From assembly GCA_046733275.1 (NCBI GenBank), contig JBKPOW010000052.1:486-64485 (forward strand): 64,000 nucleotides of DNA, read 5' to 3'. Position numbers and translations under genes: made by a program. This document shows, in pieces, positions 1 through 64,000 of this stretch. Under the pieces are notes generated by a model. The model worked only from the letters and a program-made list of their open reading frames with translations. It had not been told where the DNA came from and did no database searches. The stretch's first letter is position 1, and every line of letters begins with the position of its first letter. Origin of the DNA: Actinomycetota bacterium. GTDB taxonomy: Bacteria; Actinomycetota; Thermoleophilia; Solirubrobacterales; 70-9.

Positions 1-1472
1 CCGAGGAGTACCGCGAGAAGTTGATGGACGAGGTGGCGGAGAACTCCGACGAGCTGATGGAGCGCTATCTCGAGGGGGAGGAGATCGACCACGCCGAGAT
101 CGTCGGCGCGCTCAAGCAGGGAGTCACCGCGGGGCGTCTCTTCCCCGTCACCTGCGGGGTCGCCACCCGTAACCTCGGCGCCGACCGCCTGCTCGGCGCG
201 CTGGTCGAGGACCTGCCCTCGCCGGCGATGCGCGGCCCGGTCGAGGCGATCGGCCAGGGGGGAGAGGCGATCGAGGTCGCCCCCGAGGACGACGGCCCGC
301 TGGTCGCTTACGTCTTCAAGACGCTCGCCGATCCTTACGCCGGGCGGATCAACCTGCTGCGCGTCTACCGCGGCACGCTGCGCTCCGACTCGCAGGCGGT
401 CAACGTGACCAGGCTGGAGAAGGAGCGGATCGGGCAGCTCGGCTGGCCGCTCGGCAGCGAGCTGCAGCCGGTCACCGAGCTCGGTGCGGGGGAGATCGGC
501 GCGGTGGCGAAGCTGAAGCAGACGCAGGCGGGCGACGTGCTCTGCGAGCGCCAGGAGGAGATCGCCTTCGCCCCGCTCGACCTGCCGGCGCCGGTGATGG
601 CCTTCGCCTACGAGCCGAAGACCAAGGGCGACGAGGAGAAGGCGGCGGCGGCCGTGCGGCGGCTGAGCGAGGAGGACCCGACCCTCGACGTCCACCGCGA
701 CGCCCAGACCGGCGAGCAGATCGTCGCCGGCCTGACCCAGGTCCACGTCGAGGTGATCGTCGAGCGGATGAAGCGGCGCTTCGGGGCCGAGATCGAGCTG
801 CACCCGCCGCGCGTCCCCTACCTGGAGACGATCCGCCAACCGGCCGAGGCGCACGCCCGCTACAAGAAGCAGTCGGGCGGGCGTGGCCAGTTCGCCGACT
901 GCAAGATCGAGATCGAGCCCGGTGAGGACGGCGCCGGCCTGGAGTTCGTCGACAAGATCAAGGGCGCGGCGATCCCCGGCAGCTTCATCCCCGCGGTCGA
1001 GAAGGGGGTGGAGGAGGCGATGCGGCACGGCACGGTCGCCGGCTACCCGGTCAAGGACGTGCGCGTGCGCCTGGTCGACGGCAAACACCACGACGTCGAC
1101 TCCTCCGAGATGGCCTTCAAGGTGGCCGGCTCGATGGCCTTCCGCGAGGCGATGGCGGCCGCCGACCCGGTCCTGCTGGAGCCGATCGTGCGGTTAACGG
1201 TGAACTGTCCCGAGGAAGTGGTCGGCGACGTGATCGGCGACCTCAACTCTCGCCGCGGCCACCCGCTGGGGATGGAGCCGAAAGGGACGGCGACCGAGGT
1301 CCGGGCCGAGGTGCCGATGGCCGAAGTGCTCGACTACGCCCCCGACCTGCGCTCGATCAGCGGCGGCCGGGCGGAGTTCACGGTCGAGTTTGAGCGCTAC
1401 GAGCCGGTGCCGGCGCACCTGGCTGAGAAGGTCGTTGCAAGCGCGCAGCAAGGCGCCGCAGCCGCGGCGTAG
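1..1472 (+). CDS. fusA: Elongation factor G family GTPase, C-terminal ~490 aa (5' end outside window)
   Basis: The ORF is open to the window edge. EF-G-like peptides read by eye include EEYREKLMDEVAE, HDVDSSEMAFK and GRAEFTVEFERYEP. It is not next to rpsG/tuf, so it may be an EF-G paralog. Confidence 0.85.
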   Translation, partial: EEYREKLMDEVAENSDELMERYLEGEEIDHAEIVGALKQGVTAGRLFPVTCGVATRNLGADRLLGALVEDLPSPAMRGPVEAIGQGGEAIEVAPEDDGPLVAYVFKTLADPYAGRINLLRVYRGTLRSDSQAVNVTRLEKERIGQLGWPLGSELQPVTELGAGEIGAVAKLKQTQAGDVLCERQEEIAFAPLDLPAPVMAFAYEPKTKGDEEKAAAAVRRLSEEDPTLDVHRDAQTGEQIVAGLTQVHVEVIVERMKRRFGAEIELHPPRVPYLETIRQPAEAHARYKKQSGGRGQFADCKIEIEPGEDGAGLEFVDKIKGAAIPGSFIPAVEKGVEEAMRHGTVAGYPVKDVRVRLVDGKHHDVDSSEMAFKVAGSMAFREAMAAADPVLLEPIVRLTVNCPEEVVGDVIGDLNSRRGHPLGMEPKGTATEVRAEVPMAEVLDYAPDLRSISGGRAEFTVEFERYEPVPAHLAEKVVASAQQGAAAAA

Positions 1473-1500
1473 GTCGCCGGGCCGCTGCTAGCTTTGCTGC

Positions 1501-1881
1501 GTGAGGCTCAGCGGCGTAGATCCTGCGGCTCCGGGAGCGACTGTCGGCCGGGTGGCGATGGCGACGACCGGTCGTCGATTCGAGCGTGCGGTCGCCCGCT
1601 TCAACGCCAGCGAGGCGGCGCGGACGGTCGCCGGCCTGACACGCACCCTGGGCCCGCCGCGGGTCTCGATCGGCGCCGCCGCCGGCTCGCCGAGCCAGGT
1701 GCGGGTGACGGTCGCCTGGGAGCTGGGCTGGTATCAGTGGTGTGTCGACCTGGGCGACGAGCCGCGGCCCGTCTTCCAGCTCGGCAGGGGCGACGAGATC
1801 GACCAGCTCGACGGCTCGGCCCGGCAGTGGAATGCGAGCGCGGGTGCGGACGGCCGCCTGGCGCTGGGCGCGCCGCGATGA
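1501..1881 (+). CDS. Hypothetical protein (alternative ATG at 1558)
   Basis: Non-repetitive composition. The stop TGA at 1879-1881 overlaps the ATG of the next gene at 1878 (ATGA coupling). No recognisable domain. Confidence 0.45.
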   Translation: MRLSGVDPAAPGATVGRVAMATTGRRFERAVARFNASEAARTVAGLTRTLGPPRVSIGAAAGSPSQVRVTVAWELGWYQWCVDLGDEPRPVFQLGRGDEIDQLDGSARQWNASAGADGRLALGAPR

Positions 1882-2282
1882 AGCTGGTCGTCAACGTCGA
1901 CGGCGGCGCCCGGGGGAATCCGGGCCCGGCGGCGATCGGCGCGGTCGTCCAGGCCGCCGCGGGCGAGGTGCTCGAGGAGCGCGGCGAGCGGATCGGCACG
2001 GCGACCAACAACGTCGCCGAGTACCGGGCGCTGCTGCTGGGGATCGAGCGGGCGGCAGAGCTGGGGGCGAGCGAGCTGGAGCTGGTCGGCGACTCGGAGC
2101 TGATCGTGCGCCAAGTCAAGGGCGAGTACAAGGTCAAAGACGCGACCCTGCGCGAGCTGCACGCCGAGGTGCAGCAGGCGTTGCGGCCGTTCGACCGCTG
2201 GTCGATCCGCCACGTCCGCCGTGCCGAGAACGCCGAGGCCGACCGCCTCGTCAACCAGGTGCTCGACGGGGCGGAGGCCTGA
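1878..2282 (+). CDS. rnhA: Ribonuclease H (RNase HI-type)
   Basis: MKLVVNVDGGARGNPGPAAIG, NNVAEYRALLLGIE and NAEADRLVN match the RNase H DEDD-fold motifs. The ATG is internal to track ORF 1494..2282. Confidence 0.8.
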   Translation: MKLVVNVDGGARGNPGPAAIGAVVQAAAGEVLEERGERIGTATNNVAEYRALLLGIERAAELGASELELVGDSELIVRQVKGEYKVKDATLRELHAEVQQALRPFDRWSIRHVRRAENAEADRLVNQVLDGAEA

Positions 2283-2286
2283 GCCG

Positions 2287-2778
2287 GTGGCGGAGCCGAT
2301 CGATCCGCGCGTCGACATCGGCCACATCCACCTCAAGGTGGCGGACCTCGACCGGGCGCTCGACTTCTACTGCGGCGCGCTCGGCTTCGAGCTGCAGCAG
2401 CGGCTCGGCGACGAGGCGGCGTTCGTCTCGGCCGGCGGCTACCACCACCACATCGGCCTCAACACCTGGCACTCGAAGGGCGGCGCGCCGCCGCCGCCGG
2501 GCAGCACCGGCCTCTTCCACCTCGCGATCCGCTACCCCGACCGGCGCACGCTGGCCGACGCGCTGCGCCGCCTCGAGCGGGCCGGCGTCCCGCTCGGCGG
2601 TGCCTCCGACCACGGCGTCAGCGAGGCGCTTTACGTCAACGACCCCGACGGCAACGGGATCGAGCTCTACCGCGACCGCCCGCGCGAGGAGTGGCCGCGC
2701 TCGCCCGGCGACGAGGAGATCGCGATGGTCACCGAACCGCTCGACCTGCGCGACCTCCTCGCCGAGCTGGAGGACTAG
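2287..2778 (+). CDS. VOC/glyoxalase-family protein (catechol 2,3-dioxygenase-like)
   Basis: IGHIHLKVADLDRALDFYCGALGF, GYHHHIGLNTW and NDPDGNGIELY. The GTG at 2287 is in frame with track ORF 2221..2778. Confidence 0.8.
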   Translation: MAEPIDPRVDIGHIHLKVADLDRALDFYCGALGFELQQRLGDEAAFVSAGGYHHHIGLNTWHSKGGAPPPPGSTGLFHLAIRYPDRRTLADALRRLERAGVPLGGASDHGVSEALYVNDPDGNGIELYRDRPREEWPRSPGDEEIAMVTEPLDLRDLLAELED

Positions 2779-2821
2779 GGGCGGGCGTGTCCTCGCCGCC
2801 CGCCTATAATCCGCGGCCGGT

Positions 2822-2895
2822 GCGGCTGTAGCTCAGCTGGCTAGAGCGTCTGCTTGCCATGCAGAAGGTCGAGGGTTCGAATCCCTTCAGCCGCT
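2822..2895 (+). tRNA. tRNA-Gly (anticodon GCC), no encoded CCA
   Basis: Hand-folded cloverleaf: acceptor GCGGCTG/CAGCCGC, D arm GCTC-AGCTGGCTA-GAGC, anticodon arm TCTGC-TTGCCAT-GCAGA, T arm GAGGG-TTCGAAT-CCCTT. Confidence 0.92.
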
Positions 2896-2901
2896 TCACG
2901 C

Positions 2902-2933
2902 GAAAGCCCGCTCTACAGCGGGCTTTCGTCGTT
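2902..2933 (+). terminator. Hairpin terminator after tRNA-Gly
   Basis: GAAAGCCCGC-tctaca-GCGGGCTTTC, a perfect 10-bp stem followed by gtcgtt. Confidence 0.6.
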
Positions 2934-2947
2934 CAGGGTCTCTGAAC

Positions 2948-3056
2948 GGGAAATCAAACCATCCCCTCATATCACCTCCATTTCAGGCACTAGTGCCTCG
3001 AATGACGCCGATGCGCGGCGATTAGCGGCGATTTCGCCCGGTCCCGCCTCGCTTTA
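2948..3056 (+). repeat. Repeat family copy A-R (GAAATCAAACC box + AGGCACTAGTGCCT palindrome + GCGATTAGCGGCGAT tail)
   Basis: Aligns by eye with 20166-20220, 23808-23910 and 40408-70, and its tail aligns with 28130-85. Confidence 0.6.
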
Positions 3057-3236
3057 GCCCGGCAGCGGAGCTACGGTCGCCGCGCCGACATAAGCAAAAG
3101 TGCCCCGGCGGCGGTGGAACGCCCCGGGGCCGGCACCGAAGCTCACACTTCGATGCACGAAAGACGGTACTCGCCGTCGCCCCTATCGGGGCAGCATCGT
3201 GGCCGGCTTCGGTGCCCTAACAAAAAGGGGGGCGCG

Positions 3237-3452
3237 ATGCCCAGCACCACCATCGAGATCAGCCGCGAGCAGCGTCAGCCACTTCACCGGCTGGTGACGC
3301 AGCACATCAGCGGGATCGGCGACGTCTATTTGATGATCGAGCGGGGTGACTTTGCCATCGCCGAGCGCTTCGGCCTGGAGTTCGGTGAAGACATCGGATG
3401 CTCAACGACCTTGGCTGGGACCCCGATAACGCTCGGGACTCCTACGCGCTGA
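3237..3452 (+). CDS. Small hypothetical protein, possibly the 5' part of a frameshifted gene continuing in 3398..3691
   Basis: The ATG follows aaaagggggg. The reading frame changes near 3395. No domain recognised. Confidence 0.35.
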   Translation: MPSTTIEISREQRQPLHRLVTQHISGIGDVYLMIERGDFAIAERFGLEFGEDIGCSTTLAGTPITLGTPTR

Positions 3453-3691
3453 CGCAGCCGCGCCACGAGCTGATCGAAGCGCTGAAGCGGCTGCGCCTGG
3501 ATGCCGAGGATGGCCTTGACGCGCCAGAGGACGAGAAACGCAAGCGGGAGGAGTACGACGAGCTGATCGCGTACTTCACGCGCGCCCGCGACCTCTGCGC
3601 CGAGCTGACCGACGCACTCGACACGAGGGTCGGCGAGGGCCCCGTGAGCCTGACGATTGACCGCGAGAGCGTGACTCGCTACAGGGCTTGA
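3398..3691 (+). CDS. Hypothetical acidic protein
   Basis: The peptide LNDLGWDP..YALTQPRHELIEALKRLRLDAE resembles the next gene (MQDLRWFD..FELTLPAEALASTLTRAREDA). The stop overlaps the next start. Confidence 0.45.
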   Translation: MLNDLGWDPDNARDSYALTQPRHELIEALKRLRLDAEDGLDAPEDEKRKREEYDELIAYFTRARDLCAELTDALDTRVGEGPVSLTIDRESVTRYRA

Positions 3692-4071
3692 TGGCCTATC
3701 GCTTCTTCACTGCTGGCGACTTGCGATTTCAGCGCTCCGTTGAGAGCGGCGTCACCCGCGAGGAACAGGTGCGCGAACTCGAACAGGACGCGCAGCTCAT
3801 GCAGGACCTGCGCTGGTTCGACAGGGGGCTGGCGGAAGCCCTCCGCATGCCCGAGGTCGACCAGGACCAGTTCGAGCTGACCCTGCCAGCCGAAGCTCTC
3901 GCCAGCACGCTGACGCGCGCCCGCGAAGACGCTCGCGTCGCCTTCGCTGACGGCCTGAAGCAGACCCCAACCGAAACCGACGAGGAGCGCCGAGCGCGTT
4001 TCCGGCTCGCCGAGCAGACCTGCGACGAGCTTCTGGCCCGCCTCGGCAACCAAGAGGAGGCATCAGCATGA
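3688..4071 (+). CDS. Hypothetical protein, paralog of 3398..3691
   Basis: ATGA-type overlaps at both ends (3688-3691 and 4068-4071). Protein-like composition. Confidence 0.5.
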   Translation: MMAYRFFTAGDLRFQRSVESGVTREEQVRELEQDAQLMQDLRWFDRGLAEALRMPEVDQDQFELTLPAEALASTLTRAREDARVAFADGLKQTPTETDEERRARFRLAEQTCDELLARLGNQEEASA

Positions 4072-4376
4072 GCACCAAAACGAAAGAGGCCGCAAGCCCC
4101 AAAGCGGCGTCGAGCAAAGCCAAGGCGGCAGGCGCGTCCAATGGCGGCGCCAAGCACAAGAAGCGTCTTCGCCCCGGCGAGTTGGACGGGCTTGTCCTCT
4201 CCTACATGTGCAAGCACGAAGGAGAGCTGCCGCTGACGGCCAGCGCGATCGGCAAAGGGATCAGAAATCCTCCGCGCCGTTGCCAACTGCCTCGCCCGGC
4301 TGCGAAAGCCAAAAAGGTCCGGCTGGCGAAAAAGACTCCCCGCGCGTACGACCTGAAAGGGGTCACCGCGCGGTGA
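4068..4376 (+). CDS. Lys/Ala-rich N-tail plus putative winged-helix DNA-binding protein
   Basis: KAASSKAKAAGASNGGAKHKKR followed by LRPGELDGLVLSYM..LTASAIGKGI..KKVRLAKKTPRAYDL. A more helix-like ILRAVANCLARL is readable in a shifted frame around 4258-4300, so the gene may be damaged. Confidence 0.45.
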   Translation: MSTKTKEAASPKAASSKAKAAGASNGGAKHKKRLRPGELDGLVLSYMCKHEGELPLTASAIGKGIRNPPRRCQLPRPAAKAKKVRLAKKTPRAYDLKGVTAR

Positions 4377-4479
4377 GGGGACGGGGAAGTAGGTCGAGGC
4401 ATCCAGGCCCGGGAACGGGCCCAGGCCACCTTGGTTGCCTCGGCCGAAACCCCGCCATCCCCCGAGAAGCTGGGCACTT

Positions 4480-4593
4480 CCATCTGCGATTGTTCGAGGG
4501 TCGGGGCGCAGGCCACAGGGAGGTGAGGTGGTTCCCGTCCTTGCTTGCGGGACCTCCGCCCACCTGCCTCGGCCCTCGAACAACCGCAGATGG
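4480..4593. repeat. Long inverted repeat (21-nt arms, 1 mismatch) enclosing a GC-rich inner hairpin
   Basis: CCATCTGCGATTGTTCGAGGG (4480-4500) pairs with CCCTCGAACAACCGCAGATGG (4573-4593). It lies in a non-coding gap. Confidence 0.7.
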
Positions 4594-4689
4594 AGTTCCG
4601 GCCGGGGCACATCGGTGAACCGACGCGAACCGGCCGGGCGGGAGCCTTGCCAGGACCGCCGGGGCGCCCGCCAAGTGGGGTGAGCGCGT

Positions 4690-5214
4690 TTGTTGGCGGC
4701 GGACCTCAGTCCTGAACCGATCCACTGTGCCGAGTGCGGGCGGGAGCTGGTTGATCTCGAACCGGATGGGACTCCTCCGACGCGATGCGAGGATTGCCTT
4801 GTGCTGGGGACCGCAATCGCGGATCGGCTCTCGATCAATCTCAACGAGCTTCGGGCTCGCGCCGGTATCTCGCTGAACGAGTTGAGCAACCGGGCGGCGA
4901 TGGGCTACAGCACGATCTCGGAGATCGAGGGTGACGGCGCCCACGAATTGCGCCTGACCACGGCATTGCGGCTCGTGCATTCGCTGGGCGCCTCGATCGA
5001 CCAACTCACCGAGCGCAATTACTGGAACCCAGGCCAGATTGTCCACAATTCCCAGCACCCGCTAAAGGAACGGCTCCCCGGCTTCTTCTCGTCCTGCCCA
5101 GCAATATGCCGGTCTTCGAGCCTGCCCCGAAGTGTGATCCCGTCGCCACTCGGGAGGAGGCGGCTGCGATCTTCGGAGCGAATGCGCGTCGCGCTCGCGA
5201 GCGGCGGCACTTGA
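4690..5214 (+). CDS. Zn-ribbon-like (CAEC..CEDC) plus XRE-family HTH protein; 3' part probably out of frame
   Basis: ISLNELSNRAAMGYSTISEIEGDG..LRLVHSLGASIDQL. After about 5085 the sequence reads better in the frame of ORF 5106. Confidence 0.5.
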   Translation: MLAADLSPEPIHCAECGRELVDLEPDGTPPTRCEDCLVLGTAIADRLSINLNELRARAGISLNELSNRAAMGYSTISEIEGDGAHELRLTTALRLVHSLGASIDQLTERNYWNPGQIVHNSQHPLKERLPGFFSSCPAICRSSSLPRSVIPSPLGRRRLRSSERMRVALASGGT

Positions 5215-6023
5215 CCCAGCAAGCGCTCGGCCGTGCCGCCGGCCTCAGCAAGGCCGGCCTCTCCTTGATTGAGCGGGGTATTCGCGAGACGTCGATCCGA
5301 ACTCTCTTCGGCCTGGCCCGATCGCTGGAAGTCGCGCCCGAGTCCCTGCTCGACGGAATCGCTTGGAAGCCCGAGCGACCGCCCTGTGACGGAAGCCGCG
5401 CTCGGCATCCCGGCCGCAGCCTCGATGGGGCGATCCGTCTCCTCTGGAATGAAGAAAAGACCGCGCGAGAGATCGCCGAGGCCGTAGGTACCTCGCCGGG
5501 AACCGTTTCAGCCACCGTCCACCGGCTCAGGGAGCGTGGGGAGCCGCTTTGCTATCGGTGCCGGCCGACGCGAGCGGTTCACGAGCGCGCGCGCCGCCGC
5601 CGCCCTCTCTGTCACGCAACTTCCGGCGATGAGGACCCGCCTGTCGCTGGTGCTGTCGATCCATCAGACCGCGGCGGCGCCTCCAACGAGGAGATCGCAC
5701 TGCGGCTCGGCGCCAACGTCGCCTGTCACCGTGAGGAAACCGGTTTGAGTCTGAGGCAGTTCGCCGAAGCAGCCGAGACGCACTTCACGCATTTGTCGAA
5801 GATCGAGAGGGGAAAGTCGGGGATTCCGCAGCTAGCCCTCATCCTGAGACTGGCCGGAAGCCTCAATGCGCGGTGTGGGCTCATCACCGCCGGAATCGCC
5901 TGGGATTCGGCCTCCGGTTCGTTCCAAGTGGAGGATGCCCCGCCTGGCGCTTGGCCGCTTGGGGCAGAACGTCCTGCGCGCACGCCACCGGGGCGGATCT
6001 CTCCCAGCACCAGCAGGCCCTAA
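5106..6023 (+). CDS. Multi-HTH protein (XRE HTH, sigma70-r4/LuxR-like HTH, XRE HTH)
   Basis: LTQQALGRAAGLSKAGLSLIERG, TAREIAEAVGTSPGTVSATVHRLRERG, and LSLRQFAEAAETHFTHLSKIERG. Confidence 0.55.
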   Translation: MPVFEPAPKCDPVATREEAAAIFGANARRARERRHLTQQALGRAAGLSKAGLSLIERGIRETSIRTLFGLARSLEVAPESLLDGIAWKPERPPCDGSRARHPGRSLDGAIRLLWNEEKTAREIAEAVGTSPGTVSATVHRLRERGEPLCYRCRPTRAVHERARRRRPLCHATSGDEDPPVAGAVDPSDRGGASNEEIALRLGANVACHREETGLSLRQFAEAAETHFTHLSKIERGKSGIPQLALILRLAGSLNARCGLITAGIAWDSASGSFQVEDAPPGAWPLGAERPARTPPGRISPSTSRP

Positions 6024-6499
6024 GTGATCGGGCGTCGATGAGCCGCGGCGATCTTGTCGATTTCGAGCGTGGCGCCCGCAACTTCAGGATCTTCACGGTG
6101 GTTAGGCTCGCGGGCGCTCTGGAGATCGGCTTCGCCGAGCTGTTTGCCGGGGTGGCGGATTGCCATATCCGGCCACTCGCTCCCCCCGAATTCCTGCCGG
6201 GGGAAGCCCCGACCAAAACCGAACGCGACCAACTGCTGATCCGGCTCTGGCGGGAAGGGCGCGGGGAACGGGAGATCGCTGAAGCACTGGATCTGGCTAG
6301 AGCCTCGATCGGTCCATACATTCGCGACCTGCGCGACGCTGGGGTAGAGCTTCCCTATCGTCGCCCGCCTCGAAACCGAACTGAGCGTGCTGCTCGACGC
6401 CAACGCGATGACCACCACGTTGCCCCGTTGTCTCAAAGGCTCCCGGGGTCAGCCCAGAGTCAGGAGCATCTACTGTGTGGAAGGGGCCAGCGCCCGTAG
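5873..6499 (+). CDS. XRE HTH plus second small HTH protein (true start or frame entry near 5950-5990)
   Basis: LSQHQQALSDRASMSRGDLVDFERG and GEREIAEALDLARASIGPYIRDLRDAG. The upstream LGQNVLRARHR sits in another frame. Confidence 0.45.
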   Translation: MWAHHRRNRLGFGLRFVPSGGCPAWRLAAWGRTSCAHATGADLSQHQQALSDRASMSRGDLVDFERGARNFRIFTVVRLAGALEIGFAELFAGVADCHIRPLAPPEFLPGEAPTKTERDQLLIRLWREGRGEREIAEALDLARASIGPYIRDLRDAGVELPYRRPPRNRTERAARRQRDDHHVAPLSQRLPGSAQSQEHLLCGRGQRP

Positions 6500-6568
6500 T
6501 GCTTCTCGAGCAGGGACTCGGCTTCGGAGATCGAGAATCCCAGCTCTAGGTGTCGTCAGACCTCGGCC

Positions 6569-7183
6569 TCAGTCCTGACCGGCGTGCTTGAAGTACCCCC
6601 GCGTGAACAACTCCGCGTTCGCCCGGTTCCAGCGCTCAAGCTCCTCTGGACTGCGCCAGGGAGCCGGAAGATGCCGGTTGATCGCGCCCTCGAACAGGGT
6701 GGGGCCGAGAATCGAGACGATCGTCTGCAGTGCGGCCCACTCGATATCCGCATCGGCTCGTAGCGCTCCCGTCTCTGCCAGCAGCCTCCACTGCTCGCGC
6801 GAGATTGCCAGGAAGGCGTCGAAGATCTCCAGCGCCGCCGGGTCCCCATCGGCGCTGAGTCGCGCGACGTAGAGCAGGGCCTCGGGATGCTCGTGTGCCA
6901 AGGCCGTGACCCGGTTACCCAGTTCCCTGAGGATCTCTGCGGCCGACCCTGACGCCGGAAACTCCGCGAAGGCCTCGGCCGCCCGTTCAACGACGTACTC
7001 GTTGACTGCCTCTCGCAGCTTGTCCTTCGTCGCGAAGTGATGCTGGACCAGCCCCGCAGAGACACCTGCCGCCGCCGCCACATCCCTGATCGAGGTTGCC
7101 TCAACGCCGCTTTCGGCAAAACCCAGCAGTGCCGCTTCGCAGATCCGTTCCCGCGTGGACGGCGTCTCGACAACATTCCCCAT
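6569..7183 (-). CDS. TetR-family transcriptional regulator
   Basis: RERICEAALLGFAESGVEATSIRDVAAAAGVSAGLVQHHFATK. The start is the internal ATG (MGNVVETP) of track ORF 6569..7309. Confidence 0.85.
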   Translation of the reverse strand: MGNVVETPSTRERICEAALLGFAESGVEATSIRDVAAAAGVSAGLVQHHFATKDKLREAVNEYVVERAAEAFAEFPASGSAAEILRELGNRVTALAHEHPEALLYVARLSADGDPAALEIFDAFLAISREQWRLLAETGALRADADIEWAALQTIVSILGPTLFEGAINRHLPAPWRSPEELERWNRANAELFTRGYFKHAGQD

Positions 7184-7285
7184 ACAGGTGTATTCTACAA
7201 CCAATACGGCCGTATTGGACTGGGAGGGGCACTGGATGCATACCGCGACATCACCGGCAGCGCCGCGATCGAGAGGGGTGAGGAA

Positions 7286-7732
7286 GTGAGTGCTGCGCGC
7301 CTTCGCCATTGGACGCCCGCCCAGATCGTTGCCGCTCTCTTCGGCCTCGTCTGGGCGCTCGACGGCATTAGCTCGCTCGCCTCGGGCAGTGTCAGTTCAC
7401 TCGGTGCCCATGAAGAGGTCAGGCTCATCGGCATCCCGATTGCGGTCAACGGTTGGCACGGTGTCTTCCACCTCATCACCGGTCTCACCGGTCTCACCGT
7501 CTGCCTTCGCCCGGCGGCGGCTCGCGTTTTCGCAATCACCGGTGGCCCAATCTATCTCGCGGCGGCGCTTTGGGGACTGATGCTGGGCAGCCGCGCCTTT
7601 GGCTTGATCGACGTTGATGTCTTCGGTTCTCTCGTCCATGCGGTGGAGGGGACGGTTGTGCTTTCCGCGGGTCTTTTTTCCCCGTCCGTGGAGACCGCGA
7701 CCCCAGGGGCCGGAGCGCGGAGCGAGGCATGA
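7286..7732 (+). CDS. Small integral membrane protein (DUF4383-like)
   Basis: The GTG follows gaggggtgaggaa. There are four hydrophobic segments with WHGVFHLITG. It is divergent from the TetR gene. Confidence 0.6.
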   Translation: MSAARLRHWTPAQIVAALFGLVWALDGISSLASGSVSSLGAHEEVRLIGIPIAVNGWHGVFHLITGLTGLTVCLRPAAARVFAITGGPIYLAAALWGLMLGSRAFGLIDVDVFGSLVHAVEGTVVLSAGLFSPSVETATPGAGARSEA

Positions 7733-8733
7733 CCGCTTCTCCTGTTCGGAATGTCTGTGTGATCGGCGCGCACGGCGCCCTCGGCGGTACTGTCGTCGAG
7801 CAGTTCGACGGAGCCGGTTGGAAAGTGCATCCGGCCGGTCGCAGGCCGGATCAAGGAAACGGCTTTCGTCAGATCGACCTCGACCGTCCCGAGACAGTGG
7901 CGTCGGCCCTGCGGGATGTCGATCTGGTCATCAACACAGTGGCGCACCCGGGCTGGGCGGCCGAGCGAGCGGTGCTCGAACAGGGTGGGGTCCTCGTCAA
8001 CTGCAGCCACGCCCCCGCGCGGACCGCGGCCGCAATTACTGCCGAGGTAAGAGGGCCGAAGGGGACTGCCCTGCTCAACGCAGGCCTGGTCCCCGGCGTC
8101 GCCAATCTGGTGGCCGCCGAGTTACTAGCGGAGCATGCGCGTGCCGACTGCCTGGAGGTCGCCTTCACCGTGCTTCGTGCGGGGACGGTGGGGAGGGCCG
8201 GTGGGGAATTTGCCCATCACGGCCTGACCTCGCAGAACCATCACCGGGTGGTCGAGTTGTCGATGCCCGAACCCTTCGGCGAGCTCTCGTTCATCGAGGT
8301 GGCCGAGGACGAGGACGGGGGGTTCGGGGGCGTGGCGGGACAGCGCACCCTGGAGACCTACCTCGGTTTCGGCGACCGGCCAGTGAACCTGGCGCTGCGC
8401 ACGATGAACGCTCTGCGTCTGATCTCTGCCCTGCCCCGAGCCGCGTTCACGCTTGGCCTCAGCAAGGGGGCCGAGGCTTCCAGGGAGCCGACCGCGATCT
8501 GGGTTGGGGCGCAGCGTGGGAGCGAACGCCTGGGCGCCTCGGTGCTTGAGTGCGAGGGGGACTACCGCACTACCGCTGTGGCCTCGCGCCTGTTCGGAGA
8601 AGCACTACTTGACGGGCAAGGCCGCCCCGGGTGCTTCAACCCAGAGGATTTGTTCAGCCTCGGCGACCTGTTGCCGGCGCTCAACGATCTTGGTCTGCGG
8701 GTAACCAGAAATTGGCAGGCCTCAGGTGGCTAG
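7729..8733 (+). CDS. NAD(P)-binding Rossmann-fold oxidoreductase (saccharopine dehydrogenase/NmrA-like)
   Basis: VCVIGAHGALGG glycine-rich loop at the N-terminus. ATGA overlap with the previous gene. Confidence 0.65.
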   Translation: MTASPVRNVCVIGAHGALGGTVVEQFDGAGWKVHPAGRRPDQGNGFRQIDLDRPETVASALRDVDLVINTVAHPGWAAERAVLEQGGVLVNCSHAPARTAAAITAEVRGPKGTALLNAGLVPGVANLVAAELLAEHARADCLEVAFTVLRAGTVGRAGGEFAHHGLTSQNHHRVVELSMPEPFGELSFIEVAEDEDGGFGGVAGQRTLETYLGFGDRPVNLALRTMNALRLISALPRAAFTLGLSKGAEASREPTAIWVGAQRGSERLGASVLECEGDYRTTAVASRLFGEALLDGQGRPGCFNPEDLFSLGDLLPALNDLGLRVTRNWQASGG

Positions 8734-8772
8734 AGGCCAGCATCCCACGAGCTGGCTAGGGAGGCGCTAGTC

Positions 8773-9414
8773 GTGGCGAGGATCTACGAGGCAACCGTCG
8801 CCCGCGCCTTCTCAGCTTGGTACGGGCGCATGATGCGGCGCATCGACGAGCGCGGGCTGCGCGATGTCCGCCGCGCACTCATCGCCGAGGCCCACGGACG
8901 GGTTCTGGACATAGGCACCGGGACTGGGTCGAACCTGCCCCTGTTTCCAGAGGCAGTCGACCTTGTCCTCTCCGAGCCCAGTCCCAACATGTTGAGGGCT
9001 TTGCGCCCCCGGTTGAGCGAGGAGGGTCGAACCGATGTCGATCTCGTTCAGGCGGGGGCCGAAGATCTGCCTTTTGACGACGCCAGCTTCGATTGCGTTA
9101 CCGCCACATTGGTGATGTGCACGATGCCCGACCCTCGTGCGGGTCTCGAGGAGATCGCGCGCGTACTAAAGCCAGGAGGCGCTTTTCTTTTCTTGGAGCA
9201 CGTCCGCTCGACAAATCATCGTGTCGCCCGAACTCAGGATCGCCTTGAGCGGCCCTGGCGCTTCCTCGCTGACGGTTGTCACTGCAACCGCGACAGCCTC
9301 GCGACGATCGAAGCGTCGCCCTTGACCCTGCAACGAGTCCAGCACGGCCGCATGCCCCTCGCACCCAAATTCATGGATCCCCTGATCTATGGAAGGGCCG
9401 ACCTTGTCTGTTAG
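8773..9414 (+). CDS. Class I SAM-dependent methyltransferase
   Basis: VLDIGTGTGSNL (motif I) and LKPGGAFLFLEHV. Confidence 0.85.
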   Translation: MARIYEATVARAFSAWYGRMMRRIDERGLRDVRRALIAEAHGRVLDIGTGTGSNLPLFPEAVDLVLSEPSPNMLRALRPRLSEEGRTDVDLVQAGAEDLPFDDASFDCVTATLVMCTMPDPRAGLEEIARVLKPGGAFLFLEHVRSTNHRVARTQDRLERPWRFLADGCHCNRDSLATIEASPLTLQRVQHGRMPLAPKFMDPLIYGRADLVC

Positions 9415-10807
9415 CGCCAGCCCCGCCAAGGTTCCCTCGGGGGCAGGTCCGATTGAGTCCAACCTTGCGGCCGCGCTCCCTGCCCCGCCGGTCGTGCCCC
9501 TGCCCGCCTGGGCGCAGATCCTGCGCTTCGACCAGCGCCAGATCGAGTTCGTCTTCCGGGCCAAGCGCGAGCTTGGCGATGTCTTCGCGATGCGACCCGG
9601 CCTTCCTGATGGTCAGGTGGTTACTGGCCTGCCGGATGACGCCCGGTCTCTGTTCACGGCCAAGCCCGAGGACGCGCCCTCAACTTCGGCTGAGTCGCCG
9701 CTGGTGCCGATCCTCGGCCCCGACTCGGTGCTCACTGCCCTCGGAGATCGCCACATGCGCCAGCGAAAGCTGCTCCTGCCGCCCTTTCACGGCGAAGCAA
9801 TCGAGCGCTATACGGAGGCGATCGCCGCGGCAGCCGAGCGCGAGATCGACAGATGGCCGCTGAACCGCCCCTTCGCTCTGGCCCCGCGGATGCAGGCGAT
9901 AACTCTCGACGTGATCATGGCGGGGATCTTTGGAATCCAGGGACGGCCTCCAGCGGGGAGTACGGAGGCGAGGCTCCGCGCGGCCACCAAGCGATTTTTG
10001 GCAATGAGCACCTGGCCTGCCTACCGGCCCTTCGAACTGCTGAACCTGGGACGCCAGGCCCCGGTCGGCTTCAACAAGCTCGCGGTCTGGGTCGGTGAGC
10101 GCACCATTTATCCCCTAATTGCCAAACGTCGCCGCGACGCCGATCTCACCGAGCGCCGCGACATCCTTTCGCTGCTCTTACTGGCGCGCAACGAGGGGGG
10201 CGAGCCGCTCAGCGATTCCGAAATCCACTCGCAGCTCGTAACTCTCATCCTCGCTGGCCACGAGACCACTGCCAACTCTCTTGCTTGGGCTTGGGAGCGA
10301 CTTGTCCGCAATCCGGCCGCCCACGAGCGCCTGCTTGACGCCGTCCGGACTGAAACCGAAGCGGCTGAGGTGATCGAGCAGACGATCACCGAGGCGATGC
10401 GCTCGCGGCCGGTGGTACCGCTCACCGGCCGGCGGGTGGAAAAACCTTGGCGGCTCGGCTCCTACGCGATTCCCGCCAGCACCCCCGTATTCATCAGCAT
10501 CCTCCTCATCCATCATCAGGAGAGCCTCTATCCCGACCCCTTCGAGTTTTGCCCCGAGCGCTGGATCGACCGCAAGCCGGGCACCTACGAGTGGCTTCCT
10601 TTCGGTGGCGCCATTCGCCGCTGCCTTGGGGCAGCACTCGCGATGGCCGAGCAGCGGGTGGTACTCGAGGCGATGGCTCGCCGACTCGATCTCGTCGCTG
10701 CCGATCCCACCCCCGAGCATGCCGTACACCGCAACGTAACGATGATCCCGGCGCGCGGCGCGCGGGTAATCCTCCGGTCGCGGCGCCCCGTCGCCACCGT
10801 CTTCTAG
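9389..10807 (+). CDS. Cytochrome P450
   Basis: AGHETTA (I-helix), EAMR (ExxR) and FGGAIRRCLG (Cys-heme loop). Confidence 0.9.
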   Translation: MEGPTLSVSASPAKVPSGAGPIESNLAAALPAPPVVPLPAWAQILRFDQRQIEFVFRAKRELGDVFAMRPGLPDGQVVTGLPDDARSLFTAKPEDAPSTSAESPLVPILGPDSVLTALGDRHMRQRKLLLPPFHGEAIERYTEAIAAAAEREIDRWPLNRPFALAPRMQAITLDVIMAGIFGIQGRPPAGSTEARLRAATKRFLAMSTWPAYRPFELLNLGRQAPVGFNKLAVWVGERTIYPLIAKRRRDADLTERRDILSLLLLARNEGGEPLSDSEIHSQLVTLILAGHETTANSLAWAWERLVRNPAAHERLLDAVRTETEAAEVIEQTITEAMRSRPVVPLTGRRVEKPWRLGSYAIPASTPVFISILLIHHQESLYPDPFEFCPERWIDRKPGTYEWLPFGGAIRRCLGAALAMAEQRVVLEAMARRLDLVAADPTPEHAVHRNVTMIPARGARVILRSRRPVATVF

Positions 10808-10854
10808 CTGGAGGTTCTCGATTGAACGGAGGCAAGCAAATAGCAGCCAAGACA

Positions 10855-12288
10855 ATGTGGCGGAATGACACCAAAGTTGGCAGGGCGCGATTTCCGCAGC
10901 CAGCACCAGCCGATCTCACCGGAATCCCGCCGGGTCCGCGGCTGCCGCGGCACCTGCTCGGCGCCTACTGGCTGCTGCGCGAGCACCGACTGCTTGATCG
11001 GTGCCGGCGACGCTACGGCGATGTCTTTTCGTTGAAGATGTGGCCGCTCGGCCTGCTGGTCGTCATCGCCGAGCCGGCAGAGATCAAGCGGATCTTTACC
11101 GGCGACCCCGAAACCGTGCAGGCGGGCGAGGGCAATGCGGTCACCGAGCCCGTCGCCGGCCCAGAGTCTGTCCTGTTGCTTGACGGCAAGCGCCACCTGC
11201 ACACCCGCAAGCTGATGCTGCCGTCCTTCCACGGCGAGCGCATCCGCGTCTACGGCGACCTGATCGGCGAGATCGCCGAAGCGGAGATCGACCGCTGGCC
11301 GCTGGGCACACCGTTCCCGATCCACCCCTCGATGCAGACGATCACTCTGCGGGTGATCCTGCGAGCCGTCTTCGGCATCGAGGACATCGAGCGCCGCGCC
11401 GAGCTGGAACGGCTGATCCCGAAGCTGATCTCATCGCCCGCCCTGCTTTGGCCTCCATTGGGATACGACCTCGGGCGCCACAGTCCCTGGGGGCGTTTCC
11501 TCGCCCTGCGCGAACAGGTGGACGCGATCCTTTTCGACGAGGTCGAGCGGCGCCGAGCCGATCCGGCCTTGGAGCATCGAGAGGACGTCCTCTCGATGCT
11601 CCTGCTCGCCCGCGACGAGGAGGGCGAGGGGATGAGCGACAGCGAGTTGCGCGACCAGCTCGTCACTCTGCTGCTGGCGGGCCACGAGACGACGGCGACG
11701 GCGCTCGCCTGGGCTTTCGAGCGTCTGCTGCGAAATCCCGCCGCGCTCGGTCGGCTACGTGCCACCCTCGCCGAAGGGGATGAGTCTTATCTGGACTGTG
11801 TGGTCAAGGAGACCCTGCGCTCCCGTCCGATCATCCCTTACGCGATGCGCCGCCTCACGGCGCCAATGGAGATCGCCGGCCACACGGTCCCTGTCGGTGC
11901 CTTCATTGGCTGTTCGACGATCCTCACCCACAGTGACCCTGCTCTCTACCCCGATCCTGATGCCTTCCGTCCCGACCGCTTCGAGGACGGTGGCGCCGAC
12001 ACCTACACCTGGATTCCTTTCGGCGGCGGCGTGCGTCGCTGCCTCGGCGCCTCGTTCGCCACCTTTGAGATGAAGGTGATCCTGCGGCGGGTCCTGAGTC
12101 GCTGCGACCTTAGCGTGCCCGACACGAGGCCCGAGAGCCCGGTGCGGCGCTTCGTCACCTATCCGCCGAGCCGTGGCGCGCGCGTCGTTCTTCACGAGCG
12201 TCGACCGCGATCTTCGAGTGACCCTGGGGACCTTGTTGTCGCAAGTGCGCAAATGCGAAGTGACGAAGGGGAGGAGAGTCGAAAGTGA
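10855..12288 (+). CDS. Cytochrome P450 (second, in tandem)
   Basis: AGHETTA, ETLR and FGGGVRRCLG. The ATG at 10855 is internal to track ORF 10447..12288. Confidence 0.9.
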   Translation: MWRNDTKVGRARFPQPAPADLTGIPPGPRLPRHLLGAYWLLREHRLLDRCRRRYGDVFSLKMWPLGLLVVIAEPAEIKRIFTGDPETVQAGEGNAVTEPVAGPESVLLLDGKRHLHTRKLMLPSFHGERIRVYGDLIGEIAEAEIDRWPLGTPFPIHPSMQTITLRVILRAVFGIEDIERRAELERLIPKLISSPALLWPPLGYDLGRHSPWGRFLALREQVDAILFDEVERRRADPALEHREDVLSMLLLARDEEGEGMSDSELRDQLVTLLLAGHETTATALAWAFERLLRNPAALGRLRATLAEGDESYLDCVVKETLRSRPIIPYAMRRLTAPMEIAGHTVPVGAFIGCSTILTHSDPALYPDPDAFRPDRFEDGGADTYTWIPFGGGVRRCLGASFATFEMKVILRRVLSRCDLSVPDTRPESPVRRFVTYPPSRGARVVLHERRPRSSSDPGDLVVASAQMRSDEGEESRK

Positions 12289-12734
12289 GCGTTCAGCAGG
12301 CTTCATCGTCTCGATCGACCGGCACGGGCGGGCAGCGTCCCGGAGTAACGGCACTGCGCGCGATCATCGCCTTCAACGTGTTGTCGACCTCGGTGCATTA
12401 CACCCACAACTTCGTGATGGCGGGCATGTACCCGCCGGTGCCTGTGGTCTTTCCCACCGCGCTCTCCTACCAGATTGGAATTGCGATCTTCTGGCCGCTG
12501 TTGACCGCCCTCGGCCTATGGGGATACAGGCTCTACAAGGAAGGGAATACACGGCGCTCGCGGCCCTTGCTTGTGGCCTACGCAATGCTCGGCTTCACGA
12601 CGCTCGGGCATTTCCTGGGCGGCAATCCCGATATCCCGCCGTTCTTCTACGTCACGCTGTTCACCGACTTTCTCGCCGGCTCAGCGTTGCTCGCCTTCGT
12701 GGCCTGGACCCTCCGACCTCAGAAACGGCCGTGA
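12285..12734 (+). CDS. Integral membrane protein, unknown function
   Basis: The GTGA overlaps the P450 stop. There are four hydrophobic helices. Confidence 0.6.
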   Translation: MSVQQASSSRSTGTGGQRPGVTALRAIIAFNVLSTSVHYTHNFVMAGMYPPVPVVFPTALSYQIGIAIFWPLLTALGLWGYRLYKEGNTRRSRPLLVAYAMLGFTTLGHFLGGNPDIPPFFYVTLFTDFLAGSALLAFVAWTLRPQKRP

Positions 12735-13138
12735 TGCGAATCGACCGCAATCTCAGGGTGAGGACGACATGGCAGGCCGGCCCCGCGGCCGCTTCGCCCG
12801 GCCCGTTCTTCATCAGCTACACCGAGTTCACCCCACACCACGCCGCCGATGTCGTCGGGATCTACCTCGCCGCTCGGCGCCTAATGGCGGAATGCGCTGC
12901 GCTCGAAGGCGCGGTCGGCCTGACGACCTACTGGCGGCTTCGCCAATGGAAAGGCGGGTCGCTCTCGGTTTGGGAAAGCCCAGAGGCACTCCGTAGCTTC
13001 GTCGGGCTCCCCTTTCACATCGAGATCATGCGCAAGTACCGTGAACGCGGACGCGTGCGCTCGACCGAGTGGTGGTCGCAGTCCTTGGACCTGGCTCAGG
13101 GGCTTGCCGACGGTCAACGTGCCGTTGCCGGGTCCTGA
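12734..13138 (+). CDS. DUF3291/ABM-like small protein
   Basis: SLSVWESPEALRSFVGLPFHIEIM pattern. TGATG overlap with the previous gene. Confidence 0.5.
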   Translation: MRIDRNLRVRTTWQAGPAAASPGPFFISYTEFTPHHAADVVGIYLAARRLMAECAALEGAVGLTTYWRLRQWKGGSLSVWESPEALRSFVGLPFHIEIMRKYRERGRVRSTEWWSQSLDLAQGLADGQRAVAGS

Positions 13139-13378
13139 ACCTCGGCGTCAGCTCGCGGCCGGACGCCGCTGTCTCGCCCGAGTCGCAATGGCTCCTATCA
13201 ACGCGAAGGCCAAGCCAATGGCCATGAAGACCGATGATCGACGCCGGATGATTTACCGGCGCATTGGGCCAAACTCGACGACCGTCCATTTTCCTGTGCT
13301 GGCGTTCCTGGCAGGATCGGCTCGTGCACCCGCTGGAACCCGTCGAGTTGTACAGCACCCGACCGTATTGGCCGCGCC

Positions 13379-13801
13379 ATGTGGCGCTGCGAGTACGCGA
13401 CCTGGCAGCGCTACACCGATGTCGCCCTGCCGATGATGGTCGGCGGGTTGGAGGCGCTGCTCGGCCTCGGCCGCAGCGACACGTCGCGGCGCTTCAAGAA
13501 CCGCCTCGCAGCGATGGCGAGCGAGCTTGGCATCGACGGGGTCGACGGCGACCTGCTCGACCGCATGTACGAGGGTCGGTCGGCGTGGGTCCACGGCTCC
13601 CCGGTGCGCCTCTTCGACCCGGCCGCCGATCCCGAGCGCGAACCCGACGCCCAGCCCGACGCGGCGATGGAGGCGGTCCTCGCCGAAATCGTGAGGCTGC
13701 AAGACACCCTCCGGGCAGCTCTGCGTATGGCGATCGAGGCCCCCGAGTTCCGGGCCGTCTTCGCGAGCGAGGCGTCGATCGCCGAGCGGTGGGGCGGGTA
13801 G
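13379..13801 (+). CDS. Hypothetical protein with possible HEPN-like Rx4H motif; possibly N-terminally truncated
   Basis: YEGRSAWVHGS. No upstream ribosome-binding site, and the frame is open upstream of the start without another start codon. Confidence 0.35.
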   Translation: MWRCEYATWQRYTDVALPMMVGGLEALLGLGRSDTSRRFKNRLAAMASELGIDGVDGDLLDRMYEGRSAWVHGSPVRLFDPAADPEREPDAQPDAAMEAVLAEIVRLQDTLRAALRMAIEAPEFRAVFASEASIAERWGG

Positions 13802-13816
13802 GCGTGCGTGGCTGGT

Positions 13817-13890
13817 GTAATCACCGCCACCTCGGATTTCGGGCACTCGTCCGCGCGAGTGCCCGAATCGCTGCATATCCACGCACCGGG
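13817..13890 (+). repeat. Repeat family copy L1 (hairpin GGGCACTCG-n6-CGAGTGCCC followed by GAATCGCTGCATATC)
   Basis: Hairpin at 13841-13864. Aligns with 19896-19980 and 23545-23630. Confidence 0.6.
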
Positions 13891-13912
13891 CCGAGCTTCG
13901 ATGCCTCCTGAT

Positions 13913-15350
13913 CTAGCTGCCGTTTGGCGGGGTTGCGGAGAATTGACCGTGGAAGCCAAAGGGGATGTGGTGGGGCGCGCGGGCGCGTGCCAACTCGGTG
14001 AGGTCGCTCACGTTCAGGACGAGGAGGAAAGAGTCGCCCGCCTCAGCGTCGAGGACGACCGAGAGTAGAACGCCATCGTCCTCGGCCTCCCCGTCGGGGT
14101 TGGCGACGAAAACCGGCTCGCCAGGGAAGCGGCCGGCTTCAGACCAGAACGTCGGTTCGCCGCTGGATATCTCAACCTTGACCATGTGATCGAAGTAGCC
14201 TGTCTCACCAATCCCGAGTCCCCATACATGCTCGTAGGGGCGGGTGTTCGAGCGCTCGTAGTTGATCCGCGTTAGTTCGATGTTCGTCTGGGAGAGAGGT
14301 TCGCTTGAAACCGAGCAATCGGTGAGGTTGAGCCGGTAGCGGCGAAGCTGAGCTTTCGAGACCGGCTTGCCGTTGCGCAGGCGGTCGAGATAGAAGTCCT
14401 CGATCAGCTGGGGATTGTCGAAGGCGCAAAGGTCGACCACCACCTCGTCGTCACGCTCGAACGCATTGACGTGATGGAAAGAAAAGCAGGCCTCGGTCTT
14501 GAAGCTGCGGCGCAACTCGCCGCTCTCGCGGTCCACTAGGAAGAAGCGTGTCCCGCGCTCGGGACGCCAGCGGAAGTTCTCTATGAAAGGGCGCCCGGCG
14601 AGGATCGCACAGTTGGGGTTGACCACGAACGGAAACGCAGCCAGGATCAACCAGCGCTCGGTCATCCCGAAGGAGTGGACGTAGGAGGGCTGAGCGACCG
14701 CCCAGGAGTTGATTACCTTCGTCTCCAGGGTTGCCGGGTCGACCGAGAAGAAGCGATAGCTGCTGAGCGGACCGAGGCGGACCGCGTAGTTCAGCATCTC
14801 GCCCTGTTCTCCTCCCTTGCTCTCGGAGGTGTCGAAGTGCGGGTGGGCGGTGCACAAGTGCCCCGGTGCGGTCAGTGGGGCCCTCGCCGCGGCGAGTGTC
14901 TCACGGTCGAATTCGATTGGGATCGGGGTCTCGGTCATCGCGATCATCCGCTCGCCGAGCTCGGCGACGTTGATGTTGGCGTTGTCCGGTATCGCCTCGG
15001 GCGAAAAGAGCGACTGGACGCGCGAGAAGAGGACCCGACATCGCGAACTCCGAATAAGCGATCTTGCCCTGGCGGCGGGCCTCGGCGTAGTTGCGGCTCT
15101 GGATGTAGCGGTTGGCGTAGGAGACGCGGCCCTCGGCAAAGGAGAAGCGGTGCAGCATCCCGTAGCCGTCGAACCAGTGACGCATCCTCTGCTCTCCGAC
15201 CTCGAACTTGGCGGGACCGTTGCGAATCAGCGATCCGGATAGCCAGGCGGGCAGATTCCCCTCCAGCGGCAGCTCGCCGACCTGGACCTCGTCGTCCAAC
15301 GTTTCGAAGCCCTTGGAGGGGCTGGTGATCTTCGTCTCAATCGGTGGCAT
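13913..15350 (-). pseudogene. Carotenoid (apocarotenoid) cleavage oxygenase, RPE65 family, with a frameshift near 15040
   Basis: The N-terminal part is in track ORF 14901..15350 (..HWFDGYGMLHRF..YSEFA). The remainder is in ORF 13913..15139 (RVLFSRVQSLFSP..DNANINV..). A one-nt frame change lies between them. Confidence 0.8.
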
Positions 15351-15382
15351 CGTTTCAGTTCCTCTCGTGATCTCGGCAGGGC

Positions 15383-15922
15383 TCAGCTCGCGGATCGGCG
15401 GCGCAGGTATGCCGCCTGAAGGCGCTGCATTGGCAGCATCAGGCGTTCAGTGCGGCTGTCCTGAGCCGGCAAGGACCCGATCTGGCGACCCATTTCAAAA
15501 AGGTCGATGTGGGTGTGGATCGCACAGGCCAACTCACCCTGAAACGAATAGTCATCGACGGCATCAACGCTGATCGAGCGCCCGGTCGCGGCCAGGCTCA
15601 TGTGGTCGAACGGGCCCAGCATCGTTCCTGAAAGCCGGTAGGCGACGAAGATCCGGGGTTCGCTCATCACGAAACCGGGCTGCTCTTGGATGTCGACCCG
15701 CAGGTCCGGAAAGGCGCGCAGCAAGTCCTCGGCGAAATCACGGAAGCTCTCGCGACCGTATTCGGGCGCTCGCAAAGCCGAGTCCTTGTGCAGGACGTTC
15801 TCCGTGCACATCGACGCGATCGCGTTTGCGTCATGTTCGTTCCATGCCTCCGTAAAAACCCGGATCCACTCCCGGGCAAATCCCTCCTCCAGGGCCCCGC
15901 TCGCCTGCGATGTCGTCGTCAT
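15383..15922 (-). CDS. SnoaL-like/NTF2-fold protein
   Basis: FTEAWNEHDANAIASMCTENVLHKD. The ATG follows GGAGGAGG. Alternative upstream ATGs at 15976 and 16000 lie inside the inverted repeat. Confidence 0.7.
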   Translation of the reverse strand: MTTTSQASGALEEGFAREWIRVFTEAWNEHDANAIASMCTENVLHKDSALRAPEYGRESFRDFAEDLLRAFPDLRVDIQEQPGFVMSEPRIFVAYRLSGTMLGPFDHMSLAATGRSISVDAVDDYSFQGELACAIHTHIDLFEMGRQIGSLPAQDSRTERLMLPMQRLQAAYLRRRSAS

Positions 15923-15960
15923 TGGCCCTCCTCCGCTGGTCTGGTCGGCCTTGATCAACT

Positions 15961-16168
15961 TGGCCACCTGAAGCATGAGGACGGCAGGCCGTTCGCGCAA
16001 TGAGGGATCACCCTTATGGCATGGCTACATGCCGTCACGGCGGAGTTGCGCCATCGCGGCGTGCGATTCATCCCTGAGCCTTCGCACGGTTCAGGACGCC
16101 ATAGGGTGATCCCTCATTGCGCGAACGGCTCCGTCAGCAGACACTGTCCTCATGCTTGAGGTGGCCCG
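15961..16168. repeat. Large inverted duplication covering a divergent intergenic region and both gene starts
   Basis: The left arm 15961-16020 pairs with the reverse complement of 16098-16168. A roughly 32-nt core is near-perfect (GCCGTTCGCGCAATGAGGGATCACCC(T)TATGGC). The outer part (GTCCTCATGCTT[C/G]AGGTGGCC) follows after an indel. Confidence 0.85.
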
Positions 16169-16796
16169 AGATGCGAGCCCAACGCCAGCGCGGAAAGCAC
16201 TTCCGGCAGCGGCCTTCTTGTTCGCCGACATCGCCTGCTTCACCTCCTTTACGGAGGTGCACGGGGACGCCCGCGCAGCCGAGCTGGCCTGGCGTATGCG
16301 GCTAGGCGTCGAGGGGCAGTTGGGTCATGATGCTCACGTCGTCAAGACGCTTGGGGACGCTGTCATGGTCAGGGTCGCCGATCCGGCTGAGGCCACCGCG
16401 GCTGGCCTCCGGATAGTTTCGCGGGCGTTGCCCGCAGCGGGTGACCCGCCGATTCGGGTGGGCATCCACTGTGGTGCGGCGATCGAGACAGATGGCGACT
16501 TCATTGGAGCGGCTGTCAATCTAGCCGCTCGTGTTGCCGCGCAGGCGGCGCCAGGCGAGGTCCTGACCACGGCGGACGTGGCAATCGCGGCTCGCGAACG
16601 CGGCATGCGGCTGGACGAGTTGGGCGAGCACAGACTCCGAAACGTGGCCAGGCCGGTGCTCCTCTACGCGGCGCGAGGCGGGCTGGAAACCAGCGAGTGC
16701 CGTCGGGGGTCGGCGTCCGATTACACGTCGCGACGCATGCGTCTGGAGCCAATGGCCCTTGGGGAGGGAAAGGAGGCGGTGGATGTCGGGGCCTGA
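16152..16796 (+). CDS. Class III adenylate/guanylate cyclase domain protein
   Basis: FLFADIACFTSFTE, KTLGDAVMV, IRVGIHCGAA and GAAVNLAARV. Confidence 0.85.
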   Translation: MLEVARDASPTPARKALPAAAFLFADIACFTSFTEVHGDARAAELAWRMRLGVEGQLGHDAHVVKTLGDAVMVRVADPAEATAAGLRIVSRALPAAGDPPIRVGIHCGAAIETDGDFIGAAVNLAARVAAQAAPGEVLTTADVAIAARERGMRLDELGEHRLRNVARPVLLYAARGGLETSECRRGSASDYTSRRMRLEPMALGEGKEAVDVGA

Positions 16797-17928
16797 GGGC
16801 AAGCACGGCCGCTCTTCGCGTCGCCGCCTCGTCCGATCTCGCCGAGGGCGCCTTATCGGCGGCGTCTGCAGCGGCCTGGGAGATCACTTCGGTGTCGACC
16901 CGATCCTCCTTCGCATCGCGTTTGTGGCGCTTGCGATCTTCTCGGGGGCGGGACTCGCGCTCTACCTGGCGTTCCTCCTGCTGGTGCCCGAAGAGGGGGT
17001 CAGCCATCCGCCCATTCGCTTGCGCCGCTCGTCATGGGTGAGCATCCTCGGCGTAGCGGCGATTCTCGCGGCGGCGGGGGTGGCCCTGGACTCTGCGGCT
17101 CACGGGACGCTGGGAACAGCCTGGGGCGTTTGCGCCGGTCTGGGGTCGATCGCGCTGGTCGGGGTCGTTGCGGTTGTGGTTTGGCGGCGATCGCGCCCGC
17201 GGCGTGGGGAGCAGAGCCGGCCAAGCGCCGATCGCCGACTGGTGAGCTGTCTCGCTCTCATGACGGCCGTCGCAGCGGCGGTCGCCCTGGCGGTAGCGGC
17301 AGGGGTGTGGCTTGCCGGCACCGATGGGCTGCTCGCGGGCTGGGCCGTGGTCGCGATCGGTGCGGCGCTGGCCGTCACGGCGTTCGCCGGGGGGGCCCGG
17401 TGGCTGGCACTGCCGGCCGTCGCCTTTGTCATCGCGGTGGCTGTCACGGCAGCGGCCGGCGTCGACCTCCATGGTGGCGTCGGCGATCGCGCCTACCGTC
17501 CGACCACGCTGAGAGAGGTGCACGATGGGTACCAGCTCGGCGCCGGGAGGCTCGAGATCGACCTGCGTGAGGTCAAGTTTCCGGCCGGATACACGCATCT
17601 ACGGGTCCGTTTGGGCGTGGGAGAAGTCGTCGTCCTCGTGCCAAAGGACGTCTGTGTGGCGACCCGAGCGCGAGTTGGCGGGGGTTACGCGGGAGCGCTC
17701 GACCGCCAGGCTTGGGGGCTCGATGTCGACTGGGTGAGTCGACCCCCCTCGCCGCAGTCGGTGCCTCACCTGGCGCTGGACGCCCATCTCGGGCTCGGGG
17801 CTCTATACGTGGTGGATCGCCCCCTCGGTCAGCGCTGGGGCTGGGGATCCGAAGGCGGCAGCGGCTTTGAGCCCGGCGCCTACGGCACCAACGAAGCCTG
17901 CTACACCGAACGGGTGAGCAGCCGATGA
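16783..17928 (+). CDS. PspC-domain membrane protein
   Basis: LVRSRRGRLIGGVCSGLGDHFGVDPILLRIAFV. The ATG follows GGAAAGGAGG. It overlaps the cyclase 3' end by 14 nt. Confidence 0.8.
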   Translation: MSGPEGKHGRSSRRRLVRSRRGRLIGGVCSGLGDHFGVDPILLRIAFVALAIFSGAGLALYLAFLLLVPEEGVSHPPIRLRRSSWVSILGVAAILAAAGVALDSAAHGTLGTAWGVCAGLGSIALVGVVAVVVWRRSRPRRGEQSRPSADRRLVSCLALMTAVAAAVALAVAAGVWLAGTDGLLAGWAVVAIGAALAVTAFAGGARWLALPAVAFVIAVAVTAAAGVDLHGGVGDRAYRPTTLREVHDGYQLGAGRLEIDLREVKFPAGYTHLRVRLGVGEVVVLVPKDVCVATRARVGGGYAGALDRQAWGLDVDWVSRPPSPQSVPHLALDAHLGLGALYVVDRPLGQRWGWGSEGGSGFEPGAYGTNEACYTERVSSR

Positions 17929-18116
17929 GCCGATCGCCGAATGTCACCTCGCTGGTGGCTGGTCTCCTCGTCATTGCACTGGGAGCGCTCGTCGTGATGA
18001 ATGCTGACGGCAGCCTCGATCTCGGCTTTGCCTACATGGGGCCTGCCCTCGTTGCCGCGCTGGGGGTTGTCCTCCTCGCCAGCGGCCTTGCGGCGCGGGG
18101 GCGTCGCCCAAACTGA
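17925..18116 (+). CDS. Small two-helix membrane protein
   Basis: ATGA overlap with the PspC gene. Hydrophobic composition. Confidence 0.5.
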   Translation: MSRSPNVTSLVAGLLVIALGALVVMNADGSLDLGFAYMGPALVAALGVVLLASGLAARGRRPN

Positions 18117-18117
18117 G

Positions 18118-19164
18118 ATGGCCGAAGGGAACGGTTCATCGCCAGGCGGCCGGTCGCGCGGCGGCTACAGGATCGCGGGCGGCGTGGGCCTGCTGATGGG
18201 CGGCGGGCTCCTGCTGGTACGTGCGGCAGGGCCCTGGCCTGGGGACGGGGTGGTCTGGCCAGCCGCGGTTGCGGCCGCGGGCGGGTTCCTGATCTGGCGG
18301 GCGCCTGCCATCGCGCCGCACCGGCGTCGTGGCTGGGCAGCGCACAGCCCCGACTCGCCGCCGCTTCCGCGCTCCCTCCCCGCGAGAGCGCTCCGCCGGC
18401 CGGAAGTCAGCCTCGGTGGCCTCGGCGTCGCGCTCGTTCTCGCCGGGGGGCTCGCCTTCCTCTGGGCGAATGGCGCGATTCGGCCGGCGGGAGAAGCGGT
18501 GCTCGCCGGCCTCGCCGTACTTGTCGCGATCGCATTGATCTTCGCTCCGTCCTGGCGACGCCTCGTCGATAGTCTGGCGGCCGAGAAAGCCGAGCGCATT
18601 CGCTCTCAGGAGCGCGCGGACGTCGGTGCCCACCTGCACGACTCGGTGCTTCAGACGTTGACGCTGATCCAGCAGAACGCGGAGGACCCGAAGCAGGTCA
18701 CCTCGCTGGCCCGCCGGCAAGAGCGCGATCTGCGCGCTTGGCTGGCCGATGGGGACCCCGCTGAAGCGGGCAATCGACTAGCCGCCGCGCTTGAGGTAGC
18801 GGCCGCCGAGGTCGAGGAGATCGCTGGTAGCTCGATCGAGGTTGTGGTTGTCGGCGATTGCTCGCTCGACGAGAGGGCGGTGGCCGTGCTCGCGGCCGCA
18901 CGCGAGGCGATGCTCAACGCTGCGAAGTTCGGCGACGAAAAGCCGGTATCGGTCTTCGCCGAGGTCGAGCAGGACGGCATCCGGGTCTTCGTCCGCGACC
19001 GCGGCCCCGGCTTCGATCCGGCCAGCGCGCCGGCGGCGCGGCGTGGCGTGCGGGAGTCGATCATCGGGCGAATGAGCCGTGCCGGAGGCAGGGCGACGGT
19101 GCGCTCCTCGTCGGCCGGGGGAACGGAGGTCGAGATCACGGTGAGTCGCAAAGGAAGGTCGTGA
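18118..19164 (+). CDS. Sensor histidine kinase (HisKA_3/NarL-partner type)
   Basis: H-box RADVGAHLHDSVLQTL and a C-terminal HATPase region (NAAKFG, DRGPGFD, GGTEVEI). The ATG at 18118 is internal to the track ORF. Confidence 0.85.
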   Translation: MAEGNGSSPGGRSRGGYRIAGGVGLLMGGGLLLVRAAGPWPGDGVVWPAAVAAAGGFLIWRAPAIAPHRRRGWAAHSPDSPPLPRSLPARALRRPEVSLGGLGVALVLAGGLAFLWANGAIRPAGEAVLAGLAVLVAIALIFAPSWRRLVDSLAAEKAERIRSQERADVGAHLHDSVLQTLTLIQQNAEDPKQVTSLARRQERDLRAWLADGDPAEAGNRLAAALEVAAAEVEEIAGSSIEVVVVGDCSLDERAVAVLAAAREAMLNAAKFGDEKPVSVFAEVEQDGIRVFVRDRGPGFDPASAPAARRGVRESIIGRMSRAGGRATVRSSSAGGTEVEITVSRKGRS

Positions 19165-19817
19165 GCGTCGTGGCATCCCCGCGAGTCCTGATCGTCGACG
19201 ATCACGCCCTCTTCCGGGCGGGAGTTCGCCAGGCGCTCGACAAGGAGATTGAGGTCGTCGGGGAGTGCGGGACGGTGGATGAAGCCGTCAGGGCAATCGG
19301 GGGGCTCGAGCCGGACGTCGTTCTGCTCGATGTCCACATGCCAGCCGGTGGTGGAGTCGAGGTGATACGGCGGGTGGCGGAGAGCCGGCCGCAGGTTCGC
19401 TTTTTGGCGCTCTCGGTCAGCGATGCGGCCGAGGATGTGATCGCGGTCATTCGCGCGGGCGCCCGCGGCTACGTCACCAAGACGATCTCCACGGCCGAGC
19501 TGATCGACGCGGTGCGCCGTGTGAACGAGGGAGACGCCGTCTTCTCACCTCGACTGGCCGGCTTCGTGCTCGACGCGTTCGCCGACGAGTTCTCGCCTGC
19601 GCAGGTGGACCCCGAGCTTGACCTGCTGACGCCACGTGAGCGAGAGGTGCTGCAGCACATCGCACGCGGGTACATGTACAAGGAGATCGCTGCCCAATTG
19701 GGAATCTCAGTGAAGACCGTCGAGGCGCACGTATCCGCCGTGCTTCGCAAGCTCCAGCTATCCAGTCGCCATGAGCTGAGCCGCTGGGCGACTCAGCGGC
19801 GGCTGGTCGAGGAGTAA
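19161..19817 (+). CDS. NarL/LuxR-family response regulator
   Basis: VLIVDDHALFR, DVVLLDVHMP and LTPREREVLQHIARGYMYKEIAAQLGISVKTVEAHV. GTGA overlap with the kinase. Confidence 0.9.
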   Translation: MSVVASPRVLIVDDHALFRAGVRQALDKEIEVVGECGTVDEAVRAIGGLEPDVVLLDVHMPAGGGVEVIRRVAESRPQVRFLALSVSDAAEDVIAVIRAGARGYVTKTISTAELIDAVRRVNEGDAVFSPRLAGFVLDAFADEFSPAQVDPELDLLTPREREVLQHIARGYMYKEIAAQLGISVKTVEAHVSAVLRKLQLSSRHELSRWATQRRLVEE

Positions 19818-19895
19818 GCAGGCCTCACCGGTCGCCGGATGCGGTTGTCGGTAGACGTGATCCTTGTTCACCGTGCTTCCCGGCGGTGTCTTTAC

Positions 19896-20220
19896 GGAAT
19901 CAAACCGTCATCTCGGATCTCGGGCACTCCAATGCCGGAGTGCCCGAATCGCTGCATATCGGCTCACATCCGCCACATATTGTTTTTTTGATCGAGGCAG
20001 TCTATCCGCTTGGCACGAAATCCCTGCAAATAAACACTATTCGCTGTCTGCCGACTTGGGAGACCGGCCTAATTGCCATGCAGAAGGTCGAGGGTTCGAA
20101 TCCCTTCAGCCGCTTTTTCGCAAATGCCCTGCACGTGGGGGGGGTCGGGCTCGGCGCGGGTCGCCGAAACAAGATCAAACCATCCCCGCATATCGCCTCC
20201 ATTTTGGGCACTAGTTGGCC
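19896..20220 (+). repeat. Composite module B: L-type hairpin, spacer, tRNA-Gly 3' half, spacer, R-type box
   Basis: Hairpin at 19922-19945, tRNA fragment at 20073-20114 and GGCACTAGT at 20207-15. It is collinear with 23545-23910. Confidence 0.75.
20073..20114 (+). other. Duplicate of tRNA-Gly positions 32-73 (att-core-like)
   Basis: 42/42 identical to 2854-2895 by direct comparison. Homology starts in the anticodon loop. Confidence 0.9.
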
Positions 20221-20307
20221 CGCCCACACACGTTGTGAACGCCTGAGAGGCATCCGGGCCCTCCAAGAGTCTTGTGGTTCTGACGCCCAAGCAAGAGGAG
20301 GACCCGG

Positions 20308-20646
20308 ATGAAGGTTCACGGTAACGCTGCTCTCGGACCAGCGGGAAGTCTCGCGCTGGTGCAGGCGACAGCTCATCGCTGGTGGCACCGTTGGCGAATG
20401 GCGAACGATGAGGAGCGTCGCGCCGGTCGCCGGGTGGCGGATCGGCCAAGCACACCGCACCGCCATCCTCGACGCCTCACCCCGGCTGAGGAGGAGTCGA
20501 TCCTGCGTGCCCGCCGTGAGACCCGGCCTCGGCCCGGGCCGAGGCCGGGGACCTCTGGCCGAGGTCTGCCGTCGGCCGCGCTCGACCTGTTGGAGCGGGC
20601 GAAGGACTACGCCAAGGCCGAGCAGCTCGGGCTAGAGCTGACTTAG
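20308..20646 (+). pseudogene. IS481-family transposase N-terminal remnant
   Basis: HGNAALGPAGSLALVQ..AHRWWHRWR..DRPSTPHRHPRRLTPAEEESILRARRE. No integrase core follows. Confidence 0.55.
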
Positions 20647-20725
20647 CAAGCGAGTTCCTTCAGCCACTCGGCCACCTCTCCGAGCCCGAAACCATAGCGT
20701 CGCCCATGGGGGTGCGGCTCGCTGG

Positions 20726-22159
20726 TCAGGAATGCCGTGAGCGAATGACCACGCGGGCCCCGCGCGAGGGGCTCATCGTCACGTTGCGATGCAGGGCGCG
20801 CTCGGGAGCCGGATCCTCGGCTTCGAGGTCGAGACGGCGTGCCATCGCCTCCAAGACGACGCGCTGCTCGGCCATCGCCAGCGCCGCGCCGAGGCAGCGG
20901 CGGATGCCACCACCGAAGGGGATCCACTCATAGGTCCCGGGCTTGCGCCCGAGCCAGCGCTCGGGGCGGAACTCGAACGGCTCGCGATAGAGGTCCTCGC
21001 GGTGATGGACGAGCAGAACGCTGATCAGCAGCTGGGTCTCGGGGGGCACCGCGTAGGGCCCGAGGCGCCAGGGGACCTTCACCTGCCGGCCGATCATCGG
21101 GATCACCGGTCGCGAGCGCATCGCCTCGACGATCGTCGCCTCTAGCTGCTCGGCCGAGTCGCCTTCGCTGCGGACCGTCTCGCGCAGGGCCTCGTGCGCG
21201 GCCGGGTTGCGGACCAGCCGCTCCCAGGTCCAGGCCAGCTGATTGGCGGTGGTCTCATGCCCGGCGAGGACCAAGGTGAGAAGCTCGTCGCGCAGTTCTT
21301 TATCGCTCAGCGCCTCGCCCTCCTCGGTGCGCGCCTGCAACAGCAGCGAGAGGATGTCGCGTCGCTCGTCCAGATCATCGGCGCGGCGGCGTTGCTCGAT
21401 GACGGCGTAGAACAGGCGGTCGACCAGCTCGATGCCGGCACGGACCGGGCCGACTGTCCCCTTGCGGCTGAGATCGATCAATTCGCCGATCTGCACCAAG
21501 GGCCAGGTGGAGGCCGCGGTGATCCGCTGGGTTGCGATGCGCAGCCAGTGCTCTGGTGTGCCACGTTCGGGCCTGCCATCGATACCGAAGACCCCGGCCA
21601 TGATTACGTCGAGCGTTATCGCCTGCATGCTCGGCGCCAGGGCAAAGGGCTTGCCGAGTGGCCAGCCGTCGATCTCGCGTTCGACGGCGTCGGCGATCAT
21701 CTGTGTGTACTGCTCGATTGCCTCGCCATGGAAGGGCGGCAGCAGCAGTTTGCGTTGACGCATGTGGCGAGGACCGACCGCGGTGAGGACCGAGTTGGGA
21801 CCGATGACGACCCGCACCGGCGAGTCACCGGTAAGCGAAGGTGCCTGCTCGGGCTTCGCGGTGAAGAGTGAGCGCACGTGGTCGGGGTGGCTGGTGATCA
21901 CCGCCCCTGGGCCGGGCAACACAGCACGCATGCGGAAAACTTCGCCCAGCTCGCGCCGCGCGCGGAAGACAAACTCGATCTGGCGCTGGGTGAAGCGCAG
22001 GGTCTGGAGCGGCCGCGCCTGCATGATCGCGGGCGGCTCCGGCAGGCCCACTGCTTCGCCAGGCTCGAGTGGGCCGGCGGGGGAGGGGGGCGCCTCGCCG
22101 ACGAGGCCGTTCGGGGGCTGGGTCTCGGGCGATGCTATGGGATCGGCCAGCTGGGTCAT
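20726..22159 (-). CDS. Cytochrome P450, close paralog of 9389..10807 in inverted orientation
   Basis: AGHETTA, EAMR and FGGGIRRCLGAALAMAEQRVVLEAMARRLDL, which is nearly identical to the first P450. Confidence 0.9.
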   Translation of the reverse strand: MTQLADPIASPETQPPNGLVGEAPPSPAGPLEPGEAVGLPEPPAIMQARPLQTLRFTQRQIEFVFRARRELGEVFRMRAVLPGPGAVITSHPDHVRSLFTAKPEQAPSLTGDSPVRVVIGPNSVLTAVGPRHMRQRKLLLPPFHGEAIEQYTQMIADAVEREIDGWPLGKPFALAPSMQAITLDVIMAGVFGIDGRPERGTPEHWLRIATQRITAASTWPLVQIGELIDLSRKGTVGPVRAGIELVDRLFYAVIEQRRRADDLDERRDILSLLLQARTEEGEALSDKELRDELLTLVLAGHETTANQLAWTWERLVRNPAAHEALRETVRSEGDSAEQLEATIVEAMRSRPVIPMIGRQVKVPWRLGPYAVPPETQLLISVLLVHHREDLYREPFEFRPERWLGRKPGTYEWIPFGGGIRRCLGAALAMAEQRVVLEAMARRLDLEAEDPAPERALHRNVTMSPSRGARVVIRSRHS

Positions 22160-22163
22160 TAGC

Positions 22164-22574
22164 TCAAAGGCGGCGGCTACGCCGGATCATCCACCAGCCG
22201 ACCAGCGGCACGGCGGGAAAGCCCGAGCGCGGTATGAAGGCGGTGCTGACGGCGCCGAGCCCGATCACGGCCCGGCCGCTTCGTCGCAGCGCTCTGGCAT
22301 CCCCGCGCCCCTCCGCGGCCTCGATCAGATGGCCGAGCAAGCCCATCATCGGCGCCGCGAAGAGAAACCAGAACGCCGCCGCGCGGCCGTCTTGGGAATG
22401 GGCTCGCTGAAAGACGCCGTCTCCTACCGAGTCGGCGATCCCCTCCCTGGCCAGCTCCGCAAGCGGCTTTCGATAGGCGAAGAGCCCCCAGGCCACGTGC
22501 CCGCAGCCCATTGCCTGGATCGCCCGCCCGGGAGAGTCGATTCCGCCTGCCATGGCGGCTAGGCTAACATACAT
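22164..22574 (-). CDS. Small integral membrane protein (start uncertain)
   Basis: Hydrophobic segments. Divergent from the TetR gene with only 2 nt between the annotated starts, so the true start is probably internal. Confidence 0.45.
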   Translation of the reverse strand: MYVSLAAMAGGIDSPGRAIQAMGCGHVAWGLFAYRKPLAELAREGIADSVGDGVFQRAHSQDGRAAAFWFLFAAPMMGLLGHLIEAAEGRGDARALRRSGRAVIGLGAVSTAFIPRSGFPAVPLVGWWMIRRSRRL

Positions 22575-22576
22575 AC

Positions 22577-23179
22577 GTGCATGTAAGTCAAGATGAGCGC
22601 CGCGCTCGCAGCAGTGCCGCTTTGCTCGAATCCGCCGCTCGCGGGATCTCTCGCTATGGCTACGGCAACCTCGTGCTCGAGCGCGTTGCCGCCGAGGCCG
22701 GCTACACCCGTGGCGCCATCTACCACCAGTTCGCCGGCAAGGAGGAACTTGCCCTGGCCGTGGTCGAGTGGGTCTCGGAGGGTTGGCTGGCGGAGGTGGC
22801 CGGCCCCGCCGAGGCGCTGGCGGACCCGCTGCAGGCGCTGCTCGCTCTCGCCCGCGGCCACGCCGTCTACTGCCGTCGCGACATCGCCCGGGTGCTCGTC
22901 TCCCTACGCGTCGAGTTCGGCGGTCGCGATCATCCCGTCGGCGCCGCCGTCGAGGCCGCTTATGAGACGCTCCTCGTCCTCTGCGGCGACCTGATCGCCG
23001 CGGCTCGCCATGACGGCACGATCCCCGGTGGACCGCCGCCGCGCACGATGGCGCTGGCCTTCGTCGGGGCGGTCGAAGGGCTGGTCATGCAGCTCTATGG
23101 CCACGAGCCCGATGACGAGCTGCTGGCCGAGCGAGCCGTGCTGGGCCTTCTCGCTGCAGATCCGCCGCCCTCTGTCTGA
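22577..23179 (+). CDS. TetR-family transcriptional regulator
   Basis: LLESAARGISRYGYGNLVLERVAAEAGYTRGAIYHQFAGKEEL. Confidence 0.85.
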   Translation: MHVSQDERRARSSAALLESAARGISRYGYGNLVLERVAAEAGYTRGAIYHQFAGKEELALAVVEWVSEGWLAEVAGPAEALADPLQALLALARGHAVYCRRDIARVLVSLRVEFGGRDHPVGAAVEAAYETLLVLCGDLIAAARHDGTIPGGPPPRTMALAFVGAVEGLVMQLYGHEPDDELLAERAVLGLLAADPPPSV

Positions 23180-23269
23180 GGGCCGACGGGGGCACTATGA
23201 CCCTGGCGACGACGAGAAGCTTGTCCAGCCCCTGCGTCACGCCAGGCGTGACGGCCGGGAGCCGCGGCG

Positions 23270-23493
23270 TCACGCGGCGACGGTGACTCGCTCGATCTCT
23301 ACCGGCCCCGGGATTGGGTCGCCGTGCGCGACGAGCGACTCGATGTAGACCTCGATCGCCTCGCGGATCATTGATAGGGCCTCTTCGCGGGTCTCGCCTG
23401 GCTCGTGCAGCCTGGGAGAGCGGGGACGGCCACGCTGAATCCACCCTCGGTCTCAGGCGTCAGCACGACCTCGTACTCGCGAGAAGTGGACAT
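23270..23493 (-). pseudogene. HicB-like (UPF0150) antitoxin with a 1-nt frameshift
   Basis: The reverse strand reads MSTSREYEVVLTPETEGGFSVAVPALPGCTSQ, then shifts frame and resumes GETREEALSMIREAIEVYIESLVAHGDPIP. Confidence 0.7.
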
Positions 23494-23544
23494 CGGGTTT
23501 TCAGCTTACCCGCCTGAGGCTGCCGATTGCGGTTGCCGGACCAG

Positions 23545-23910
23545 GGAAATGAAACCGCCACCTCGAGTTTCGGGCACTCGAGCGCACGAGTGCCCGAATG
23601 GCTGCATATCGGCGCACATCCGCACACATTCCCGAACCGCAGCCATCTGGGGCGCCGCTGTGAAATCCCTGCAATTGCGCATATTCGCTGTTGGCCGGGG
23701 TCAGAGACAGGCCTAAATTGCCATGCAGAAGGTCGTGGGTTCGAATCCCATCAGCCGCTTTTTCGCGAATCCCCTGCACGTGGGTGGGTCGGGCTCGGCG
23801 GGGGTCGCCGAAACAAGATCGAACCATCCCCGCATATCGCCGTTATTCCAGGCACTAATGCGCATTAGTGCCTGGAACCGCCCGAATGCGCGGCGATTGG
23901 CGCCGATTCC
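23545..23910 (+). repeat. Composite module C: L-type hairpin, spacer, tRNA-Gly 3' half, spacer, 28-nt perfect palindrome
   Basis: Hairpin at 23572-23595, tRNA fragment at 23718-23759 and palindrome CCAGGCACTAATGCGCATTAGTGCCTGG at 23847-23874. Confidence 0.75.
23718..23759 (+). other. Second duplicate of the tRNA-Gly 3' half, with a compensatory T-stem swap
   Basis: 40/42 identical to 2854-2895. The A-to-T and T-to-A changes fall on a paired T-stem position. Confidence 0.85.
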
Positions 23911-23967
23911 GTCTTGCATTGATCTCGTGGTAGCGGTAACGGGCGGCCGGCGAGGTACCCTGGCCCT

Positions 23968-24201
23968 ATGGCCCAGGAGCGAATCACTGTCGACCCGAAC
24001 CGGATGCGTGGCCTGCCCTGCATCCGCGACACCCGCGTCACCGTCAGCGCGGTGCTCGGCCAGCTTGCCGCTGGCGCCGGTATGGACAAGCTGCTGTCCG
24101 ACTACTCTTACCTGGAACGCGAGGACGTCCTTGCCGCGCTCGAATACGCAGCAGCCGCTGCACAGGAGCGCGAGCTGGCAGTTGTAGCTCCGGCAGCGTG
24201 A
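23968..24201 (+). CDS. DUF433-family antitoxin-like protein
   Basis: ITVDPNRMRGLPCIRDTRVTVSAVL...YLEREDVLAALEYA. Confidence 0.8.
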   Translation: MAQERITVDPNRMRGLPCIRDTRVTVSAVLGQLAAGAGMDKLLSDYSYLEREDVLAALEYAAAAAQERELAVVAPAA

Positions 24202-24225
24202 AGCTGCTCCTTGACCCACGTTGAC

Positions 24226-24843
24226 ATGCCTTCAGAAGCAGAACGCGTAATTGTCTGCCCTCACTGTGACCGACCAGCGACGGCCAGGGTCAAGGGTGAG
24301 GCCATATGGGATGGCTTCAACCGTGACGGAGAACGCGTCGATCCGGCCGCTGAGTGGACGCTAGTTCAATGCACGAATTGCTTGATGCCGAGTCTGCAAG
24401 TGCGGGAGGACTATGGCGGAGGATTCGAGGGCGACGAGCCAGTCTTCATCTACCCGGCACCACGCCGGCTCAGCCCCCAGATCCCCTCCCCGTTGCGCCG
24501 TGAGTGGGAAGAAGCCAAGTCATGTTTCGATGCCAAGGCGTATTCCGCTTGCACCGTAATGGTTCGCAGAACCGTCGAGGGGGCCTGCATGGAACTCGGC
24601 GTAAAGAAAAGAACGCTTGCCATGAGTTTGAAAGAGCTGCAGAACAAGGGGCTGATCGACGGCACCCTCGCCGAATGGGCCACTGCGCTTCGAGTCGCCG
24701 GAAATCAGGGGGCGCATTACACGGGCGAGCCTGTTGCCCGTGACGACGCCGAGGACTCCCTCGCCTTCGCCGAGGCGCTCCTGGATCACGTGTACGTACT
24801 CCGCAAGCGCTTCGAGGCATTCAAAGAACGACTCGATAAATAG
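24226..24843 (+). CDS. DUF4145-domain protein with an N-terminal CxxC...CxxC zinc-ribbon-like region
   Basis: CPHC..CTNC. C-terminal EAKSCFDAKAYSACTVMVRRTVEG...LRVAGNQGAHY. Confidence 0.65.
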   Translation: MPSEAERVIVCPHCDRPATARVKGEAIWDGFNRDGERVDPAAEWTLVQCTNCLMPSLQVREDYGGGFEGDEPVFIYPAPRRLSPQIPSPLRREWEEAKSCFDAKAYSACTVMVRRTVEGACMELGVKKRTLAMSLKELQNKGLIDGTLAEWATALRVAGNQGAHYTGEPVARDDAEDSLAFAEALLDHVYVLRKRFEAFKERLDK

Positions 24844-25069
24844 TTGTCTACTTGCCTTCGCGGGATCCGGGTAGTTCGTTGGCGTGAAGAAGGTACCGTC
24901 GAGGGCTGTCATCTGGAGCGGTGCGAACAGGAGGATGTCCGGCTGACGATGGATGAGTCAAATGGGAAACGCGCTCCACAATGTCGGGAGCTTCTGGCGA
25001 GAAGTTCTCGAATGCACGCGGCTCTCCCCATGTGACCGACCCGCCGCCTAAGGGGCCAGAATTCTAGTC

Positions 25070-25578
25070 GTGCTCTATCCCAATCTCGCCGCCGTCCTGC
25101 CGGTCGCCGATGGCGGCGGATTCACGCTAGTCCTAGGCGCCTACGGGGCGATTGTCTCGACGCTGCTCGCCGTCTGGCAGTTGCTCCGTGATCGCCCCGG
25201 GGTGAAGTTGCGCCTGACCCCGACCATGTCGAATATGCGCCGGAAACCGAGGCCGGCGCTGCGCTCACGCGCGACTTCTGGGAGGTCCGGGTCGTCAATC
25301 ACCGGAAGCGGCCAATCACGATCCGGCGAGGCGGCCTACTCGGCGACCATGGCCAGCACATCAACGCTCGGATCGTTGATCCCTATGCGATTGACGAGGG
25401 TCGCCCGAGGTGGATCGAACCCTTCCCCAAGACGCTCACCGACGGGACCAGCTTTTCGTTCTTCCTCGAAGCTGACTTCCGGCGTGACCGCGACCAGATG
25501 GGCGCCTACGTCCTGGACGACCTCGACCGGGACTTCCGGGCCTACTCGCCGTCGTTCTCACCCCGCCGGCTACGCTGA
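25070..25578 (+). pseudogene. Frameshifted membrane-anchored hypothetical protein
   Basis: The N-terminal TM segment is in the frame of ORF 25070. From about 25220 a protein-like sequence (DHVEYAPETEAG..FWEVRVVNHRKRPITIRRGG..) is open in another frame to TGA at 25576-78 and has no start codon. Confidence 0.55.
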
Positions 25579-25798
25579 ATGGAGGGCGCGGCGCAGGTTC
25601 GAAAAGGCGGTTGGGGGCAAGGCGACGCTCCTGCGGGAGTGGCGCCCCTGGCGGTGGCGGCGCCCCCGGTGGTAACGAGTTCGTCGAGGGCAGAGCCGTG
25701 GCTGATCCTCGTCGCGATCAACTTCGGAGGGCGGGACAACCTCTGCGCGTCGGCTGCATGAAGTCGATGCCCTACGTCATACCCTATACTTCCTTGTC

Positions 25799-26035
25799 AT
25801 GCGCAAGACCAGCATCTACCTAGATGACGAGCAGGCGGACCGGCTCGCCCGTCTGGCCCGGGCAGAGGGCCGGCCCCAGGCAGAGATCGTCCGCGACGCG
25901 ATCTCCTGCTATCGGCCCAGGCCCGAGCGGGACCGGAACTTTGCTCTCGCCGGTAACTTCGAGCGCATTGATACCGCTTCTAGGCCGATCTCGGAGATTC
26001 CGGAGGCCGAGTTGATGCACGGCTTTGGCGAGTGA
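25799..26035 (+). CDS. Ribbon-helix-helix (CopG/VapB-type) antitoxin
   Basis: MRKTSIYLDDEQADRLARLARAEGRPQAEIVRDAI. Confidence 0.8.
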   Translation: MRKTSIYLDDEQADRLARLARAEGRPQAEIVRDAISCYRPRPERDRNFALAGNFERIDTASRPISEIPEAELMHGFGE

Positions 26036-26454
26036 CGCTCGTCCTCGACGCGGCGCCGCTGGTGGCATTGGCAGACGCCAAGGAGCCTCAGCTCGAGGCG
26101 CTGCTGAGAATCCGTAAGGAGGAGGAAGGTCAACTAATCTTGCCGGCACCGGTCGCGGCCGAGGTCGACTACCTGCTCGGTGTCCGCTTTGGCGAAGCGG
26201 CTCGACGCGCCTTCCTCAGCGATCTCGCTGCGCAGCGCTATGACGTTGCCTGCCTTGAAGCCGGCGACTACCGGGCGGTTGCCGAGCTCGACGCCCGCTA
26301 CTCCGATCTCGGCCTCGGACTGGCTGACTGCTCGATCATGGTTCTCGCGGAGCGCTACGAGACGCAACGTCTGCTCACCTTCGATGAACGGCATTTCCGA
26401 GCGGTCAGGCCACTTCAAGGTGGGGCGTTCGAGTTGCTGCCGGTGGATTTCTAG
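26032..26454 (+). CDS. vapC: PIN-domain toxin (VapC-type)
   Basis: GTGA overlap with the antitoxin. LVLDAAPLVAL, GLGLADCSIMVLAER and LLTFDERHF. Confidence 0.85.
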   Translation: MTLVLDAAPLVALADAKEPQLEALLRIRKEEEGQLILPAPVAAEVDYLLGVRFGEAARRAFLSDLAAQRYDVACLEAGDYRAVAELDARYSDLGLGLADCSIMVLAERYETQRLLTFDERHFRAVRPLQGGAFELLPVDF

Positions 26455-26596
26455 CCAGGCGCGCTGTCGGGCTCATTCGCCAACCCGCCGAAATCGCTAT
26501 TCGAACCGGTCCTGGCGGGACCGAAAGTGCCCAAAAATGCCGCTCCGCGAAGGCTTCGGTATAGCAGTGCACCCGGCCGAGACCTGATCGCACCCG

Positions 26597-26722
26597 GTCA
26601 CGGAGCGACTCCTCAAAGAGGCAGGGCACGACGCTGTCCATGTCGGGGACGTTGGCTGCTAAGCGCGCCCCGATCCGGAGGACCCTGTGTCAGGTCGTGC
26701 AATTGTCAGCCAGCGGCGATAA
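26597..26722 (+). pseudogene. DUF5615 (Mut7-C/PIN-like) toxin remnant with an in-frame stop
   Basis: VTERLLKEAGHDAVHVGDVGC*ARPDPEDPVSGRAIVSQRR, with no start codon. Confidence 0.4.
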
Positions 26723-26741
26723 TGTCGATTAATGGGACGAG

Positions 26742-27527
26742 AAACGAGAATTTGTGCGGTGATCGCGGCGGCCGTTGCGCTGCTGTGCATTGGTTCCTCG
26801 GCGCAGGCGTCGGACCGTAACGATCGGTGATCCGTCGCTCGTCACCGGCAACAAAGCCATGGGATGCGGATCGAAAAGCGCTTGCACCTTTGTCGGCATC
26901 GGACTCCCCTCGCAGCTTGGCATTACCAGATCGCCTATCGAGGGCAGGATCATCAGTTGGCGGATGGTGACCTTCGGCAATCCGCCACCTGGCTACGCGA
27001 TCCGCGTGATGAAGGCGTTTGAAGGCCAGAACGATGAATTCACCGGTGGCGCGACGTCGGCACCCGTCAATCCGCCAAGCGTGGTCGGCGGACTGCAGGA
27101 ATTCGCAGCCGACGTCCCGATCGAAGTAAGGGACTACGTCGGCCTTGATGTTCCGGTCAACGGCACGGTCTCGTTGGGGGCCGGGCCGTCGGGCTCTTAC
27201 AGGTACTTCAACCCAACGCTCCCGGTGGGCGAAACCCGCTCGACCGGCGTCTTCTCGCCCCAGCTCGCCTTCAATGCCGAGATCAAGCCCCGACCAGAAG
27301 TCAAAGCGATCGGTCCCACTATCGGGCCCGTCGCGGGTGGCACGCTTGTAACCATCGCCGGGACAGAGCTAGGGGACGTGGTTGGTGTGAACGCAGTCGC
27401 GGGAACGTCACCGAAGCGAAGCGCCGGCGTACGGACCGGCAGGGTTGTCAAGCAGCGGCCCGAAGGTGGCGCCTCGGTTCCAATAGGAACCAAGATCGTC
27501 GTCACTCTGCGCAAACCCGGCAAGTGA
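26742..27527 (+). pseudogene. Secreted protein with IPT/TIG-like and PASTA-like C-terminal segments; frameshift just after the signal peptide
   Basis: The signal peptide MGRETRICAVIAAAVALLCIGSSAQA is in one frame and stops at about 26830. The mature part TVTIGDPSL...IGPVAGGTLVTIAGTELG is in track ORF 26775..27527. Confidence 0.55.
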
Positions 27528-27587
27528 TCGCCGCTGCGCGGCGCTCGGGGTGTCTTCTTTAGAAGAGCGTCGCGCCGAGCATGATCG

Positions 27588-27641
27588 CCTTACGGCCGAG
27601 AGGTCTCGCGAACTCGATGCTATTGGGCACTCCGCAGGAGT
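27588..27641 (+). repeat. Repeat family copy L4, left part, hairpin interrupted
   Basis: CTTACGG..CTCGATGCTATTGGGCACTCCGCAGGAGT aligns with L2 as far as GGAGT and then diverges into IS sequence. Confidence 0.5.
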
Positions 27642-28127
27642 CAGGCAAGGAACGGCTCGTGGAGGTAGCTCCCCGCTGGCGTTTGCGGAGCTGGGGTGGA
27701 TCGATGAGTGGGAGTTCCTGGTGCAGCCCAGGCTGGTGGGCCAATGGGCCGACGTTGCTCGCGGGCCAGCGTGTCGACTCGGCGGCGAGGCCCCGGATCC
27801 CGCGGTCGGCCGACGAGCAGCTTGACCGGCCTTCGCTTGTGAGCCCTGCCGATGCCGATGTGGTGCAGCCTGCTGTCGTGGCGCAGGGTCACGGTGCCGC
27901 TGGCGTCGACCTTGTCCTCGCGGACACGGAAGTGGGTCTCTGCTGAGGGAGAGCCAGGTGCCCGCGCCTTGGCCCGGGCGCCGAAGGCCTGCACGGGCAT
28001 GCGCCCGCCGAGTGCCCTGTGTGGCCTTCTCGCGTTGTAGTAGCTGGTGAAACCGTCGAGTTGCCGTTGCAGGTGGGCAGCGGTGATGTCAGACAACGCC
28101 CTCGCCTACCGCAGGTCGAACGTCTTC
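27642..28127 (-). mobile_element. IS481-family transposase remnant (C-terminal third, frameshifted tail)
   Basis: LQRQLDGFTSYYNARRPHRALGGRMP..HFRVREDKVDASGTVTLRHDSRLHHIGIGRAH. Confidence 0.7.
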
Positions 28128-28129
28128 AA

Positions 28130-28185
28130 GCGATTAGCGGCGATATCGGCCGGTTCCGCGTCGCTTCCGCCAGCGGCGGGGGAGC
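28130..28185 (+). repeat. Repeat family tail fragment (GCGATTAGCGGCGATATCGGCCGGTTCCGCGTCGCTT)
   Basis: Near-identical to 3019-3055 (GCGATTAGCGGCGATTTCGCCCGGTCCCGCCTCGCTT). Confidence 0.6.
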
Positions 28186-28590
28186 TAAGTTTGCCGGCGC
28201 CAAGACATAAGTGCCCCTGGCGGCGCGCTAACGCCCCGGGGCCTGGCCACGAAGCACCTTCTGTCGGTAAGCGATCCCTTCGACGCCCTGGACTCGGAGC
28301 GCGCGACCTGAGTGTCTCCAATCAGGCCCTACGTCTTCCCGCCCCGCAAGCCGAAAGCCAAAGGCCCGCCACCGGAGCCGATCCTCCGGGGCACTCCGGC
28401 GGGACGGGCCCTCACCGACTCATTCGACCCGACCGCGGATCTCTGCGTCGACGTTGTGATCGGCGAGCCGGTCGACGGCCTCAACAACAGCGGCTGACGG
28501 GCACGCGCCTGTAGAGCGGGCCACGTCCCTGCGTCGGTCGATTGCCCTGGCCAGCGCCGTCAGCGCGATCGCGGGCTCCTGAGAGCTCTC

Positions 28591-28619
28591 TTGACATTCA
28601 GACACACGTGTGTCTTAAT
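28591..28619 (+). promoter_or_regulatory. Sigma70-type promoter candidate: TTGACA, 17 nt, CTTAAT
   Basis: -35 at 28591-96 and -10 at 28614-19, about 125 nt upstream of the first gene of the big operon. Confidence 0.55.
28600..28615. promoter_or_regulatory. Perfect 16-bp palindrome AGACACACGTGTGTCT in the promoter spacer (operator candidate)
   Basis: Read directly from the sequence. It overlaps the -10 element by 2 nt. Confidence 0.7.
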
Positions 28620-28744
28620 CCCCCGCAGCACGAGAAACACGGATGTCCGCGTTTCTCGTGACCACAGGGAACAGGATCAAAAGAGCCATGGGGCCGCCCA
28701 GGGAAGCGGCAGGCAGGGGCTCTAGCGGACAAGGAGAGAGATAC

Positions 28745-31700
28745 GTGAGACGCCACGCACCGCTTGCGGGAACGACCGGCGAGAAGTCGGCTCGCTTCCC
28801 CTGTGTCACCGTTGCCTTTCGCTTCTTCGCCGCCACCGTCTTCGCGCTCCTGCTCCTCAGCCCCGCCGCAAGCGCTCAGCGCGGCACTGTTCAGATCATC
28901 GATACGGGTGGAAGCGTCGCCAGCGTCGCCGTCGACGACGCGAGCGGCGACCTCTACGTTGCCTCGGGCGCAAACATCAAGGTCTATGACGCGTCCGGCG
29001 CATTTCAGTTCGAGTTCGGCGAACCGGCGAGCGACCTCGCCATCGACCAGGTCAGTCACAACGTCTACGCCCTTGAATCAGGCAAGCAACGCGTCGCCAA
29101 GTACGACGCAGCGGGCAATTTCCTCTTCTACTTCGGTTGGAACGTCAACCTTACCGAGGTCGGCAGCGCTCCCGAGATCTGCCCGAGGGACGGTTTCCCG
29201 GGAGATGTTTGCCAGGAGGGGGAGCCACGCAGGGACCCCGGCGCCATTGGATATCCGCGTGACCCTAAAATAGGAAATGATTTCTCAATCGCAGCTGCCG
29301 GAATTGCTGTGGGTCCTGGCGGGGCGGTATTCATTTCCGAACCGGGTGCAATCGAAATCGATATCTCCGAAAACGTCACGCGCGGCAATAATCGCGTCCA
29401 AATCTTTAGTAAATCGGGCGAATTTTCATCGACTTTCTCTCTCCCCTTCGATCCGAATTGCGATCCTCAAGTATTCGAATGTATTCAAACGTCCAACCAC
29501 GAGCCCGATCAAATCGCTGTCGACAGCCAGGGAGTGATCTACACCACTCCAGTTTCGTCCGGTGAAACCGCCGACCCCCGCTTCCCCGGTTGCAGCCTTG
29601 TGGCCAATTTCCAAGTATGCGTCGTCAAGCGCTTCACCTCTTCGGGGACCCAGCTGGCCGACTTCGCCCCCTCGCGGGTCTTTCCTAAACTCTTCGACAT
29701 AGCCGCCGACTTGAGCAACGGCGACATCTACGTCTATCAGGCCAGTAGTAAAGAGGCGAGGCAGTACGAGATCGCTGTCTACAGCAATCAAGGTAGCTTC
29801 CTGGAAGACGTAGCACTCGGCCTTCCGCCAGACGGTTCTGGCTTGGCCGTGCGCGCCGGTACCAGCCGGGCCTATACGTCAGACGGCACCAACCGCGTTT
29901 TCGTGCTCGACACGATCGCCCTCCTCCCCGAAGCGACGATGGACTCGGTCGCCGACATAACTTCCGGTGGCGCAACGTTCCACGGCACGGCAAACCCCCG
30001 GACGAGCGAAATCGAAACGGGCTATGTCTTCGAATACCGTCCTGACGGTGAGGACGACTGGACTCGAGTCTCGAGTTCGGACGTCCCGATCGGAACCGGC
30101 ACCGACCCGGTTCCGGTTACGCAGGAAGTCAGCGGCCTTGCGCCCAACACCACCTACCATGCGAGGCTCACGGTAGCCCGCGAACTGGGGGCGGGAGCGG
30201 CTCGTTCCAATGAGATTTCGTTCACCACCGACGCTGAGATCCCCACGGTCTCGCGCCTCGGCGCGTCCCGAATCACCGATACCGGCGCCCTGCTCGGTGC
30301 GCGGATAGACCCCAGGCACGCCGCCACCTCCTATTACTTCCAGTACGGGACCGATACGAGCTACGGAAGAACGGCTCCCGTGGCAGGGAACGGCGACGCC
30401 GGCGCCGGCCTCGGCGAAGTCGCCGTCTTCGAGCGCATCGAGGGCCTGACTGCGGACACCACCTATCACTACTGCCTCGTGGCGGAGAATTTCGTCGGCC
30501 AAGCTCCCTGCGAGGACCACACCTTCGGGACCACGACTACGGCGGCCCAGGATTGGTCGGCGCGGGGCCTCGAGCTCGTCAACGAGCCCGACAAGGGAAA
30601 TCAGAGCGCTCTGTACCCCGCCGGCACCTTCGACAACCAACGCATCATCTCTCCCGACGGCAGCCGTGTGCTGTGGGGGACCACCTCCGGCACGCCCGAC
30701 AGCACTGGCGGTAACGCCCCCTCTTTCGTCTCGAGGCGAACGCCGAGCGGTTGGCAAACCACCCCCTTTGCCCCGACCGTCGATCAGCAGCCCGATGGCT
30801 TTGCTGGAAGGCTCACCTACCGGCTCGTGGCGGCCAGCACCGAGCTCGACCAATTCATCGCCGTGGCAAGCGAAGGCCCCGGCTCGATCGCCGAATCGCT
30901 GCCGAACTACCTGGCACGCGTAAAAAGCCCATCTGAGCAGGAAGAGTTGGCACCGGTGACCTACGGAAGCTCGTTCGAATATTCAGAAGAGTTAGTCGCC
31001 TCGGCAGACCTTTCTCGGGCGGTCCATTCGCGGTTCCTGATCGGCTTCGAGGTCGGCCCCGATATAACGATCGCGACGCCGGACTGCGGGGGAGGGACCC
31101 GCGCCGGTCCGCCGATGTTGTCGGCTGGCGGTGCTCCTTCCCCGATGGGCAGCGCTGCCAATCCGGTCACCCACGACTATGCCTTTCTTTACAGCGCATC
31201 CGACAGCGGCTGCGGCGAATTGCCGGAGCTGTACGCGACCGACTTCGCGACGAACACTCCAACCCTGATCTCCGGTCCGGCGCTCGGCGCCCAGCGGGGC
31301 GCGTCGTTGATCGGAACCAAGCCCAGCGGCGAGGAAGCCCTGTTCGTCAGCAGGTCCCAGCTGGTCGCCGAGGACGCCGACAGCGGAAACGACGTCTACC
31401 TCTGGAAGGCGAGCGGAGGCCCGCCGAGCTGCCTTTCCTGTGACGTGGCCGGGTTCAACCCTTCGGAAAACCGCCACATCGCCAAGGCCTCGCGCGACTT
31501 CAGCCACGTCTACTACCTCGGCGCCGACGGGGCGACCTACGTCCTGCGAACCGAAACTCATGAGCTCCATCTCGTCAGCCTTGGCAAAACGCTCGTCACC
31601 GACGAGCGCACCAGGATCACCCCGGATGGCGATGTGGCGCTCTTCCGCTCGGTGGACGCGGGCACGGCCGACGAGAACCCCCGAAAACGCGGGCTGCTCT

Positions 31701-32302
31701 TCCGCTATGACGACCGGACCGAGAGCTTGGAGTGCGTGTCGTGTCAGGAGTTCAGCCACGGGCTCGGCGGAGATTCTGGCGGCGGGGTGTTCGAGGACAT
31801 CGTGGTCTCAGACGACGGCGATACGGTCGCCTTCTCCACGGGGGCGGCGCTCTCTCCGCGCGACATCAACCAGGAGATCGATGCCTATGAGTGGCACAAC
31901 GGCGTCGTGCGCCTGGTCACCGACGGAGTGCACGAGTGGCCGCACAATATTTACGGCGGCACGCCGCTGGTGTGGGGGATCTCGTCCAGCGGCAGAGATC
32001 TCTTCTTCTCGGCGGGCGGCGCCCGGCTCACCGGAGAAGAGCATGACTATTACGCGAATGTCTACGACGCGAGAATCGGCGGCGGCTTCTCTCAACCGGC
32101 CCCGCCGGCCCACTGCGCGGAGGACGCCTGCCAGGGCCCCCTGAGGCCGAGCCCTGCGCTCGACATCCAGGGCAGCTCCAATTTCCATGGTGCCGACACG
32201 CGGAAGGCCGCGCGGGCGCACCGGAAGAAGCGCCGGCACAAACGCCGACACAACCACCGGCGAGCACATAGCAAGCGGTCGGAGGGTCGTCGCCGTGGTT
32301 GA
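28745..32302 (+). CDS. Giant secreted protein: signal peptide, NHL-type beta-propeller repeats, FN3-like FEYG domains, PD40/TolB-like propeller, polybasic tail
   Basis: The GTG follows AAGGAGAGAG. NNRVQIFSKSGEF (NHL), YVFEYRPDG..GLAPNTTYHARL and YYFQYGTDTSYG..TADTTYHY (FN3-like), DGSRVLWG/DVYLWK/DGDVALF (PD40-like), ending KKRRHKRRHNHRRAHSKRSEGRRRG. Confidence 0.8.
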   Translation: MRRHAPLAGTTGEKSARFPCVTVAFRFFAATVFALLLLSPAASAQRGTVQIIDTGGSVASVAVDDASGDLYVASGANIKVYDASGAFQFEFGEPASDLAIDQVSHNVYALESGKQRVAKYDAAGNFLFYFGWNVNLTEVGSAPEICPRDGFPGDVCQEGEPRRDPGAIGYPRDPKIGNDFSIAAAGIAVGPGGAVFISEPGAIEIDISENVTRGNNRVQIFSKSGEFSSTFSLPFDPNCDPQVFECIQTSNHEPDQIAVDSQGVIYTTPVSSGETADPRFPGCSLVANFQVCVVKRFTSSGTQLADFAPSRVFPKLFDIAADLSNGDIYVYQASSKEARQYEIAVYSNQGSFLEDVALGLPPDGSGLAVRAGTSRAYTSDGTNRVFVLDTIALLPEATMDSVADITSGGATFHGTANPRTSEIETGYVFEYRPDGEDDWTRVSSSDVPIGTGTDPVPVTQEVSGLAPNTTYHARLTVARELGAGAARSNEISFTTDAEIPTVSRLGASRITDTGALLGARIDPRHAATSYYFQYGTDTSYGRTAPVAGNGDAGAGLGEVAVFERIEGLTADTTYHYCLVAENFVGQAPCEDHTFGTTTTAAQDWSARGLELVNEPDKGNQSALYPAGTFDNQRIISPDGSRVLWGTTSGTPDSTGGNAPSFVSRRTPSGWQTTPFAPTVDQQPDGFAGRLTYRLVAASTELDQFIAVASEGPGSIAESLPNYLARVKSPSEQEELAPVTYGSSFEYSEELVASADLSRAVHSRFLIGFEVGPDITIATPDCGGGTRAGPPMLSAGGAPSPMGSAANPVTHDYAFLYSASDSGCGELPELYATDFATNTPTLISGPALGAQRGASLIGTKPSGEEALFVSRSQLVAEDADSGNDVYLWKASGGPPSCLSCDVAGFNPSENRHIAKASRDFSHVYYLGADGATYVLRTETHELHLVSLGKTLVTDERTRITPDGDVALFRSVDAGTADENPRKRGLLFRYDDRTESLECVSCQEFSHGLGGDSGGGVFEDIVVSDDGDTVAFSTGAALSPRDINQEIDAYEWHNGVVRLVTDGVHEWPHNIYGGTPLVWGISSSGRDLFFSAGGARLTGEEHDYYANVYDARIGGGFSQPAPPAHCAEDACQGPLRPSPALDIQGSSNFHGADTRKAARAHRKKRRHKRRHNHRRAHSKRSEGRRRG

Positions 32303-32333
32303 GCCGAGAAAGAACGAGGGGAACGAGGCAATA

Positions 32334-35300
32334 ATGACCTGCAAGGATCAAAGCCAGCGCCTACGTAAGGCGGTCGGCATAGCCCTTCTCTCTTTGGCCG
32401 CCCTGCTGATGATGGCCGGCTCGGCGTCCGCGGCAGTCGAATGGGAAGTGAACGCTCAGTGGGGTGACACCGTGCTGCGCCCCGGCGGCACCGGCGAGTT
32501 CATGCTCCGCGTCAAGAACGTCGGCACCACCGATGCCAGCGGGGCGGTGACCTTGAAGGAGCATCTGCCGCCAGGAGTGACGATGACGGGCTTCGCCACC
32601 CGAGGCCTGGCGTGGCAGTGCTTTGGGACGCAGACCGTCACCTGCGCCACGAACCTGCTGGATTCCCTCGGCAATCCGACCGGAACGGCGATGAGCACCA
32701 CCATGGAGACTTCGCATTACCTACCTCAGCTCTTCATCGAAGTCGCAGCAAGCCCGGATGCCTCCGGCACCAAGCTCAACACGGTGACGGTATCCGGAGG
32801 GGGAGGGGCGGTCGCCTCGACCAGCATGCCGGTCAGCTTCGGCGACCAGCCGACCGACTACGGCATCCTCCCGCACAGCTTCTCGCCCGCCGACGTCTAT
32901 GACACACGTTCACCGGGCCTCGGCCGCGAGCGGCAGGCCGCCACCCATCCCGAGGAGCTGAGGGTGAGGTTCGACATGAATCTGGTGCACGATTTCAATA
33001 TCAAAGGGGAATCGTTCACCGAACCGGCCGGACGTCTCCGAACCGCGGAGGTGTCGTTGCCGCGAGGCCTGGTCGGCAACCCCGAGGCGCTGCCCAAGTG
33101 CGCGACCAGCGACTTTCTGCAGGAAGGACTGAGTCCGTTCACCGCGACGGGCTGTCCCTCCAATACCCAGGTCGGCTATATCGACCTGGAGCTCAACCTC
33201 AGCGCGACGGAACATGGCTACGGAATCTTCAGTGGCGCCGGAAACGCCTTTTCCCGCATAGCCATATACAACCTCGTCGCGCCGAAGGGCACGCCGGTGG
33301 ACCTCGGCTTCCGCGCCGGTGGCTTCGTCTACGGGCATATCTACGCGCAACTGGACCCGACGAGGGACTATGCGATCAAGTCGATTTCCCCCGATATCAG
33401 CACGGGCGCGCCGGTGCGCGGGGCGCGGGTTACGATCTGGGGTGTTCCGGGGGACCCGGCGCATGACCTCTACAGGGCGGTCCCACCGGTCAACTTCACC
33501 CCAGGCGGAGCGGCTATCCATGACCGCGATCCCTACGGCGCCGCCTTCACCAACGCGCCGGTCAGGCCGTTTCTGACGATGCCCTCCGATTGCGGCACGG
33601 ACAACGGCCCCTTCCTGATGCGGGCAGACTCCTGGGCGGCAAAAGGGGAGTTCACGCCGCTGCTCGAGGGCGAAGAGCGCGTCAACGTGGAAGGTTGCGA
33701 TGACCCACGCATCCGCTTCGAACCGGAAGTCTCGATCCAGCCGACGACTAGGGACGCGAGCCAGCCGACCGGCCTCGACATCCATTTGGAGACCCCGCAG
33801 CGAGACCAGACGATCGGAGGTCCAGAGCAGGCCGGCAAGCTCTATGACCAAAGCGGCAACCTGCACGCGATCGACACCCCGCCGATCAAGAAAGTGGTCG
33901 TGCGCATGCCCGAGGGGATGACGCTCTCCGCCTCAGCGGCCCAGGGCCTCACCGCCTGCAGCGCGGCCCAGATGGGCATCGGCAACAACGACCCGGTCAC
34001 CTGCCCGGATGCCTCCCAGTACGGGACCTTGACCCTGCACACCCCCGTGCTGCCACCCGATGAACCGATGAAGGGCTTCATCTACATCGCCAAGCAGAAG
34101 GAAAACCCCTTCAACGACTTCTTGGCGATGTACTTCGTGATCGAGGACTCCGAGCGCGGCCTGCGTATCAAGATTCCCGGCCGCGTCCAGCTCGATCCGG
34201 TAACGGGGCAGATCACGACCACCTTCGACGACCTGCCCCAGTTCCCGCTCTCCGACGTGCAGCTGACCTTCAAGTCGGGAGTCAGAGCGGCGCTCGTCAA
34301 CCCGGCCACCTGCGGCAAAAAGACGATCTCGGCCACCTTCTACTCCTGGGCCGAACCAGACAACCCGATCCCCAGCGACACCGACTACTCGGTGACCCAG
34401 AAGGCAGACGGCTCGCCCTGCTTCAACAACCTCGCCGAGCGCCCCTTCAAGGCGCAGATGTCGGCGGGGATGGTCAACCCCAACGCCGCCTCTTATAGCC
34501 CCTTCGTCTTCCGCATGACGCGCTCGGACGACGATCAGGAGCTGTCGCAGATCGGCGTCTCGATGCCGGCCGGGCTGACCTCGAAGCTGGCCGGGATAAC
34601 CCGCTGCTCCGAGGAGGCGATAGCGGCGGCCTCGAACCCGCTTCGCACGGGCACCGAAGAGGCAAGCTTCCCATCCTGTCCCGCCTCGAGCCAGGTGGGC
34701 ACTACCGAGGTCGGCTCAGGTGTCGGGGTTCCCCTCACCTTCGTCCCCGGCAAGGTCTACCTGGGCGGACCCTACAAAGGCGCGCCCCTGTCATTGGTCG
34801 TCATAACCCCGATCCTCGCCGGCCCCTATGACCTCGGCGTGATCGCGGTCAGAAGCGCGATCTCCCTCGATCCCAAGACCACTGCGGTAAGCGTTCTCAC
34901 CGATCCCTTCCCGCAGATCTTTCAGGGCATCCCGGTACGTCTCAGAGACATTCGCGTGCGGATCGATCGCAAGGACATGATGCGGAACCCGACCAACTGC
35001 GATGTCAAGCAAATCCACGCGCATCTAACCGGGGCCGGAGGAGAGGTCAATACCACCGCCGATGACACAGCGGCAGATCTCTATGAACGCTTCCAGGTCG
35101 CCAACTGCGCGGCGCTTCGCTTCAAGCCGAAGCTCAGCTTCCGCCTCAAGGGGGGTACGAAGCGAAACGACCATCCCGCCTTCACCGCGACCCTTACCGC
35201 AAAGGACGGCGAAGCCAACATCGCCAGAGCCGCGGTCACCCTGCCCCACTCGGTCTTCTTGGATCAGTCCCACATAAGGACGGTCTGCACCAGGGTGCAG

Positions 35301-35756
35301 TACGCAGCAGACCAGTGCCCGCAAGGAGCGGTCTACGGCCGCGTCAGGGCCTGGACCCCGCTGCTTGACGAAACCCTGGAAGGACCCGTTTACATGCGTT
35401 CATCAAGCCATCAGCTGCCCGACGTGGTCGCGACTCTGAACGGCATCCTCGACGTTGAACTCGTCGGCCGCATCGATTCGGTCAAGGGCTCCCTGCGCAC
35501 CACCTTCGACTTCGTCCCAGACCAGCCGGTGAGCAGGTTCGTACTTTCAATGCCGGGAGGAGGGAAGGGCCTCCTGGTCAACTCGACCAATACGTGCAAG
35601 TCAACCAACCGGGTCAAAGTCCTGCTCGACGGGCAAAACGGCAAGACCGCCGATCAGTTCCCCAAGCTGCGGAACGGCTGTGCCAAGGAGACACGGCGGG
35701 CAAAGGCGCGAGGGGCCAGGCGAGCAGAGCGCAAGAGCGGGAGGACGGGCCGATGA
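32334..35756 (+). CDS. Giant secreted protein: signal peptide, DUF11/CARDB-like N-domain, repeated roughly 200-aa Cys-pair modules, basic tail
   Basis: The ATG follows gaggggaacgagg. Signal peptide LLMMAGSASA. GTGEFMLRVKNVGTTDASGAVTLKEHLPPGV. A recurring LP.G..(C)..CP..SQVG..P.L..P..G.VY pattern occurs at least 3 times. Confidence 0.8.
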   Translation: MTCKDQSQRLRKAVGIALLSLAALLMMAGSASAAVEWEVNAQWGDTVLRPGGTGEFMLRVKNVGTTDASGAVTLKEHLPPGVTMTGFATRGLAWQCFGTQTVTCATNLLDSLGNPTGTAMSTTMETSHYLPQLFIEVAASPDASGTKLNTVTVSGGGGAVASTSMPVSFGDQPTDYGILPHSFSPADVYDTRSPGLGRERQAATHPEELRVRFDMNLVHDFNIKGESFTEPAGRLRTAEVSLPRGLVGNPEALPKCATSDFLQEGLSPFTATGCPSNTQVGYIDLELNLSATEHGYGIFSGAGNAFSRIAIYNLVAPKGTPVDLGFRAGGFVYGHIYAQLDPTRDYAIKSISPDISTGAPVRGARVTIWGVPGDPAHDLYRAVPPVNFTPGGAAIHDRDPYGAAFTNAPVRPFLTMPSDCGTDNGPFLMRADSWAAKGEFTPLLEGEERVNVEGCDDPRIRFEPEVSIQPTTRDASQPTGLDIHLETPQRDQTIGGPEQAGKLYDQSGNLHAIDTPPIKKVVVRMPEGMTLSASAAQGLTACSAAQMGIGNNDPVTCPDASQYGTLTLHTPVLPPDEPMKGFIYIAKQKENPFNDFLAMYFVIEDSERGLRIKIPGRVQLDPVTGQITTTFDDLPQFPLSDVQLTFKSGVRAALVNPATCGKKTISATFYSWAEPDNPIPSDTDYSVTQKADGSPCFNNLAERPFKAQMSAGMVNPNAASYSPFVFRMTRSDDDQELSQIGVSMPAGLTSKLAGITRCSEEAIAAASNPLRTGTEEASFPSCPASSQVGTTEVGSGVGVPLTFVPGKVYLGGPYKGAPLSLVVITPILAGPYDLGVIAVRSAISLDPKTTAVSVLTDPFPQIFQGIPVRLRDIRVRIDRKDMMRNPTNCDVKQIHAHLTGAGGEVNTTADDTAADLYERFQVANCAALRFKPKLSFRLKGGTKRNDHPAFTATLTAKDGEANIARAAVTLPHSVFLDQSHIRTVCTRVQYAADQCPQGAVYGRVRAWTPLLDETLEGPVYMRSSSHQLPDVVATLNGILDVELVGRIDSVKGSLRTTFDFVPDQPVSRFVLSMPGGGKGLLVNSTNTCKSTNRVKVLLDGQNGKTADQFPKLRNGCAKETRRAKARGARRAERKSGRTGR

Positions 35757-38218
35757 AGACCGTCAAGGCAGGGTTCGCCACCGCGATAGCCGCCGCGGCG
35801 CTGCTCTCGGCGATCGCCGTCCCCGGTGCGGACGCAGAAGTGCTCTACCAGAAGACCGACCTGCTGGTGCCGACGAATGCTTATTTCCCGAGCGGCATGG
35901 ACATCGACCACTCGACTGGTGATCTTTATGTGGCGGGGGTTCACCAAGGCCTTCACCGCTTCAGTCCCGATCGGGTCGAAACCACCTACGGGCCCGCAAT
36001 CGACTTCAAGTCGGTAGCGGCGGCGCCGGAGCATAAGTCCTTCGGGCTGACCGCGAAAACGACCAGGATGATTGCGTTGGACGCCTCAGGCAACCAGACT
36101 GCCTCCTTCGGCGTAGGTGGCTCGCCCGGCGATATCGGCACCGATGCCGCCGGCAACGTCTTCGTGCCCGCCCCGGCCGCCATAACCAACGAGCAGCAGA
36201 CGCTGACGATCAGCGCGACCGGCGGCACCTACACGCTCAGCTTCGAAGGGCAGAGCACGGGCACGATGTCATTCGATGCCAGCGCGGAAGAAATTCAAAC
36301 TGCCCTGGAAGGGCTCTCGCCGATCGGCGCCGGCAACGTCGAAGTCAGCGGCAGGACCATCACCTTCCAAGGCGTGCTCGCTGGCATCGACGTACCCGAG
36401 CTCACCGCCGACACTTTGCTCTTGACCGGCGGCTCGCTGAAAGTCGAAACGACCGTGATCGGCTCGACCTATCCCCTCGCGGGCGTGCGCGAGTTCAGCC
36501 CCACCGGCACCCTGAAGCAGGTGATTGACTGCAGCGCCTGCCCCGCGCCGGCTGAATTCAGCAAACCCGCGGCGGTCGACTTCGACGCAGACGGCAACAT
36601 GTATGTGGCAGATTCCGGTGGAGCGCGCGTGATCAAGTTCGTCGCATCGGCCGGCGATCCGACCGATTACACCTCTGTGCCGCCGGAGGTCTTCAGCACG
36701 GGCGCCTCGGTAGCTGTAGCGGTGGACCGCTCCAACGGCGATGTCTTCATCGGTGGAGACGACGGCAGTGGCTATCACGTCACCGGATACCACTCCGATG
36801 GAGTCAAGTTCACCGATTTCGGTCTTGGTGAGCTCGACAACCTGGGCGAACTGGCCGGCGAATTCTTTGGCATGTTGCCCGACCAGCTCGCGGTCGATCC
36901 GCAGACCGGCCACGTCCATGTCGATGACATCAACTTCAGTGGGGAAAGCCGTATCTGGGAGTATGCCCCCGTTCTCGCTCCAACCGAGAGCCCTCTACCG
37001 GCAAGTGGCATCACCCAGGACACTGCCACCCTCAACGCCACGGTCAACCCAATGGGCGACACGGTCATCGCCTGCCACTTTGAATATGGCCTCGACACGA
37101 GCTACGGCCAAAGCACCGAGTGCGCCGACTACCCGGGCTTTGGCACCGACCCGGTCGGGGTAAGCGCCGACATTGGTGGCCTGGCCCCAAACACCACCTA
37201 CCACTACCGAGTGGTGGCCACCAACGCGGCGGGCACGAGCGAAAGCACAGATGAAGAATTCACGACCCTGGTAGAGAAGCCGATCGTCTCGACTGGATCC
37301 GCCTCCGCGATCAGCGCAACCGCAGCGACGATCTCAGGCTCGGTAGATCCCAAAGGCAGCGCGACCAGCACCTGCCATTTCGAATACGGCACCACCACCG
37401 CCTATGGCAGTCAGGCCCCCTGTCCCACCGACCCCGGAGAAGGCCAGGGAGCCGTAGGGGAGTCCCTCCCCGTCAGTGGCCTGGCCCCCAACACCACCTA
37501 TCACTACCGCCTGGTGGCTGAGAACCCAGGCGGGACTTCCCGGGGGGCCGACGGCTCCTTCAAGACCCTGCCCAGGGCACCGGGCACGAGCACCGGATCG
37601 GCCTCTGACCTGACCCCGACCACCGCAAAGGTCGCAGGCTCGATCGATCCTCAGGGGGTGCAGGCCTCCTACCGCTTCGAATACGGCACGACTCCGTCCT
37701 ATGGTCAAAGCAGCCCCGCGGGCGGTGCCGGCGGCCAAGGAGCGCAAGCGGTGGCGGTTTCCCTGGCATCGCTCAAACCCTCGACCACGTACCACTATCG
37801 CCTCATTTCAAGCAACGCGGGCGGCGCTACCCAAGGTGCCGATCGGACATTCACCACTCAAGCACGCCCCAAGGGCAGGTTGATATTGCCCGCCACTGCG
37901 GTGCTCAGAGGCAAAAAGGCGGCGGTCCCGCTCGAGTGCAGAGGCGCCAAGATTGCTATCTGCGAAGGCACCCTGACCCTGCGCGCCAGGGTGAAACAGG
38001 GAATTCGCTTGACCTTGGTCCAGATCGGTCAGGCGGCTTTCCAGGTCGACGGCGATGAGACCAAAGCGGTCTCGGTCACCCTCAACGGCAACGGCAGGAA
38101 AGCCCTTGCCGGCACAGACGGAAAAGCGCTTAGAGCAATCGCTTCTGCCGACGGCCACAACCGCGAAGTGCGCATTTCCCCGCGCGCAAAACGCAGCAAG
38201 CATGCGAAGAAGCGCTAG
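35753..38218 (+). CDS. Secreted NHL-repeat plus 3x FN3-like (HFEYG..APNTTYHYR) protein, basic tail
   Basis: ATGA overlap with the previous gene. Signal peptide AAALLSAIAVPGADA. There are three tandem domains of about 95 aa, ending PRAKRSKHAKKR. Confidence 0.8.
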   Translation: MKTVKAGFATAIAAAALLSAIAVPGADAEVLYQKTDLLVPTNAYFPSGMDIDHSTGDLYVAGVHQGLHRFSPDRVETTYGPAIDFKSVAAAPEHKSFGLTAKTTRMIALDASGNQTASFGVGGSPGDIGTDAAGNVFVPAPAAITNEQQTLTISATGGTYTLSFEGQSTGTMSFDASAEEIQTALEGLSPIGAGNVEVSGRTITFQGVLAGIDVPELTADTLLLTGGSLKVETTVIGSTYPLAGVREFSPTGTLKQVIDCSACPAPAEFSKPAAVDFDADGNMYVADSGGARVIKFVASAGDPTDYTSVPPEVFSTGASVAVAVDRSNGDVFIGGDDGSGYHVTGYHSDGVKFTDFGLGELDNLGELAGEFFGMLPDQLAVDPQTGHVHVDDINFSGESRIWEYAPVLAPTESPLPASGITQDTATLNATVNPMGDTVIACHFEYGLDTSYGQSTECADYPGFGTDPVGVSADIGGLAPNTTYHYRVVATNAAGTSESTDEEFTTLVEKPIVSTGSASAISATAATISGSVDPKGSATSTCHFEYGTTTAYGSQAPCPTDPGEGQGAVGESLPVSGLAPNTTYHYRLVAENPGGTSRGADGSFKTLPRAPGTSTGSASDLTPTTAKVAGSIDPQGVQASYRFEYGTTPSYGQSSPAGGAGGQGAQAVAVSLASLKPSTTYHYRLISSNAGGATQGADRTFTTQARPKGRLILPATAVLRGKKAAVPLECRGAKIAICEGTLTLRARVKQGIRLTLVQIGQAAFQVDGDETKAVSVTLNGNGRKALAGTDGKALRAIASADGHNREVRISPRAKRSKHAKKR

Positions 38219-38981
38219 GGCTCTTTCCCTGGCCGCTGCGCTGGCGATCGCCGTGGTGGCGATTGCCGGCGCCGAGGTGGGCCAGCAAGGCAACCTGCGG
38301 GTCGCCTTCGAAGGCAAGATCACCCCCCACGCCCTGCCGAGGAACAAAGAGGTGCCGGTCGCGGTCTCCTTCAGTGGCCGCATCACCACCACCGACAACA
38401 GCGAACCTCCGCCGCTTCGAACAATCCGCCTGGCGATCAACAGAAACGGCCACATCGACTACAAGGGCCTGCCCAAATGCCGCTACAACCGCATTCAGCC
38501 CTCGAACAACCACGAGGCGCTCGAGGCCTGTCGTTCCTCCTTCGTCGGCATGGGGCACTTCTCGGCCAAGGTGCTGTTGCCAGAACAATCCCCCTTCCCC
38601 TCGGAGGGCAAGGTCTTGGCCTTCAACGGCGAAATGCTCCAGCACCCGGTCATCTTCGCCCACATCTATGGCACCAGGCCGGTGGCCACGTCCTTTGTGC
38701 TCCCCTTCGTCGTCCGTCATTCAAATGGGCGCTACGCCACCACCCTCGTTGCCTACCTGCCCAAAGTGGGCGTTAAATGGGGCTTCGTCACCGCTGTCAG
38801 CTTGAAGCTGCAGCGCACCTTCGAGCTGAACGGCCGCACCCATAGCTACCTCTCCGCTGCTTGCAGCGCTCCCGATGGCTTTCCCGGCGCCATCTTCTCC
38901 TTCGCCAAAGCCGAATTCGCCTTCGCCGAAAACCGGACCGTATCGACGCCTTTGACCCGCAGCTGCAAGGTGCGGGACTGA
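38202..38981 (+). CDS. Secreted 259-aa protein homologous to the Cys-pair module of the 32334..35756 product
   Basis: 17-nt overlap with the previous gene. Signal peptide LAAALAIAVVAIAGA. LRVAFEGKITPHALPR..LPKCRYNRIQ..ACRSSFVGMG..EGKVLAFNG. Confidence 0.7.
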   Translation: MRRSARALSLAAALAIAVVAIAGAEVGQQGNLRVAFEGKITPHALPRNKEVPVAVSFSGRITTTDNSEPPPLRTIRLAINRNGHIDYKGLPKCRYNRIQPSNNHEALEACRSSFVGMGHFSAKVLLPEQSPFPSEGKVLAFNGEMLQHPVIFAHIYGTRPVATSFVLPFVVRHSNGRYATTLVAYLPKVGVKWGFVTAVSLKLQRTFELNGRTHSYLSAACSAPDGFPGAIFSFAKAEFAFAENRTVSTPLTRSCKVRD

Positions 38982-38999
38982 GACTGGCGGCTTAGGACG

Positions 39000-39745
39000 G
39001 CGCTAAGACCAGCTCGGGCGGATTCCGCCTGAGTGAATCGCTGGGCATACGCCGTCGGACGATTCCCCGGGGGTCTCGCCGCTCGTGTCTGGGTAGGTTG
39101 TCTCCATGTCCGGCGAAGCGCGTTGCGAGTCGAGACTGAAGCGTCCCTCACCGCCATCGTTGCCGAGCGTGTCTACGCGGGCGTTGAGCTCGCCGACGTG
39201 TTGGCGGCCGCGGGCACAGCGGAGGCAGGCTTCTCACCACGTCGGCCGCCTTGACGGTGGGGAATGCCCGTGAGGCCAAAAACAGGCGAGTGATCGTCGA
39301 GCATGTTGAGGATCTCCGCGCGTCCTCCTGTGGCGGGGGCCAGTGGGTGACGTCGGCCTGCCACATCTCGTTGGGCAGCTCGGCTTCAAAGCGAAGGAGC
39401 GAGGAGCGCGGGCGCTGCGCTCGGCCAGGTGGTAGGCGATCGTCGCCGCTCCGCAGTCGTGGCCTTCCTTGCTCAGCTGTCTGCGCAGGGCGACGATCGC
39501 ATCGGCGAGCTCGGCAGAGGTCCCGTTCGACGAGCTGCGCGGCGCCCTGGAGCGGCGCTCCAGGGCGCCATACCCGCCCGCCCTGTAGCGGGCCAGGAGC
39601 TTGTAGATCCAGCTGCGATGGACTCCGTGCGCCGCCGCCAGCTCGCTGACTGGGCGGCCCTCAACAGATGCGCCTCCACCAGATACCGCGCCTTGTCCCA
39701 CAGGAGAGCTCCCCTCATTGGAGATCCTCCCCCCGTAATTCCTGA
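39000..39745 (-). mobile_element. IS481-family transposase remnant (N-terminal HTH through the DDE core), with multiple frameshifts and a deletion
   Basis: GRPVSELAAAHGVHRSWIYKLLARYRAGGYGALERRSRAP, FEAELPNEMWQADVTHW and EILNMLDDHS, spread over three frames. Confidence 0.7.
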
Positions 39746-39759
39746 GATTCAGATGGAGA

Positions 39760-40330
39760 GGCCGAGCGCAGCGAGGCCGCCGCAGAATCCCTGGAAGCAC
39801 AGAGAGCCGGCGCCGAGCGCGATGCTCGCCGGGCCGTGGCGCGCGGGCTGGTGGCCGCGCTCGACGCAAAGATCAGAACCGCCCTGATGGCCCACCCGGA
39901 CGCCGAAGTCTTCGCTCCCCTGTTCCGCAGCGCCAAGACGACGATCTGCCCGGCGACTCTGATCGCTGAGATCGGTGACCGCAGGGGCCGCTACCCCACC
40001 GAGGCCGCGCTGGCGGCCGACGCAGGAATGAGCCCGGTCGCGCTGGAGTCGGGGAAGATGCGCGTCGCGACCTTCAGGCGCGCCTGCGACAAGCGGCTGC
40101 GAAAAGCCGTCACAGTCCTCGCCGACTCCACCCGCCACTGGCATCCGTGGGCCAAGGACGTCTACGAGCGAGCCCGGGCCAGAGGCTAGGACCATCCGCA
40201 CGCGACCCGCACCCTGGGGCGCGCCTGGATCAGGGTTCTGTGGCGCTGCTGGCAGGACGGAGTGCCCTACCTCCCGTCCTTGCACGGGAACCTGGGATTC
40301 GGTGTCTCCTATGTCCTGACACAGGTGTCG
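39760..40330 (+). pseudogene. IS110-family (DEDD) transposase, C-terminal half only, with an in-frame TAG at 40187
   Basis: TLIAEIGDRRGRYPTEAALAADAGMSPVALESGK..RRACDKRLRKAV..WAKDVYERARARG*DHPHATRTLGRAWIRVLWRCWQDGVPY. Confidence 0.75.
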
Positions 40331-40351
40331 CTTATGTGGTGGAAACCGGAC

Positions 40352-40470
40352 ACCATCAGCCGCTTCGCTTCGAATCCCCTGCACTTCGGCGGGTTGGCCC
40401 TCCGGGAGGAAATCAACCATCCTGTCGCCTCCATTTTGGGCATTAGTGCCCGAAATGACGCGGATGCCAC
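40352..40470 (+). repeat. Module D: last 12 nt of the tRNA-like core, spacer, R-type box with GGGCATTAGTGCCC palindrome
   Basis: CCATCAGCCGCTTCGCTTCGAATCCCCTGCAC aligns with 23748-23780. Palindrome at 40438-51. Confidence 0.6.
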
Positions 40471-40572
40471 CTAGATTGGGCGCGCCGCAGATCCTCCCTC
40501 AGGTTCCTGAGCGTGAAGGCACGGTGCAATCCTATGGCACCCTTTCAGCCGCTTTACTTCGCGCCGCGAGGG

Positions 40573-41034
40573 CTAGCTCGCCTCTATCACCACGACGGTG
40601 CCCTGCATTTCTGGGTGGATCGAGCAGATGTAGGTGTATTCGCCCGGGGTCTTGAAGCTCTCCGAGCCCAGCTTCCCTTCGTCGAGGATGCCGGTGTCGA
40701 AGCTGCCGTCATCTGCGGTCGCGGTGTGAGGGGCCGAGTCGCGGTTGATCCACGTCACCTTGCCGCCTTCCTCGACGGTGACCGGGTCGGGGTCGTAGGC
40801 AAAGTCGGCGATCTCGACTTTCGCCGAGCGCTGCGCGTTGCCGCTCGGCGCCTTTTCGGCTTCTTCACCCGATGCCGGTTCTTCGCTTCCCGTCGCTTCT
40901 TCGGTTTCGGCGGCCGGAGGCGTTCCGGTATCCGCGCCGCCGGCATCGTCATCGTCGTCGCCGCAACCGGCGACCCCAAGCGCGCCGATGGCAGCACAGG
41001 TCAGAAACAGGAGAACCAGCCGTTTTGTCTGCAT
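40573..41034 (-). CDS. Cupredoxin (plastocyanin/amicyanin-like) lipoprotein with an acidic linker
   Basis: Lipobox LGVAGC. Type-1 copper ligand pattern APH...YICSIHPEMQG. Confidence 0.85.
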   Translation of the reverse strand: MQTKRLVLLFLTCAAIGALGVAGCGDDDDDAGGADTGTPPAAETEEATGSEEPASGEEAEKAPSGNAQRSAKVEIADFAYDPDPVTVEEGGKVTWINRDSAPHTATADDGSFDTGILDEGKLGSESFKTPGEYTYICSIHPEMQGTVVVIEAS

Positions 41035-41136
41035 TGGCCCGTCCTACCCCTTTGGGCGGTAGCGAATCACGATCGGGGCGGGCAGGTTCGCTGCACCCGC
41101 GTACGATCGAGGGGAAACCTATCGAGGAGGAAGGAA

Positions 41137-41547
41137 ATGGCCACTGCGACTTCCGTTGTCCACGGCGTCGACTTCGTTTCTATCCCGGTGACCGACCTGG
41201 AGGCATCGGAGCGGTTCTACCGCGAGGTGCTCGGCATGCGGCCCTCGAAGCGCTGGCAGCGCCCCGGGCAGGAGGCGATGGGCGCCGAGTTCGAGCCCGG
41301 AACGGTGACCCTGGGACTGATCGATTGCGCGAAGATCGGTATCGAGTTCCAGCCGATGAAGGTGCCGATCGCGCTCCATGTCGACGACTTCGAGGCCGCC
41401 AAAGCCGCGCTCGAGGAACGCGGCGTCGAGTTCCGGGGCGAGACGATCGACAGTGGCGTCTGCAACATGCTCGCCTTCGCCGACCCCGACGGCAACGCCT
41501 TGATGATCCACCACCGCTACGCCCCCAAGGACGCCAGACCGACCTGA
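41137..41547 (+). CDS. VOC/glyoxalase-family protein
   Basis: The ATG follows GAGGAGGAAGG. VDFVSIPVTDLEASERFYREVLGM and FADPDGNALMIHH. Confidence 0.8.
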   Translation: MATATSVVHGVDFVSIPVTDLEASERFYREVLGMRPSKRWQRPGQEAMGAEFEPGTVTLGLIDCAKIGIEFQPMKVPIALHVDDFEAAKAALEERGVEFRGETIDSGVCNMLAFADPDGNALMIHHRYAPKDARPT

Positions 41548-41587
41548 GCGGCAGGCCACTTCCCAGCGGCTACCCTTTGCTCGGCAC

Positions 41588-41658
41588 GGCGCCTTGGCGG
41601 AGTGGCTACGCAGCGGCCTGCAAAGCCGTTTACACCGGTTCGATTCCGGTAGGCGCCT
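41588..41658 (+). tRNA. tRNA-Cys (anticodon GCA)
   Basis: Hand-folded: acceptor GGCGCCT/AGGCGCC, D arm GCG-9nt-CGC, anticodon arm GCGGC-CTGCAAA-GCCGT, T arm ACCGG-TTCGATT-CCGGT. Confidence 0.9.
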
Positions 41659-41741
41659 TTGGACGGCGGGGGCTGATGGAACTTTTTGAACTCAGGAAGA
41701 GAATCCACTTAGTTTTTAATTAACTCTCTAGCCTTTCCGAA

Positions 41742-43412
41742 ATGGTAGGGTGCCCGCCCGTGGAGGCGGCGATAGACGAAGGCGGCGTGGTCGGCTGCGG
41801 CGCGTTCTTCGATGCCGATGCGGAGTCGGCCAGCCTGCGTCGCTTCCTCGTTGGGCTGGATACGGCACCGCAGCTTATGGAGCGGGCGGAGATCGAAAGT
41901 GAGCTGAACGACCCTCTCGCCGCTCTCCTCTTTCGCCAGGGCGTTTTCCCGAGCACCGCCGAGGGCGTGCTGGCCGAGCTCGATCTCAAGATCGGCACCG
42001 ATCACCCGCTCTCTTTGAGCACGCAGCGATCGTTTGTCGTCGGCGAGGGGACGCAAATCGCCAAGGATCGCTCCGCAACCTTCAATCGCAATATCCGGTT
42101 CCTCGTCACTCGCGGCCGAGGTGGGCCCGACGGGCCCGATCTGATGATCAGCACCTTCCGGCCCAACAGCACCAGCATCGAGGTGATGGCCTGGGACCCC
42201 CAGAACGGGGGCTTCAACTTCTACCGGACCATTCCCGGCGCGGTGGGCAGCTGGGCCTGGGCGGGCAACTCGCGACATGCCTGGGAGGAGGGGACCCGTT
42301 CGAGCGGGCCGTTCGAGAGTCACCCGACCGGAAACCTGCTCTTCAAGGAGTTCAAGCTCCCCTGGGTGCACTGGCACTCGTCCAAGGCGATCATCGACAA
42401 GCTCGATTTCCCGGCCGCCGACGACATTGCGGAACACAGTTGGTTCACCGCGAAGGAAAACGCCTACGTGCTCGAGGACTCGGTGGCAAAGCTGGCCATA
42501 ACGCGGTGGAATCGCACCCGCCTCGGCCAGGTGCTTGACGCTGGGGCGATCGAGGAACCGACGCAGGTGATGGAGCGCATCGTCGGCTCGCCTGCACCGC
42601 GCCGCCACACCGTGAACCTGGTCTCCAGCGAGGACACCCAGCCGGCCCTGGCGGGCATCGAGGCGGTGAGGCTGCCGAAGTCGTTCTTCGTCGACGTCGA
42701 CGGCCTGTCAGGCGTGCTCGACCTTCCATTCCCGAAAGAGCCCTTCGAGGTCTCGGCCGACGTATATCGGTCGATCTTGAGCGAGTTCGACGTCACCGTC
42801 AGCAGCGACGATGGGGGTTTCTCGCGGCCCGGGGACACGCATTTTCTCTTCGTCGTCCCCGAGCGGGCGTTCGAGGACACCGAGTTCGTCCGGCAGCTCG
42901 TCAAACCTGACGGGGGTGCCGGCGAGCGCGATCTCGGCCTGGTCTCGGAACGGTTGGTCGGCTGCCTGCTGATGGTCGACTTCCCCAACCCGGTCTTCTC
43001 CGAGCGGCGGGCGTCGCTGCGCAGGCACCTGCCGGCCGGCCCGCTGCCTGCCTCCGAGTGGGGAGGATTCGCCGAGACGTTCGGCAATGCGATCGCTGCC
43101 GCCGCGACCGGTACCAACCCAGAACCGGCCGAGCTTGAGTTTGCCGAGCTCTGGAACCTCAAAGACGACGGCTGGCGTGACGCGGCGAGCCAGCGCCTCG
43201 AAAGCTACTACGCCGCGCTTGCCGCTCGACTGGGATCGGCGGACGACTTCAAGCAGATCTTCATGCTGGCCGAGGCGCGGCGCAATCGTGTTCGCGAGAT
43301 GCCGATCAACGAGACGTCGCTGCTCTTTGCGGAAACCTCAATACCGCCTGAGGACATCGTTGGCCTGGCGATGAACCCCGACGGCACGGTCGAGCAGAGG
43401 GACTCGGCGTGA
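41742..43412 (+). CDS. Hypothetical 556-aa protein, no domain recognised
   Basis: Protein-like composition, e.g. WDPQNGGFNFYRT and ESHPTGNLLFKEFKLPWVHWHS. The stop overlaps the next start (GTGA). Confidence 0.7.
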   Translation: MVGCPPVEAAIDEGGVVGCGAFFDADAESASLRRFLVGLDTAPQLMERAEIESELNDPLAALLFRQGVFPSTAEGVLAELDLKIGTDHPLSLSTQRSFVVGEGTQIAKDRSATFNRNIRFLVTRGRGGPDGPDLMISTFRPNSTSIEVMAWDPQNGGFNFYRTIPGAVGSWAWAGNSRHAWEEGTRSSGPFESHPTGNLLFKEFKLPWVHWHSSKAIIDKLDFPAADDIAEHSWFTAKENAYVLEDSVAKLAITRWNRTRLGQVLDAGAIEEPTQVMERIVGSPAPRRHTVNLVSSEDTQPALAGIEAVRLPKSFFVDVDGLSGVLDLPFPKEPFEVSADVYRSILSEFDVTVSSDDGGFSRPGDTHFLFVVPERAFEDTEFVRQLVKPDGGAGERDLGLVSERLVGCLLMVDFPNPVFSERRASLRRHLPAGPLPASEWGGFAETFGNAIAAAATGTNPEPAELEFAELWNLKDDGWRDAASQRLESYYAALAARLGSADDFKQIFMLAEARRNRVREMPINETSLLFAETSIPPEDIVGLAMNPDGTVEQRDSA

Positions 43413-44434
43413 TCGAGCCGCCCGGAAACGTCGCGCCGCCCTCGGCGGAGTGGTCCGCGACAGTCGAGCGGTTGATCGAGGACGCGAGCAATGAATCGCT
43501 CGATGGATTGAGCCTGGACGGACGGGAACCGCCCTTCTTCAACCCGCTCAAGGGGCCCCTCGGCGTGACGGAGTCCACCGTCAAGTGGTCGGTGCTCTCG
43601 GGCACGCTGCGCTCGAGCGGCCTCTCGCAGGAGGCGCGCTGGCGAGTCGCCGACCAGGCAAGGATCGAGCCAAGCGAAGTCGCACCCGGCAAGCGGGTTT
43701 TCGGGCAGGACGAGTACTGCGAGTGGAGCGTCGCACGCAGTGGGGACGAGGTCAGGAGCGTCACCTTCACCTCGGAGGTCGGCGAGTGGTACCAGCACCT
43801 CGCCGCCGATCCGGGTGCCATCCGCGCTGAGTACGAGCGCCTCCTCGGCGAGCAGGTGAGCGAGGGCGAGCTCTTCATCGACGGCAAGTACAACTGGCGG
43901 AATGAGTGGAACAACGGCGCCAAAGGCACGATCGTCCATCTGGCACAGCAAAACAACAACCTCACAGCCGCGGTCCAGCTCGCCGCCGAAGCGTCGGTTG
44001 TCCGGACCGGCCCGGCGGGGATCATCACGGACCCTCAGGCGTTGATGCAGTGCAATGGCCTTGGCAACGCCGACCGCTTCAGCGATCCCTCGATCGCGGC
44101 GACGATCAACGGCCTTGCGGCCGGCGGCGCGCGGATAGCGCTTGCCAACCCGCCTGGTCTTTATCTGGCCGGCATCCGGACCGACGGGATGCGTTTGCCG
44201 CCCGGACACGAGGACCTCGATCCGGCCGACTTCTGGCATCCCGAAAAAGGCGAGAACGGGAGGGTGGTCCGTGCCCGTTTCGAACCCCCGCCCGGGACCC
44301 TCGCGCTCAGCGACGTCCTCCTTGACGGCAGGCCGATCGTCACCGGCGCACAGCTCGCCGAGCGTGTCGACGTGACGATCTCGGTACTCGTGCACCAGGC
44401 TGAACAGAAACCAGTCACGAAGCCGTGCGGCTGA
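43409..44434 (+). CDS. Hypothetical 341-aa protein (paralog of the next gene)
   Basis: QDEYCEWSVARSGDEVRSVTFTSE and QNNNLTAAVQLAAEA. No signal peptide. Confidence 0.7.
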   Translation: MIEPPGNVAPPSAEWSATVERLIEDASNESLDGLSLDGREPPFFNPLKGPLGVTESTVKWSVLSGTLRSSGLSQEARWRVADQARIEPSEVAPGKRVFGQDEYCEWSVARSGDEVRSVTFTSEVGEWYQHLAADPGAIRAEYERLLGEQVSEGELFIDGKYNWRNEWNNGAKGTIVHLAQQNNNLTAAVQLAAEASVVRTGPAGIITDPQALMQCNGLGNADRFSDPSIAATINGLAAGGARIALANPPGLYLAGIRTDGMRLPPGHEDLDPADFWHPEKGENGRVVRARFEPPPGTLALSDVLLDGRPIVTGAQLAERVDVTISVLVHQAEQKPVTKPCG

Positions 44435-44473
44435 CTGCCACGCCTGCCGTGGCGATAACCCGGCCCTAGGGGC

Positions 44474-45685
44474 ATGGCCGCGCCCGGTGGACTCACCGAG
44501 CTGGGGGAGGACGCCGGCGCGTGGGACGCCCGCGTTGCCGACAAGGTCGCGCGGGCCGGGGCTCCCCTGGCGCTGACAGCGGCCGGCAGGGGCAACGCCA
44601 CTGAGCTGCGGGTCCCGGACTGGCCGGCCGTGCCCGCCCGGATCCGCGCCTGTCTCGGCAGGCAACGGGCGGATCGCCTCATGGACACGACGACCGAATC
44701 GGGGGGCGACCTGGGGCGAACGATGCTGCAGGAGGAGTACGCCGAGTGGCGGGTCGTGCGCGACGATCGCGGCCCGGTCCGCTTCGAGCTCACCACTGAG
44801 CTCTCCGACTACTGGGAGCTGCTGGCGCGGCACGCGCCCCGAACTGCGCTCGACCTGGTGTCCGGCTTTGCCGGGCACCAGGTCCCGGCCGAGGCGCTCT
44901 TCGGCGACCACGACCCGTTCGGCGCGGCCAGCACAGGGGACGAGCGAGCGGCGGCATTCAACGCGACGATGCTGGGCATCGACCGGCGGGGGGAGCGTGT
45001 CGCCCGGCGGGGCCCCTACAACGACGGCACCGCTGCCATCACCTGCCTCGCACGCGGCGACAATACCCTCGCCGCGCTCGTTCGACTCGTCGCGGGGGCC
45101 GCGGTACCGCGACTTGTGCTCGATTCCACGGGAGAAGGCGTGCGCTTCCCCTCCGGCTCGGAGGCGATCGCCTGGATGCCCACCGGCAGCGCGCAGGACT
45201 GCCGCAACTCGGATCCGGTCGTGGTCGAGCGGCTGACCAGGCTCGCCACCGAAGGGCGCCCGATCCGCTTCGACGACCCCGTTGGCGTCTACATCCTCGA
45301 CGTCCAGGGGTTTGACCTGCTCTGCCCGGGCGACGAGCCGCTGCCGCGCGAGTGGCTCGAGCTGAGCCGGCAGGGAGAGCTCGCCGACGGGCTCGCCCGG
45401 CACCAGCGGCTCACGCTGGATATCCCAGCCGACGCCGGCTTCTCCCTCGCCCAGCTGCGCTCGGCGCGCACCGGGAGGACGATCGAACACGGAGCGCAGA
45501 TCGCCGAGCTCGTCCAGCTTGGCGTCTACCTGCGGGTCGGCGATCGGGAGTCGGTGCCGGTCGATGTATCGCCACGCCCGGCCCCCGAGACTCCCGCCTG
45601 CGGCGGTGACGCGGCCTGCGAGGGCGTGCGCCGGGACGCGTCTCGGCTGGAAGAGAAGGCTCGGGGCGTACCTGAGGGCGCGTGA
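44474..45685 (+). CDS. Hypothetical 403-aa protein (paralog of the previous gene)
   Basis: QEEYAEWRVVRDDRGPVRFELTTE and GDNTLAALVRLVAGA. The stop overlaps the DyP start. Confidence 0.7.
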   Translation: MAAPGGLTELGEDAGAWDARVADKVARAGAPLALTAAGRGNATELRVPDWPAVPARIRACLGRQRADRLMDTTTESGGDLGRTMLQEEYAEWRVVRDDRGPVRFELTTELSDYWELLARHAPRTALDLVSGFAGHQVPAEALFGDHDPFGAASTGDERAAAFNATMLGIDRRGERVARRGPYNDGTAAITCLARGDNTLAALVRLVAGAAVPRLVLDSTGEGVRFPSGSEAIAWMPTGSAQDCRNSDPVVVERLTRLATEGRPIRFDDPVGVYILDVQGFDLLCPGDEPLPREWLELSRQGELADGLARHQRLTLDIPADAGFSLAQLRSARTGRTIEHGAQIAELVQLGVYLRVGDRESVPVDVSPRPAPETPACGGDAACEGVRRDASRLEEKARGVPEGA

Positions 45686-46899
45686 GGGTGACCGCCTCAG
45701 AGCCACAGCTACAGGCAGGCATCTACCTCGAGACGGGCAGCCTGCCCAACGCCTTCCTTCTCCTCACCCTCGAGTTCGCGGACGAGTGTCCCCCGGCCGA
45801 GGCGGCGGCGGCGCTAGGGCGGTTGTGGGCGATGCTCGCCGACCTGAGGGCGGGTGTCGTGCGCGAGCTCGAGGCAGCCAAGCCCGGCGACGACAGTTCC
45901 CGGATCGAGCCGGAAACCTTCGACGTGTTGCTCGGCTACGGAGCGAGCTTCTTCGAGCGCGAGCCGCGGTTGAGCGGGGCTGAGAAGCCCGACAACCTGG
46001 TCGCGCTGGAGCATCCGCAGGGACCGTTCGCGGCCATGCGCTGGGCTGCCGGGGTCGCCGCCGGGCGGGGCGAGGGTGACCTCTGCTTGCAACTGACCGG
46101 ACGCGATGCTCATGCCGTCAACCGCGCCGCGGTCGAGGCCTGGAAGCTGATCGTCGACGAGCGCCTGCCGCTGAGGATCGTCGAGACCTTCCCCGGCTTC
46201 GCCCGCGACGACGGCCGCAGCTGGATCGGCTTCCACGACGGCGTCAGCAACATCAGGCCGGACCTGCGCGAGCGCGCCGTCCGTTGCACCGGCGACCCCG
46301 ACTGGAACCGGGGTGGGACCTATCTTGCTTTCCTGCGCTGCCGGGTGGACCTGGCTGCGTGGCAGTCTCTCTCGCGCGCCGAGCAGGAGATGCTGGTCGG
46401 CCGCGACAAGCTCAGCGGCTTTGCCCTGCGCCGTATCGATCAGGAGCGAGCGAGGCTCGTGCCGCGGGCCTTCCCGCGCGGTTCGGGGGACCCCGGACCT
46501 GGGGCGGCGGAGGAGGAAGCCTTCCGCGACCCGCCCGAGACCGGCGATCCGATCGTCGAGGCCTCGCACGTCCATCGGGCCAACCAGAACCGTGCCGCGC
46601 CGACGACCCCGGCGGGCCATCGCATCTTCCGCCAGGGCTACGAGTACCTCAGCGGTGTCGGGCCCAGAGGCCCGGAGCTCGGCCTCAACTTCGTCAGCTT
46701 CCAGCGCGATCTCTATGACCTCAGGCAGATCCTCGGGCTGGCCGACTGGCTGGGCGGGGTCAACTTCGGCGGCCGCGTCGAGCGGGCGCGCGGCGAGCCG
46801 GAGCCGATCGAGCTGATCGCGCTCGAGGCGGGGAGCTTTTACGCGGTACCGCCGCACGCGAGCCCATTTCCCGGCGCGAGTCTGTTCGGATCGGGATAA
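45682..46899 (+). CDS. DyP-type (dye-decolorizing) heme peroxidase
   Basis: IGFHDGVSN, GGTYLAFLR, SHVHRAN (proximal His region), RQGYEY, GLNFVSFQRD and GSFYAVPP. Confidence 0.85.
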   Translation: MRVTASEPQLQAGIYLETGSLPNAFLLLTLEFADECPPAEAAAALGRLWAMLADLRAGVVRELEAAKPGDDSSRIEPETFDVLLGYGASFFEREPRLSGAEKPDNLVALEHPQGPFAAMRWAAGVAAGRGEGDLCLQLTGRDAHAVNRAAVEAWKLIVDERLPLRIVETFPGFARDDGRSWIGFHDGVSNIRPDLRERAVRCTGDPDWNRGGTYLAFLRCRVDLAAWQSLSRAEQEMLVGRDKLSGFALRRIDQERARLVPRAFPRGSGDPGPGAAEEEAFRDPPETGDPIVEASHVHRANQNRAAPTTPAGHRIFRQGYEYLSGVGPRGPELGLNFVSFQRDLYDLRQILGLADWLGGVNFGGRVERARGEPEPIELIALEAGSFYAVPPHASPFPGASLFGSG

Positions 46900-46926
46900 A
46901 GGGGAAAGAGCGCGCCGGACAACGGA

Positions 46927-46956
46927 AAAGGGCCCCGAATGGGGCCCCTTGTTTCC
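46927..46956 (+). terminator. Hairpin terminator after the DyP gene
   Basis: GGGCCCC-gaat-GGGGCCC followed by cttgtttcc. Confidence 0.55.
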
Positions 46957-47145
46957 GAAGGACGTGCCGCCAGATCAACAGACGCTGGCTCGTCGGTCCT
47001 CAAACTTTGAAGTTGTGCCGCCGCCCCTGCCGGCGGCTTGTATTGATAAACACGCCGTACGTGGAAAAGTTGCACTCCTTGCATCGGCGCTTGCAAGCGG
47101 CGACTTTAGGCCTTAGACCCACCGCTGCTAAATTCCGATTCCCTC

Positions 47146-47218
47146 GGGCGCATAGCTCAGTTGGGAGAGCGCCGCCTCGACAAGGCGGAGGTCGCTGGTT
47201 CGAGCCCAGCTGTGCCCA
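47146..47218 (+). tRNA. tRNA-Val (anticodon GAC) with an atypical C at position 33
   Basis: Acceptor GGGCGCA/TGTGCCC, D arm GCTC-AGTTGGGA-GAGC, anticodon arm CCGCC-TCGACAA-GGCGG, T arm GCTGG-TTCGAGC-CCAGC. Confidence 0.85.
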
Positions 47219-47245
47219 TTCCACCCATTCTCCGAGGAGCCGACG

Positions 47246-47692
47246 ATGGCCTACCGCCTGCTGCGCGCCGACGACGCCTTCTGGCGCGAGTCGAACCAGA
47301 TGCGGGTGCTCAACACCGACCTCGCCAAGCAGCTCGAGGCCGAGAACCTTGGGGCCCGTTTATGGCGGCTGCGGCCGGGCCAGGCGTCGACCAAGCACCA
47401 TCACCCCCGTGAGGAGGAGCTCTACGTGCTTATTCGCGGTCGCGGCCGGATCCGCGTCGACGAGGAGTCGCTGGAGCTGAAGCCGCTCGACGCGCTCCTG
47501 GTCGAGCCAGACTCCGTGCGCCAGGTCTTCAACGACACCGACGAGGAGGCTCTGTGGCTGGTCGTCGGTTCCCCGCCGGAAGCCGCCAACACCCTCGAGA
47601 TGAGCGAGGCGCGGCTGCGCGAGCTCTACCCCGAGGGGCCGCGTGCGCTGCCGCCGGAGCTGGGCGGCGGTCAGTTCTCGCCGCCGGACTGA
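47246..47692 (+). CDS. Cupin-domain protein
   Basis: GQASTKHHHPREEELYVLIRGRGRIRVD...LLVEP. Confidence 0.8.
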   Translation: MAYRLLRADDAFWRESNQMRVLNTDLAKQLEAENLGARLWRLRPGQASTKHHHPREEELYVLIRGRGRIRVDEESLELKPLDALLVEPDSVRQVFNDTDEEALWLVVGSPPEAANTLEMSEARLRELYPEGPRALPPELGGGQFSPPD

Positions 47693-47753
47693 GCGCCGTC
47701 TGGTCAGACGTCTGCGTCTCAGTCGGCGCCCCTTCATCTAGGCTCGCCGTCCT

Positions 47754-49454
47754 GTGATCGCGACCTATGCCGCAGCGCTGGCCGTTGGCGTCGCCTCGCT
47801 CGTTCTCGGACAGGCCTCGCTCACGCTCTGCGAGGTGCGCCGCTGGTCATGGCTCGCGCCCCCCGTCGGGCTGGCGTTGGTCTGTGCGATCTGCTGGGCC
47901 ACCGTGCGGATCGGCGAGAACGGCGTGGTTCCGGCGGTGCTGCTCCCCCTGCTGGCGATCGCGGCGGCGATCTACCTGCGCCGGCGGGTCGAGGGCGGGG
48001 GAGAGGCGCTGCGAGTGGGCGGCCCCGTTGCGCTCGTCGCCCTGCTTGCGGCCTCACTGCCCTTCGCGGTCGAAGGCCACTTCGGCATCCTCGGCACCGG
48101 CTTCAACCCCGACATGTCGCAGCACCTCCTGGCGTCCGATCGGCTGGCGGACGGCCACGGCTCGCAGTTGCTGAGCCAGGGCTACCCACTCGGCCCGCAC
48201 GCGGTAGTCGTCGCCCTGAACGAGGGGCTGGGCATCGGCATCGTTCAGGGCTTCAGCGGACTGACGGTCGCCGTGGCGATCCTGGCGCCACTGACCGCGT
48301 TGGCGGCGTTCCGGGAGCAACCGTTTTGGCCTCGGACCGCCGCCGCCCTCGTCGTCGGTCTCGCCTACCTGGTTGCTTCCTACTACGCGCAGGGCGCCTT
48401 CAAGGAGACGATGCAAGCCCTCTTCGTCCTCGCCTTCGCCCTGGCCCTGCGCGAGAGCAGCCGCTCGTGGCGCGATCTGCCGCTGCGCTTCGTTCCGGCG
48501 GCCATCGTCGCCCTCGGCGGGGTCTACGTCTACAGCTTCCCTGGGCTGATCTGGCTCGCCGCGATCCTGCTCATATGGCTCGCGTTCGAGCGCTCGCTGC
48601 CGGTCAGGCCACTGCTCCTCGCTCTGGTCGTCTTCCTCGTCGGCGCCCTGCCGGAGCTGGGTCGGATGATCGACTTCAAGCAGTTCGAGACGTTCGACCC
48701 CGACGGCCCCGGCCTGGGCAACCTCTTCGGCCAGATCTCGCCCTTCACCGCGCTCGGCATCTGGCCCTCGGGCGACTTCCGTCTAGCACCGGGCGACGGC
48801 GCGATCCCCGCGTTCATCTACTACCTGGGAGCGGCGTTTGCAAGCGTCCTGCTGCTCCTCGGCATCAGACGCGCATGGCGCAGTGGTGAACGAGCGATCT
48901 TCGCGGGCCTGGTAGGTGCCGCTGGCCTTTATGCCGCCTCGCGCCTTGGCGGCACGGCCTATACGTCCGCCAAGGCGCTCGAGATCGCGGCACCGCTGGT
49001 TGCCCTGATCGTCCTCCTGCCGCTGATCCGGTCCTCTTCCGTGGTCTACCTGGGCGCGGCCGGCGCCTGTTCGCTCCTCGCCTTTGCCAACGCGCCGGTT
49101 GGGCCGAGCTCCTACTCGCCCGCGCTCACCGGCCTGCGCCCGTTGCTCGCCGGCGGCTCGACCCTGGTCCTCGCCCCCGACCAGCTGCTCGAAGAGGAAC
49201 AAGGCGCCCGCTACATCGCCTGGGAGCTGCGCGGCGGCCGCGTCTGCATCGAAGCGGAGAGCTCGGCGGGGGGGAAACCGCCGGCCGGCGTCCGCTTCTT
49301 CGTCACCACTGGCTCACCGCGGCGCGCGCCCTTCAGCCGGCTCGAGCGGCTGCGCCTCGCCGGCCCCTACGTCGTCTGGGAGCGGCGCGGCGTGGTCGGC
49401 GGGCCCAGCCCCTGCCCGCTGATCGCCGTGCGTCAGGCCAGGCAAGGGCCGTAG
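47754..49454 (+). CDS. Polytopic membrane protein (about 12 TM segments; GT-C-like glycosyltransferase is a guess)
   Basis: Strongly hydrophobic throughout. No motif recognised with confidence. Confidence 0.65.
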   Translation: MIATYAAALAVGVASLVLGQASLTLCEVRRWSWLAPPVGLALVCAICWATVRIGENGVVPAVLLPLLAIAAAIYLRRRVEGGGEALRVGGPVALVALLAASLPFAVEGHFGILGTGFNPDMSQHLLASDRLADGHGSQLLSQGYPLGPHAVVVALNEGLGIGIVQGFSGLTVAVAILAPLTALAAFREQPFWPRTAAALVVGLAYLVASYYAQGAFKETMQALFVLAFALALRESSRSWRDLPLRFVPAAIVALGGVYVYSFPGLIWLAAILLIWLAFERSLPVRPLLLALVVFLVGALPELGRMIDFKQFETFDPDGPGLGNLFGQISPFTALGIWPSGDFRLAPGDGAIPAFIYYLGAAFASVLLLLGIRRAWRSGERAIFAGLVGAAGLYAASRLGGTAYTSAKALEIAAPLVALIVLLPLIRSSSVVYLGAAGACSLLAFANAPVGPSSYSPALTGLRPLLAGGSTLVLAPDQLLEEEQGARYIAWELRGGRVCIEAESSAGGKPPAGVRFFVTTGSPRRAPFSRLERLRLAGPYVVWERRGVVGGPSPCPLIAVRQARQGP

Positions 49455-49456
49455 CA

Positions 49457-51400
49457 TTGCCCGGGATGGAGGCGACGACCAAGATCACCGCCACGCTGCC
49501 CGACGGCAAGCCGCTCGAGCTGCCCGACGGCGCCAGCGGCGCCGACGCCGCCGCGGCGATCGGACCCGGCCTGGCCAAGGCCGCGCTGGCGATCCGCGTC
49601 GACGGCGAGCTGCGCGACCTTGCCGCGCCGCTCCCCGACGGCGCCGAGATCGCGATCCTCACCGACCGCGACCCCGAGGCGCTCGAGCTGATCCGCCACG
49701 ACGCCGCCCACGTCATGGCCGAGGCCGTGATGGAGCTCTACCCGGGGACCAAGGTGACGATCGGCCCGCCGATCGAGCAGGGCTTCTACTACGACTTCGA
49801 GTTCCCCGCGGACGTCAGGGTGACGGAGGAGGACCTCGACAGGATCGAGGCCGCCATGCGCGAGCACATCAAGGCCGACGAGCCCTTCGAGCGGCGCGAC
49901 GTGCCGCCCGCCGAGGCGATCGAGATCTTCCGTGCCCAGAACCAGGACTACAAGGTCGAGCTGATCGAGGACCTCGTCCGTGACGAAGGGGTCGAGACCG
50001 TCTCGCTCTACCGCAACGGCCCCTTCGAGGACCTCTGCCGCGGCCCCCACGGCCCCTCCACCGGCCGCATCGCCGCGATCAAGCTCAACTCGCTCGCCGG
50101 TGCCTACTGGCGCGGCGACGAGAGCCGCGCGATGCTGACCCGGATCTACGGCACGGCCTTCTTCTCGACGAAGGACCTCGAGCAGCACCTGGAGCGGATC
50201 GAGGAGGCAAAGGCGCGCGACCACCGCCGCCTCGGGCCCCAGCTCGGCATCTTCATGCTGCGCAAGGAGGCCCCGGGGATGCCCTTCTGGCTCGCCCACG
50301 GCACCACCCTGCTGCGCCTGATCGAGGCCGAGGTGCACAAGCAGTTGCGCAAACGCGAGTACGTCGAGCTGAAGACGCCCCACCTGATGGACGTCGACCT
50401 CTGGCACCGCTCGGGCCACTGGGACAACTACCAGGAGAACATGTACTTCACCGAGTCGAAGGAGCGCCAGTACGCGATCCGGCCGATGAACTGCCCCGGG
50501 GCCTGCCTCGTCTTCGCCTCCGAGCGCCACTCCTACCGCGAGCTGCCGCTGCGCATGGCCGAGTTCGGCCAGGTCTCCCGCGCCGAGCGCGAGGGCGTCC
50601 TGCACGGCCTCCTGCGCGTCCGCGCCTTCACCCAGGACGACGCCCACATCTACTGCACCCCCGAGCAGATCGTCGACGAGGTGACCGGCGTCTGCGAGGC
50701 GATCGACGAGCTCTACGCCCGCTTCGGCTTCGACGACGTGCACATCGAGCTCTCCACCCGGCCGGAGAAGTCGATCGGCACCGAGGAGCAGTGGGGGCAG
50801 GCCGAAGACGCGCTGCGCGCCGCGCTCGAGAGCCAGGGGCGCGAGTACACGCTCAACCCAGGCGACGGCGCCTTCTACGGGCCGAAGATCGACTTCCACG
50901 TCACCGACGCGCTCGGCCGCTCCTGGCAGTGCGGCACCTGCCAGGTCGATTTCTTCATGCCGGAGCGCTTCGACCTCACCTACACCGACCAGAACGACGA
51001 CCCGCAGCGACCGGTGATGATCCACCGCGCCCTGCTCGGCTCGATGGAGCGCTTCGCCGGCATCCTGATCGAGCACCACGCCGGCCGCTTCCCGGTCTGG
51101 CTGGCGCCGGTGCAGGCGACAGTGCTGCCGATCTCCGACCGCCATGTCGATCACGGCAACGTGGTCGCCGCCAAGCTGCGCGAGCTCGACGTCAGGGTCG
51201 AGGTCGACCGCCGCTCGGAGTCGATCGGCAAGAAGGTGCGCGACGCAGAACTGGCGCGCAACCCGTACATGCTGGTCGTCGGCGATCGCGAGGAAGAGAG
51301 CGGCGAGGTCGCGGTTCGCTCCCACGCCGAGGGCGAGCTGGGCTCAATGGGCCTGCCCGAGTTCGCCGAGCTGGTCCACCGTGCCGAGCGCGACGGCTGA
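49457..51400 (+). CDS. thrS: Threonine--tRNA ligase
   Basis: TGS N-domain, HDAAHVMAEAV, class II motifs (RPMNCPG, FGQVSRAERE, FTQDDAHIY) and an anticodon-binding C-terminus. Confidence 0.95.
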   Translation: MPGMEATTKITATLPDGKPLELPDGASGADAAAAIGPGLAKAALAIRVDGELRDLAAPLPDGAEIAILTDRDPEALELIRHDAAHVMAEAVMELYPGTKVTIGPPIEQGFYYDFEFPADVRVTEEDLDRIEAAMREHIKADEPFERRDVPPAEAIEIFRAQNQDYKVELIEDLVRDEGVETVSLYRNGPFEDLCRGPHGPSTGRIAAIKLNSLAGAYWRGDESRAMLTRIYGTAFFSTKDLEQHLERIEEAKARDHRRLGPQLGIFMLRKEAPGMPFWLAHGTTLLRLIEAEVHKQLRKREYVELKTPHLMDVDLWHRSGHWDNYQENMYFTESKERQYAIRPMNCPGACLVFASERHSYRELPLRMAEFGQVSRAEREGVLHGLLRVRAFTQDDAHIYCTPEQIVDEVTGVCEAIDELYARFGFDDVHIELSTRPEKSIGTEEQWGQAEDALRAALESQGREYTLNPGDGAFYGPKIDFHVTDALGRSWQCGTCQVDFFMPERFDLTYTDQNDDPQRPVMIHRALLGSMERFAGILIEHHAGRFPVWLAPVQATVLPISDRHVDHGNVVAAKLRELDVRVEVDRRSESIGKKVRDAELARNPYMLVVGDREEESGEVAVRSHAEGELGSMGLPEFAELVHRAERDG

Positions 51401-51542
51401 GCGGGCGGCGACCGGAATGCAAGTCTGTCTCTATACTTGCGGGCACTTGATCGCAGCCAGTCCAAACGCACCGCGCCGCTGAGCGTCCCGTGGCTGCCCC
51501 CGCATCCCTCGTCCTCTTGAAGCTTCCCGTCTCCTCTCGCTA

Positions 51543-52139
51543 GTGCCTGTCCCGCGCAGGTTCGATCGCCGTCCGCCGGAGCGCGACACGACGCGCATCA
51601 ACGAGCGCATCCGCGTCTCGAAGGTGCGCCTGATCGGCGCCGAGGGCGAGCAGCTCGGCATCGTCGACACGGCGGAGGCGATGAAACGGGCCCAGGAAGC
51701 CGACCTCGACCTGGTCGAGGTGGCGCCCAACTCGAGCCCCCCGGTCACCCGCCTGCTCGACTACTCGAAGTACAAGTACGAGCAGGAGCAGAAGCAGAAG
51801 GCAGCGCGCAAGCACCAGCAGCAGGTCAACGTACGCGAGATCAAGCTGCGGCCGAAGATCGCCGACCACGACTACGAGACGAAGAAGGGGCACGTCGAGC
51901 GCTTCCTGCGCCAGCGCAACAAAGTCAAGATCACGATCATGTTCCGCGGTCGCGAGCAGGCGCATCCAGAGCGCGGTCGCGACCTGCTGAAACGGCTCTT
52001 CGAGGACCTCGACGGCCTCGCCACGATCGAGTCCGAGCCGCTGCAGGAAGGGCGCAACATGAGCATGATGCTGGCGCCCTCCAAAGATGCGACGAAGGAG
52101 AGCCCGGAGGGGGACTCCCCCGGTAAGGCCTCCACTTAA
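51543..52139 (+). CDS. infC: Translation initiation factor IF-3
   Basis: [61 protein letters not shown]. Start codon uncertain (GTG at 51543). Confidence 0.9.
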
Positions 52140-52207
52140 CTTTTTTTGAAGACAGTCGGCGGTCGTCCGCGGGCGCCGCCGCAAAAAAAGTACAAGACGT
52201 TCCGCCC

Positions 52208-53287
52208 TTACCGGGGGAGTCCCTCACAGAGGATGTCGGCGATTCGATTGGAGGCCTTTCCATCCCAGAGGGGGGGAGGCTCCGGCGCCGGAGGACGATT
52301 CGCGAGCGCCGCGGGGATCTCGGCTATCGCCGCCGGGTCGAGGCCTAGCAGGGTGTTGGTGCCGGCGCGGATCGTCACCGGGCGCTCGGTGTTGTCGCGC
52401 AGGGTGAAGCAGGGGATGCCGAGGTAGGTCGTCTCCTCCTGGATCCCGCCCGAGTCGGTCAGCACCGCGCCCGCGTCGGCGAGCAGCGAGAGGAACGCGA
52501 CGTAACCGAGCGGCTCGCAGAGCAGCAGGCCAGGATGGTCGGACTCGACCGTCTCCATCATCTTGCGCGTGCGCGGGTGGACGGGGAAGACGACCGGCAT
52601 CTCGCGCGCCAGCTCGGCCAGGCGGTGGACCGTCTCCGGCAGCAGCTCGCCGTCGACCAGGGCGGGACGGTGCAGGGTGACCAGCAGGTAGCCGCCGGGC
52701 TCGACGCCCAGCTTCGCCGCCGCCGCGGCGTCCCGGAAGCGGTTTTCGAGCGCGACCAGGGTGTCGATCATCGTGTTGCCGACGAAGTGCATGCGCTCCT
52801 CGGCGATGCCCTCGGCGCGCAGGTTCTCGATCGCCTCGTCGCTGTGTAGGAAGAGGTGTCGGGCGAACTCGTCGGCGACGATCCGGTTGACCTCCTCCGG
52901 CATCGTGCGGTCGAAGCTGCGCAGGCCCGACTCGATGTGGGCGACCGGGATCTGCATCTTGACCGCGGTCAGCGCCGCCGCCAGGGTCGAGTTGACGTCG
53001 CCGGGCACCATCACCAGGTCGGGCCTCTCTTCCGCCAGCACCGGCTCGAGCCGCTCCATCGTCCGCGCCGTCTGCAGCGCGTGGCTGCCCGAGCCGACCT
53101 CGAGCATGTGGTCGGGGGCGGGAACGTTCAGCTCCTCGAGGAAGATCGCCGACATCGCCCGGTCGTAGTGCTGGCCGGTGTGGACGATCGCGTGGCGGCC
53201 CTCGGGCAGGCGCTCGCGCATCGCCGCGATCACCGGCGCGGTCTTGACGAAGTTGGGACGCGTCCCGATCACGTAGACGATCCGCAC
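52208..53287 (-). CDS. wecB: UDP-N-acetylglucosamine 2-epimerase (non-hydrolysing)
   Basis: [34 protein letters not shown] and TDSGGIQEE. Confidence 0.9.
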
Positions 53288-53362
53288 GGGGCGGCAGCGT
53301 ACCTGCGGCGCCCGCCGCGACCCGCCGAGCGCAGCCGCCGGTCTGCTTCAATACCCCTCCCG

Positions 53363-53563
53363 ATGCCGAAGATGAAGACCCATTCCGGCGCCAAGAAGCG
53401 CTTCCGCAAGACCGCCAAGGGCAAGCTGCGTGGGCGGCGCGCCTACTCGAGCCACATCCTCGAGAAAAAGTCGCCGAAGCGCAAGCGGCAGATGGCGCGG
53501 CCGGTGGAGATCGCCAAGCCCGACCAGAAGCGCGTGCGGACCCTGCTCGGAGGCGGAAAGTGA
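53363..53563 (+). CDS. rpmI: Ribosomal protein L35
   Basis: [22 protein letters not shown]. Confidence 0.9.
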
Positions 53564-53919
53564 GCCGGGTCAAGCGCTCAGTCCACGCCCGCAAGAAGCG
53601 GCGCAAGGTGCTGAAGGAAGCGAAGGGCTACTTCGGCCGCAAGCATTCCTCCTACCGCTTCGCCAAAGAGCAGGTGCAGCGCTCGGGGATGTACGCGTAC
53701 AGGGACCGGCGCAATCGTAAGCGCGAGTTCCGCCGCCTCTGGATCACCAGGATCAACGCCGCCGCACGGCTCGAGGGCATGAGCTACTCGCAGCTGATGC
53801 ACGGCCTCAACGAGGCCGGCGTCGAGGTTAACCGCAAGATGCTGGCCGAGATCGCGGTCTCCGACCGCGAGGCCTTCCGCCGATTCGTGGAGCTAGCCCG
53901 GGAGGGTGCGGCCGCCTAG
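53560..53919 (+). CDS. rplT: Ribosomal protein L20
   Basis: [41 protein letters not shown] overlap with rpmI. Confidence 0.95.
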
Positions 53920-54021
53920 CCGCAACCGACACTCCACTCTCCCGGGCGGGCCGTGAAGACGGCCCGCTTTTTGTTGTCGAGGAGTTCCAGGAGAAGGTAC
54001 GACCGAACCGAACGAACACGA

Positions 54022-54735
54022 ATGATTTCCAGCCCCCACAACGAGAAGCTGAAGCTGGTGCGCAAGCTGCGCGAGCGCAGGCAGCGCGAGCGCGAGGGCC
54101 TGTTCGCCACCGAGGGCGAGGATCTGGTCGAGGCCGGCCTGGCGGCCGGCGCCGAGCCGCGCTTCGTCCTCGTCGCCGCGGGCAGCGGCCTCGCCGGCGA
54201 GGAGGTCGAGCCGGAGCTGCTAGACGGCGTTTCGGCGCTCGGCTCGGGGACGCGAGCGATCGCCGTCTGGCCGCAGGCCTGGGTCGCCGAGGCGAGGCCG
54301 CCCTGCGTCTACCTGCACAGCGTCACCGATCCCGGCAACGTCGGCGCGATCGTCCGCACCGCGCACGGGCTGCTCGGCGGCACCGTCGTGCTCGGCCCGG
54401 GTTGCGCCGACCCCTTCGGGCCGAAGGCGGTGCGGGCGAGCATGGGCTCGATCTTCGGTCAACCGCTGCTGCGCGCCGGCGTCGAGGCGACGCCGGCGCC
54501 GCGGGCCGCGCTGGTCGCCCACGGCGGGGCGGCGCCCGAGGCGCTGAACGGTGCGGCGACCCTCTGCCTCGGCGCCGAGCGCGAGGGTCTCCCGGCCGAG
54601 GTGCTGGCGGAATGCGAGATCGAGGCGACGATCCCCTTGCGCCCCGGTGGGGCCGAGTCGCTCAACGTCGCCGCTGCGGCGGCAATCGCCTGCGAGCGGC
54701 TATCGTCGCCCGCCATGCGGGAGGCGGCCAAATGA
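54022..54735 (+). CDS. TrmH/SpoU-family RNA 2'-O-methyltransferase
   Basis: DPGNVGAIVRTA, LGAEREGLP and ESLNVAAAAAI. Confidence 0.8.
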   Translation: MISSPHNEKLKLVRKLRERRQREREGLFATEGEDLVEAGLAAGAEPRFVLVAAGSGLAGEEVEPELLDGVSALGSGTRAIAVWPQAWVAEARPPCVYLHSVTDPGNVGAIVRTAHGLLGGTVVLGPGCADPFGPKAVRASMGSIFGQPLLRAGVEATPAPRAALVAHGGAAPEALNGAATLCLGAEREGLPAEVLAECEIEATIPLRPGGAESLNVAAAAAIACERLSSPAMREAAK

Positions 54736-55793
54736 CGCTCGAGCGGATCGAGGCGATCGAGGCGGAGGCGAGCGCCGCGATCGAGGCCGCCGCCGGCACC
54801 GCCGAGCTGGAGGAGCTGCGGGTGCGCTACCTCGGCCGCAAAGCCGAGCTGACCTCGATCCTGCGCGGCATCGCCGATCTGCCACAAGAGGAACGGGGCA
54901 AGGTCGGCGGCGGCGCCAACCGCGCCCAGAAGAGCCTGGAGGAGTTGCTCGAGCGGCGCTCCGCCGAGCTCGACTCGGCTGAGCTGGAAGAGCGGCTGGC
55001 GAGCGACCGGGTCGACGTCACCCTGCCGGGCGCCCCCGTCCGCCCGCCCGGGCACCTGCACCTGATCACCCGCACGACGCGGCAGATCGAAGACACGATG
55101 ATCGGCCTCGGCTACCGCGTGGTCGACGGGCCGGAGATCGAGCACGACTACTACAACTTCACCGCGCTCAACCACCCGCCGGGCCATCCCGCGCGGATGC
55201 TGCAGGACACCTTCTACATCCAGTCCCACCCGGACGTGCTGCTGCGCACCCACACCTCGCCGGTGCAGATCCGCGCGATGGAGGCGCAGCCGCCGCCGAT
55301 CTTCGTGATCGTCCCCGGCAAGGTCTACCGGCGCGACTCGGACGCCACCCACAGCCCAATGTTCCACCAGGTGGAGGGGCTGGCGATCGGCGAGGGGATC
55401 ACCCTGGCCGACCTGCAGGGCACCCTGGAAGAGATGCTGAAGGCGATCTTCGGCGCCGGCCGCGAGGCGCGCATGCGGCCCCACTTCTTCCCCTTCACCG
55501 AGCCCAGCGTCGAGTTCGACGTCTCCTGCTTCCAGTGCGAGGGCAGCGGCGAGCTCGCCGAAGGGGAGCGCTGCAATCTCTGCAAGGGCCAGGGCTGGAT
55601 CGAGATCGGCGGCGCCGGCATGGTCGATCCCAACGTGCTCGGCTTCGTCGCCGAGGACGGCTACGACCCCGAGCGGGTGCAGGGCTTCGCCTTCGGCATG
55701 GGGGTCGAGCGGATCGCGATGCTGCGCCACGGCGTGCCCGACCTGCGGCGCTTCTTCGACAACGACGTGCGCATGCTGGAGCAGTTCTCATGA
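54732..55793 (+). CDS. pheS: Phenylalanine--tRNA ligase alpha subunit
   Basis: HPARMLQDTFY, LRTHTSPVQIR, FHQVEG and FGMGVERIAMLRHG. Confidence 0.95.
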   Translation: MTLERIEAIEAEASAAIEAAAGTAELEELRVRYLGRKAELTSILRGIADLPQEERGKVGGGANRAQKSLEELLERRSAELDSAELEERLASDRVDVTLPGAPVRPPGHLHLITRTTRQIEDTMIGLGYRVVDGPEIEHDYYNFTALNHPPGHPARMLQDTFYIQSHPDVLLRTHTSPVQIRAMEAQPPPIFVIVPGKVYRRDSDATHSPMFHQVEGLAIGEGITLADLQGTLEEMLKAIFGAGREARMRPHFFPFTEPSVEFDVSCFQCEGSGELAEGERCNLCKGQGWIEIGGAGMVDPNVLGFVAEDGYDPERVQGFAFGMGVERIAMLRHGVPDLRRFFDNDVRMLEQFS

Positions 55794-58228
55794 GGGTGCC
55801 GTACTCATGGCTGCGCGAGTACTGCGATCCCGGGATGGGCGCGCGCGAGCTGGCGGAGCGGCTGGCGATGACCGGCACCGAGGTCGAGCGGGTCGGGACC
55901 GCCGGGCCGCCGGCCGCCGAGGGCTTCGTCGTCGGCCGCGTGGTCGAGCGCGAGAAGCACCCCAATGCCGACCGGCTCAGCGTCTGCGCGGTCGACGTCG
56001 GCGAGGGCGAGCCGCGCACGATCGTCTGCGGCGCGCCCAACGTCGACGCCGGCCAGACGGTGCCGGTGGCGCTGCCCGGCGCGACGATGCCGGACGGCGA
56101 GAAGCTGGGCGAAGCGAAGCTGCGCGGGGTCAGGTCCTCAGGGATGATCCTCTCCGCCGCCGAGCTCGAGATCGCCGAGGAGTCGGACGGGATCATGGTC
56201 TTGGAGGACGGCGTGGCGCCGGGAACGGCGCTGGCCGAAGTACTGCCGATCGCCGAGCCGGTGCTCGAGCTTGAGGTGACCCCCAACCGGGTCGATTGCT
56301 TCGGCGTCTACGGCGTCGCCCGCGAGGTGCACGCGATCAGCGCCGCGCCGCTGGCGACCGAGCCATGGGCGGAGGACGCGCCTGCGGAAGGGCTTGGTCA
56401 GGTCAGCCAGTTCGCCTCGGTCACTGTGGAGGCGCCCGAGCTCTGCCCCCGCTTCACCGCACGCGTCTTCACCGACGTCGAGGTCGGCCCGTCGCCGGCC
56501 TGGCTGCAGGCACGCCTCAGCGCCGCCGGCCAGCGCCCGATCAACAACGTCGTCGACATCACCAACTACGTGATGCTTTTGACCGCGCAGCCGCTGCACG
56601 CCTTCGACCTCGACAAGGTGCCGGGCGGGGCGCTGACCGTGCGCACCGCGGCCGAGGGGGAGAAGATGACCACGCTTGACGAGGTCGAGCGGACCTTCGA
56701 CGCCGAGACGGTCCTCGTCTGCGACAGCAACGGCCCCTCCGGCATCGCCGGGATCATGGGCGGCCAGACGTCGGAGGTCTCAGCCGCGACGACCCGCGTC
56801 CTGCTCGAGGTGGCGAACTGGAACGGGACCAACATCCTGCGCACCTCGCGCCTGCTCGGCCTGCGCTCCGAGGCTTCGTCGCGCTTCGAGAAGCAGCTCC
56901 ACCCGGAGCTCTGCATGCGGGCGCAGCGGATCGCCTCGCGGCTGATGGTCGAGCTTTGCGGGGCAAAGCTCATGCCGGGGACGATCGACGTTGCCGCCGA
57001 GCCGCCAACGCTCTCGCGGCTCCGCCTGCGGGGTAAGCGGGTCGAGGACCTGCTCGGCATGCGGATGGCGCAGACCGACGAGGTCGTCTATTTGGAGCGG
57101 CTCGGCTTCAGCGCCTTCCCTGAGGACGGCGACGTCGTCGTCGAGGTGCCGCCCGATCGCCACTACGACGTGACTCGTGAGATCGACCTGATCGAGGAGG
57201 TGGCGCGGGTCCACGGCCTCGACGAGCATCTGCCCTCGACCCTGCCCGCCGAGGCTGCCCAGGCTGGCGGTTTGCGGCGCGACCAGCGGCTGCGGCGGCG
57301 GGCCGAGGACGCTCTGCGAGACCTCGGCTTCGACGAGATCGTCGGCTGGAGCTTCACCGACCCAGGCGAGGCGGAACGGTTGCGGATTCACGACGACGAC
57401 CCCCGGGCGAGCGGGGTGGCGATATCCAACGCACTCTCCGAGGACCAGTCGGTAATGCGCACGACCCTGCTCGGCTCGCTCTTGGGCGCCGCGCGGGGGA
57501 ACCTGGCGCGCGACGCCGAGCGCGTCGCCCTCTTCGAGTCGGGGCGCGTGTATCTACCCGCCCCCGAGGTGGGGGAATTCGTCGGCGAGCGGCCGGCGCC
57601 ATTCGCCGAGCCGCACCGGCTCGGCTGCATTGCCACCGGCCCGGCGCCGAAGAGCTGGCGGGGGGGCGGCGAGGCGGGGGACTTCTTCGCGCTCAAAGGC
57701 GTGCTGGAAGGCCTCGCGGCACGGCTCGGCGCGAGTCTCTCGTTCGTTCCGGCGCGCGAGCCCTTCCTCCATCCCGGCCGCGCTGCGAGGGTGCTCGCCG
57801 GCGAGGCCGAGGCCGGCTGGATCGGCGAGGTCCACCCGCTCGTCTGCCGCGTCTGGGACCTGGCGGAGGCGAGCGCCTTCGAAATCGACCTCGCGGCCCT
57901 GGTCGGCGCCTCCGACGCCGGCGAGGAGCTCTTCGAGGACGTGACCACCTTCCCGTCCGTGCGCCAGGACATCGCCGCGGTCGTCCCCGACGACGTCTCA
58001 GCGGCCCAGGTGCGCGCCGCGGTCCTCGCCGGCGGCGGCGAGCTGCTGCGGGCGGCCGAGGTGTTCGACCTCTACGAGGGAGAGCAACTGGGGGAGGGGC
58101 GCAAGAGCCTCGCCCTGCGGCTCGAGTTCCGCGCCGCCGACCGCACCCTCACCGACGAGGAGGTCGCCGAGCTGCGCGTCGCGATCGAGGCCGAGCTGAA
58201 GCAGATCGGAGGGGAGCTGCGTGGCTGA
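55790..58228 (+). CDS. pheT: Phenylalanine--tRNA ligase beta subunit
   Basis: MRVPYSWLREYCD, tRNA-binding domain (HPNADRLSVC), and B3/4, B5 and FDX-ACB regions. Confidence 0.95.
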   Translation: MRVPYSWLREYCDPGMGARELAERLAMTGTEVERVGTAGPPAAEGFVVGRVVEREKHPNADRLSVCAVDVGEGEPRTIVCGAPNVDAGQTVPVALPGATMPDGEKLGEAKLRGVRSSGMILSAAELEIAEESDGIMVLEDGVAPGTALAEVLPIAEPVLELEVTPNRVDCFGVYGVAREVHAISAAPLATEPWAEDAPAEGLGQVSQFASVTVEAPELCPRFTARVFTDVEVGPSPAWLQARLSAAGQRPINNVVDITNYVMLLTAQPLHAFDLDKVPGGALTVRTAAEGEKMTTLDEVERTFDAETVLVCDSNGPSGIAGIMGGQTSEVSAATTRVLLEVANWNGTNILRTSRLLGLRSEASSRFEKQLHPELCMRAQRIASRLMVELCGAKLMPGTIDVAAEPPTLSRLRLRGKRVEDLLGMRMAQTDEVVYLERLGFSAFPEDGDVVVEVPPDRHYDVTREIDLIEEVARVHGLDEHLPSTLPAEAAQAGGLRRDQRLRRRAEDALRDLGFDEIVGWSFTDPGEAERLRIHDDDPRASGVAISNALSEDQSVMRTTLLGSLLGAARGNLARDAERVALFESGRVYLPAPEVGEFVGERPAPFAEPHRLGCIATGPAPKSWRGGGEAGDFFALKGVLEGLAARLGASLSFVPAREPFLHPGRAARVLAGEAEAGWIGEVHPLVCRVWDLAEASAFEIDLAALVGASDAGEELFEDVTTFPSVRQDIAAVVPDDVSAAQVRAAVLAGGGELLRAAEVFDLYEGEQLGEGRKSLALRLEFRAADRTLTDEEVAELRVAIEAELKQIGGELRG

Positions 58229-59252
58229 TCGGAGCTCGCAACCGCTGGCGACCGGTTCCGCCGCGCGGGTCGTGGTCGCCGGGGCCTCGGGCTTCACCGG
58301 CGCCCTTGCCGCGCAGATCGTCTGGCGCCACCCGCGCATGGAGCTGGTCGCGGTTACCTCGCGCAGCGACGCCGGCACGCGGCTCGACCGGCTCTACCCG
58401 CGCTACCGGGTCCCGCTCGAGCTGACTGAGCTCGACCTTGATGCGTTGGAGGACGTCGACGCGGCGATCGTCGCCTACCCGCACGGCGCCTCGGCGCCGA
58501 CCGTCGCCGCGCTGCGCGAGCGCGGCATCGTCGTCGCCGACCTCTCGGCCGACTTCCGCCTGCGCAACCGGGACACCTACGAGCGCTGGTACGGCGAGCA
58601 CGGCGCTTCCGACCTCTTCGGCGGCGCCGTCTACGGCCTCACCGAGATGTACCGGGACGAGCTGCGCGAGGCGAAGCTGGTCGCCGTGCCCGGCTGCTAC
58701 CCGACCGCGAGCGTGCTGGCGCTGGCGCCACTGGCCGAGCGTGGCCTGCTGGCCGACGTCGTGATCGACGCCAAGCAGGGCGTCTCCGGCGCCGGGCGCG
58801 GCGGCGGCGACGCGATGCACTACGCCAACATGGACGAGAACGCCTTCCCCTACAAGACCGAGGGCCACCGCCACCGGCCCGAGATCGAACAGGAGCTGGC
58901 GGCACTCGGCGGCGAGACGCCGGTCACCTTCGTCCCGCACCTGCTGCCGCTCGACCAGGGCGAGCTGACCAGCTGCTACGCCCAGCTGAGCGAGCCGATC
59001 TCCAAACAGGAGGTGCAGGCGCTCTACGCCGAGCGCTACGCCGGCGAGCCCTTCGTCCACGCGGTCGAGCGGCCGCCCGGCCTACGTGACGTGCGCGATA
59101 CGAACGATTGCCACGTCTACGTCACGGTCGAGGAGCGCGGCCGGGTCCTGGCCTTCTCCGCCCTCGACAACCTCTGGAAGGGGGCGTCGGGGCAGGCCGT
59201 GCAGTGCCTCAACCTGATGCTGAGCTTCGACGAGACGGAGGGACTGCTGTGA
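58221..59252 (+). CDS. argC: N-acetyl-gamma-glutamyl-phosphate reductase
   Basis: GASGFTG and AVPGCYPTA (active-site Cys). Confidence 0.93.
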   Translation: MADRSSQPLATGSAARVVVAGASGFTGALAAQIVWRHPRMELVAVTSRSDAGTRLDRLYPRYRVPLELTELDLDALEDVDAAIVAYPHGASAPTVAALRERGIVVADLSADFRLRNRDTYERWYGEHGASDLFGGAVYGLTEMYRDELREAKLVAVPGCYPTASVLALAPLAERGLLADVVIDAKQGVSGAGRGGGDAMHYANMDENAFPYKTEGHRHRPEIEQELAALGGETPVTFVPHLLPLDQGELTSCYAQLSEPISKQEVQALYAERYAGEPFVHAVERPPGLRDVRDTNDCHVYVTVEERGRVLAFSALDNLWKGASGQAVQCLNLMLSFDETEGLL

Positions 59253-60427
59253 CGTCCCCCGCGGACACCAGGGCCTTCTTCGGATCGCGCTGGGTCGAGC
59301 CGCCCGCCGGGGTCGAGGAACTCGATCCCGCGGCGCTCGCGCCCGGCTTCGAGGCCGGCGCGGTCGCCTGCGGGCTCAAGCCGAGTGGAAACACGGACGC
59401 CGCCGTGATCGTCGCACGGTCGGCGCGCTGCGACTCCGCCCTGCTGATGACCCGGAATGCCGCCGCGGCGGCGCCCGTTCGGCTTTGTCGAGAGGTCTGC
59501 GACTTCAAGCGGATTCGCGCAGCCGCCGTGAAGGCGGGCAACGCCAACGCGGCGACCGGCGAGCAAGGAATGCGGGACGCTGTCGATATCCAGCAGGCGA
59601 CTGCCGAGGAGCTGGGCCTTGACCCATCCGCCGTTGCGATCGCCGCCACCGGCAAGATCGGCGAGGCGTTGCCGATGGACAAGGTCCTAGACGGAATACG
59701 ACGGGCATCGAACGTCGTGCGTGCCGACGGTGGGGAAGAGTTCGGGCGGGCAATCATGACCACGGATGCGTTCCCGAAGCAGTGCACCGTGCGCTGCGAT
59801 GGAGTGACTCTCTCCGCGCAGGCAAAGGGCGCCGGGATGATCCAACCGGGCTTCGCGACCATGCTCTGCTTCGTCCAGACGGATGCGCTGATCGACGACG
59901 ACCCCGAAACATTGTTACGCCCAGCGGCGGGCTCGTCCTTCGAGCGGATAACCGTCGATGGACAGATGAGCACCAACGACCTCGTGCTGTTGCAGGCAAG
60001 CGGCGAGTCAGGCCGGTCACTGCCGACTGGGCTCTTGGACGCGGTCCTGCTGCAGTTGGCACTGCTGATCGTCGCTGACGGCGAGGGGGCGACGCGGGTT
60101 GGGCGCATCCAGGTGATGAACGCCACGACCGACGCAGAGGCTGAGGTGATCGCCAGGGCTATCGCCAACTCGCCTTTGGTCAAGACGGCCCTATTCGGCC
60201 GCGACCCCAACGGCTGGGGGCGCGTCGCGCAGGCCGCAGGGATGGCATTGGCCGGCGAGGAGTTGCCCGAGCTGGGACTTGATCACATAGATGTGAGCGA
60301 GTTCGCGAGCGACTCAGCGGAGGTGGAGCTCTCGCTTCGCCTGGACAGAGGTGAAGGAAGCGCCCACGTCTACTTCTCCGACCTGGGCTACGAGTACGTG
60401 CGGATCAACGCCGAGTACACCACCTGA
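59249..60427 (+). CDS. argJ: Bifunctional ornithine acetyltransferase/N-acetylglutamate synthase
   Basis: KPSGNTDAAV, GFATMLCFVQTDA (autocleavage TML) and GRDPNWG-like GRDPNGWGR. Confidence 0.93.
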   Translation: MTSPADTRAFFGSRWVEPPAGVEELDPAALAPGFEAGAVACGLKPSGNTDAAVIVARSARCDSALLMTRNAAAAAPVRLCREVCDFKRIRAAAVKAGNANAATGEQGMRDAVDIQQATAEELGLDPSAVAIAATGKIGEALPMDKVLDGIRRASNVVRADGGEEFGRAIMTTDAFPKQCTVRCDGVTLSAQAKGAGMIQPGFATMLCFVQTDALIDDDPETLLRPAAGSSFERITVDGQMSTNDLVLLQASGESGRSLPTGLLDAVLLQLALLIVADGEGATRVGRIQVMNATTDAEAEVIARAIANSPLVKTALFGRDPNGWGRVAQAAGMALAGEELPELGLDHIDVSEFASDSAEVELSLRLDRGEGSAHVYFSDLGYEYVRINAEYTT

Positions 60428-60436
60428 GTCGAGCGG

Positions 60437-61273
60437 ATGAGCAACGTCGAGACCCTGCTGGAGGCGCTGCCGTACATCACCGAGTTCCACGGCCGCCGGG
60501 TGGTGATCAAGTACGGCGGCGCGGCGATGCGCGAGGCGCCGCTGCGCGAGGACTTCGCCACCGACGTCGTCCTGCTCAAGTACGTCGGGCTCGATCCGGT
60601 GATCGTCCACGGCGGCGGGCCCGAGATCTCGCAGTACATGGAGCGGCTCGGGATCGAGGTCAAGTTCCACGAGGGCCTGCGTGTCTCCGACGCGGAGACG
60701 GTCGAGGTGGCGAAAATGGTCCTGCGCGGCAAGCTCAACTCGGAGATCGTCCGCCTGCTCAACCGGCACGGGCAGCCCGCGGTCGGCATCTCCGGCGAGG
60801 ACGGCTCCCTCTTCGAGGTCGCGCCGGTCGCCAACACAGACCAGGTCGGCTTCGTCGGCACGGTCGAGCACGTCGACGTCGAGCTGATCAATCACATCGC
60901 CGACGACTACATCCCGGTGATCGCATCCTCCGCCACCGACCACGACGGGCAGCCCTACAACGTCAACGCCGACGAGGCCGCGGGCAAGGTGGCGGCGGGA
61001 ATCGACGCCTACAAGGCGATCTTCCTCACCGACGTCGAGGGCTGGCTCGCCGACCCCGCCGACGAGGGCTCGCTGATCGGCAAAGCCACGTTGGCCGAGG
61101 TGGAGGCGGCGCTGCCCGAGATCGGGGGCGGGATGCGGCCGAAGCTGCAGGCCTGCGTCGACGCTCTCCGCGGCGGCGCCGAGGCTGCTCACATCATCGA
61201 CGGGCGTGTGCCCCATAGCCTCCTGCTCGAGCTTTTCACCGACGCCGGCATCGGCACGATGGTGACTCCGTGA
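60437..61273 (+). CDS. argB: Acetylglutamate kinase
   Basis: VVIKYGGAAM, VIVHGGGPEI and YNVNADEAAG. Confidence 0.93.
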   Translation: MSNVETLLEALPYITEFHGRRVVIKYGGAAMREAPLREDFATDVVLLKYVGLDPVIVHGGGPEISQYMERLGIEVKFHEGLRVSDAETVEVAKMVLRGKLNSEIVRLLNRHGQPAVGISGEDGSLFEVAPVANTDQVGFVGTVEHVDVELINHIADDYIPVIASSATDHDGQPYNVNADEAAGKVAAGIDAYKAIFLTDVEGWLADPADEGSLIGKATLAEVEAALPEIGGGMRPKLQACVDALRGGAEAAHIIDGRVPHSLLLELFTDAGIGTMVTP

Positions 61274-61289
61274 GGGCAGGGCGAAATTC

Positions 61290-62480
61290 ATGAATTTCTC
61301 AGAGCTCAAAGAACTAGAGAACCGGTACCTGATGCAGACCTACCGCCGCGCGCCGGTCGAGTTCGTCCGCGGCGAGGGAACGCTGCTCTGGGACGCCGAG
61401 GGCAAGGAGTACCTCGACTTCCTCGCCGGCATCTCGGTCTGCTCGGTCGGCCACTGCCACCCGGCCATGGTCGAGGCGGTGCGCGAGCAGGCCGGCCGCC
61501 TGATGCACGTCTCCAACCTCTTCTACACCGAGCCGATGGTGCGGCTCGCCGAGCGGCTCTCCCGGTCGAGCCTGGGAGGGAGGGTCTTCCTCGCCAACTC
61601 CGGGACGGAGGCCAACGAGTGCGCGATCAAGGTCGCCCGCAAGCACGCCCACCGGCGCGGGGTGAGCAGCCCCGAGATCGTCAGCTTCGAGCGCGACTTC
61701 CACGGCCGCACCTACGGCGCCCTCTCGGCGACGCCGAAGCTGGCCGAGAACGAGGCACTGGGCCCGATGCTGCCCGGCTTCCGCGCGGTCCCCTTCGACG
61801 ACGCCGGCGCCCTGCGCGAGGCTGTCCACGAGGAGACCGCGGCGCTGCTGATCGAGCCGATCCAGGGCGAGTCGGGCGTCTACCCGCTGAGCGAGGAGAC
61901 GCTGCTCGCCGCGCGCGAGGCGTGCGACGAAGTCGGCGCGCTGCTGATCTTCGACGAGATCCAGACGGGCATGGGACGCACCGGCTCGCTCTGGGCCTAC
62001 CAGCAGACGCCGGTCCGGCCCGACCTCTTGACTAGCGCCAAGGCGCTCGGCGGCGGCCTCCCGGTCGGCGCCTGCGTCGCCTCGGAGGGGCTGGGAGAGG
62101 TGCTCGAGCCCGGCGACCACGCCTCGACCTTCGCCGGCGGGGCCGTCGTCTCCGCCGCCGCCCTCGCCGTGCTCGACCTGGTCGACGACGCCGCCCTCCT
62201 GCGGCGGGTGCGCGAGCTCGGGGCGGCCTTGCGCGAGCAGCTCCTCGCCGGCGAGGGGGTGGTCGAGGTGCGCGGCCGTGGCCTGATGCTGGGGGTGGGA
62301 CTGGCCCAGGGCATCGACGCCGACGCGGTCGGCGCCGACCTGCTGAGGCGCGGCCTGATCGTCAACGTCCCAGAGCCGGGCACCCTCCGCCTGCTGCCGC
62401 CGTTGACGGTCGATTCGGCCCAGATCGAGCGCGCCATTGCGCTGATCGGGGAATCGCTCCTAAGCTACGCACCTGCATGA
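61290..62480 (+). CDS. argD: Acetylornithine aminotransferase
   Basis: NSGTEANE, FDEIQTGMGRTG and TSAKALGGG (PLP Lys). Confidence 0.9.
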   Translation: MNFSELKELENRYLMQTYRRAPVEFVRGEGTLLWDAEGKEYLDFLAGISVCSVGHCHPAMVEAVREQAGRLMHVSNLFYTEPMVRLAERLSRSSLGGRVFLANSGTEANECAIKVARKHAHRRGVSSPEIVSFERDFHGRTYGALSATPKLAENEALGPMLPGFRAVPFDDAGALREAVHEETAALLIEPIQGESGVYPLSEETLLAAREACDEVGALLIFDEIQTGMGRTGSLWAYQQTPVRPDLLTSAKALGGGLPVGACVASEGLGEVLEPGDHASTFAGGAVVSAAALAVLDLVDDAALLRRVRELGAALREQLLAGEGVVEVRGRGLMLGVGLAQGIDADAVGADLLRRGLIVNVPEPGTLRLLPPLTVDSAQIERAIALIGESLLSYAPA

Positions 62481-62944
62481 GCGCAGAGAAGTCCCAGTCG
62501 GGAGGGCGACCGCCCTCGTCGGCCGCCGATGCGGCACAGCGCCTGGCGACGATCGTCGACGCGGCGGAGCGCGCCGCGGCGAGCGTGATCGACGACGCCG
62601 AGCGGCAGGCCCAGCAGCACCTGGAGGAAGCGCGCGAGCGCGCCGACCGGATGGTCGCCGAGCGCCTGCGCGAGCTGGCCGACGAGCTCGACCCGCCGGC
62701 CGCGGAGGAGCGCCGCGGCAACCACCTGAAGCCGGTCGCGGCGATCTCCGACGACGGCGAGGACGGCGAGGACGGCGAGCCGTTCGCCCCGCGTCGCTCC
62801 GGCTCGGCCGGCGCGCGCCTGCTGGCCACCCAGATGGCCGTCTCTGGCGCCGACCGCAGCGAGATCGAAGCGCGCCTGCGGCAAGGCTTCGACCTCGAGG
62901 ACACCGGCGAGATCCTCGACGCGATCCTGGGTCCTGAGGACTGA
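62477..62944 (+). CDS. Hypothetical acidic, helix-rich protein
   Basis: ATGA overlap with argD. No domain recognised. Confidence 0.5.
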   Translation: MSAEKSQSGGRPPSSAADAAQRLATIVDAAERAAASVIDDAERQAQQHLEEARERADRMVAERLRELADELDPPAAEERRGNHLKPVAAISDDGEDGEDGEPFAPRRSGSAGARLLATQMAVSGADRSEIEARLRQGFDLEDTGEILDAILGPED

Positions 62945-62949
62945 AGCGA

Positions 62950-63297
62950 GTGCACGACGACCCGACCCGGATCATGGGGCAGCCGGGCGATCCCGGCCAG
63001 CGCCCGCACGGCAACATGCGACTGCTGGTCGCCGGCCTGATCGCGGTGATCGTCGGCCTTGTCGTGGCGATCGCCGTGATCGCCTCCGACGACGACGGCG
63101 ACACCACCACGGCACCGGCGACGGTCACGACCGAACCGACCACCGGCGAGACGACGACGGAGCCGACGACGACCGAGACGACCACCACCGAGCCCACGAC
63201 GACCGAGGAAGAAACCACCGTCGAAACGACGACCGCGCCGCCGACCACCACTCCGGAAGCAGAAGAAAACACCAGCGGCGGCGTCCAGGCCGAATGA
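62950..63297 (+). CDS. Single-pass membrane protein with a Thr/Glu/Pro-rich tail
   Basis: TM segment LLVAGLIAVIVGLVVAIAVIA, then TTEPTTGETTTEPTTTETTTTEPTTTEEE. Confidence 0.5.
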   Translation: MHDDPTRIMGQPGDPGQRPHGNMRLLVAGLIAVIVGLVVAIAVIASDDDGDTTTAPATVTTEPTTGETTTEPTTTETTTTEPTTTEEETTVETTTAPPTTTPEAEENTSGGVQAE

Positions 63298-64000
63298 GCG
63301 AGCCGGCGCCCGAGCAGGTCCGCACGGCGGGCCACGAGGCCGATCCCGCGGAGGTGCGGCGCGTGCTGCTGCTCTACTCGGGCGGCCTCGACACCAGCGT
63401 GATGCTGAAGTGGATCCAGGAACGCTACGAGGCCGAAGTCGTCTGCCTCACGGTCAACCTCGGTCAGCCGGGTGAGGATTACGCCGCGATCGAAGACAAG
63501 GCGAAGCGGATCGGCGCGATCGAGTGCCACGTGGTCGATGCCCGCGAGCGCTTCGCCCGCGACTTCGTCGTCCCGGCGATCAAGGCCAACGCCCTCTACG
63601 GCGGCGGCTACCCGCTCTTCACCGCGCTCGGGCGGCCATTGATCGCCGAGCTCGCGGTCGAGTACGCGCGGCGCAGCGGCTGCGACACGATTGCCCACGG
63701 CTGTACCGGCAAGGGCAACGACCAGGTGCGGATCGAGGCGACGGTGGCGACGCTGGCCCCGGAGCTGAAGACGATCGCGCCTGTGCGCACCTGGCAGATG
63801 GGGCGCGAGGAGGAGATCGCTTACGCGCGCGAGAAGGAGATCCCGATCAAAGGGGGCACCGAGGAGGCGCCGTACTCGATCGACGACAACCTCTGGGGTC
63901 GCTCCTCCGAGGGGCTCTGGATCGAGGACCTGGGCCACGCCCCCGAGGACGACGTCTTCCAGCTGGTCACGCGACCGGAGGAGGCCCCGGACGAGGCGGA
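63294..64000 (+). CDS. argG: Argininosuccinate synthase (3' end outside window)
   Basis: Translated by hand (not in the track because there is no stop): VLLLYSGGLDTSV, AHGCTGKGNDQVR and YSIDDNLWGRS. Confidence 0.9.
   Translation, partial: MSEPAPEQVRTAGHEADPAEVRRVLLLYSGGLDTSVMLKWIQERYEAEVVCLTVNLGQPGEDYAAIEDKAKRIGAIECHVVDARERFARDFVVPAIKANALYGGGYPLFTALGRPLIAELAVEYARRSGCDTIAHGCTGKGNDQVRIEATVATLAPELKTIAPVRTWQMGREEEIAYAREKEIPIKGGTEEAPYSIDDNLWGRSSEGLWIEDLGHAPEDDVFQLVTRPEEAPDEA

Follow-up and report, generated by a model that had tools for sequence, protein, structure and literature searches.

The 38 kb that follow a tRNA-Gly(GCC) gene in the DNA analysed here probably arose as at least four or five non-autonomous integrative units accumulated in tandem, each inserted by tyrosine-recombinase integration with the enzyme supplied in trans, a reading that we hold with moderate confidence. 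The sequence derives from an Actinomycetota bacterium (Solirubrobacterales; 70-9) in a soil metagenome assembly (GCA_046733275.1, contig JBKPOW010000052.1) and covers 64 kb of genome (hereafter the window). Judged by sequence, the units are members of one family, termed type B, which is defined by an attP-like module of ~325 nt.

Direct repeats of the tRNA-Gly 3′ half

The array is anchored by an intact tRNA-Gly(GCC) at 2822-2895 on the plus strand (ARAGORN and Rfam agree; Rfam 71.2 bits), which forms the attL side and whose anticodon loop TTGCCAT (2854-2860) is the putative crossover region. A 43-nt core extends from this loop to one base past the tRNA 3′ end (2854-2896) and recurs on the same strand at 20073-20115 (43/43) and 23718-23760 (41/43). 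For the tRNA 3′ part itself, the direct matches span 20074-20115 with no mismatch and 23719-23760 with two, where shuffled sequence gives an expectation of 0.00. The initial annotation had placed these two copies and their direct orientation correctly, and the block reaches 43 nt once an extra T on each side is counted. It had also described a 12-nt remnant at 40352-63; a remnant is present, with its size and position amended to 13 nt at 40353-40365 (CCATCAGCCGCTT, plus strand), and is validated by the next ~95 nt, which have homology to what follows the other copies. Spacings between successive copies are 17,219, 3,645 and 16,605 nt, in line with the segments of ~17, 3.6 and 16.6 kb proposed earlier. 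The division into only three segments did not hold, however, as the array contains at least five units or remnants.

Both mismatches in core copy 3 belong to one compensatory T-stem pair (GAGGG..CCCTT to GTGGG..CCCAT), and this allele occurs in functional tRNA-Gly genes of the relatives L002, L003, L005 and L006. The left edge of tRNA identity falls on the same anticodon-loop base in every copy and in all element types described below. As in other tRNA-targeting elements, the window units have the tRNA 3′ part at both ends and the intact tRNA at one. Self-comparison identified att-type direct repeats rather than a dispersed repeat, and all genome-derived loci have their half copies in arrays with a full tRNA-Gly as anchor.

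How the units are ordered across the 325-nt repeats depends on the metagenome assembly from which the window was taken. The tandem order could in principle be a chimera that joins units of different strains at repeated att modules, and contigs of the public run do break at att repeats, but we find this scarcely credible. Depth in run X1 was uniform (~9-11x) over the unique parts from the end of unit 1b to the start of unit 3 (18.5-25.5 kb), and the arms differ by 7-17% between copies, which is enough for reads to resolve them. Moreover, comparable tandem arrays occur in many independent assemblies, chromosome-scale contigs included (L087, L125, L129, L167, L172, L184 and L185).

Each core lies within an attP-like module

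The repeats are larger than first noted. Each core sits in a ~325-nt module composed of a P arm of ~175 nt, the core and a P′ arm of ~100 nt. Every copy is followed by a conserved P′ arm (2897-2997, 20116-20213, 23761-23872 and 40366-40460, all on the plus strand), characterized by ATCAAACCATCCCCGCATATCGCC and GGCACTAGTGCC; in the first of these a terminator-like hairpin (2905-2927) precedes ATCAAACCATCCCCTCATATCACCTCCATTTCAGGCACTAGTGCC. The fourth belongs to the left end of a further unit, the fourth or fifth, most of which has been deleted. Copies 2 and 3 are preceded by conserved P arms, those of unit 1b (19898-20072) and unit 2 (23548-23717), both again on the plus strand. In the P arm, ~148 nt ahead of the core, lie a palindrome, TCGGGCACTC-N8-GAGTGCCCGAA, and GCATATC repeats. 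A truncated fossil P arm that has lost its core lies at 13817-13892 on the plus strand (palindrome TTCGGGCACTCG-N6-CGAGTGCCCGAA plus GCTGCATATC), and because of this copy segment 1 is read as two fused units, 1a and 1b, with a deleted junction between them.

Across 14 independent junctions, pairwise identity is 57-80% within the module compared to 33-44% just outside it. Nor is the P arm confined to tRNA-Gly: tRNA-Val(TAC) and tRNA-Ala(CGC) cores have its palindrome at a constant distance of 148-151 nt.

Such conservation might alternatively reflect regulatory DNA, namely a tRNA terminator together with promoters and operators of hicBA and DUF433 genes, in an array that grew by homologous recombination or duplication and not by site-specific integration. 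Palindromes are found ~75 nt upstream of hicB (P) and ~90 nt upstream of DUF433 (P′), the end modules are conserved as blocks that include hicBA or DUF433, and the bare palindrome appears in unrelated contexts as well; part of the arm conservation could indeed stem from promoter or operator roles for these neighbouring genes. As an account of the whole array, this explanation is improbable. Window units 1 and 2 keep their arms without HicAB or DUF433, conservation is unbroken from palindrome to core, and the spacing to the cores of three different tRNAs is constant. Against it also stand the shared left edge of tRNA identity, the different natural compensatory tRNA-Gly alleles borne by the half copies, and the unrelated cargo between the repeats, for which duplication does not account.

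An empty site in a relative

In the relative L035, tRNA-Gly is followed after 36 bp by tRNA-Cys, which represents an empty attB. The corresponding tRNA-Cys(GCA) in the window lies at 41588-41658 on the plus strand (ARAGORN) and serves as the right-hand landmark of the insertion. Homology between the window and L035 ends exactly at 2896 and restarts at ThrRS, ~49.5 kb; in relatives, hypervariable content likewise begins exactly at the tRNA-Gly 3′ end. The GC content of the island is ~0.65, against 0.70-0.73 in the flanks. Together with the att-type repeats and the anchored half copies, the empty site supports the earlier proposal of successive site-specific integrations into a tRNA attB.

Cargo and decay of the window units

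Functions were assigned with Pfam. Unit 1a (cargo 2897-13892) carries four small ORFs without assigned function, HTH regulators, a TetR regulator, an epimerase, a methyltransferase, two P450s and further ORFs of unassigned function, and a PHROGs search of this cargo matched nothing. Unit 1b (13893-20072) encodes an RPE65-type carotenoid oxygenase, a SnoaL protein, a cyclase domain, a PspC/LiaF-like protein, a histidine kinase and a LuxR-type response regulator. Unit 2 (20116-23717) contains a P450 (20726-22159, minus strand), DUF6463, TetR and a truncated HicB remnant recognized by translation (23273-23452, minus strand); its end (23245-23760) shares ~91% identity with the end module, hicBA plus the P arm, found in L008, L137 and L083. 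Unit 3 (23761-40352) includes a DUF433 gene (~23959-24198), and 23718-24215 is 85-86% identical to the P′-plus-DUF433 end module of L006, L184 and L125. It also contains DUF4145, a VapBC-like RHH plus PIN pair (25799-26454), a TIG/PASTA protein and three giant fn3/NHL-repeat ORFs (28643-38981).

Unit 3 also holds the only recombination-type remains in the array, as the initial annotation had observed, and Pfam identified both. IS481 debris lies at ~27.1-28.1 kb (rve_3 at 27641-28096 on the minus strand, plus HTH pieces), and a C-terminal Transposase_20 fragment of an IS110 element (39836-40189) replaces the P arm of unit 3 and the 5′ part of the next core. Both arms and cores are kept in units 1b and 2, and units 1a and 3 retain one intact end each. 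Integration and transfer genes are missing from the window units, with relaxase and T4SS domains not seen by Pfam.

No recombinase in the array

The array was searched for a recombinase in all frames of 2.8-41.2 kb. A Pfam scan of the main ORFs detected no tyrosine or serine recombinase, a six-frame Pfam scan of 143 gap fragments found no Phage_integrase or Resolvase domain, an iterated tyrosine-recombinase HMM gave zero matches in any frame, and tblastn with the type A and type C integrases introduced below returned nothing in the array at E<=1. The absence of such genes from the 38 kb, first noticed from the sequence alone, is thus borne out, including by the six-frame HMM search that had been proposed as a check. 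The integrase gene inside the element and beside the att site, by which tRNA-targeting elements are recognized, is lacking in the window units. Having no recombinase of their own, the units probably rely on integrases whose genes lie in other elements targeting this tRNA site in sister genomes.

In relatives, a recombinase gene does lie nearby. A 293-aa Xer-type protein (Phage_integrase plus SAM_1) is encoded there ~4.5 kb upstream of tRNA-Gly and is syntenic with it in at least 11 of them, so that a resident Xer-type enzyme might insert and excise cassettes in the manner of an integron or an IMEX. We regard this as very improbable. The gene is present at the empty site of L035 too, within a housekeeping-looking block with a sigma factor and EF-G, and the protein has no arm-binding N-terminal extension, whereas the sites have the long arms typical of heterobivalent integrases. 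There is no evident dif-like 28-nt site, the units are multi-gene, with genes in both orientations, and the same-arm arrays at tRNA-Val and tRNA-Ala are not known to have an Xer-type neighbour.

Integrase-bearing elements share the crossover point

In sister genomes, two classes of integrase-bearing elements share the anticodon-loop crossover at tRNA-Gly, and in some cases they stand in tandem with type B units. Type A elements (6.8-8.5 kb) carry an integrase just inside attL plus a Replic_Relax or TrwC relaxase; type C elements carry an integrase plus an AAA_25 helicase, and their attP bears the tRNA 5′ half. The identity blocks of types A and B on one side and the mirror-image type C on the other overlap only in TTGCCATGC. 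The type A integrase was located at the tRNA-Gly attB in 9 of 9 contexts, and L184, L185 and L086 have it in tandem with type B arms; in L087 and L192, type B arrays have a type C integrase immediately upstream of their anchor tRNA. In L086, moreover, the cargo beside a truncated integrase copy is 96% identical to that of an integrase-less unit in L006.

These two abundant Solirubrobacterales integrase families are the best candidates for the trans-acting enzyme, and mobilisation of type B units in trans is plausible. However, the repeated arm motifs differ between the classes (TGGGCAG in types A and C, GGGCACT and GCATATC in type B), and for this reason the type A and type C integrases may fail to recognize type B arms. 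Assembled contigs of public runs also yielded no excision product or circle junction, and no type B unit that differed in presence between near-identical genomes.

The favoured model is then as follows. Units would have been inserted one by one between tRNA-Gly and tRNA-Cys by crossover in the anticodon loop TTGCCAT. Each incoming unit would carry its own tRNA 3′ half and rebuild the tRNA, displacing the older 3′ half downstream. The recombinase would be supplied in trans, most readily by type A or type C elements, which use the same crossover point. The window array has also entered decay through loss of a junction, truncation of hicB, IS insertions and truncation of a core.

An integrase-less family

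Type B extends well beyond the window. A tRNA-Gly half lies at +148 from the canonical P arm at ~50 of 99 metagenome loci and in the genomes L006 and L008, and the P′ arm occurs in further genomes. Arms of this type delimit 15 complete units of 1.3-17 kb, located in the window and at 12 other loci. Type B ends often hold toxin-antitoxin genes (DUF433 beside P′, HicAB beside P), and the mutually unrelated cargo between them varies freely, with regulators of its own and genes on either strand that number from 1 to more than 20. None of the 15 complete units encodes an integrase, and neither a matching integrase nor an autonomous element with type B arms was present among the ~55 loci bearing these arms; no dedicated type B integrase was found. 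In viral contigs neither type B arm was present, and the integrase had only one distant relative there.

It is conceivable that the units are simply autonomous elements that decayed independently, leaving the att copies as scars in an immobile array. The window does show decay: a deleted junction at 13.9 kb with its truncated P arm, the truncated hicB, the IS481 and IS110 insertions and the truncated last core. Elsewhere, L086 has its truncated integrase copy, and the second unit of L185 has degenerate type A arms. Comparison of identity between units and flanks gave no sign of recent transfer. We nevertheless consider this origin rather unlikely. The module is conserved well above its surroundings and core copy 2 still matches at every position. 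Independent decay should also leave many intermediates with integrase genes or fragments, which the integrase counts above do not reveal; one arm is also coupled at a fixed distance to three tRNA cores.

A more far-reaching version of the trans-mobilisation reading is possible, though we advance it tentatively. Type B would be a self-sustaining lineage of integrase-less cassettes, not decay products, and a tRNA-anchored analogue of integrons, with an arm code used on Gly-GCC, Val-TAC and Ala-CGC cores and toxin-antitoxin ends for retention. Such cassettes would be shuffled by type A or type C integrases, or by a dedicated integrase encoded elsewhere.

Relation to known systems

Both CIMEs and the stacking of elements in tandem at tRNA genes are established concepts, drawn chiefly from Firmicutes, Streptomyces and marine cyanobacteria. 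The array is of this known kind, an accretion of CIME-like units, and its novelty lies in an integrase-less lineage that is widespread and has conserved arms of its own. Like CIMEs and the tandem ICE/IME accretions of Streptococcus thermophilus (ICESt1/ICESt3) and the Streptomyces pathogenicity islands, the window units keep attL and attR and lack integration and transfer genes. Section 2.3 of PMC5704250 (citing Pavlovic 2004, Bellanger 2011, Zhang & Loria 2017) describes CIMEs as attL/attR-flanked, without integration and transfer genes, arranged in tandem at the 3′ end of the target gene and movable by a neighbour's integrase. CIMEs are, however, portrayed as products of decay with the same att sites as the ICE they came from, whereas type B is a widespread lineage with arms distinct from those of co-resident integrase-bearing elements, and no autonomous parent was found. 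Type B units may likewise be mobile in trans.

Prochlorococcus tycheposons similarly form tRNA-anchored islands by repeated same-site integrations, with partial tRNA copies between elements and degenerate remnants, and the autonomous ones encode a tyrosine recombinase together with a small replication module (bioRxiv 10.1101/2020.12.28.424599). Compared by organisation alone, this logic is shown by types A and C of relatives and is absent from the window units. Tycheposons belong to a different phylum and were found as integrase carriers, their integrase-less material being described as degenerate fragments and not as a conserved-att family.

The actinobacterial tyrosine integrase of mycobacteriophage L5 recombines an attP/attB common core of ~43 bp that overlaps the 3′ end of tRNA-Gly, with arm-type sites on both sides. 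Core size and target resemble those of type B, by description only; L5 is a phage with its own int next to attP, and type B has no integrase.

Integrons and superintegrons share with type B arrays of integrase-less, diverse-cargo units, each with a recombination site, with the recombinase outside the cassettes and toxin-antitoxin genes inside. Membership is rejected, as no attC-type sites are present and the intI/attI/Pc platform is missing at the array head, where VOC, RNase H-like and EF-G-like genes lie upstream of tRNA-Gly instead. Integron cassettes are mostly single, promoterless and co-oriented with attC hairpins, in contrast to the multi-gene units on both strands, with their own regulators and ~325-nt attP-like tRNA-core modules, seen here. 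IMEX elements, which use XerCD at dif, are also recombinase-less and pile up in tandem at a host site. Their target is dif rather than a tRNA anticodon arm, and the long arms of type B point to a heterobivalent integrase; membership is again rejected, because the flanking repeats are tRNA-Gly 3′ halves and a role for the nearby Xer gene is unsupported.

To our knowledge, mobile elements are almost unknown in Solirubrobacterales and other Thermoleophilia, which are abundant soil actinobacteria. Here, three element classes use one crossover point in one tRNA, two of them integrase-bearing with mirror-image attP (3′ half versus 5′ half) and one cargo-only. If mobilisation in trans is true, they would offer a simple, testable system for non-autonomous cassettes that parasitise site-specific integrases, and would shed light on the exchange of metabolic genes (P450s, oxygenases), regulators, and defence and toxin-antitoxin genes among soil bacteria. 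The ~325-nt module also provides a practical annotation signature for islands missed by integrase-based island finders.

At the right-hand end of the array, a residual segment (40461-41587, plus strand) holds a second VOC/glyoxalase gene (~41160-41547) that abuts tRNA-Cys. This segment may be old chromosomal flank, because L008 has a VOC gene immediately after its last half copy.

tRNA-Gly halves delimit a tandem array

tRNA genes were identified with ARAGORN and Rfam at 2822-2895 (Gly, GCC), 41588-41658 (Cys) and 47146-47218 (Val). The window is high-GC DNA (0.70-0.73 in the parts flanking the array) of a Solirubrobacterales-like actinobacterium, and its flanking VOC gene is most similar to Solirubrobacterales MAGs (77-85% identity). 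The 3′ part of tRNA-Gly recurs in direct orientation at 20074-20115 (copy 2, no mismatches) and 23719-23760 (copy 3, two mismatches), with none expected from shuffled sequences; the initial annotation had placed half copies at these same positions. Including flanking T's the identity block spans 43 nt (2854-2896 equals 20073-20115), and a 13-nt core remnant (copy 4) lies at 40353-40365. No half copies of tRNA-Cys or tRNA-Val were found within the window. Copy 3 differs at two positions that pair with each other in the T stem, a compensatory change, and the same allele is the functional tRNA-Gly of several relatives, indicating that the copies trace back to genuine tRNA genes or attP sites that differ in origin rather than to local duplication.

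Syntenic loci were collected in one genome-collection scan using the VOC protein as query. In one relative (L035) tRNA-Gly is followed after 36 bp by tRNA-Cys and then tRNA-Val, which is the empty site that the initial annotation had proposed to look for. Homology between the window and this locus stops exactly at 2896 and restarts at ThrRS (49457-51400). The corresponding gap measures 1.3 kb in L002, 7.2 kb in L001 and >6-10 kb in others. A further pair of relatives, L006 and L010, is 91% identical through the final base of the tRNA and unrelated beyond; it was dropped as an empty-site pair because divergence past the tRNA is complete and there is hence no clean insertion polymorphism.

About 4.5 kb upstream of tRNA-Gly, at a position that synteny places immediately outside the left end of the window, lies a gene for a 293-aa Xer-type tyrosine recombinase (Phage_integrase and SAM_1 domains; L006:5339-6220, syntenic in L002-L010, L035 and L181-L192), followed by a sigma factor. 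Every close relative, the empty-site genome among them, retains this gene, which is probably housekeeping XerC yet is notable beside an integration hotspot.

The repeats are conserved att modules

The repeats are att modules rather than naked tRNA halves. A related stretch of ~100 nt (the P′ arm) follows all four copies and holds a terminator-like hairpin, ATCAAACCATCCCCGCATATCGCC and a GGCACTAGTGCC palindrome. Directly upstream of copies 2 and 3 there is another related stretch, of ~175 nt (the P arm), containing AATCAAACCGCCACC, the palindrome TCGGGCACTC-N8-GAGTGCCCGAA, two GCATATC motifs, GAAATCCCTGCAA and a GGCCTAA touching the core. A truncated P arm without a core at 13817-13892 indicates that segment 1, between copies 1 and 2, consists of two units joined by deletion. 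In all copies identity with the tRNA starts at one and the same anticodon-loop base (TTGCCAT), and the anticodon loop is the usual crossover position of tyrosine integrases targeting tRNA genes.

Across 14 independent P-core-P′ junctions the ~325-nt block shows 57-80% pairwise identity, compared with 33-44% directly outside. The palindrome arm is also found 148-151 nt upstream of the 3′ halves of tRNA-Val(TAC) (L090, L165) and tRNA-Ala(CGC) (L179). Conservation of the arm, its fixed distance and the interchangeable cores argue for a function in recombination; the arm likely plays a dual role, acting additionally as a hicBA promoter or operator.

The bare palindrome was rejected as a family marker because roughly half of its 99 metagenome matches were in unrelated contexts (AT-rich MITE-like hairpins, a tRNA-Lys terminator and arm variants at other tRNAs). 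The same 28-nt palindrome, here TCGGGCACTC-N8-GAGTGCCCGA and thus sharing a half-site with the arm, forms the tip of long AT-rich MITE-like hairpins in metagenomes of unrelated low-GC organisms (L085, L094, L095, L098, L107, L109-L111, L119, L122, L130, L132, L138, L143 and others).

The window contains cargo without a recognisable recombinase

Pfam searches of the main ORFs between 2.9 and 43.4 kb identified cargo apart from two transposase fragments, with no recombinase among the families listed; these alignment-mode screens report top families, and a strong recombinase match would still have appeared. The cargo includes HTH and TetR regulators, an epimerase, a methyltransferase, three P450s, an RPE65-type oxygenase, SnoaL, a PspC/histidine kinase/response regulator set, DUF6463, DUF4145, PIN and giant fn3/NHL proteins. 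The two mobile-element matches are an rve_3 fragment on the minus strand (27641-28096) and an IS110 Transposase_20 fragment (39836-40189). All 143 stop-free fragments of at least 60 aa from six frames of the unannotated gaps were then screened, giving matches to DUF433, RHH, HicB-like, cupredoxin, DUF4383 and IS481-type HTH pieces, while Phage_integrase, Resolvase and Recombinase domains were all absent among the families listed. An HMM seeded with Xer and iterated until it recognised the phage-type integrases of other loci gave no tyrosine-recombinase match in any frame of the window, and tblastn with both integrase types described below gave none at E<=1. Together these searches bear out the earlier claims that the array carries no visible recombinase and that its transposase genes are IS481 and IS110 debris. 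Neither the small ORFs at unit ends nor those adjoining type A integrases (see below) were recognised as excisionases using PHROGs and Pfam.

A widespread family of integrase-less units

Units between tRNA-Gly and a half copy also occur in relatives (1.7 kb in L003, 5.4 kb in L006, 5.9 kb in L008), with arms of the window type, hereafter type B, at both ends in L006 and L008 and a P′ arm in L009. Scanning metagenomes for the P-arm palindrome returned 99 loci, of which ~50 have the full P arm; in these a tRNA-Gly half lies at +148 wherever the contig extends far enough. Fifteen complete units could be delimited (the window and 12 other loci), ranging from 1.3 to 17 kb and typically ~3.5 kb, and an integrase was found in none of the 15. 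Their cargo is varied (P450, hydrolases, an SMC-like ATPase with DUF4145, SIR2, TPR, a PD40 propeller) and their ends recur, with HicAB directly inside the P arm and DUF433 directly inside the P′ arm. In the window these end modules, a truncated hicB (23273-23452) and a DUF433 gene (~23959), are 85-91% identical to counterparts in other loci. Comparison of unit with flank identity, as a test for recent transfer, gave no excess identity.

Unbiased ORF clustering of arm-bearing loci revealed no hidden recombinase among the recurring clusters, which comprise only HicAB, a second small gene pair, an IS481-type transposase and a sigma70_r4-like protein. The small pair (85 and 98 aa, no Pfam match; L089:1546-2086, also L102, L120, L163 and L187) lies just to the inner side of the P arm or directly after a half copy; placed where HicAB sits in other units, it may be another toxin-antitoxin pair.

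Integrases of other elements act at the same tRNA

Two integrase families with 46% mutual identity are both abundant in Solirubrobacterales. The type A integrase (as in L086; ~410-430 aa; Phage_integrase, SAM_3 and Int_M domains) lies at this tRNA-Gly attB in 9/9 contexts examined. Its elements begin at tRNA-Gly with a P′ arm containing GCTGCCCA repeats and then the integrase, directed toward the tRNA; next come a small ORF, a relaxase (Replic_Relax or TrwC) and regulators, and the far end is formed by a P arm bearing a TTGGGCAGCG palindrome and by a half tRNA. Five complete examples span 6.8-8.5 kb. In L184 and L185 the junction after the type A element begins with a type B P′ arm. L086 has a type A element immediately after a type B P arm with its half copy, and in the same locus a truncated integrase copy (93% identical) adjoins cargo 96% identical to that of the integrase-less unit of L006.

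The type C integrase (as in L087; ~415 aa) is encoded by a gene ending 0-14 nt before a full tRNA (Gly in L087 and L192; Val-TAC in L090, L193 and L194), and the far end of its elements (L192:5334-11341, L087:4538-7843, L193:2998-11323, L194:10001-11324, L090:1-655) carries the tRNA 5′ half that was displaced, together with the native promoter. The type C attP therefore carries the 5′ half and promoter, and is a mirror image of the usual 3′-half design. Its identity block shares only TTGCCATGC with the type A and B blocks, which places the crossover in the anticodon loop. Type B arms lie directly downstream of the type C-adjoining tRNA in L087 and L192.

The presence of types A and C at this site, in tandem with type B, indicates that the clade commonly has enzymes that cut this site and that these reside alongside type B units. 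The repeated arm motifs differ, being TGGGCAG in types A and C versus GGGCACT and GCATATC in type B, and none of the loci examined has an integrase lying between type B arms. The L087 integrase was considered as the missing type B enzyme and rejected, as it belongs to a third class with the tRNA 5′ half in attP. A phage partner is likewise not supported: viral contigs scanned with both arm patterns gave no matches, and the integrase query found a single distant relative there.

Accretion, mobilisation and decay

The array is a tandem accretion at tRNA-Gly of non-autonomous att-flanked units. This agrees with the model of CIMEs and accretion put forward for ICEs of streptococci and for islands in Streptomyces (PMC5704250) and recalls tycheposon islands, which have partial tRNAs between elements (bioRxiv 10.1101/2020.12.28.424599). 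Beyond these descriptions, the integrase-less units constitute a widespread lineage with its own conserved attP-like module, which is also joined to other tRNA cores and has no visible autonomous parent. The mechanism with the best support, as an inference, is mobilisation in trans. In this particular genome the array shows decay (one junction is deleted, hicB and the last core are truncated, and IS elements have inserted), which makes a partly or wholly fossil state a serious alternative. Joints in the Logan contigs of other public runs are rearranged variants from other strains rather than excision circles.

The window, which covers 64 kb of its genome, comes from a metagenome assembly, on which the order of units across repeats depends. 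One soil-metagenome run, the source, contains the sequence almost completely, with uniform depth over 18.5-25.5 kb, and comparable arrays occur in many independent assemblies.

Further features of cargo and flanks

The P450s of units 1a and 2 (9515-12059 and 20734-22006) are inverted paralogues with ~75% identity over 660 nt. A P450 in the metagenome locus L127 matches that of unit 2 at 82% identity, and the entire unit 2 cargo is found again in other soil runs at 90-95% identity. Three very large overlapping ORFs (1219, 1189 and 874 aa) and a 308-aa ORF occupy 28643-38981, with weak fn3, NHL and purple-acid-phosphatase-N matches and repeats with a 300-nt period at 37.07-37.70 kb; as cargo of the island they probably encode repeat proteins that are secreted or displayed at the surface. 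The region between the divergent genes for SnoaL and the cyclase-domain protein holds a perfect 27-nt inverted repeat (15988-16014/16103-16129, spacer 88 nt).

VOC/glyoxalase paralogues lie immediately before tRNA-Gly (2221-2778) and tRNA-Cys (~41160-41547), and L008 has a VOC gene immediately after its final tRNA-Gly half copy. A lower-GC stretch extends beyond tRNA-Cys (41659-44434); it contains no tRNA-Cys half copy, and its two ORFs (556 and 341 aa) have no Pfam or PHROG match. In the empty-site relative an integrase fragment directly follows tRNA-Cys (L035:2815-3126), suggesting that tRNA-Cys may be a second integration site.

Follow-up and report, generated by a model that had tools for sequence, protein, structure and literature searches.

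In lambda, mycobacteriophage L5 and pSAM2, attP consists of a core between arms of 100-250 bp with repeated short motifs in fixed orientation, and in lambda-type elements the integrase gene adjoins attP. The locus described here resembles such sites in having a core between motif-bearing arms and, in relatives, an integrase gene beside attP; it differs in that each arm bears a long palindrome with the same half-sites, and whereas the lambda arm-binding domain is N-terminal, the extra DNA-binding-like domain predicted here is C-terminal. Integron attC sites are likewise imperfect palindromes, with symmetry kept over sequence, between the cassettes of an array; unlike integrons, however, this locus has no IntI-type integrase and no attI, its exchange point lies in the tRNA core, which the palindromes flank, and its multi-gene cassettes occur in both orientations.

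Tandem accretion of integrative elements and cis-mobilizable elements (CIMEs) at tRNA genes is exemplified by the ICESt1/ICESt3-related elements in Streptococcus thermophilus (reviewed in PMC5704250). As in those arrays, successive site-specific integration into a gene 3′ end would leave repeated att sites between islands, islands without integration or transfer genes retain attL and attR, and decayed and functional elements are mixed (PMC5704250). In contrast to ICESt1/ICESt3, the host belongs to the Actinomycetota (Thermoleophilia), the target is tRNA-Gly(GCC), the integrase has a C-terminal Mrr_N domain, and integrase-less units, whose mobilization is putative, are very common and can be as short as ∼1 kb. 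The ssrA-specific genomic islands of Dehalococcoides also use one small-RNA gene as a hot spot; many islands with varied cargo occur there, and only some carry an integration module, which adjoins the integration site (PMC3146451). The target there is tmRNA rather than tRNA-Gly (PMC3146451).

A plus-strand repeat family

The window (the whole 64-kb stretch of DNA analyzed) contains a family of hairpin- or palindrome-bearing repeats of two types, L and R (Table 1). A sequence-only reading had described this family; the sequences at the positions given there match its description, and the family is real, as judged by significant self-BLAST E-values, motif excess over expectation and covariance-model matches. 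The pattern GGCAYT-N0-20-ARTGCC occurs at six sites in the window (2986, 13842, 19923, 23573, 23851, and 40439) versus 0.15 expected, and a seventh hairpin, at 20203, is interrupted at its center. Self-BLAST aligned 19898-20213 with 23548-23857 (E 2e-67), 2854-2994 with 20073-20215 (E 7e-22), 3018-3142 with 28130-28255 (E 4e-18, 78% identical), 13823-13886 with 23554-23617 (E 2e-15), and 2949-3014 with 40408-40467 (E 1e-5).

The entire window was searched, without filters, with a covariance model that had 42 L copies as input. The model recovered three L copies, all on the plus strand, minus-strand matches being simply the palindromes read in reverse, and a degenerate L-like copy at 24944-25043 (16.3 bits, E ∼0.012) that had been overlooked; no credible L copy was found past 40.5 kb, which bears out the claim that copies are confined to the plus strand and to the region before that point. 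Among the approximately eight copies originally listed, those that stand are three of type L and four of type R, together with one R tail fragment, but an L copy placed at 27588-27641 had no covariance-model match even at E≤10. Likewise, a palindrome given as 28 nt (23847-74) is indeed perfect but is a 32-mer, and the R block is present where it had been placed but is longer than claimed, reaching at least 3142. DNA folding gave −15.9 kcal/mol (z −4.8) for the L copy at 13799-13908, −14.8 kcal/mol (z −8.2) for R copy 3, and −9.7 kcal/mol (z −6.5) for R copy 4.

Table 1. Features of the tRNA-Gly locus in window coordinates; P and P′ give the probable arm assignment.
Feature	Position	Strand	Evidence
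Intact tRNA-Gly(GCC), probable integration target	2822-2895	+	ARAGORN; Rfam tRNA, 71 bits; core alignment
Terminator-like hairpin GAAAGCCCGCT-ctac-AGCGGGCTTTC, then T-rich tail	2901-2928	+	Self inverted repeat
R copy 1 (P′ arm, island nearest tRNA)	2948-3142	+	Sequence, motif scan, self-BLAST
R copy 1 box GAAATCAAACC	2950-2960	+	
R copy 1 imperfect palindrome around GGCACTAGTGCC	2986-2997	+	
R copy 1 tail, GATTAGCGGCGATTTCG...	reaching 3142	+	
Orphan L copy (P arm), palindrome 13836-13869	13799-13908	+	Covariance model, 78 bits, E 2.5e-20
L copy (P arm)	19880-19990	+	Covariance model, 92 bits; sequence, motif scan, fold
Its box GGAATCAAACC; palindrome	19896-19906; 19920-19949	+	
Core copy, 3′ 43 nt of tRNA-Gly, identical to intact gene	20074-20115	+	
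R copy 2, severed mid-palindrome after GGGCACTAGT	20166-20213	+	Sequence
IS remnant, rve-type transposase (IS481-like)	20214-20646	+	74% identical to L050 1181-1706
Frameshifted HicB-like (UPF0150) antitoxin gene, directly left of L copy 23530	23273-23493	-	tblastn, two frames; Pfam of L050 homolog
L copy (P arm)	23530-23639	+	Covariance model, 111 bits; sequence, motif scan, fold
Its box GAAATGAAACC; palindrome	23546-23556; 23570-23599	+	
Core copy, T-stem variant GTGGG/CCCAT	23719-23760	+	
R copy 3, long palindrome form, perfect 32-mer 23846-23877	23808-23920	+	Sequence, self-BLAST
Possible degenerate L copy (TGTCGGGAGCTTCTGGCGAGAAGTTCTCGAAT)	24944-25043	+	Covariance model, 16.3 bits; sequence
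Transposase remnant (rve_3)	27641-28096	-	Pfam; tblastn to L050 transposase
R copy tail fragment	28130-28255	+	78% identical to 3018-3142, E 4e-18
Nested insertion-sequence debris	39234-40352		Pfam; match to L050
HTH_29/32 transposase remnant	39234-39869	-	Pfam
IS110-type Transposase_20 fragment	39836-40189	+	Pfam
13-nt core remnant (CCATCAGCCGCTT)	40353-40366	+	
R copy 4, box GAAATCAACCA, palindrome TTTTGGGCATTAGTGCCCGAAA	40408-40470	+	Sequence, motif scan, self-BLAST, fold

A tandem array of islands in tRNA-Gly

The window holds a tandem array of islands in the tRNA-Gly gene of a Solirubrobacterales-like bacterium. The recombination core is the last ∼43 nt of the gene (2855-2897, anticodon loop to 3′ end plus TT), which at this position forms the left junction of the array. 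Each R copy lies 50-55 nt downstream of tRNA-Gly or a core copy, and the L copies at 19896 and 23545 lie ∼115 nt upstream of a core, that at 13817 having lost its core; thus, with R 3′ of every core and L 5′ of the surviving cores, the L-core-R unit is an attP-type site. The tRNA-Gly gene and its repeated 3′ fragments, absent from the sequence-only reading, are the key to the structure. The T-stem variant in the core at 23719-23760 is the allele found in intact tRNA-Gly genes of other species, and hairpins comparable to the terminator-like one after the tRNA occur 3′ of tRNA-Gly or terminal cores at loci L013, L014, L020, L024, L032, L039, L042, L044, and L051 of relatives. The islands carry toxin-antitoxin genes, P450s, and giant surface proteins, along with regulators and a two-component system. 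Downstream of R copy 3 lies a DUF433 gene region (23969-24199), and the HicB-like gene is part of a conserved right-end module of ∼520 nt (23245-23764) that is 83-90% identical to 11 loci.

Several junctions have decayed. No core follows the L copy at 13799-13908, which indicates a decayed junction within the first 17-kb block, and the R tail at 28130-28255 marks another within the third block. At 20213/20214, R copy 2 stops short where an insertion sequence begins, a junction shared with L050 near 1295; the inserted remnant, at the CTAG center of the copy, has a tblastn match to residues 1-104 of the L050 rve transposase. The rve_3 remnant took the place of the L-core-R-left part of another junction. 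At the last junction, the debris at 39234-40352 has eliminated the L arm and the greater part of the core, and its segments 39236-39719 and 40297-40397 match L050 566-1225 at 85-89%, with the IS110 piece in between. Junction deletions at ∼13.9 and 25.0 kb have blurred the array, as have the insertion sequences at 20.2, 27.6-28.1, and 39.2-40.35 kb.

Probable attachment-site arms and a candidate integrase

We consider it likely that a family of site-specific integrative elements targets the 3′ 43 nt of tRNA-Gly(GCC) in Solirubrobacterales, and that L and R are the two arms, P and P′, of its attachment site. This interpretation, already raised from the sequence, gains from the constant position of R after and L before tRNA-Gly or a core, from the same arms flanking the same core in ∼30 Solirubrobacterales genomes, and from a complete 14.9-kb element in OY968825.1, consisting of tRNA-Gly, R arm, integrase, cargo, L arm, and core, with a host-specific GAGTCC variant in both core copies. 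The exact L palindrome was found at 46 loci, ∼33 of them from Solirubrobacterales or Thermoleophilia. A tRNA-Gly 3′ fragment lies at +126 to +139 in 24 of 30 oriented L copies (all but one at +136 to +139); ARAGORN detected no intact tRNA at these fragments, and intact tRNA-Gly lies 3.4-5.3 kb upstream in five loci. Multi-unit arrays occur at L003, L006, L016, L021, L031, L035, and L045, and single islands with R and L at their ends at L018 and L032, where the DNA past the last core is unrelated (terminator-like in L032). The first island of the window is collinear with the L049 island (the R copy 1 region is 81% identical to L049 11417-11881), a PIN cassette is common to the window, L025, and L002, and the HicB-like end module protein is 100% identical in L010, L031, and L050, each the representative of a different GTDB species; all three similarities may be read as signs of mobility.

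In the L palindrome, 89.8% of cells are paired, seven pairs show double changes, and the observed covariation score was reached by 0 of 500 shuffles, a statistic that overstates independence, as many L copies are related by descent, and that comes from an alignment partly collected by a pattern fixing the outer stem. The R palindrome is 96.6% paired, with four pairs showing double changes. The symmetry thus scored appears to be under selection; in L it runs through the central dinucleotide, and a palindrome lies at a similar distance on each side of the core. Some R copies of relatives have lost the palindrome (L003_860, L045_11, and L011_36), which is therefore dispensable for persistence of an integrated island.

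No recombinase was found by Pfam among 50 ORFs scanned in the window, all large ones included, and the integrase of relatives has no tblastn match in it. In five relatives, an R-type arm is followed by a gene for a tyrosine integrase of ∼545 aa whose C terminus carries an Mrr_N domain (Int-Mrr_N), ∼330-400 nt past the core and R-type arm in L011, L015/L050, L051, and L055, and ∼3 kb past them, behind an IS insertion, in L054; at E≤1e-10, the integrase family numbers 1398 relatives. This enzyme, with its winged-helix Mrr_N domain, is the likely one for the islands of the window, on which it would act in trans. The link from integrase to arms is not universal, since close homologs in L053 and L056 (72-84% identical) terminate a conjugation module and have neither arm nor a core within 10 kb. 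At L051 2487-9668, the same tRNA holds a different element, which encodes a 409-aa integrase and has no L or R arms.

In a free element, attP would run from the L arm over ∼115 nt to the 43-nt core and on over ∼50-90 nt to the R arm. Integration would set the R arm directly after the reconstituted tRNA and, at the element's opposite end, the L arm with a displaced copy of the tRNA 3′ end, and repeated integration into the reconstituted tRNA would build the array tRNA-R...L-core-R...L-core-R.... The GAAATCAAACC box, the GCATATC repeats, and the GGGCAC...GTGCCC palindrome are putative protein-binding sites, the box being a plausible candidate for an arm-type integrase site; bound proteins would assemble the recombination complex or control genes reading inward from each end. 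None of the islands of the window encodes an integrase; they are non-autonomous, like cis-mobilizable elements, and the activity of an integrase on these copies is putative. Mobile DNA of this sort is ordinary, though the bacterial group in which it lies has been little studied. Against the arm interpretation, R copy 4 (40408) occupies the expected place of native chromosome after the oldest core, which needs either another decayed element there or arm homology to the native flank.

Other interpretations of the repeats

Another proposal traces the copies to the non-coding ends of an IS110/IS1111-type element, where they would encode a bridge (guide) RNA. It drew on one copy (40408) that lies ∼220 nt past the Transposase_20 fragment, and is already contradicted. 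The remaining copies have no nearby IS110 gene, and the fragment is nested in another IS remnant that disrupted the core and whose flanks, the 100 nt before R copy 4 included, directly adjoin each other in L050, where the IS110 piece is absent. Furthermore, the repeats are conserved beside tRNA-Gly cores in ∼30 genomes, no IS110-type transposase was among the genes called in annotated loci of relatives, and Rfam gave no family match to the repeats even at E≤1, so we regard this origin as extremely improbable. Hardly more credence can be given to a MITE or REP-like family: the copies are short, non-coding, multi-copy, and palindrome-bearing as such repeats are, but their distribution contradicts it, with terminal inverted repeats and target duplications absent, one constant orientation, fixed spacing to the tRNA-Gly core, the exact pattern at only one to three loci per representative genome, and none in the 23 kb of core genome beyond 40.5 kb.

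It is unlikely, too, that the tRNA-Gly locus is a dedicated gene-capture platform, integron-like in function, where a resident or visiting Int-Mrr_N would excise, shuffle, and re-insert integrase-less cassettes that have the composite L-core-R site at their boundaries, with the palindromes as structured recognition elements. Cassettes down to 0.8-1.2 kb (L031 1664-2483; 23759 to ∼25040 in the window), abundant toxin-antitoxin and defense genes, arms strongly conserved in integrase-less units of many species, and compensatory changes preserving palindrome symmetry would all suit such a platform, as would R pair 45-70, which is T.G five times and C.A never, a hint of one-strand pairing. However, cargo genes lie in both orientations and have regulators of their own, units are up to 17 kb long, the tRNA core rather than the palindromes is where strand exchange maps, the first junction is without L and the last junctions of L018 and L032 are without R, and no integrase is fixed beside the locus, a 295-aa Xer-like gene 5 kb upstream occurring also in genomes that have neither L nor R. 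Integrative elements that accrete and decay in the ordinary way account for all these features as well (PMC5704250). Somewhat more conceivable, though still doubtful, is that the hairpins serve as signals in RNA or transcription and not as sites of recombination, namely as terminators or insulators (tRNA or cargo read-through), operators, or 5′-UTR structures, the flanking conservation being promoter sequence. The genes concerned would be the inward-reading hicB-like, DUF433, and int genes, and palindromes do lie ∼80-290 nt upstream of these genes, that of L before hicB-like (minus strand), that of R before DUF433, and that of the int-proximal R arm before int; stable hairpins are predicted (−10 to −16 kcal/mol, z −4.8 to −8.2), and T.G is tolerated on the plus strand. 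Yet on neither strand is the stem followed by a T-run (the flank order is T-run, stem, A-run), a terminator scan was without match at the copies, as was Rfam, the L copies at 13817 and 19896 retain the palindrome without a hicB-like gene, and a hairpin loop does not need symmetry through the central dinucleotide. This explanation covers the hairpin only and is compatible with the copies being att arms.

tRNA-Gly cores and the repeating junction unit

The palindrome-bearing repeats reported in the sequence-only reading were present as described, and fall into two types, L and R, proposed as the left and right arms of an attachment site (R1 to R4 begin at 2948, 20166, 23808, and 40408). Chance would give 0.15 occurrences of the hairpin motif GGCAYT-N0-20-ARTGCC in the window; six were found, with a truncated seventh copy at 20203. 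Self-BLAST of the window aligned the junctions at 19898-20213 and 23548-23857 (79% identity, E 2e-67), 2854-2994 with 20073-20215 (E 7e-22), the R tail at 3018-3142 with 28130-28255 (E 4e-18), the L copy at 13823-13886 with 23554-23617 (E 2e-15), and the R sequence at 2949-3014 with 40408-40467 (E 1e-5). A covariance model built from 42 L copies and run over the entire window with filters off matched three L copies and the long R palindrome at 23847, and gave a weak hit to R1. It added one degenerate L-like copy not reported before, at 24944-25043 (16 bits, E about 0.01), and failed to recover the one proposed at 27588-27641, which is not retained. All copies lie on the + strand, and the model found nothing credible beyond 40.5 kb, both as previously noted. 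Three more palindromes of 28-32 nt, perfect or nearly so and with no sequence relation to those of L and R, lie at 11571-11602, 20522-20549, and 39541-39569, one within a P450 gene and two within insertion-sequence (IS) remnants.

An intact tRNA-Gly(GCC) gene stands at one side of the accessory region, and its 3′ part (the core) recurs downstream as direct repeats. Every R copy starts 50-55 nt past the tRNA or a core copy, and about 115 nt separates the end of the L copies at 19896 and 23545 from a core; because R follows and L precedes the cores at fixed spacing, the repeating unit is L-core-R. The first junction consists of core and R only, since the tRNA 5′ half and a glyoxalase gene stand to its left, and no core survives beside the L copy at 13817 or the R tail at 28130, which are orphans. 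Element-specific arms on both sides of the core were found in the window and in about 30 genomes. This pattern is that left by elements integrating serially and site-specifically into a tRNA 3′ end. The proposal that the repeats are P and P′ arms of integrative elements was right, and can now be made specific, with R after and L before the tRNA-Gly core. Separately, glyoxalase/VOC paralogs lie just upstream of tRNA-Gly (2221-2778) and tRNA-Cys (40513-41547) and share 72% identity between 2607-2656 and 41448-41497, which hints at an old duplication of a gene-plus-tRNA unit.

Coordinates of tRNA-Gly, junction, arm, and recombinase features in the window and in loci of relatives (L-numbers)
Feature	Sequence	Position	Strand	Remarks
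Intact tRNA-Gly(GCC)	Window	2822-2895		
Core copies	Window	20074-20115 and 23719-23760		~43 nt, anticodon loop to 3′ end of tRNA-Gly
Core remnant	Window	40353-40366		13 nt
Retained junctions	Window	2855-3142; 19880-20213; 23530-23920		
L copy	Window	13799-13908	+	Covariance-model match; the three L copies score 78-111 bits
L copy	Window	19880-19990	+	Covariance-model match
L copy	Window	23530-23639	+	Covariance-model match
Arm motifs	Window and relatives			GAAATCAAACC boxes, GCATATC repeats, palindromes
HicB-like (UPF0150) gene	Window	23273-23493	-	74 aa; frameshifted in the window
HicB-like counterpart	L050	9159-9383	-	
Int-Mrr_N gene	L050	10001-11629		
Int-Mrr_N gene	L055	10001-11674		
Int-Mrr_N gene	L051	10001-11650		
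Degenerate tRNA-Gly 3′-half copy	L051	9850-9890		
Degenerate tRNA-Gly 3′-half copy	L055	9773-9810		
Degenerate tRNA-Gly 3′-half copy	L011	7350-7390		
XerC/D-like recombinase gene	L047	5251-6138		Beside sigma-factor gene
XerC/D-like recombinase gene	L048	5039-5926		Beside sigma-factor gene
XerC/D-like recombinase gene	L049	5048-5935		Beside sigma-factor gene
XerC/D-like recombinase gene	L054	1662-2549		Beside sigma-factor gene

Anatomy of the arms and their distribution

Both arms are built alike: a box (GAAATSAAACC) is joined by a linker, of 13 nt in L and about 24 nt in R, to a palindrome with half-sites GGGCAC and GTGCCC, flanked by T-rich and A-rich sequence. Most R copies separate the half-sites by 2 nt, against 12 nt in L and in R3 of the window, a difference of 10 nt. 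GCATATC appears twice after the palindrome in the L consensus and once before it in R, and five of its six sites in the window lie inside the copies. Palindrome symmetry is kept through compensatory changes in both arms. Across 42 L copies, many of them related by descent and with the outer stem fixed by the search pattern, 89.8% of cells were paired and seven pairs had changed on both sides (slid controls, 22-51% paired); across 18 copies of R and R* (the R-type arm next to an integrase gene), chosen for intact palindromes and likewise often related by descent, 96.6% were paired, with four double-changed pairs.

Whether this symmetry acts in duplex DNA or in a single strand is hinted at in opposite ways: the L symmetry continues through the central dinucleotide, which fits a duplex palindrome better than a hairpin loop, whereas one R pair is T.G five times and C.A never, hinting at pairing in one strand. 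Folded as single strands, the stems are predicted to be stable, with energies of -10 to -16 kcal/mol except for R1; they are followed by an A-run and not a T-run, and are therefore unlike intrinsic terminators. Promoter and terminator scans found neither at the copies, a separate hairpin at 2901-2928 does fit a G+C-rich terminator with a T-run, and gene callers placed no gene in the L-core-R* interval. We favor the view that the palindromes and boxes are protein-binding sites that would serve to assemble or regulate the recombination complex and may be read by the Mrr_N domain of the integrase described below.

Species-representative genomes scanned with the L palindrome pattern TCGGGCACT-N4-16-AGTGCCCGAAT yielded 46 loci, about 33 of them in Solirubrobacterales or Thermoleophilia genomes. 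The family loci have a 10-nt spacer, the box upstream, and a GCATATC-rich tail downstream. A tRNA-Gly 3′ sequence, in each case a fragment and not a gene, follows 24 of the 30 oriented L copies, at +136 to +139 in all but one, and five loci also have an intact tRNA-Gly, oriented the same way, 3.4-5.3 kb upstream. Arrays of at least two units were found at L003, L006, L016, L021, L031, L035, and L045, some units being only about 0.8 kb. Two loci, L018 and L032, hold one integrase-less island each, with tRNA-R at the left and L-core at the right, and past the last core the DNA is unrelated (terminator-like in L032); these end junctions place strand exchange within the tRNA core and outside the palindromes. 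When ORFs from 30 loci were clustered all against all, no protein recurred beside L copies, the cargo being variable. Viral contigs contained no match to the L or R patterns, and there is thus no evidence for a phage origin.

Flanking synteny and 87-93% DNA identity assign the window to a Solirubrobacterales-like genome, and this synteny is kept at L047 and L048, which have no recognizable L or R arms. Between tRNA-Cys and tRNA-Val, L047 carries toxin-antitoxin pairs (HicAB, TacAT; 15435-19073), and the whole tRNA-Gly/Cys/Val cluster therefore looks like an insertion hot spot; in L048, merely about 280 nt separate the two tRNAs.

A candidate integrase and alternative systems

With a profile from a Xer-like gene as bait, a search of all locus ORFs returned three tyrosine recombinases, confirmed by Pfam. 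The one at L015 (542-553 aa) combines a Phage_integrase domain with a C-terminal Mrr_N domain (Int-Mrr_N), and by eye it has candidates for the usual catalytic R, K, H-x-x-R, H, and Y. The gene begins about 330 nt past an L-core junction, and the interval holds R*: a GTTCGAACCA box, about 20 nt, then GTTTTTGGGCACTGGTGCCCGAAAA. L011 and L051/L052 have the same layout; at L055 the R* palindrome is altered to GTTTCAGGCACGAGTGCCTGAAA with its symmetry intact, and at L054 the integrase lies downstream of an intact tRNA-Gly, an IS separating arm from gene. Between the R* palindrome and the integrase start codon, L051, L055, and L011 also carry a second, degenerate tRNA-Gly 3′-half copy (…GCAGTAGGTCATGGGTTCGAATTT…). 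Elements of this type usually carry an integrase gene beside one att site, and an integrase gene is present inside the element in L011, L015/L050, L051, L054, and L055. Two overlapping loci, L055 and L041, give a complete element of about 14.9 kb on chromosome OY968825.1, in the order tRNA-Gly, R* arm, integrase, AbiE, KAP NTPase, SAVED/JAB/ThiF cargo, L arm, and 43-nt core, with the host’s own GAGTCC variant in both core copies.

The Int-Mrr_N family, whose members are ~545 aa long, comprises 1398 proteins at E ≤ 1e-10, the best 120 of which are all at least 60% identical to the query, and is apparently centered on Solirubrobacterales. The same tRNA-Gly core also hosts, at L051 (2487-9668), an unrelated 7-kb element that has neither an L nor an R arm and encodes a 409-aa integrase, Replic_Relax, a Peptidase_M78 regulator, and DUF4411; the arms therefore belong with the Int-Mrr_N family and not with the target. 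Close homologs of the integrase at L053 and L056 end conjugation-type modules (AAA_10, TrbL, CHAP, and Replic_Relax in L053; Replic_Relax and a methylase in L056), with no L, R, or core within 10 kb of the homolog. L053 also encodes a 1912-aa fn3/ricin-lectin protein near the integrase.

Two other sets of proteins were considered and set aside. The 295-aa XerC/D-like gene about 5 kb upstream of tRNA-Gly in relatives was rejected as the dedicated enzyme: L047 and L048, where no arms are recognizable, have it in unchanged synteny, its conservation is very high, and it carries the canonical XerC/D C-terminal motif; it is probably a housekeeping recombinase. Its place would fall just before the first base of the window. 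Proteins of 763 aa (L018) and 358 aa (L049), tried as novel recombinases, have no Pfam domain on record and do not recur beside arms.

Of the other identities offered for the repeats, a non-coding IS110/IS1111 end with a bridge RNA had been suggested because one copy follows an IS110 remnant. That placement arises because the IS110-type fragment, 117 aa long, is nested within the IS debris that reduced the last core, and no such fragment lies by the other copies; the repeats neither end a recombinase element nor match a structured-RNA family, the junctions and the IS110 fragment having no match at the gathering score or E ≤ 1 in Rfam 15, which may hold no bridge-RNA model. This reading was therefore abandoned. 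The suggestion of a MITE was likewise discarded: the copies share one orientation and a fixed spacing to the tRNA core, are absent from the core genome after 40.5 kb, and do not show the two orientations, terminal inverted repeats, or target duplications of MITE or REP dispersed repeats. The L palindrome was also rejected as a dif-like or lox-like exchange site, since strand exchange maps to the tRNA core at the end junctions and the R palindrome lacks a spacer.

The tandem units might also recall an integron with an attC array, in which exchange occurs within the attC hairpin and IntI and attI head the array; here, the end junctions show exchange inside the tRNA core, the stretch from the window start to the tRNA yielded no integrase, and the sole upstream recombinase in relatives is the Xer-like gene, which genomes with neither L nor R carry as well. 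Integration by Int-Mrr_N at the tRNA core remains our preferred reading. A rather improbable further reading is that Solirubrobacterales keep an integron-like exchange system at tRNA-Gly. In it, Int-Mrr_N integrases would act in trans on small cassettes that lack an integrase and carry just the ∼330-500-bp L-core-R site, and their unusual C-terminal Mrr_N winged helix would read the paired arm palindromes, a role played in lambda-type integrases by an arm-binding domain at the N terminus. The C-terminal Mrr_N domain and the palindromes in both arms offer a testable idea of how such integrases assemble their complex.

Island cargo, decay, and signs of movement

ORFs between the junctions encode helix-turn-helix and TetR regulators, three P450s, an RPE65-type oxygenase, a SnoaL-like protein, a PspC/histidine kinase/response-regulator set, DUF4145, a PIN toxin, and three giant fn3/NHL proteins. 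IS remnants aside, Pfam found no recombinase domain in the 50 window ORFs scanned, nor integrase, relaxase, or transfer-system domains among the island ORFs scanned, and tblastn found no Int-Mrr_N homolog in the window; the islands, in which no integrase gene was found beside an att site, keep attL and attR without recognized integration or transfer genes, as in a cis-mobilizable element (CIME). The structure of the window array matches a known course, reviewed in PMC5704250, in which integrative elements accrete in tandem and decay into CIMEs; it also resembles the ssrA-specific island arrays of Dehalococcoides (PMC3146451).

The general mechanism (tRNA integration, accretion, and non-autonomous derivatives) is already well known; what is new lies in the host group, in the specific att site, in an integrase whose Mrr_N domain is C-terminal, and in how abundant very small integrase-less units are. 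Full-text literature on Solirubrobacterales with integrase or tRNA-Gly gave nothing relevant among the matches listed. Solirubrobacterales are an abundant, poorly studied soil order. The 37-kb accessory region is explained as a decayed tandem island array at one tRNA gene, and an att site (core and both arms) and likely integrase are defined for a mobile-element family widespread in this order, the arm motifs providing a simple marker for island boundaries, cargo (defense, toxin-antitoxin, and P450 genes), and horizontal transfer.

Decay by insertion sequences is evident at several junctions. The R2 palindrome is cut at its CTAG centre by the end of an rve-type (IS481-like) IS (20213/20214), and an identical junction at about 1295 in L050 reflects either a preferred target or an inherited junction. 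An rve remnant at 27641-28096 supplants the left part of the junction whose R tail remains at 28130, and an IS with flanks matching L050 left just 13 nt of the last core. A small cassette that begins at R3, with a DUF433 region and a DUF4145 gene, is marked by the degenerate L at about 24985.

Several segments are shared with other loci, which is indirect evidence of movement between genomes. The first island (2896 to about 6400) is collinear with the L049 island, and the PIN-toxin cassette at 25752-26465 is 84% identical to L025 (3487-4199), where it starts just past an L-core junction without an R arm, and to DNA in L002 (679-1432). The ∼520-nt module left of one core (23245-23764; HicB-like gene and L arm) is 83-90% identical to 11 loci; the gene lies directly left of one L-arm subfamily at 11 loci, and L010, L031, and L050, which are different species representatives, encode 100% identical copies of its 74-aa product. 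At L021, a 75-aa ORF overlapping the hicB-like stop may encode a partner toxin. The core at 23719 carries the T-stem allele of other species’ tRNA-Gly.

The P450 genes in the islands lie at 9389-10807, 10447-12288, and 20726-22159, with 71% DNA identity between 9515-10784 and 22006-20734 on opposite strands. The region 28643-38218 holds three very large ORFs (1219, 1189, and 874 aa) with fn3, NHL, and purple-acid-phosphatase-N-like repeats, and shows a 300-nt DNA periodicity near 37.1-37.7 kb.

Follow-up and report, generated by a model that had tools for sequence, protein, structure and literature searches.

Ig-stalk adhesins such as Enterococcus PrgB, staphylococcal Sdr and pilins carry a Sec signal peptide and tandem beta-sandwich stalks. 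In integrin alpha a propeller head is combined with Ig-like legs. Teneurin and the TcB-TcC (RHS) proteins are very large extracellular proteins with an NHL propeller and FN3-type (FN-plug) domains. PD40 repeats are known from TolB and other PD40 proteins, and alpha-2-macroglobulin and related thioester proteins are MG-domain chains. Here we describe a four-gene operon, P1 to P4, from a soil metagenome. The window, i.e. the whole stretch of DNA that was analysed, comprises 64,000 nt. The four products did not match the characterised S-layer, teneurin/RHS or sortase-anchored families.

The operon products share the Sec signal peptide and tandem beta-sandwich stalks with the Ig-stalk adhesins, but they lack LPXTG and a C-terminal hydrophobic segment and have a polybasic tail instead. 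Further, the domains are apparently disulfide-stabilised and the heads would reside on a separate polypeptide, P1. Integrin alpha was a recurrent Foldseek match to P2 and P4 with TM-scores of at most 0.37 and no sequence similarity. This is an analogy only; in the operon, head and legs would be separate gene products without a transmembrane segment. In contrast to teneurin/RHS proteins, neither a YD/RHS shell nor a C-terminal toxin was found with Pfam and NCBIfam. PD40 repeats were detected in some orthologs of the P1 C-terminal half; unlike TolB, P1 is from a Gram-positive lineage without a Tol-Pal context, its propeller is fused to NHL/FN3 domains and has additional CxxC pairs. P2 resembles alpha-2-macroglobulin as a beta-sandwich chain of similar size with matches at the fold level, yet these matches are weak and global, and Pfam revealed no A2M domains.

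The genes are located on the same strand (Table 1). The junctions were as given in a preliminary description of this DNA: a 31-nt gap between P1 and P2, an ATGA overlap of 4 nt between P2 and P3 and a 17-nt overlap between P3 and P4. Because of this tight packing the genes are probably translationally coupled. The operon is real, and its four genes encode large, secreted, disulfide-bonded proteins. In a read-archive search for transcription, its sequence was present only in DNA runs, from one soil metagenome.

Table 1. Positions of the operon, its 5' region and its flanks, counted in the window.
Feature	Position	Strand	Remarks
IS481 half, ORF B (rve_3 end)	27779..28072	-	rve_3 match; identity to L084
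3' remnant of upstream gene (last ~58 codons)	28321..28496	+	precedes P1-type genes in related loci
Promoter-like site, TTGACA-17 nt-CTTAAT	28591..28619	+	read from sequence
Perfect 16-nt palindrome AGACACACGTGTGTCT	28600-28615	+	in promoter spacer
Variable 5' leader hairpin, 15-bp stem	28629..28660	+	inverted repeat, 93% complementary
Conserved ~85-nt 5' leader motif	28668..28750	+	includes GTG start
P1 gene	28745-32302	+	1185 aa; GTG start behind AAGGAG
P2 gene	32334-35756	+	1140 aa
P3 gene	35753-38218	+	821 aa
P4 gene	38202-38981	+	259 aa
IS481 half, ORF A (HTH + DDE core start)	39235..39719	-	HTH_29/32/28 matches
577-bp insert	39720-40296		splits outer IS481 end from the rest
IS110-family Transposase_20 fragment in the insert	39836-40189		PF02371 match
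Outer end of same IS481	40297..40355	-	97% nt identity to L084:9155-9212

Each of the four proteins was said to have a signal peptide and no anchor. Both statements were confirmed. P1 to P4 have a single N-terminal hydrophobic segment with an AxA-type site at its end; a lipobox, LPXTG near the C-terminus or a hydrophobic window beyond the signal peptide was found in none. Likewise, none has the sortase-anchored combination of LPXTG, hydrophobic segment and basic tail. The number of Cys residues in each mature protein is even. The Sec-type signal peptides, predicted from sequence features, and the even numbers of conserved Cys thus indicate that P1 to P4 are exported and disulfide-bonded. The proteins are large and acidic and have basic tails. 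Over the last 30 residues, the net charge averaged +14.4 among relatives of P1 and +8.4 among relatives of P2; 435 other proteins from these loci had a mean of +0.85.

P2 consists of a signal peptide, a DUF11-like Ig domain, four beta modules of about 230 aa and a basic helical tail. The repeated Cys-pair modules which had been reported for P2 were indeed found: four homologous modules with eight invariant Cys pairs, i.e. two conserved disulfide pairs per module. The modules match each other at an hhalign probability of 64-98.6%, except for the M3-M4 pair (9.7%). DUF11 (TIGR01451) scored 17.3 bits at residues 44-109, under the cut-off of 24.6; the P2 homolog P0070 carries PF01345, and several homologs are labelled as TIGR01451 family by JGI. 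The predicted structure (pLDDT 84) is all-beta, and P2 is predicted to be a long chain of beta-sandwich domains. In Foldseek the Ig-like domains of PrgB were the best match; mastigoneme, the legs of integrin alpha, and thioester proteins including alpha-2-macroglobulin were also matched. All TM-scores for P2 were at or below 0.19, and these matches are generic Ig-like rods.

In P1 a signal peptide and an NHL-like propeller are followed by two FN3 domains and a putative PD40-type propeller, the latter with two invariant CxxC pairs; a CxxxxCQGP motif and a polybasic tail are also present. P3 has a signal peptide, an NHL propeller and three FN3 domains, and it ends in a small beta domain and a basic tail. 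Inserted into the NHL propeller of P3 is a repeat module of about 60 aa that is also found in a phage tail-tip protein. P1 and P3 are paralogous, with 32% identity over one NHL blade and the FN3 domains (E 5e-28); the FN3 pair of P1 is 36% identical to the FN3 domains of P3. P3 is an accessory paralog of the N-terminal half of P1. NHL and FN3 units had been reported in both proteins. In P3 they were above the Pfam thresholds (NHL, PF01436, 26.6 bits, cut-off 20; fn3, PF00041, 37.3 bits, cut-off 25), and P3 matched designed NHL 'Pizza' propellers and PknD in the PDB with E 2e-10. P1 stayed below both cut-offs (14.3 and 20.9 bits), but it is a paralog of P3. Similarly, the proposed PD40/TolB-like propeller of P1 held at the level of the family, where 13 of 21 orthologs match PF07676 (best ortholog E 3e-10), whereas the C-terminal half of the window's own protein had no match at E ≤ 0.1. 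A profile of this half matched TolB marginally (E 0.29). PDB sequence searches with P1, P2 and this profile yielded nothing informative.

Behind its signal peptide, P4 is all-beta and has two Cys pairs that are conserved. The suggestion that it is a free-standing P2 module was not borne out. Comparison of the P4 profile with the full P2 profile and with each P2 module gave hhalign probabilities of 0.3-2%, and BLASTP was not significant. P4 and the P2 module agree solely in the Cys spacing (17 and 34 residues) and in the order of secondary-structure elements. Foldseek gave no match to P4 at E ≤ 0.001 in PDB or BFVD, viral structures included; the weak matches include Sdr, RrgA, CppA and integrin alpha legs.

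Are the four genes kept together in other genomes? The preliminary description had named this as a test. Co-location was seen, with P1-type and P2-type genes adjacent in 69 of the 75 listed loci; counted by gene it was 73 of 96. Of 78 listed loci, 19 have a P4 gene within 1 kb on the downstream side and 31 have one at any downstream distance. Among the loci listed, only L003 and L006 show all four genes in this order. The loci examined were the best 80 of at least 596 genomic matches, and adjacency was counted from tblastn coordinates because the GC3-based gene caller sometimes chose antisense ORFs over P4-type genes. This demonstrated that the P1-P2 pair, not the four-gene set, is the conserved unit and that P3 is an occasional extra. 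The pair is kept together in hundreds of Solirubrobacterales loci. P3 and P4 are missing from most loci and are therefore not obligatory parts. The related loci are in Solirubrobacterales metagenome-assembled genomes, with no cultured isolate among them. At 50% identity the P2 family forms 13,363 clusters, none of which is annotated; Pfam and NCBIfam lack a model for the family, there is no solved structure, and a literature search on its members found no paper. One chromosome of 2.77 Mb (OY969094.1) has at least nine P2 genes. We estimate that P2-family cassettes make up at least about 2% of a 2.8-Mb genome (about 7 kb for each of at least nine P1-P2 pairs).

The promoter-like site upstream of P1 has a T at position 2 of its -10 hexamer and was for this reason missed by a strict consensus scan. 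In about 40 loci, TTGAC/TTGCA boxes upstream of P1-type genes align with the same position. The palindrome AGACACACGTGTGTCT in the spacer, a candidate repressor operator, occurs once in the window. L065 has the same palindrome, and those of L026 and L068 differ only slightly from it. These three loci have a hairpin at the place equivalent to that of the variable leader hairpin, with a different stem sequence; the hairpin in the window is present in the minimum-free-energy fold. TetR genes are the commonest neighbours of the related loci (87 across 81 loci); directly adjacent to this copy of the cassette there is none.

The conserved leader motif would fold into a nested hairpin with an outer GAGCC/GGCUC stem, an inner GCCGC/GCGGC stem and an AAGGGAA loop. 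On its 3' side follow the unpaired Shine-Dalgarno region ACAAGGAGAGAG and the GTG start. Across at least 35 loci the motif is 81-89% identical at the nucleotide level, whereas coding DNA there is 65-70% identical. A covariance model of the leader, R1, scored 71.4 bits here and had 54 matches in 1.77 Mb, all on the cassette (coding) strand. No Rfam model matched at E ≤ 1 over 27500-40500. In the alignment 96% of cells pair. Covariation is weak; pairs are kept mostly via G-U changes and there is one double change only. Therefore, the structure is plausible but unproven. The shared motif is a candidate new regulatory RNA that would mark the regulon.

The cassette had been described as bracketed by IS481 remnants. 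Remnants of the same orientation are present on both sides, with 80-87% DNA identity to the IS481 element of L084, but they are not a bracketing pair. The left piece is 80% identical to L084:10019-10311 (75% amino acid identity to ORF B). The ORF A half on the right is 83-87% identical to L084:9210-9773, frameshifted and has a 76-bp deletion. The right piece with its outer end thus corresponds to L084 9155-9773 and the left one to 10019-10311; they are non-overlapping, co-oriented and complementary. By this alignment the flanking pieces are complementary halves of a single element interrupted by an insert of about 11 kb. In contrast to an intact IS481 the element is split, frameshifted, internally deleted and interrupted by an IS110-type fragment. 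A composite transposon was ruled out because the pieces are parts of one IS481 and not two IS copies. No target-site duplication or terminal repeats of the 11-kb insert were seen. The region 39000-39234 is too degraded to be assigned or to locate the IS481 break to the nucleotide; a distant Arthrobacter IS481 was too divergent as a reference for the break point and the close reference L084 was used. The remnant of the upstream gene has 79-83% nucleotide identity to L026, L056 and L065, and the translated C-termini align to the stop codon. We rejected an assembly chimera, as two independent contigs from Logan run across both junctions with even coverage. The reported tRNA-Gly accessory region differs in GC content (65.7% compared with 70-72% in the flanks), but an integrase was not found in the 20 ORFs tested; it is the composition of the segment that supports a possible foreign origin. 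This copy of the cassette is located inside degraded IS sequence and is without the usual neighbouring regulators.

Our best explanation, put forward tentatively, is that the operon codes for a non-covalently anchored extracellular binding or adhesion complex with a propeller head on an Ig-like stalk. P2 would be the rod-like stalk and P1, paired 1:1 with P2, would contribute the NHL and PD40 propellers as ligand-binding heads. P3 may be a second head in this subtype, and P4 an auxiliary subunit with a structure similar to that of a single P2 module. We infer the interaction of the subunits solely from gene adjacency. The polybasic tails are proposed, not proven, to act as anchors; they may tether the complex to anionic wall polymers or to the membrane surface and so replace LPXTG or SLH anchors. 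Expression would be driven by the sigma-70-like promoter with the palindromic candidate operator in its spacer. In the conserved leader, the GGGA-rich loop of the hairpin would lie beside the Shine-Dalgarno site; this suggests control at the level of translation.

Alternatively, the proteins may be secreted enzymes or enzyme carriers that degrade an extracellular polymer. The propellers would then be catalytic (lactonase, lyase or peptidase-like) and the FN3/Ig-like domains spacers or substrate-binding. We consider this unlikely. NHL and PD40 propellers also occur in enzymes, among them six- and seven-bladed ones, and a catalytic role is thus conceivable. In addition, the P2 relative P0108, which its source names a sugar lactone lactonase, carries fused SGL/NHL-type domains, and the TetR regulators next to related loci fit substrate-induced expression. 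However, as noted previously for this operon, a recognisable catalytic domain is lacking: no catalytic family reached threshold in any of the four proteins with Pfam and NCBIfam, and the PDB sequence searches gave no enzyme match. The best Pfam matches in P3 are FN3-like N domains of the PhoD and purple acid phosphatase type, yet these span the FN3-like fold only and no catalytic domain. Finally, the conserved basic tails and the obligatory P2 partner are left unexplained.

Rather improbable, in our view, is that the proteins are structural envelope components which self-assemble on the surface as an S-layer-like lattice, a sheath or a fibril, with the paralogs as variants. Large, exported, acidic proteins with basic anchoring tails, encoded by genes kept in pairs, would fit, and the Ig-like rod of P2 resembles filament proteins such as mastigonemes. 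Yet SLH or another known S-layer domain was absent from P1 to P4 (Pfam, NCBIfam), and at least nine divergent copies per small genome with their own operator types fit regulated specialised functions better. We see hardly any chance that the operon is antagonistic cargo of a mobile element, i.e. a teneurin/RHS-like toxin delivery system or a phage-derived receptor-binding machine, as the low-GC segment with IS fragments, the teneurin-type combination of NHL and FN3 and the repeat module common to P3 and the phage tail-tip protein might suggest, because YD/RHS repeats, a toxin domain and an immunity gene were not found, P4 had no match among viral structures, phage genes are absent nearby, the flanking IS pieces are one broken element and no functional transposon, and most genomes keep their cassettes among housekeeping genes, e.g. 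topoisomerase and thymidylate kinase in L001.

With the propeller-on-stalk complex as the preferred reading, the large number of divergent paralogs in a genome suggests that every cassette recognises its own ligand or surface. More generally, the P1-P2(-P4) cassettes could be a new modular class of extracellular receptor or adhesion systems, with propeller heads on an Ig-like stalk braced by disulfides and held at the surface by polybasic tails. The small genomes of soil Solirubrobacterales would have amplified them to about ten or more divergent copies, every copy having a ligand-responsive operator of its own and all sharing a new leader RNA that gates translation; this is a somewhat doubtful extension. 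If the cassettes do encode surface binding complexes, these would be a main interface of the cells with their surroundings and would provide a starting point for learning what this lineage attaches to or captures.

The four genes of the operon, coding for P1 to P4 in this order, are long open reading frames with the starts proposed in the preliminary description. Its junctions were borne out by the sequence: a 31-nt gap with a GAGG-type ribosome-binding site between the P1 stop (TGA, 32300-32302) and the P2 ATG (32334), an ATGA (35753-35756) common to P2 and P3, and a 17-nt overlap set by the P4 ATG and the P3 stop (TAG, 38216-38218). The GTG start of P1 is supported because AAGGAG is located eight to nine bases upstream; this spacing and the first codons V-R-R-H-A recur in about 30 related genes. 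As also claimed, each protein has a single N-terminal hydrophobic segment with an Ala-x-Ala-type end, and none of the four contains a further hydrophobic window, an LPXTG followed by a tail, or a lipobox. Behind the signal peptide P1, P2, P3 and P4 contain 16, 18, 8 and 4 cysteines, respectively, i.e. always an even number. P1 and P3 have acidic bodies, and P1 (...HRKKRRHKRRHNHRRAHSKRSEGRRRG), P2 (...RRAKARGARRAERKSGRTGR) and P3 (...RAKRSKHAKKR) end in basic tails. The mean net charge of the last 30 residues was +14.4 in 78 P1 relatives, +8.4 in 102 P2 relatives and +0.85 in 435 other proteins of those loci. The polybasic tail is a family signature.

Coordinates of features in the window and, where a locus is named, in other genomes
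Feature	Position	Strand	Remarks
TetR gene nearest to the operon	22577-23179		beside P450 gene
ORF just left of IS481 piece	26775-27527
IS481 piece	28072-27779	-	reference L084 10019-10311
Truncated 3' gene end	28321-28496		last ~58 codons; full-length relatives lie 5' of P1-type genes in L026, L056, L065
-35 box TTGACA	T at 28591	+	start of the operon in the preliminary description; CTTAAT 17 bases on
Perfect 16-nt palindrome AGACACACGTGTGTCT	28600-28615		in promoter spacer; one occurrence in window
Variable hairpin	28629-28660		downstream of presumed transcription start
Conserved ~85-nt leader element	28668-28750		3' of variable hairpin
P1 gene	28745-32302	+	1185 aa
CxxC pair C896/C899 of P1	31430-31441
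CxxC pair C997/C1000 of P1	31733-31744
P2 gene	32334-35756	+	1140 aa
P3 gene	35753-38218	+	821 aa
Repeat module inserted in P3	36140-36427		residues ~130-225
P4 gene	38202-38981	+	259 aa
IS481 piece	39416-39235	-	reference L084 9589-9773
IS481 piece	39719-39417	-	reference L084 9210-9512
577-bp interruption of IS481	39720-40296		between outer end and ORF A; IS110-family Transposase_20 fragment
IS110-family Transposase_20 fragment	39836-40189	+
IS481 piece	40355-40297	-	reference L084 9155-9212, outer end
~230-aa family 3' of P4	L001:14224-14922, L024:13977-14669, L080:14037-14741		and nine other loci

The NHL and FN3-like content ascribed to P1 and P3 was recovered. P3 scored above threshold in Pfam with NHL, fn3 and Pur_ac_phosph_N, which has an FN3-like fold, and matched NHL-derived designed propellers in a PDB search. 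P1 remained below threshold for NHL and fn3, but is clearly paralogous to P3 across one propeller blade and the FN3 units (E 5e-28). The C-terminal half of the window P1 (residues ~600-1185) had no Pfam match of its own. Of the 21 members of its alignment with 20 orthologs, 13 matched PD40 (best E 3e-10); therefore, the TolB-like propeller assigned to P1 stands for the family as a whole. In this half two CxxC pairs are invariant in 21/21 orthologs and may bind a metal or link blades through disulfides; a further conserved motif reads ...YDARIGGGF..P.PP..C....CQGP. The propeller region of P3 carries an inserted repeat module of about 60 aa with the pattern GGTYTLSF.GQ.T..I.F.AS...IQ.AL..L..IG..NV.V. 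Matches were obtained to repeats in gp23, a phage tail-tip protein of solved structure (9d93, E 1.5e-16), and to gp19, the tail-tube protein in that entry.

At the N-terminus of P2 a sub-threshold DUF11 match was obtained with Pfam. The remainder consists of four mutually homologous modules of about 230 aa, M1 to M4, with hhalign probabilities of 95.7% (M1-M2), 94.3% (M1-M3), 64.4% (M1-M4), 98.2% (M2-M3), 98.6% (M2-M4) and 9.7% (M3-M4). Their eight Cys pairs are invariant among 28 homologs, so the repeated Cys-pair modules first reported are real. The AlphaFold2 model of P2 is all-beta (pLDDT 84). Foldseek returned generic chains of Ig-like domains, every TM-score being low; the matches were to PrgB, mastigoneme and integrin alpha legs, and also to alpha-2-macroglobulin and related thioester proteins. 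P4 was confidently predicted as a beta protein (pLDDT 85), and a Foldseek search of PDB and BFVD with its model gave nothing at E≤0.001. The preliminary description took P4 for a free-standing P2 module. The likeness consists of the Cys-pair spacing (17 and 34 residues) and the order of elements, i.e. three strands, a Cys-helix-helix-Cys loop and about eight strands. Because profile-profile comparison did not find homology between P4 and P2 (probability at most 2%), this claim is a structural guess.

Full-length relatives of P2 number in the hundreds, none of them named, and come from Solirubrobacterales MAGs. An exhaustive profile search yielded 13,363 clusters at 50% identity, 4,808 of them at E≤1e-30. 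The family includes giants (P0305-P0310 and P0361) of 3,400-7,161 aa with 7-16 stretches matching the P2 profile; thus, far longer chains of the P2 module exist as well. Scanning of species-representative genomes gave at least 597 matching stretches, and from the best 80 matches 79 loci were kept, all (79/79) from Solirubrobacterales or unclassified Actinomycetota. Among these best matches the PD40 domain of a P1 ended at most 600 nt upstream of P2 in 69/75 loci. P4 started within 1 kb downstream of P2 in 19/78 and was located anywhere downstream in 31/78, often beyond a further P1-P2 pair. In two of the loci kept, L003 and L006, the gene immediately 3' of P2 was P3-like; both share the four-gene order of the window. 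Amino acid identities to these two were about 30% for P1, 55% for P2 and 64-66% for P4; P3 was 42% identical to L003 over its full length and 47% to L006 over the C-terminal ~93 residues, the sole part recovered as an ORF. These adjacencies and the shared order demonstrated that the conserved unit is the P1-P2 pair, with P4 as a frequent third member and P3 as an accessory of one subtype. P2-type genes number at least nine in five loci of the 2.77-Mb chromosome OY969094.1, a lower bound from the best 80 matches. Often the gene 3' of P4 belongs to a ~230-aa family that is anchored in the membrane at its N-terminus and has short repeats of the AVT..KI type; a family of small lipoproteins (~175-225 aa) and regulators resembling PucR often come after it. 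The window has none of these; there, P4 borders directly on the IS.

When about 40 upstream regions are aligned, their -35 boxes coincide. The palindrome in the promoter spacer is identical in L065 at the same place and near-identical in L026 and L068; the spacers of other loci hold different palindromes there. In related loci the most frequent neighbours belong to the TetR family (87 genes with a single and 20 with a double domain in 81 loci), often paired just upstream of P1; none adjoins the window operon. The ~85-nt leader DNA is 81-89% identical between loci, their coding sequence 65-70%. With a covariance model based on 34 copies, 54 matches were obtained in 1.77 Mb (L001-L080), all 54 on the cassette strand and preceding P1-type genes or another gene family upstream of these. 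In the consensus the RNA folds into a nested hairpin whose AAGGGAA loop lies next to the Shine-Dalgarno site, and ACAAGGAG comes after it, unpaired. Pairing is kept in 96% of cells; changes are mostly C-to-U, giving G-U, with one double change, and covariation is weak. The window copy adopts this fold (z = -3.0), and Rfam contained no family resembling the motif. The element is a candidate cis-regulatory leader. CsrA-type repressors use a GGA-containing loop beside a GGA-containing Shine-Dalgarno site, and by analogy the leader might serve a repressor of this kind.

The two IS481 remnants, initially seen as a bracketing pair, turned out to be complementary halves of one element. Compared with a close relative (L084:9155-10381, called as ORF A of 252 aa and ORF B of 126 aa) they are consecutive, non-overlapping parts, 11.2 kb apart (28073-39234). 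Therefore, a single IS481 split by insertion is favoured; two copies trimmed exactly complementarily would be less simple. An assembly join was ruled out since independent Logan contigs, from the one soil-metagenome run that contains the sequence, span both junctions at an even ~9-10x depth. The insert consists of ~250 bp unmatched, a 3' gene remnant, the four genes with their native promoter and leader, and another ~250 bp so degraded that it could not be assigned. Accordingly, the cassette looks like a piece excised from a larger locus of the same type and dropped into the IS, and neither terminal repeats nor a target duplication nor recognisable ends were found for it. Full-length relatives of the truncated gene have Gly/Asp-rich repeats at their C-termini. 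The ORF just left of the IS481 piece has weak TIG and PASTA matches, in its C-terminal end only, and may be a further surface-protein gene that was truncated. The transposase of the closest IS481 relatives (L084:9228-10381) is called as two ORFs, and 64/64 database matches of the window's C-terminal piece (P0241-P0304) are short (77-180 aa). This suggests that in this IS group the transposase gene is as a rule frameshifted or split. GC content is 63.8% in the cassette, 65.7% in the surrounding 2.9-45.7 kb segment and 70-72% at the window ends. The segment contains accessory genes (P450s, TetR, PIN, DUF4145, carotenoid oxygenase), and no integrase was among the ORFs tested in it.

The operon codes for exported, disulfide-rich, multi-domain proteins, and its core pair is conserved and has multiplied massively within a single soil lineage. 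Possibly, though we would not call it probable, the products form a stalk-and-head complex. P2 would be the stalk, P1 and here P3 the propeller heads and P4 an auxiliary subunit, and attachment to the anionic cell surface would be through the basic tails. That the proteins are secreted enzymes with catalytic propellers is unlikely, and a structural lattice or fibril is less likely still. A mobile antagonistic system is highly improbable. The domain types are ordinary, and secreted multi-domain surface proteins are a kind already known. For the family, its scale, paired architecture and tail signature, and for the leader motif, no description was found in Pfam/NCBIfam, Rfam or a literature search; whether this amounts to a separate class of surface complex that has a regulatory RNA of its own is rather doubtful. 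On the stalk-and-head reading, the numerous divergent paralogs, each under separate regulation, would differ in the target they recognise.
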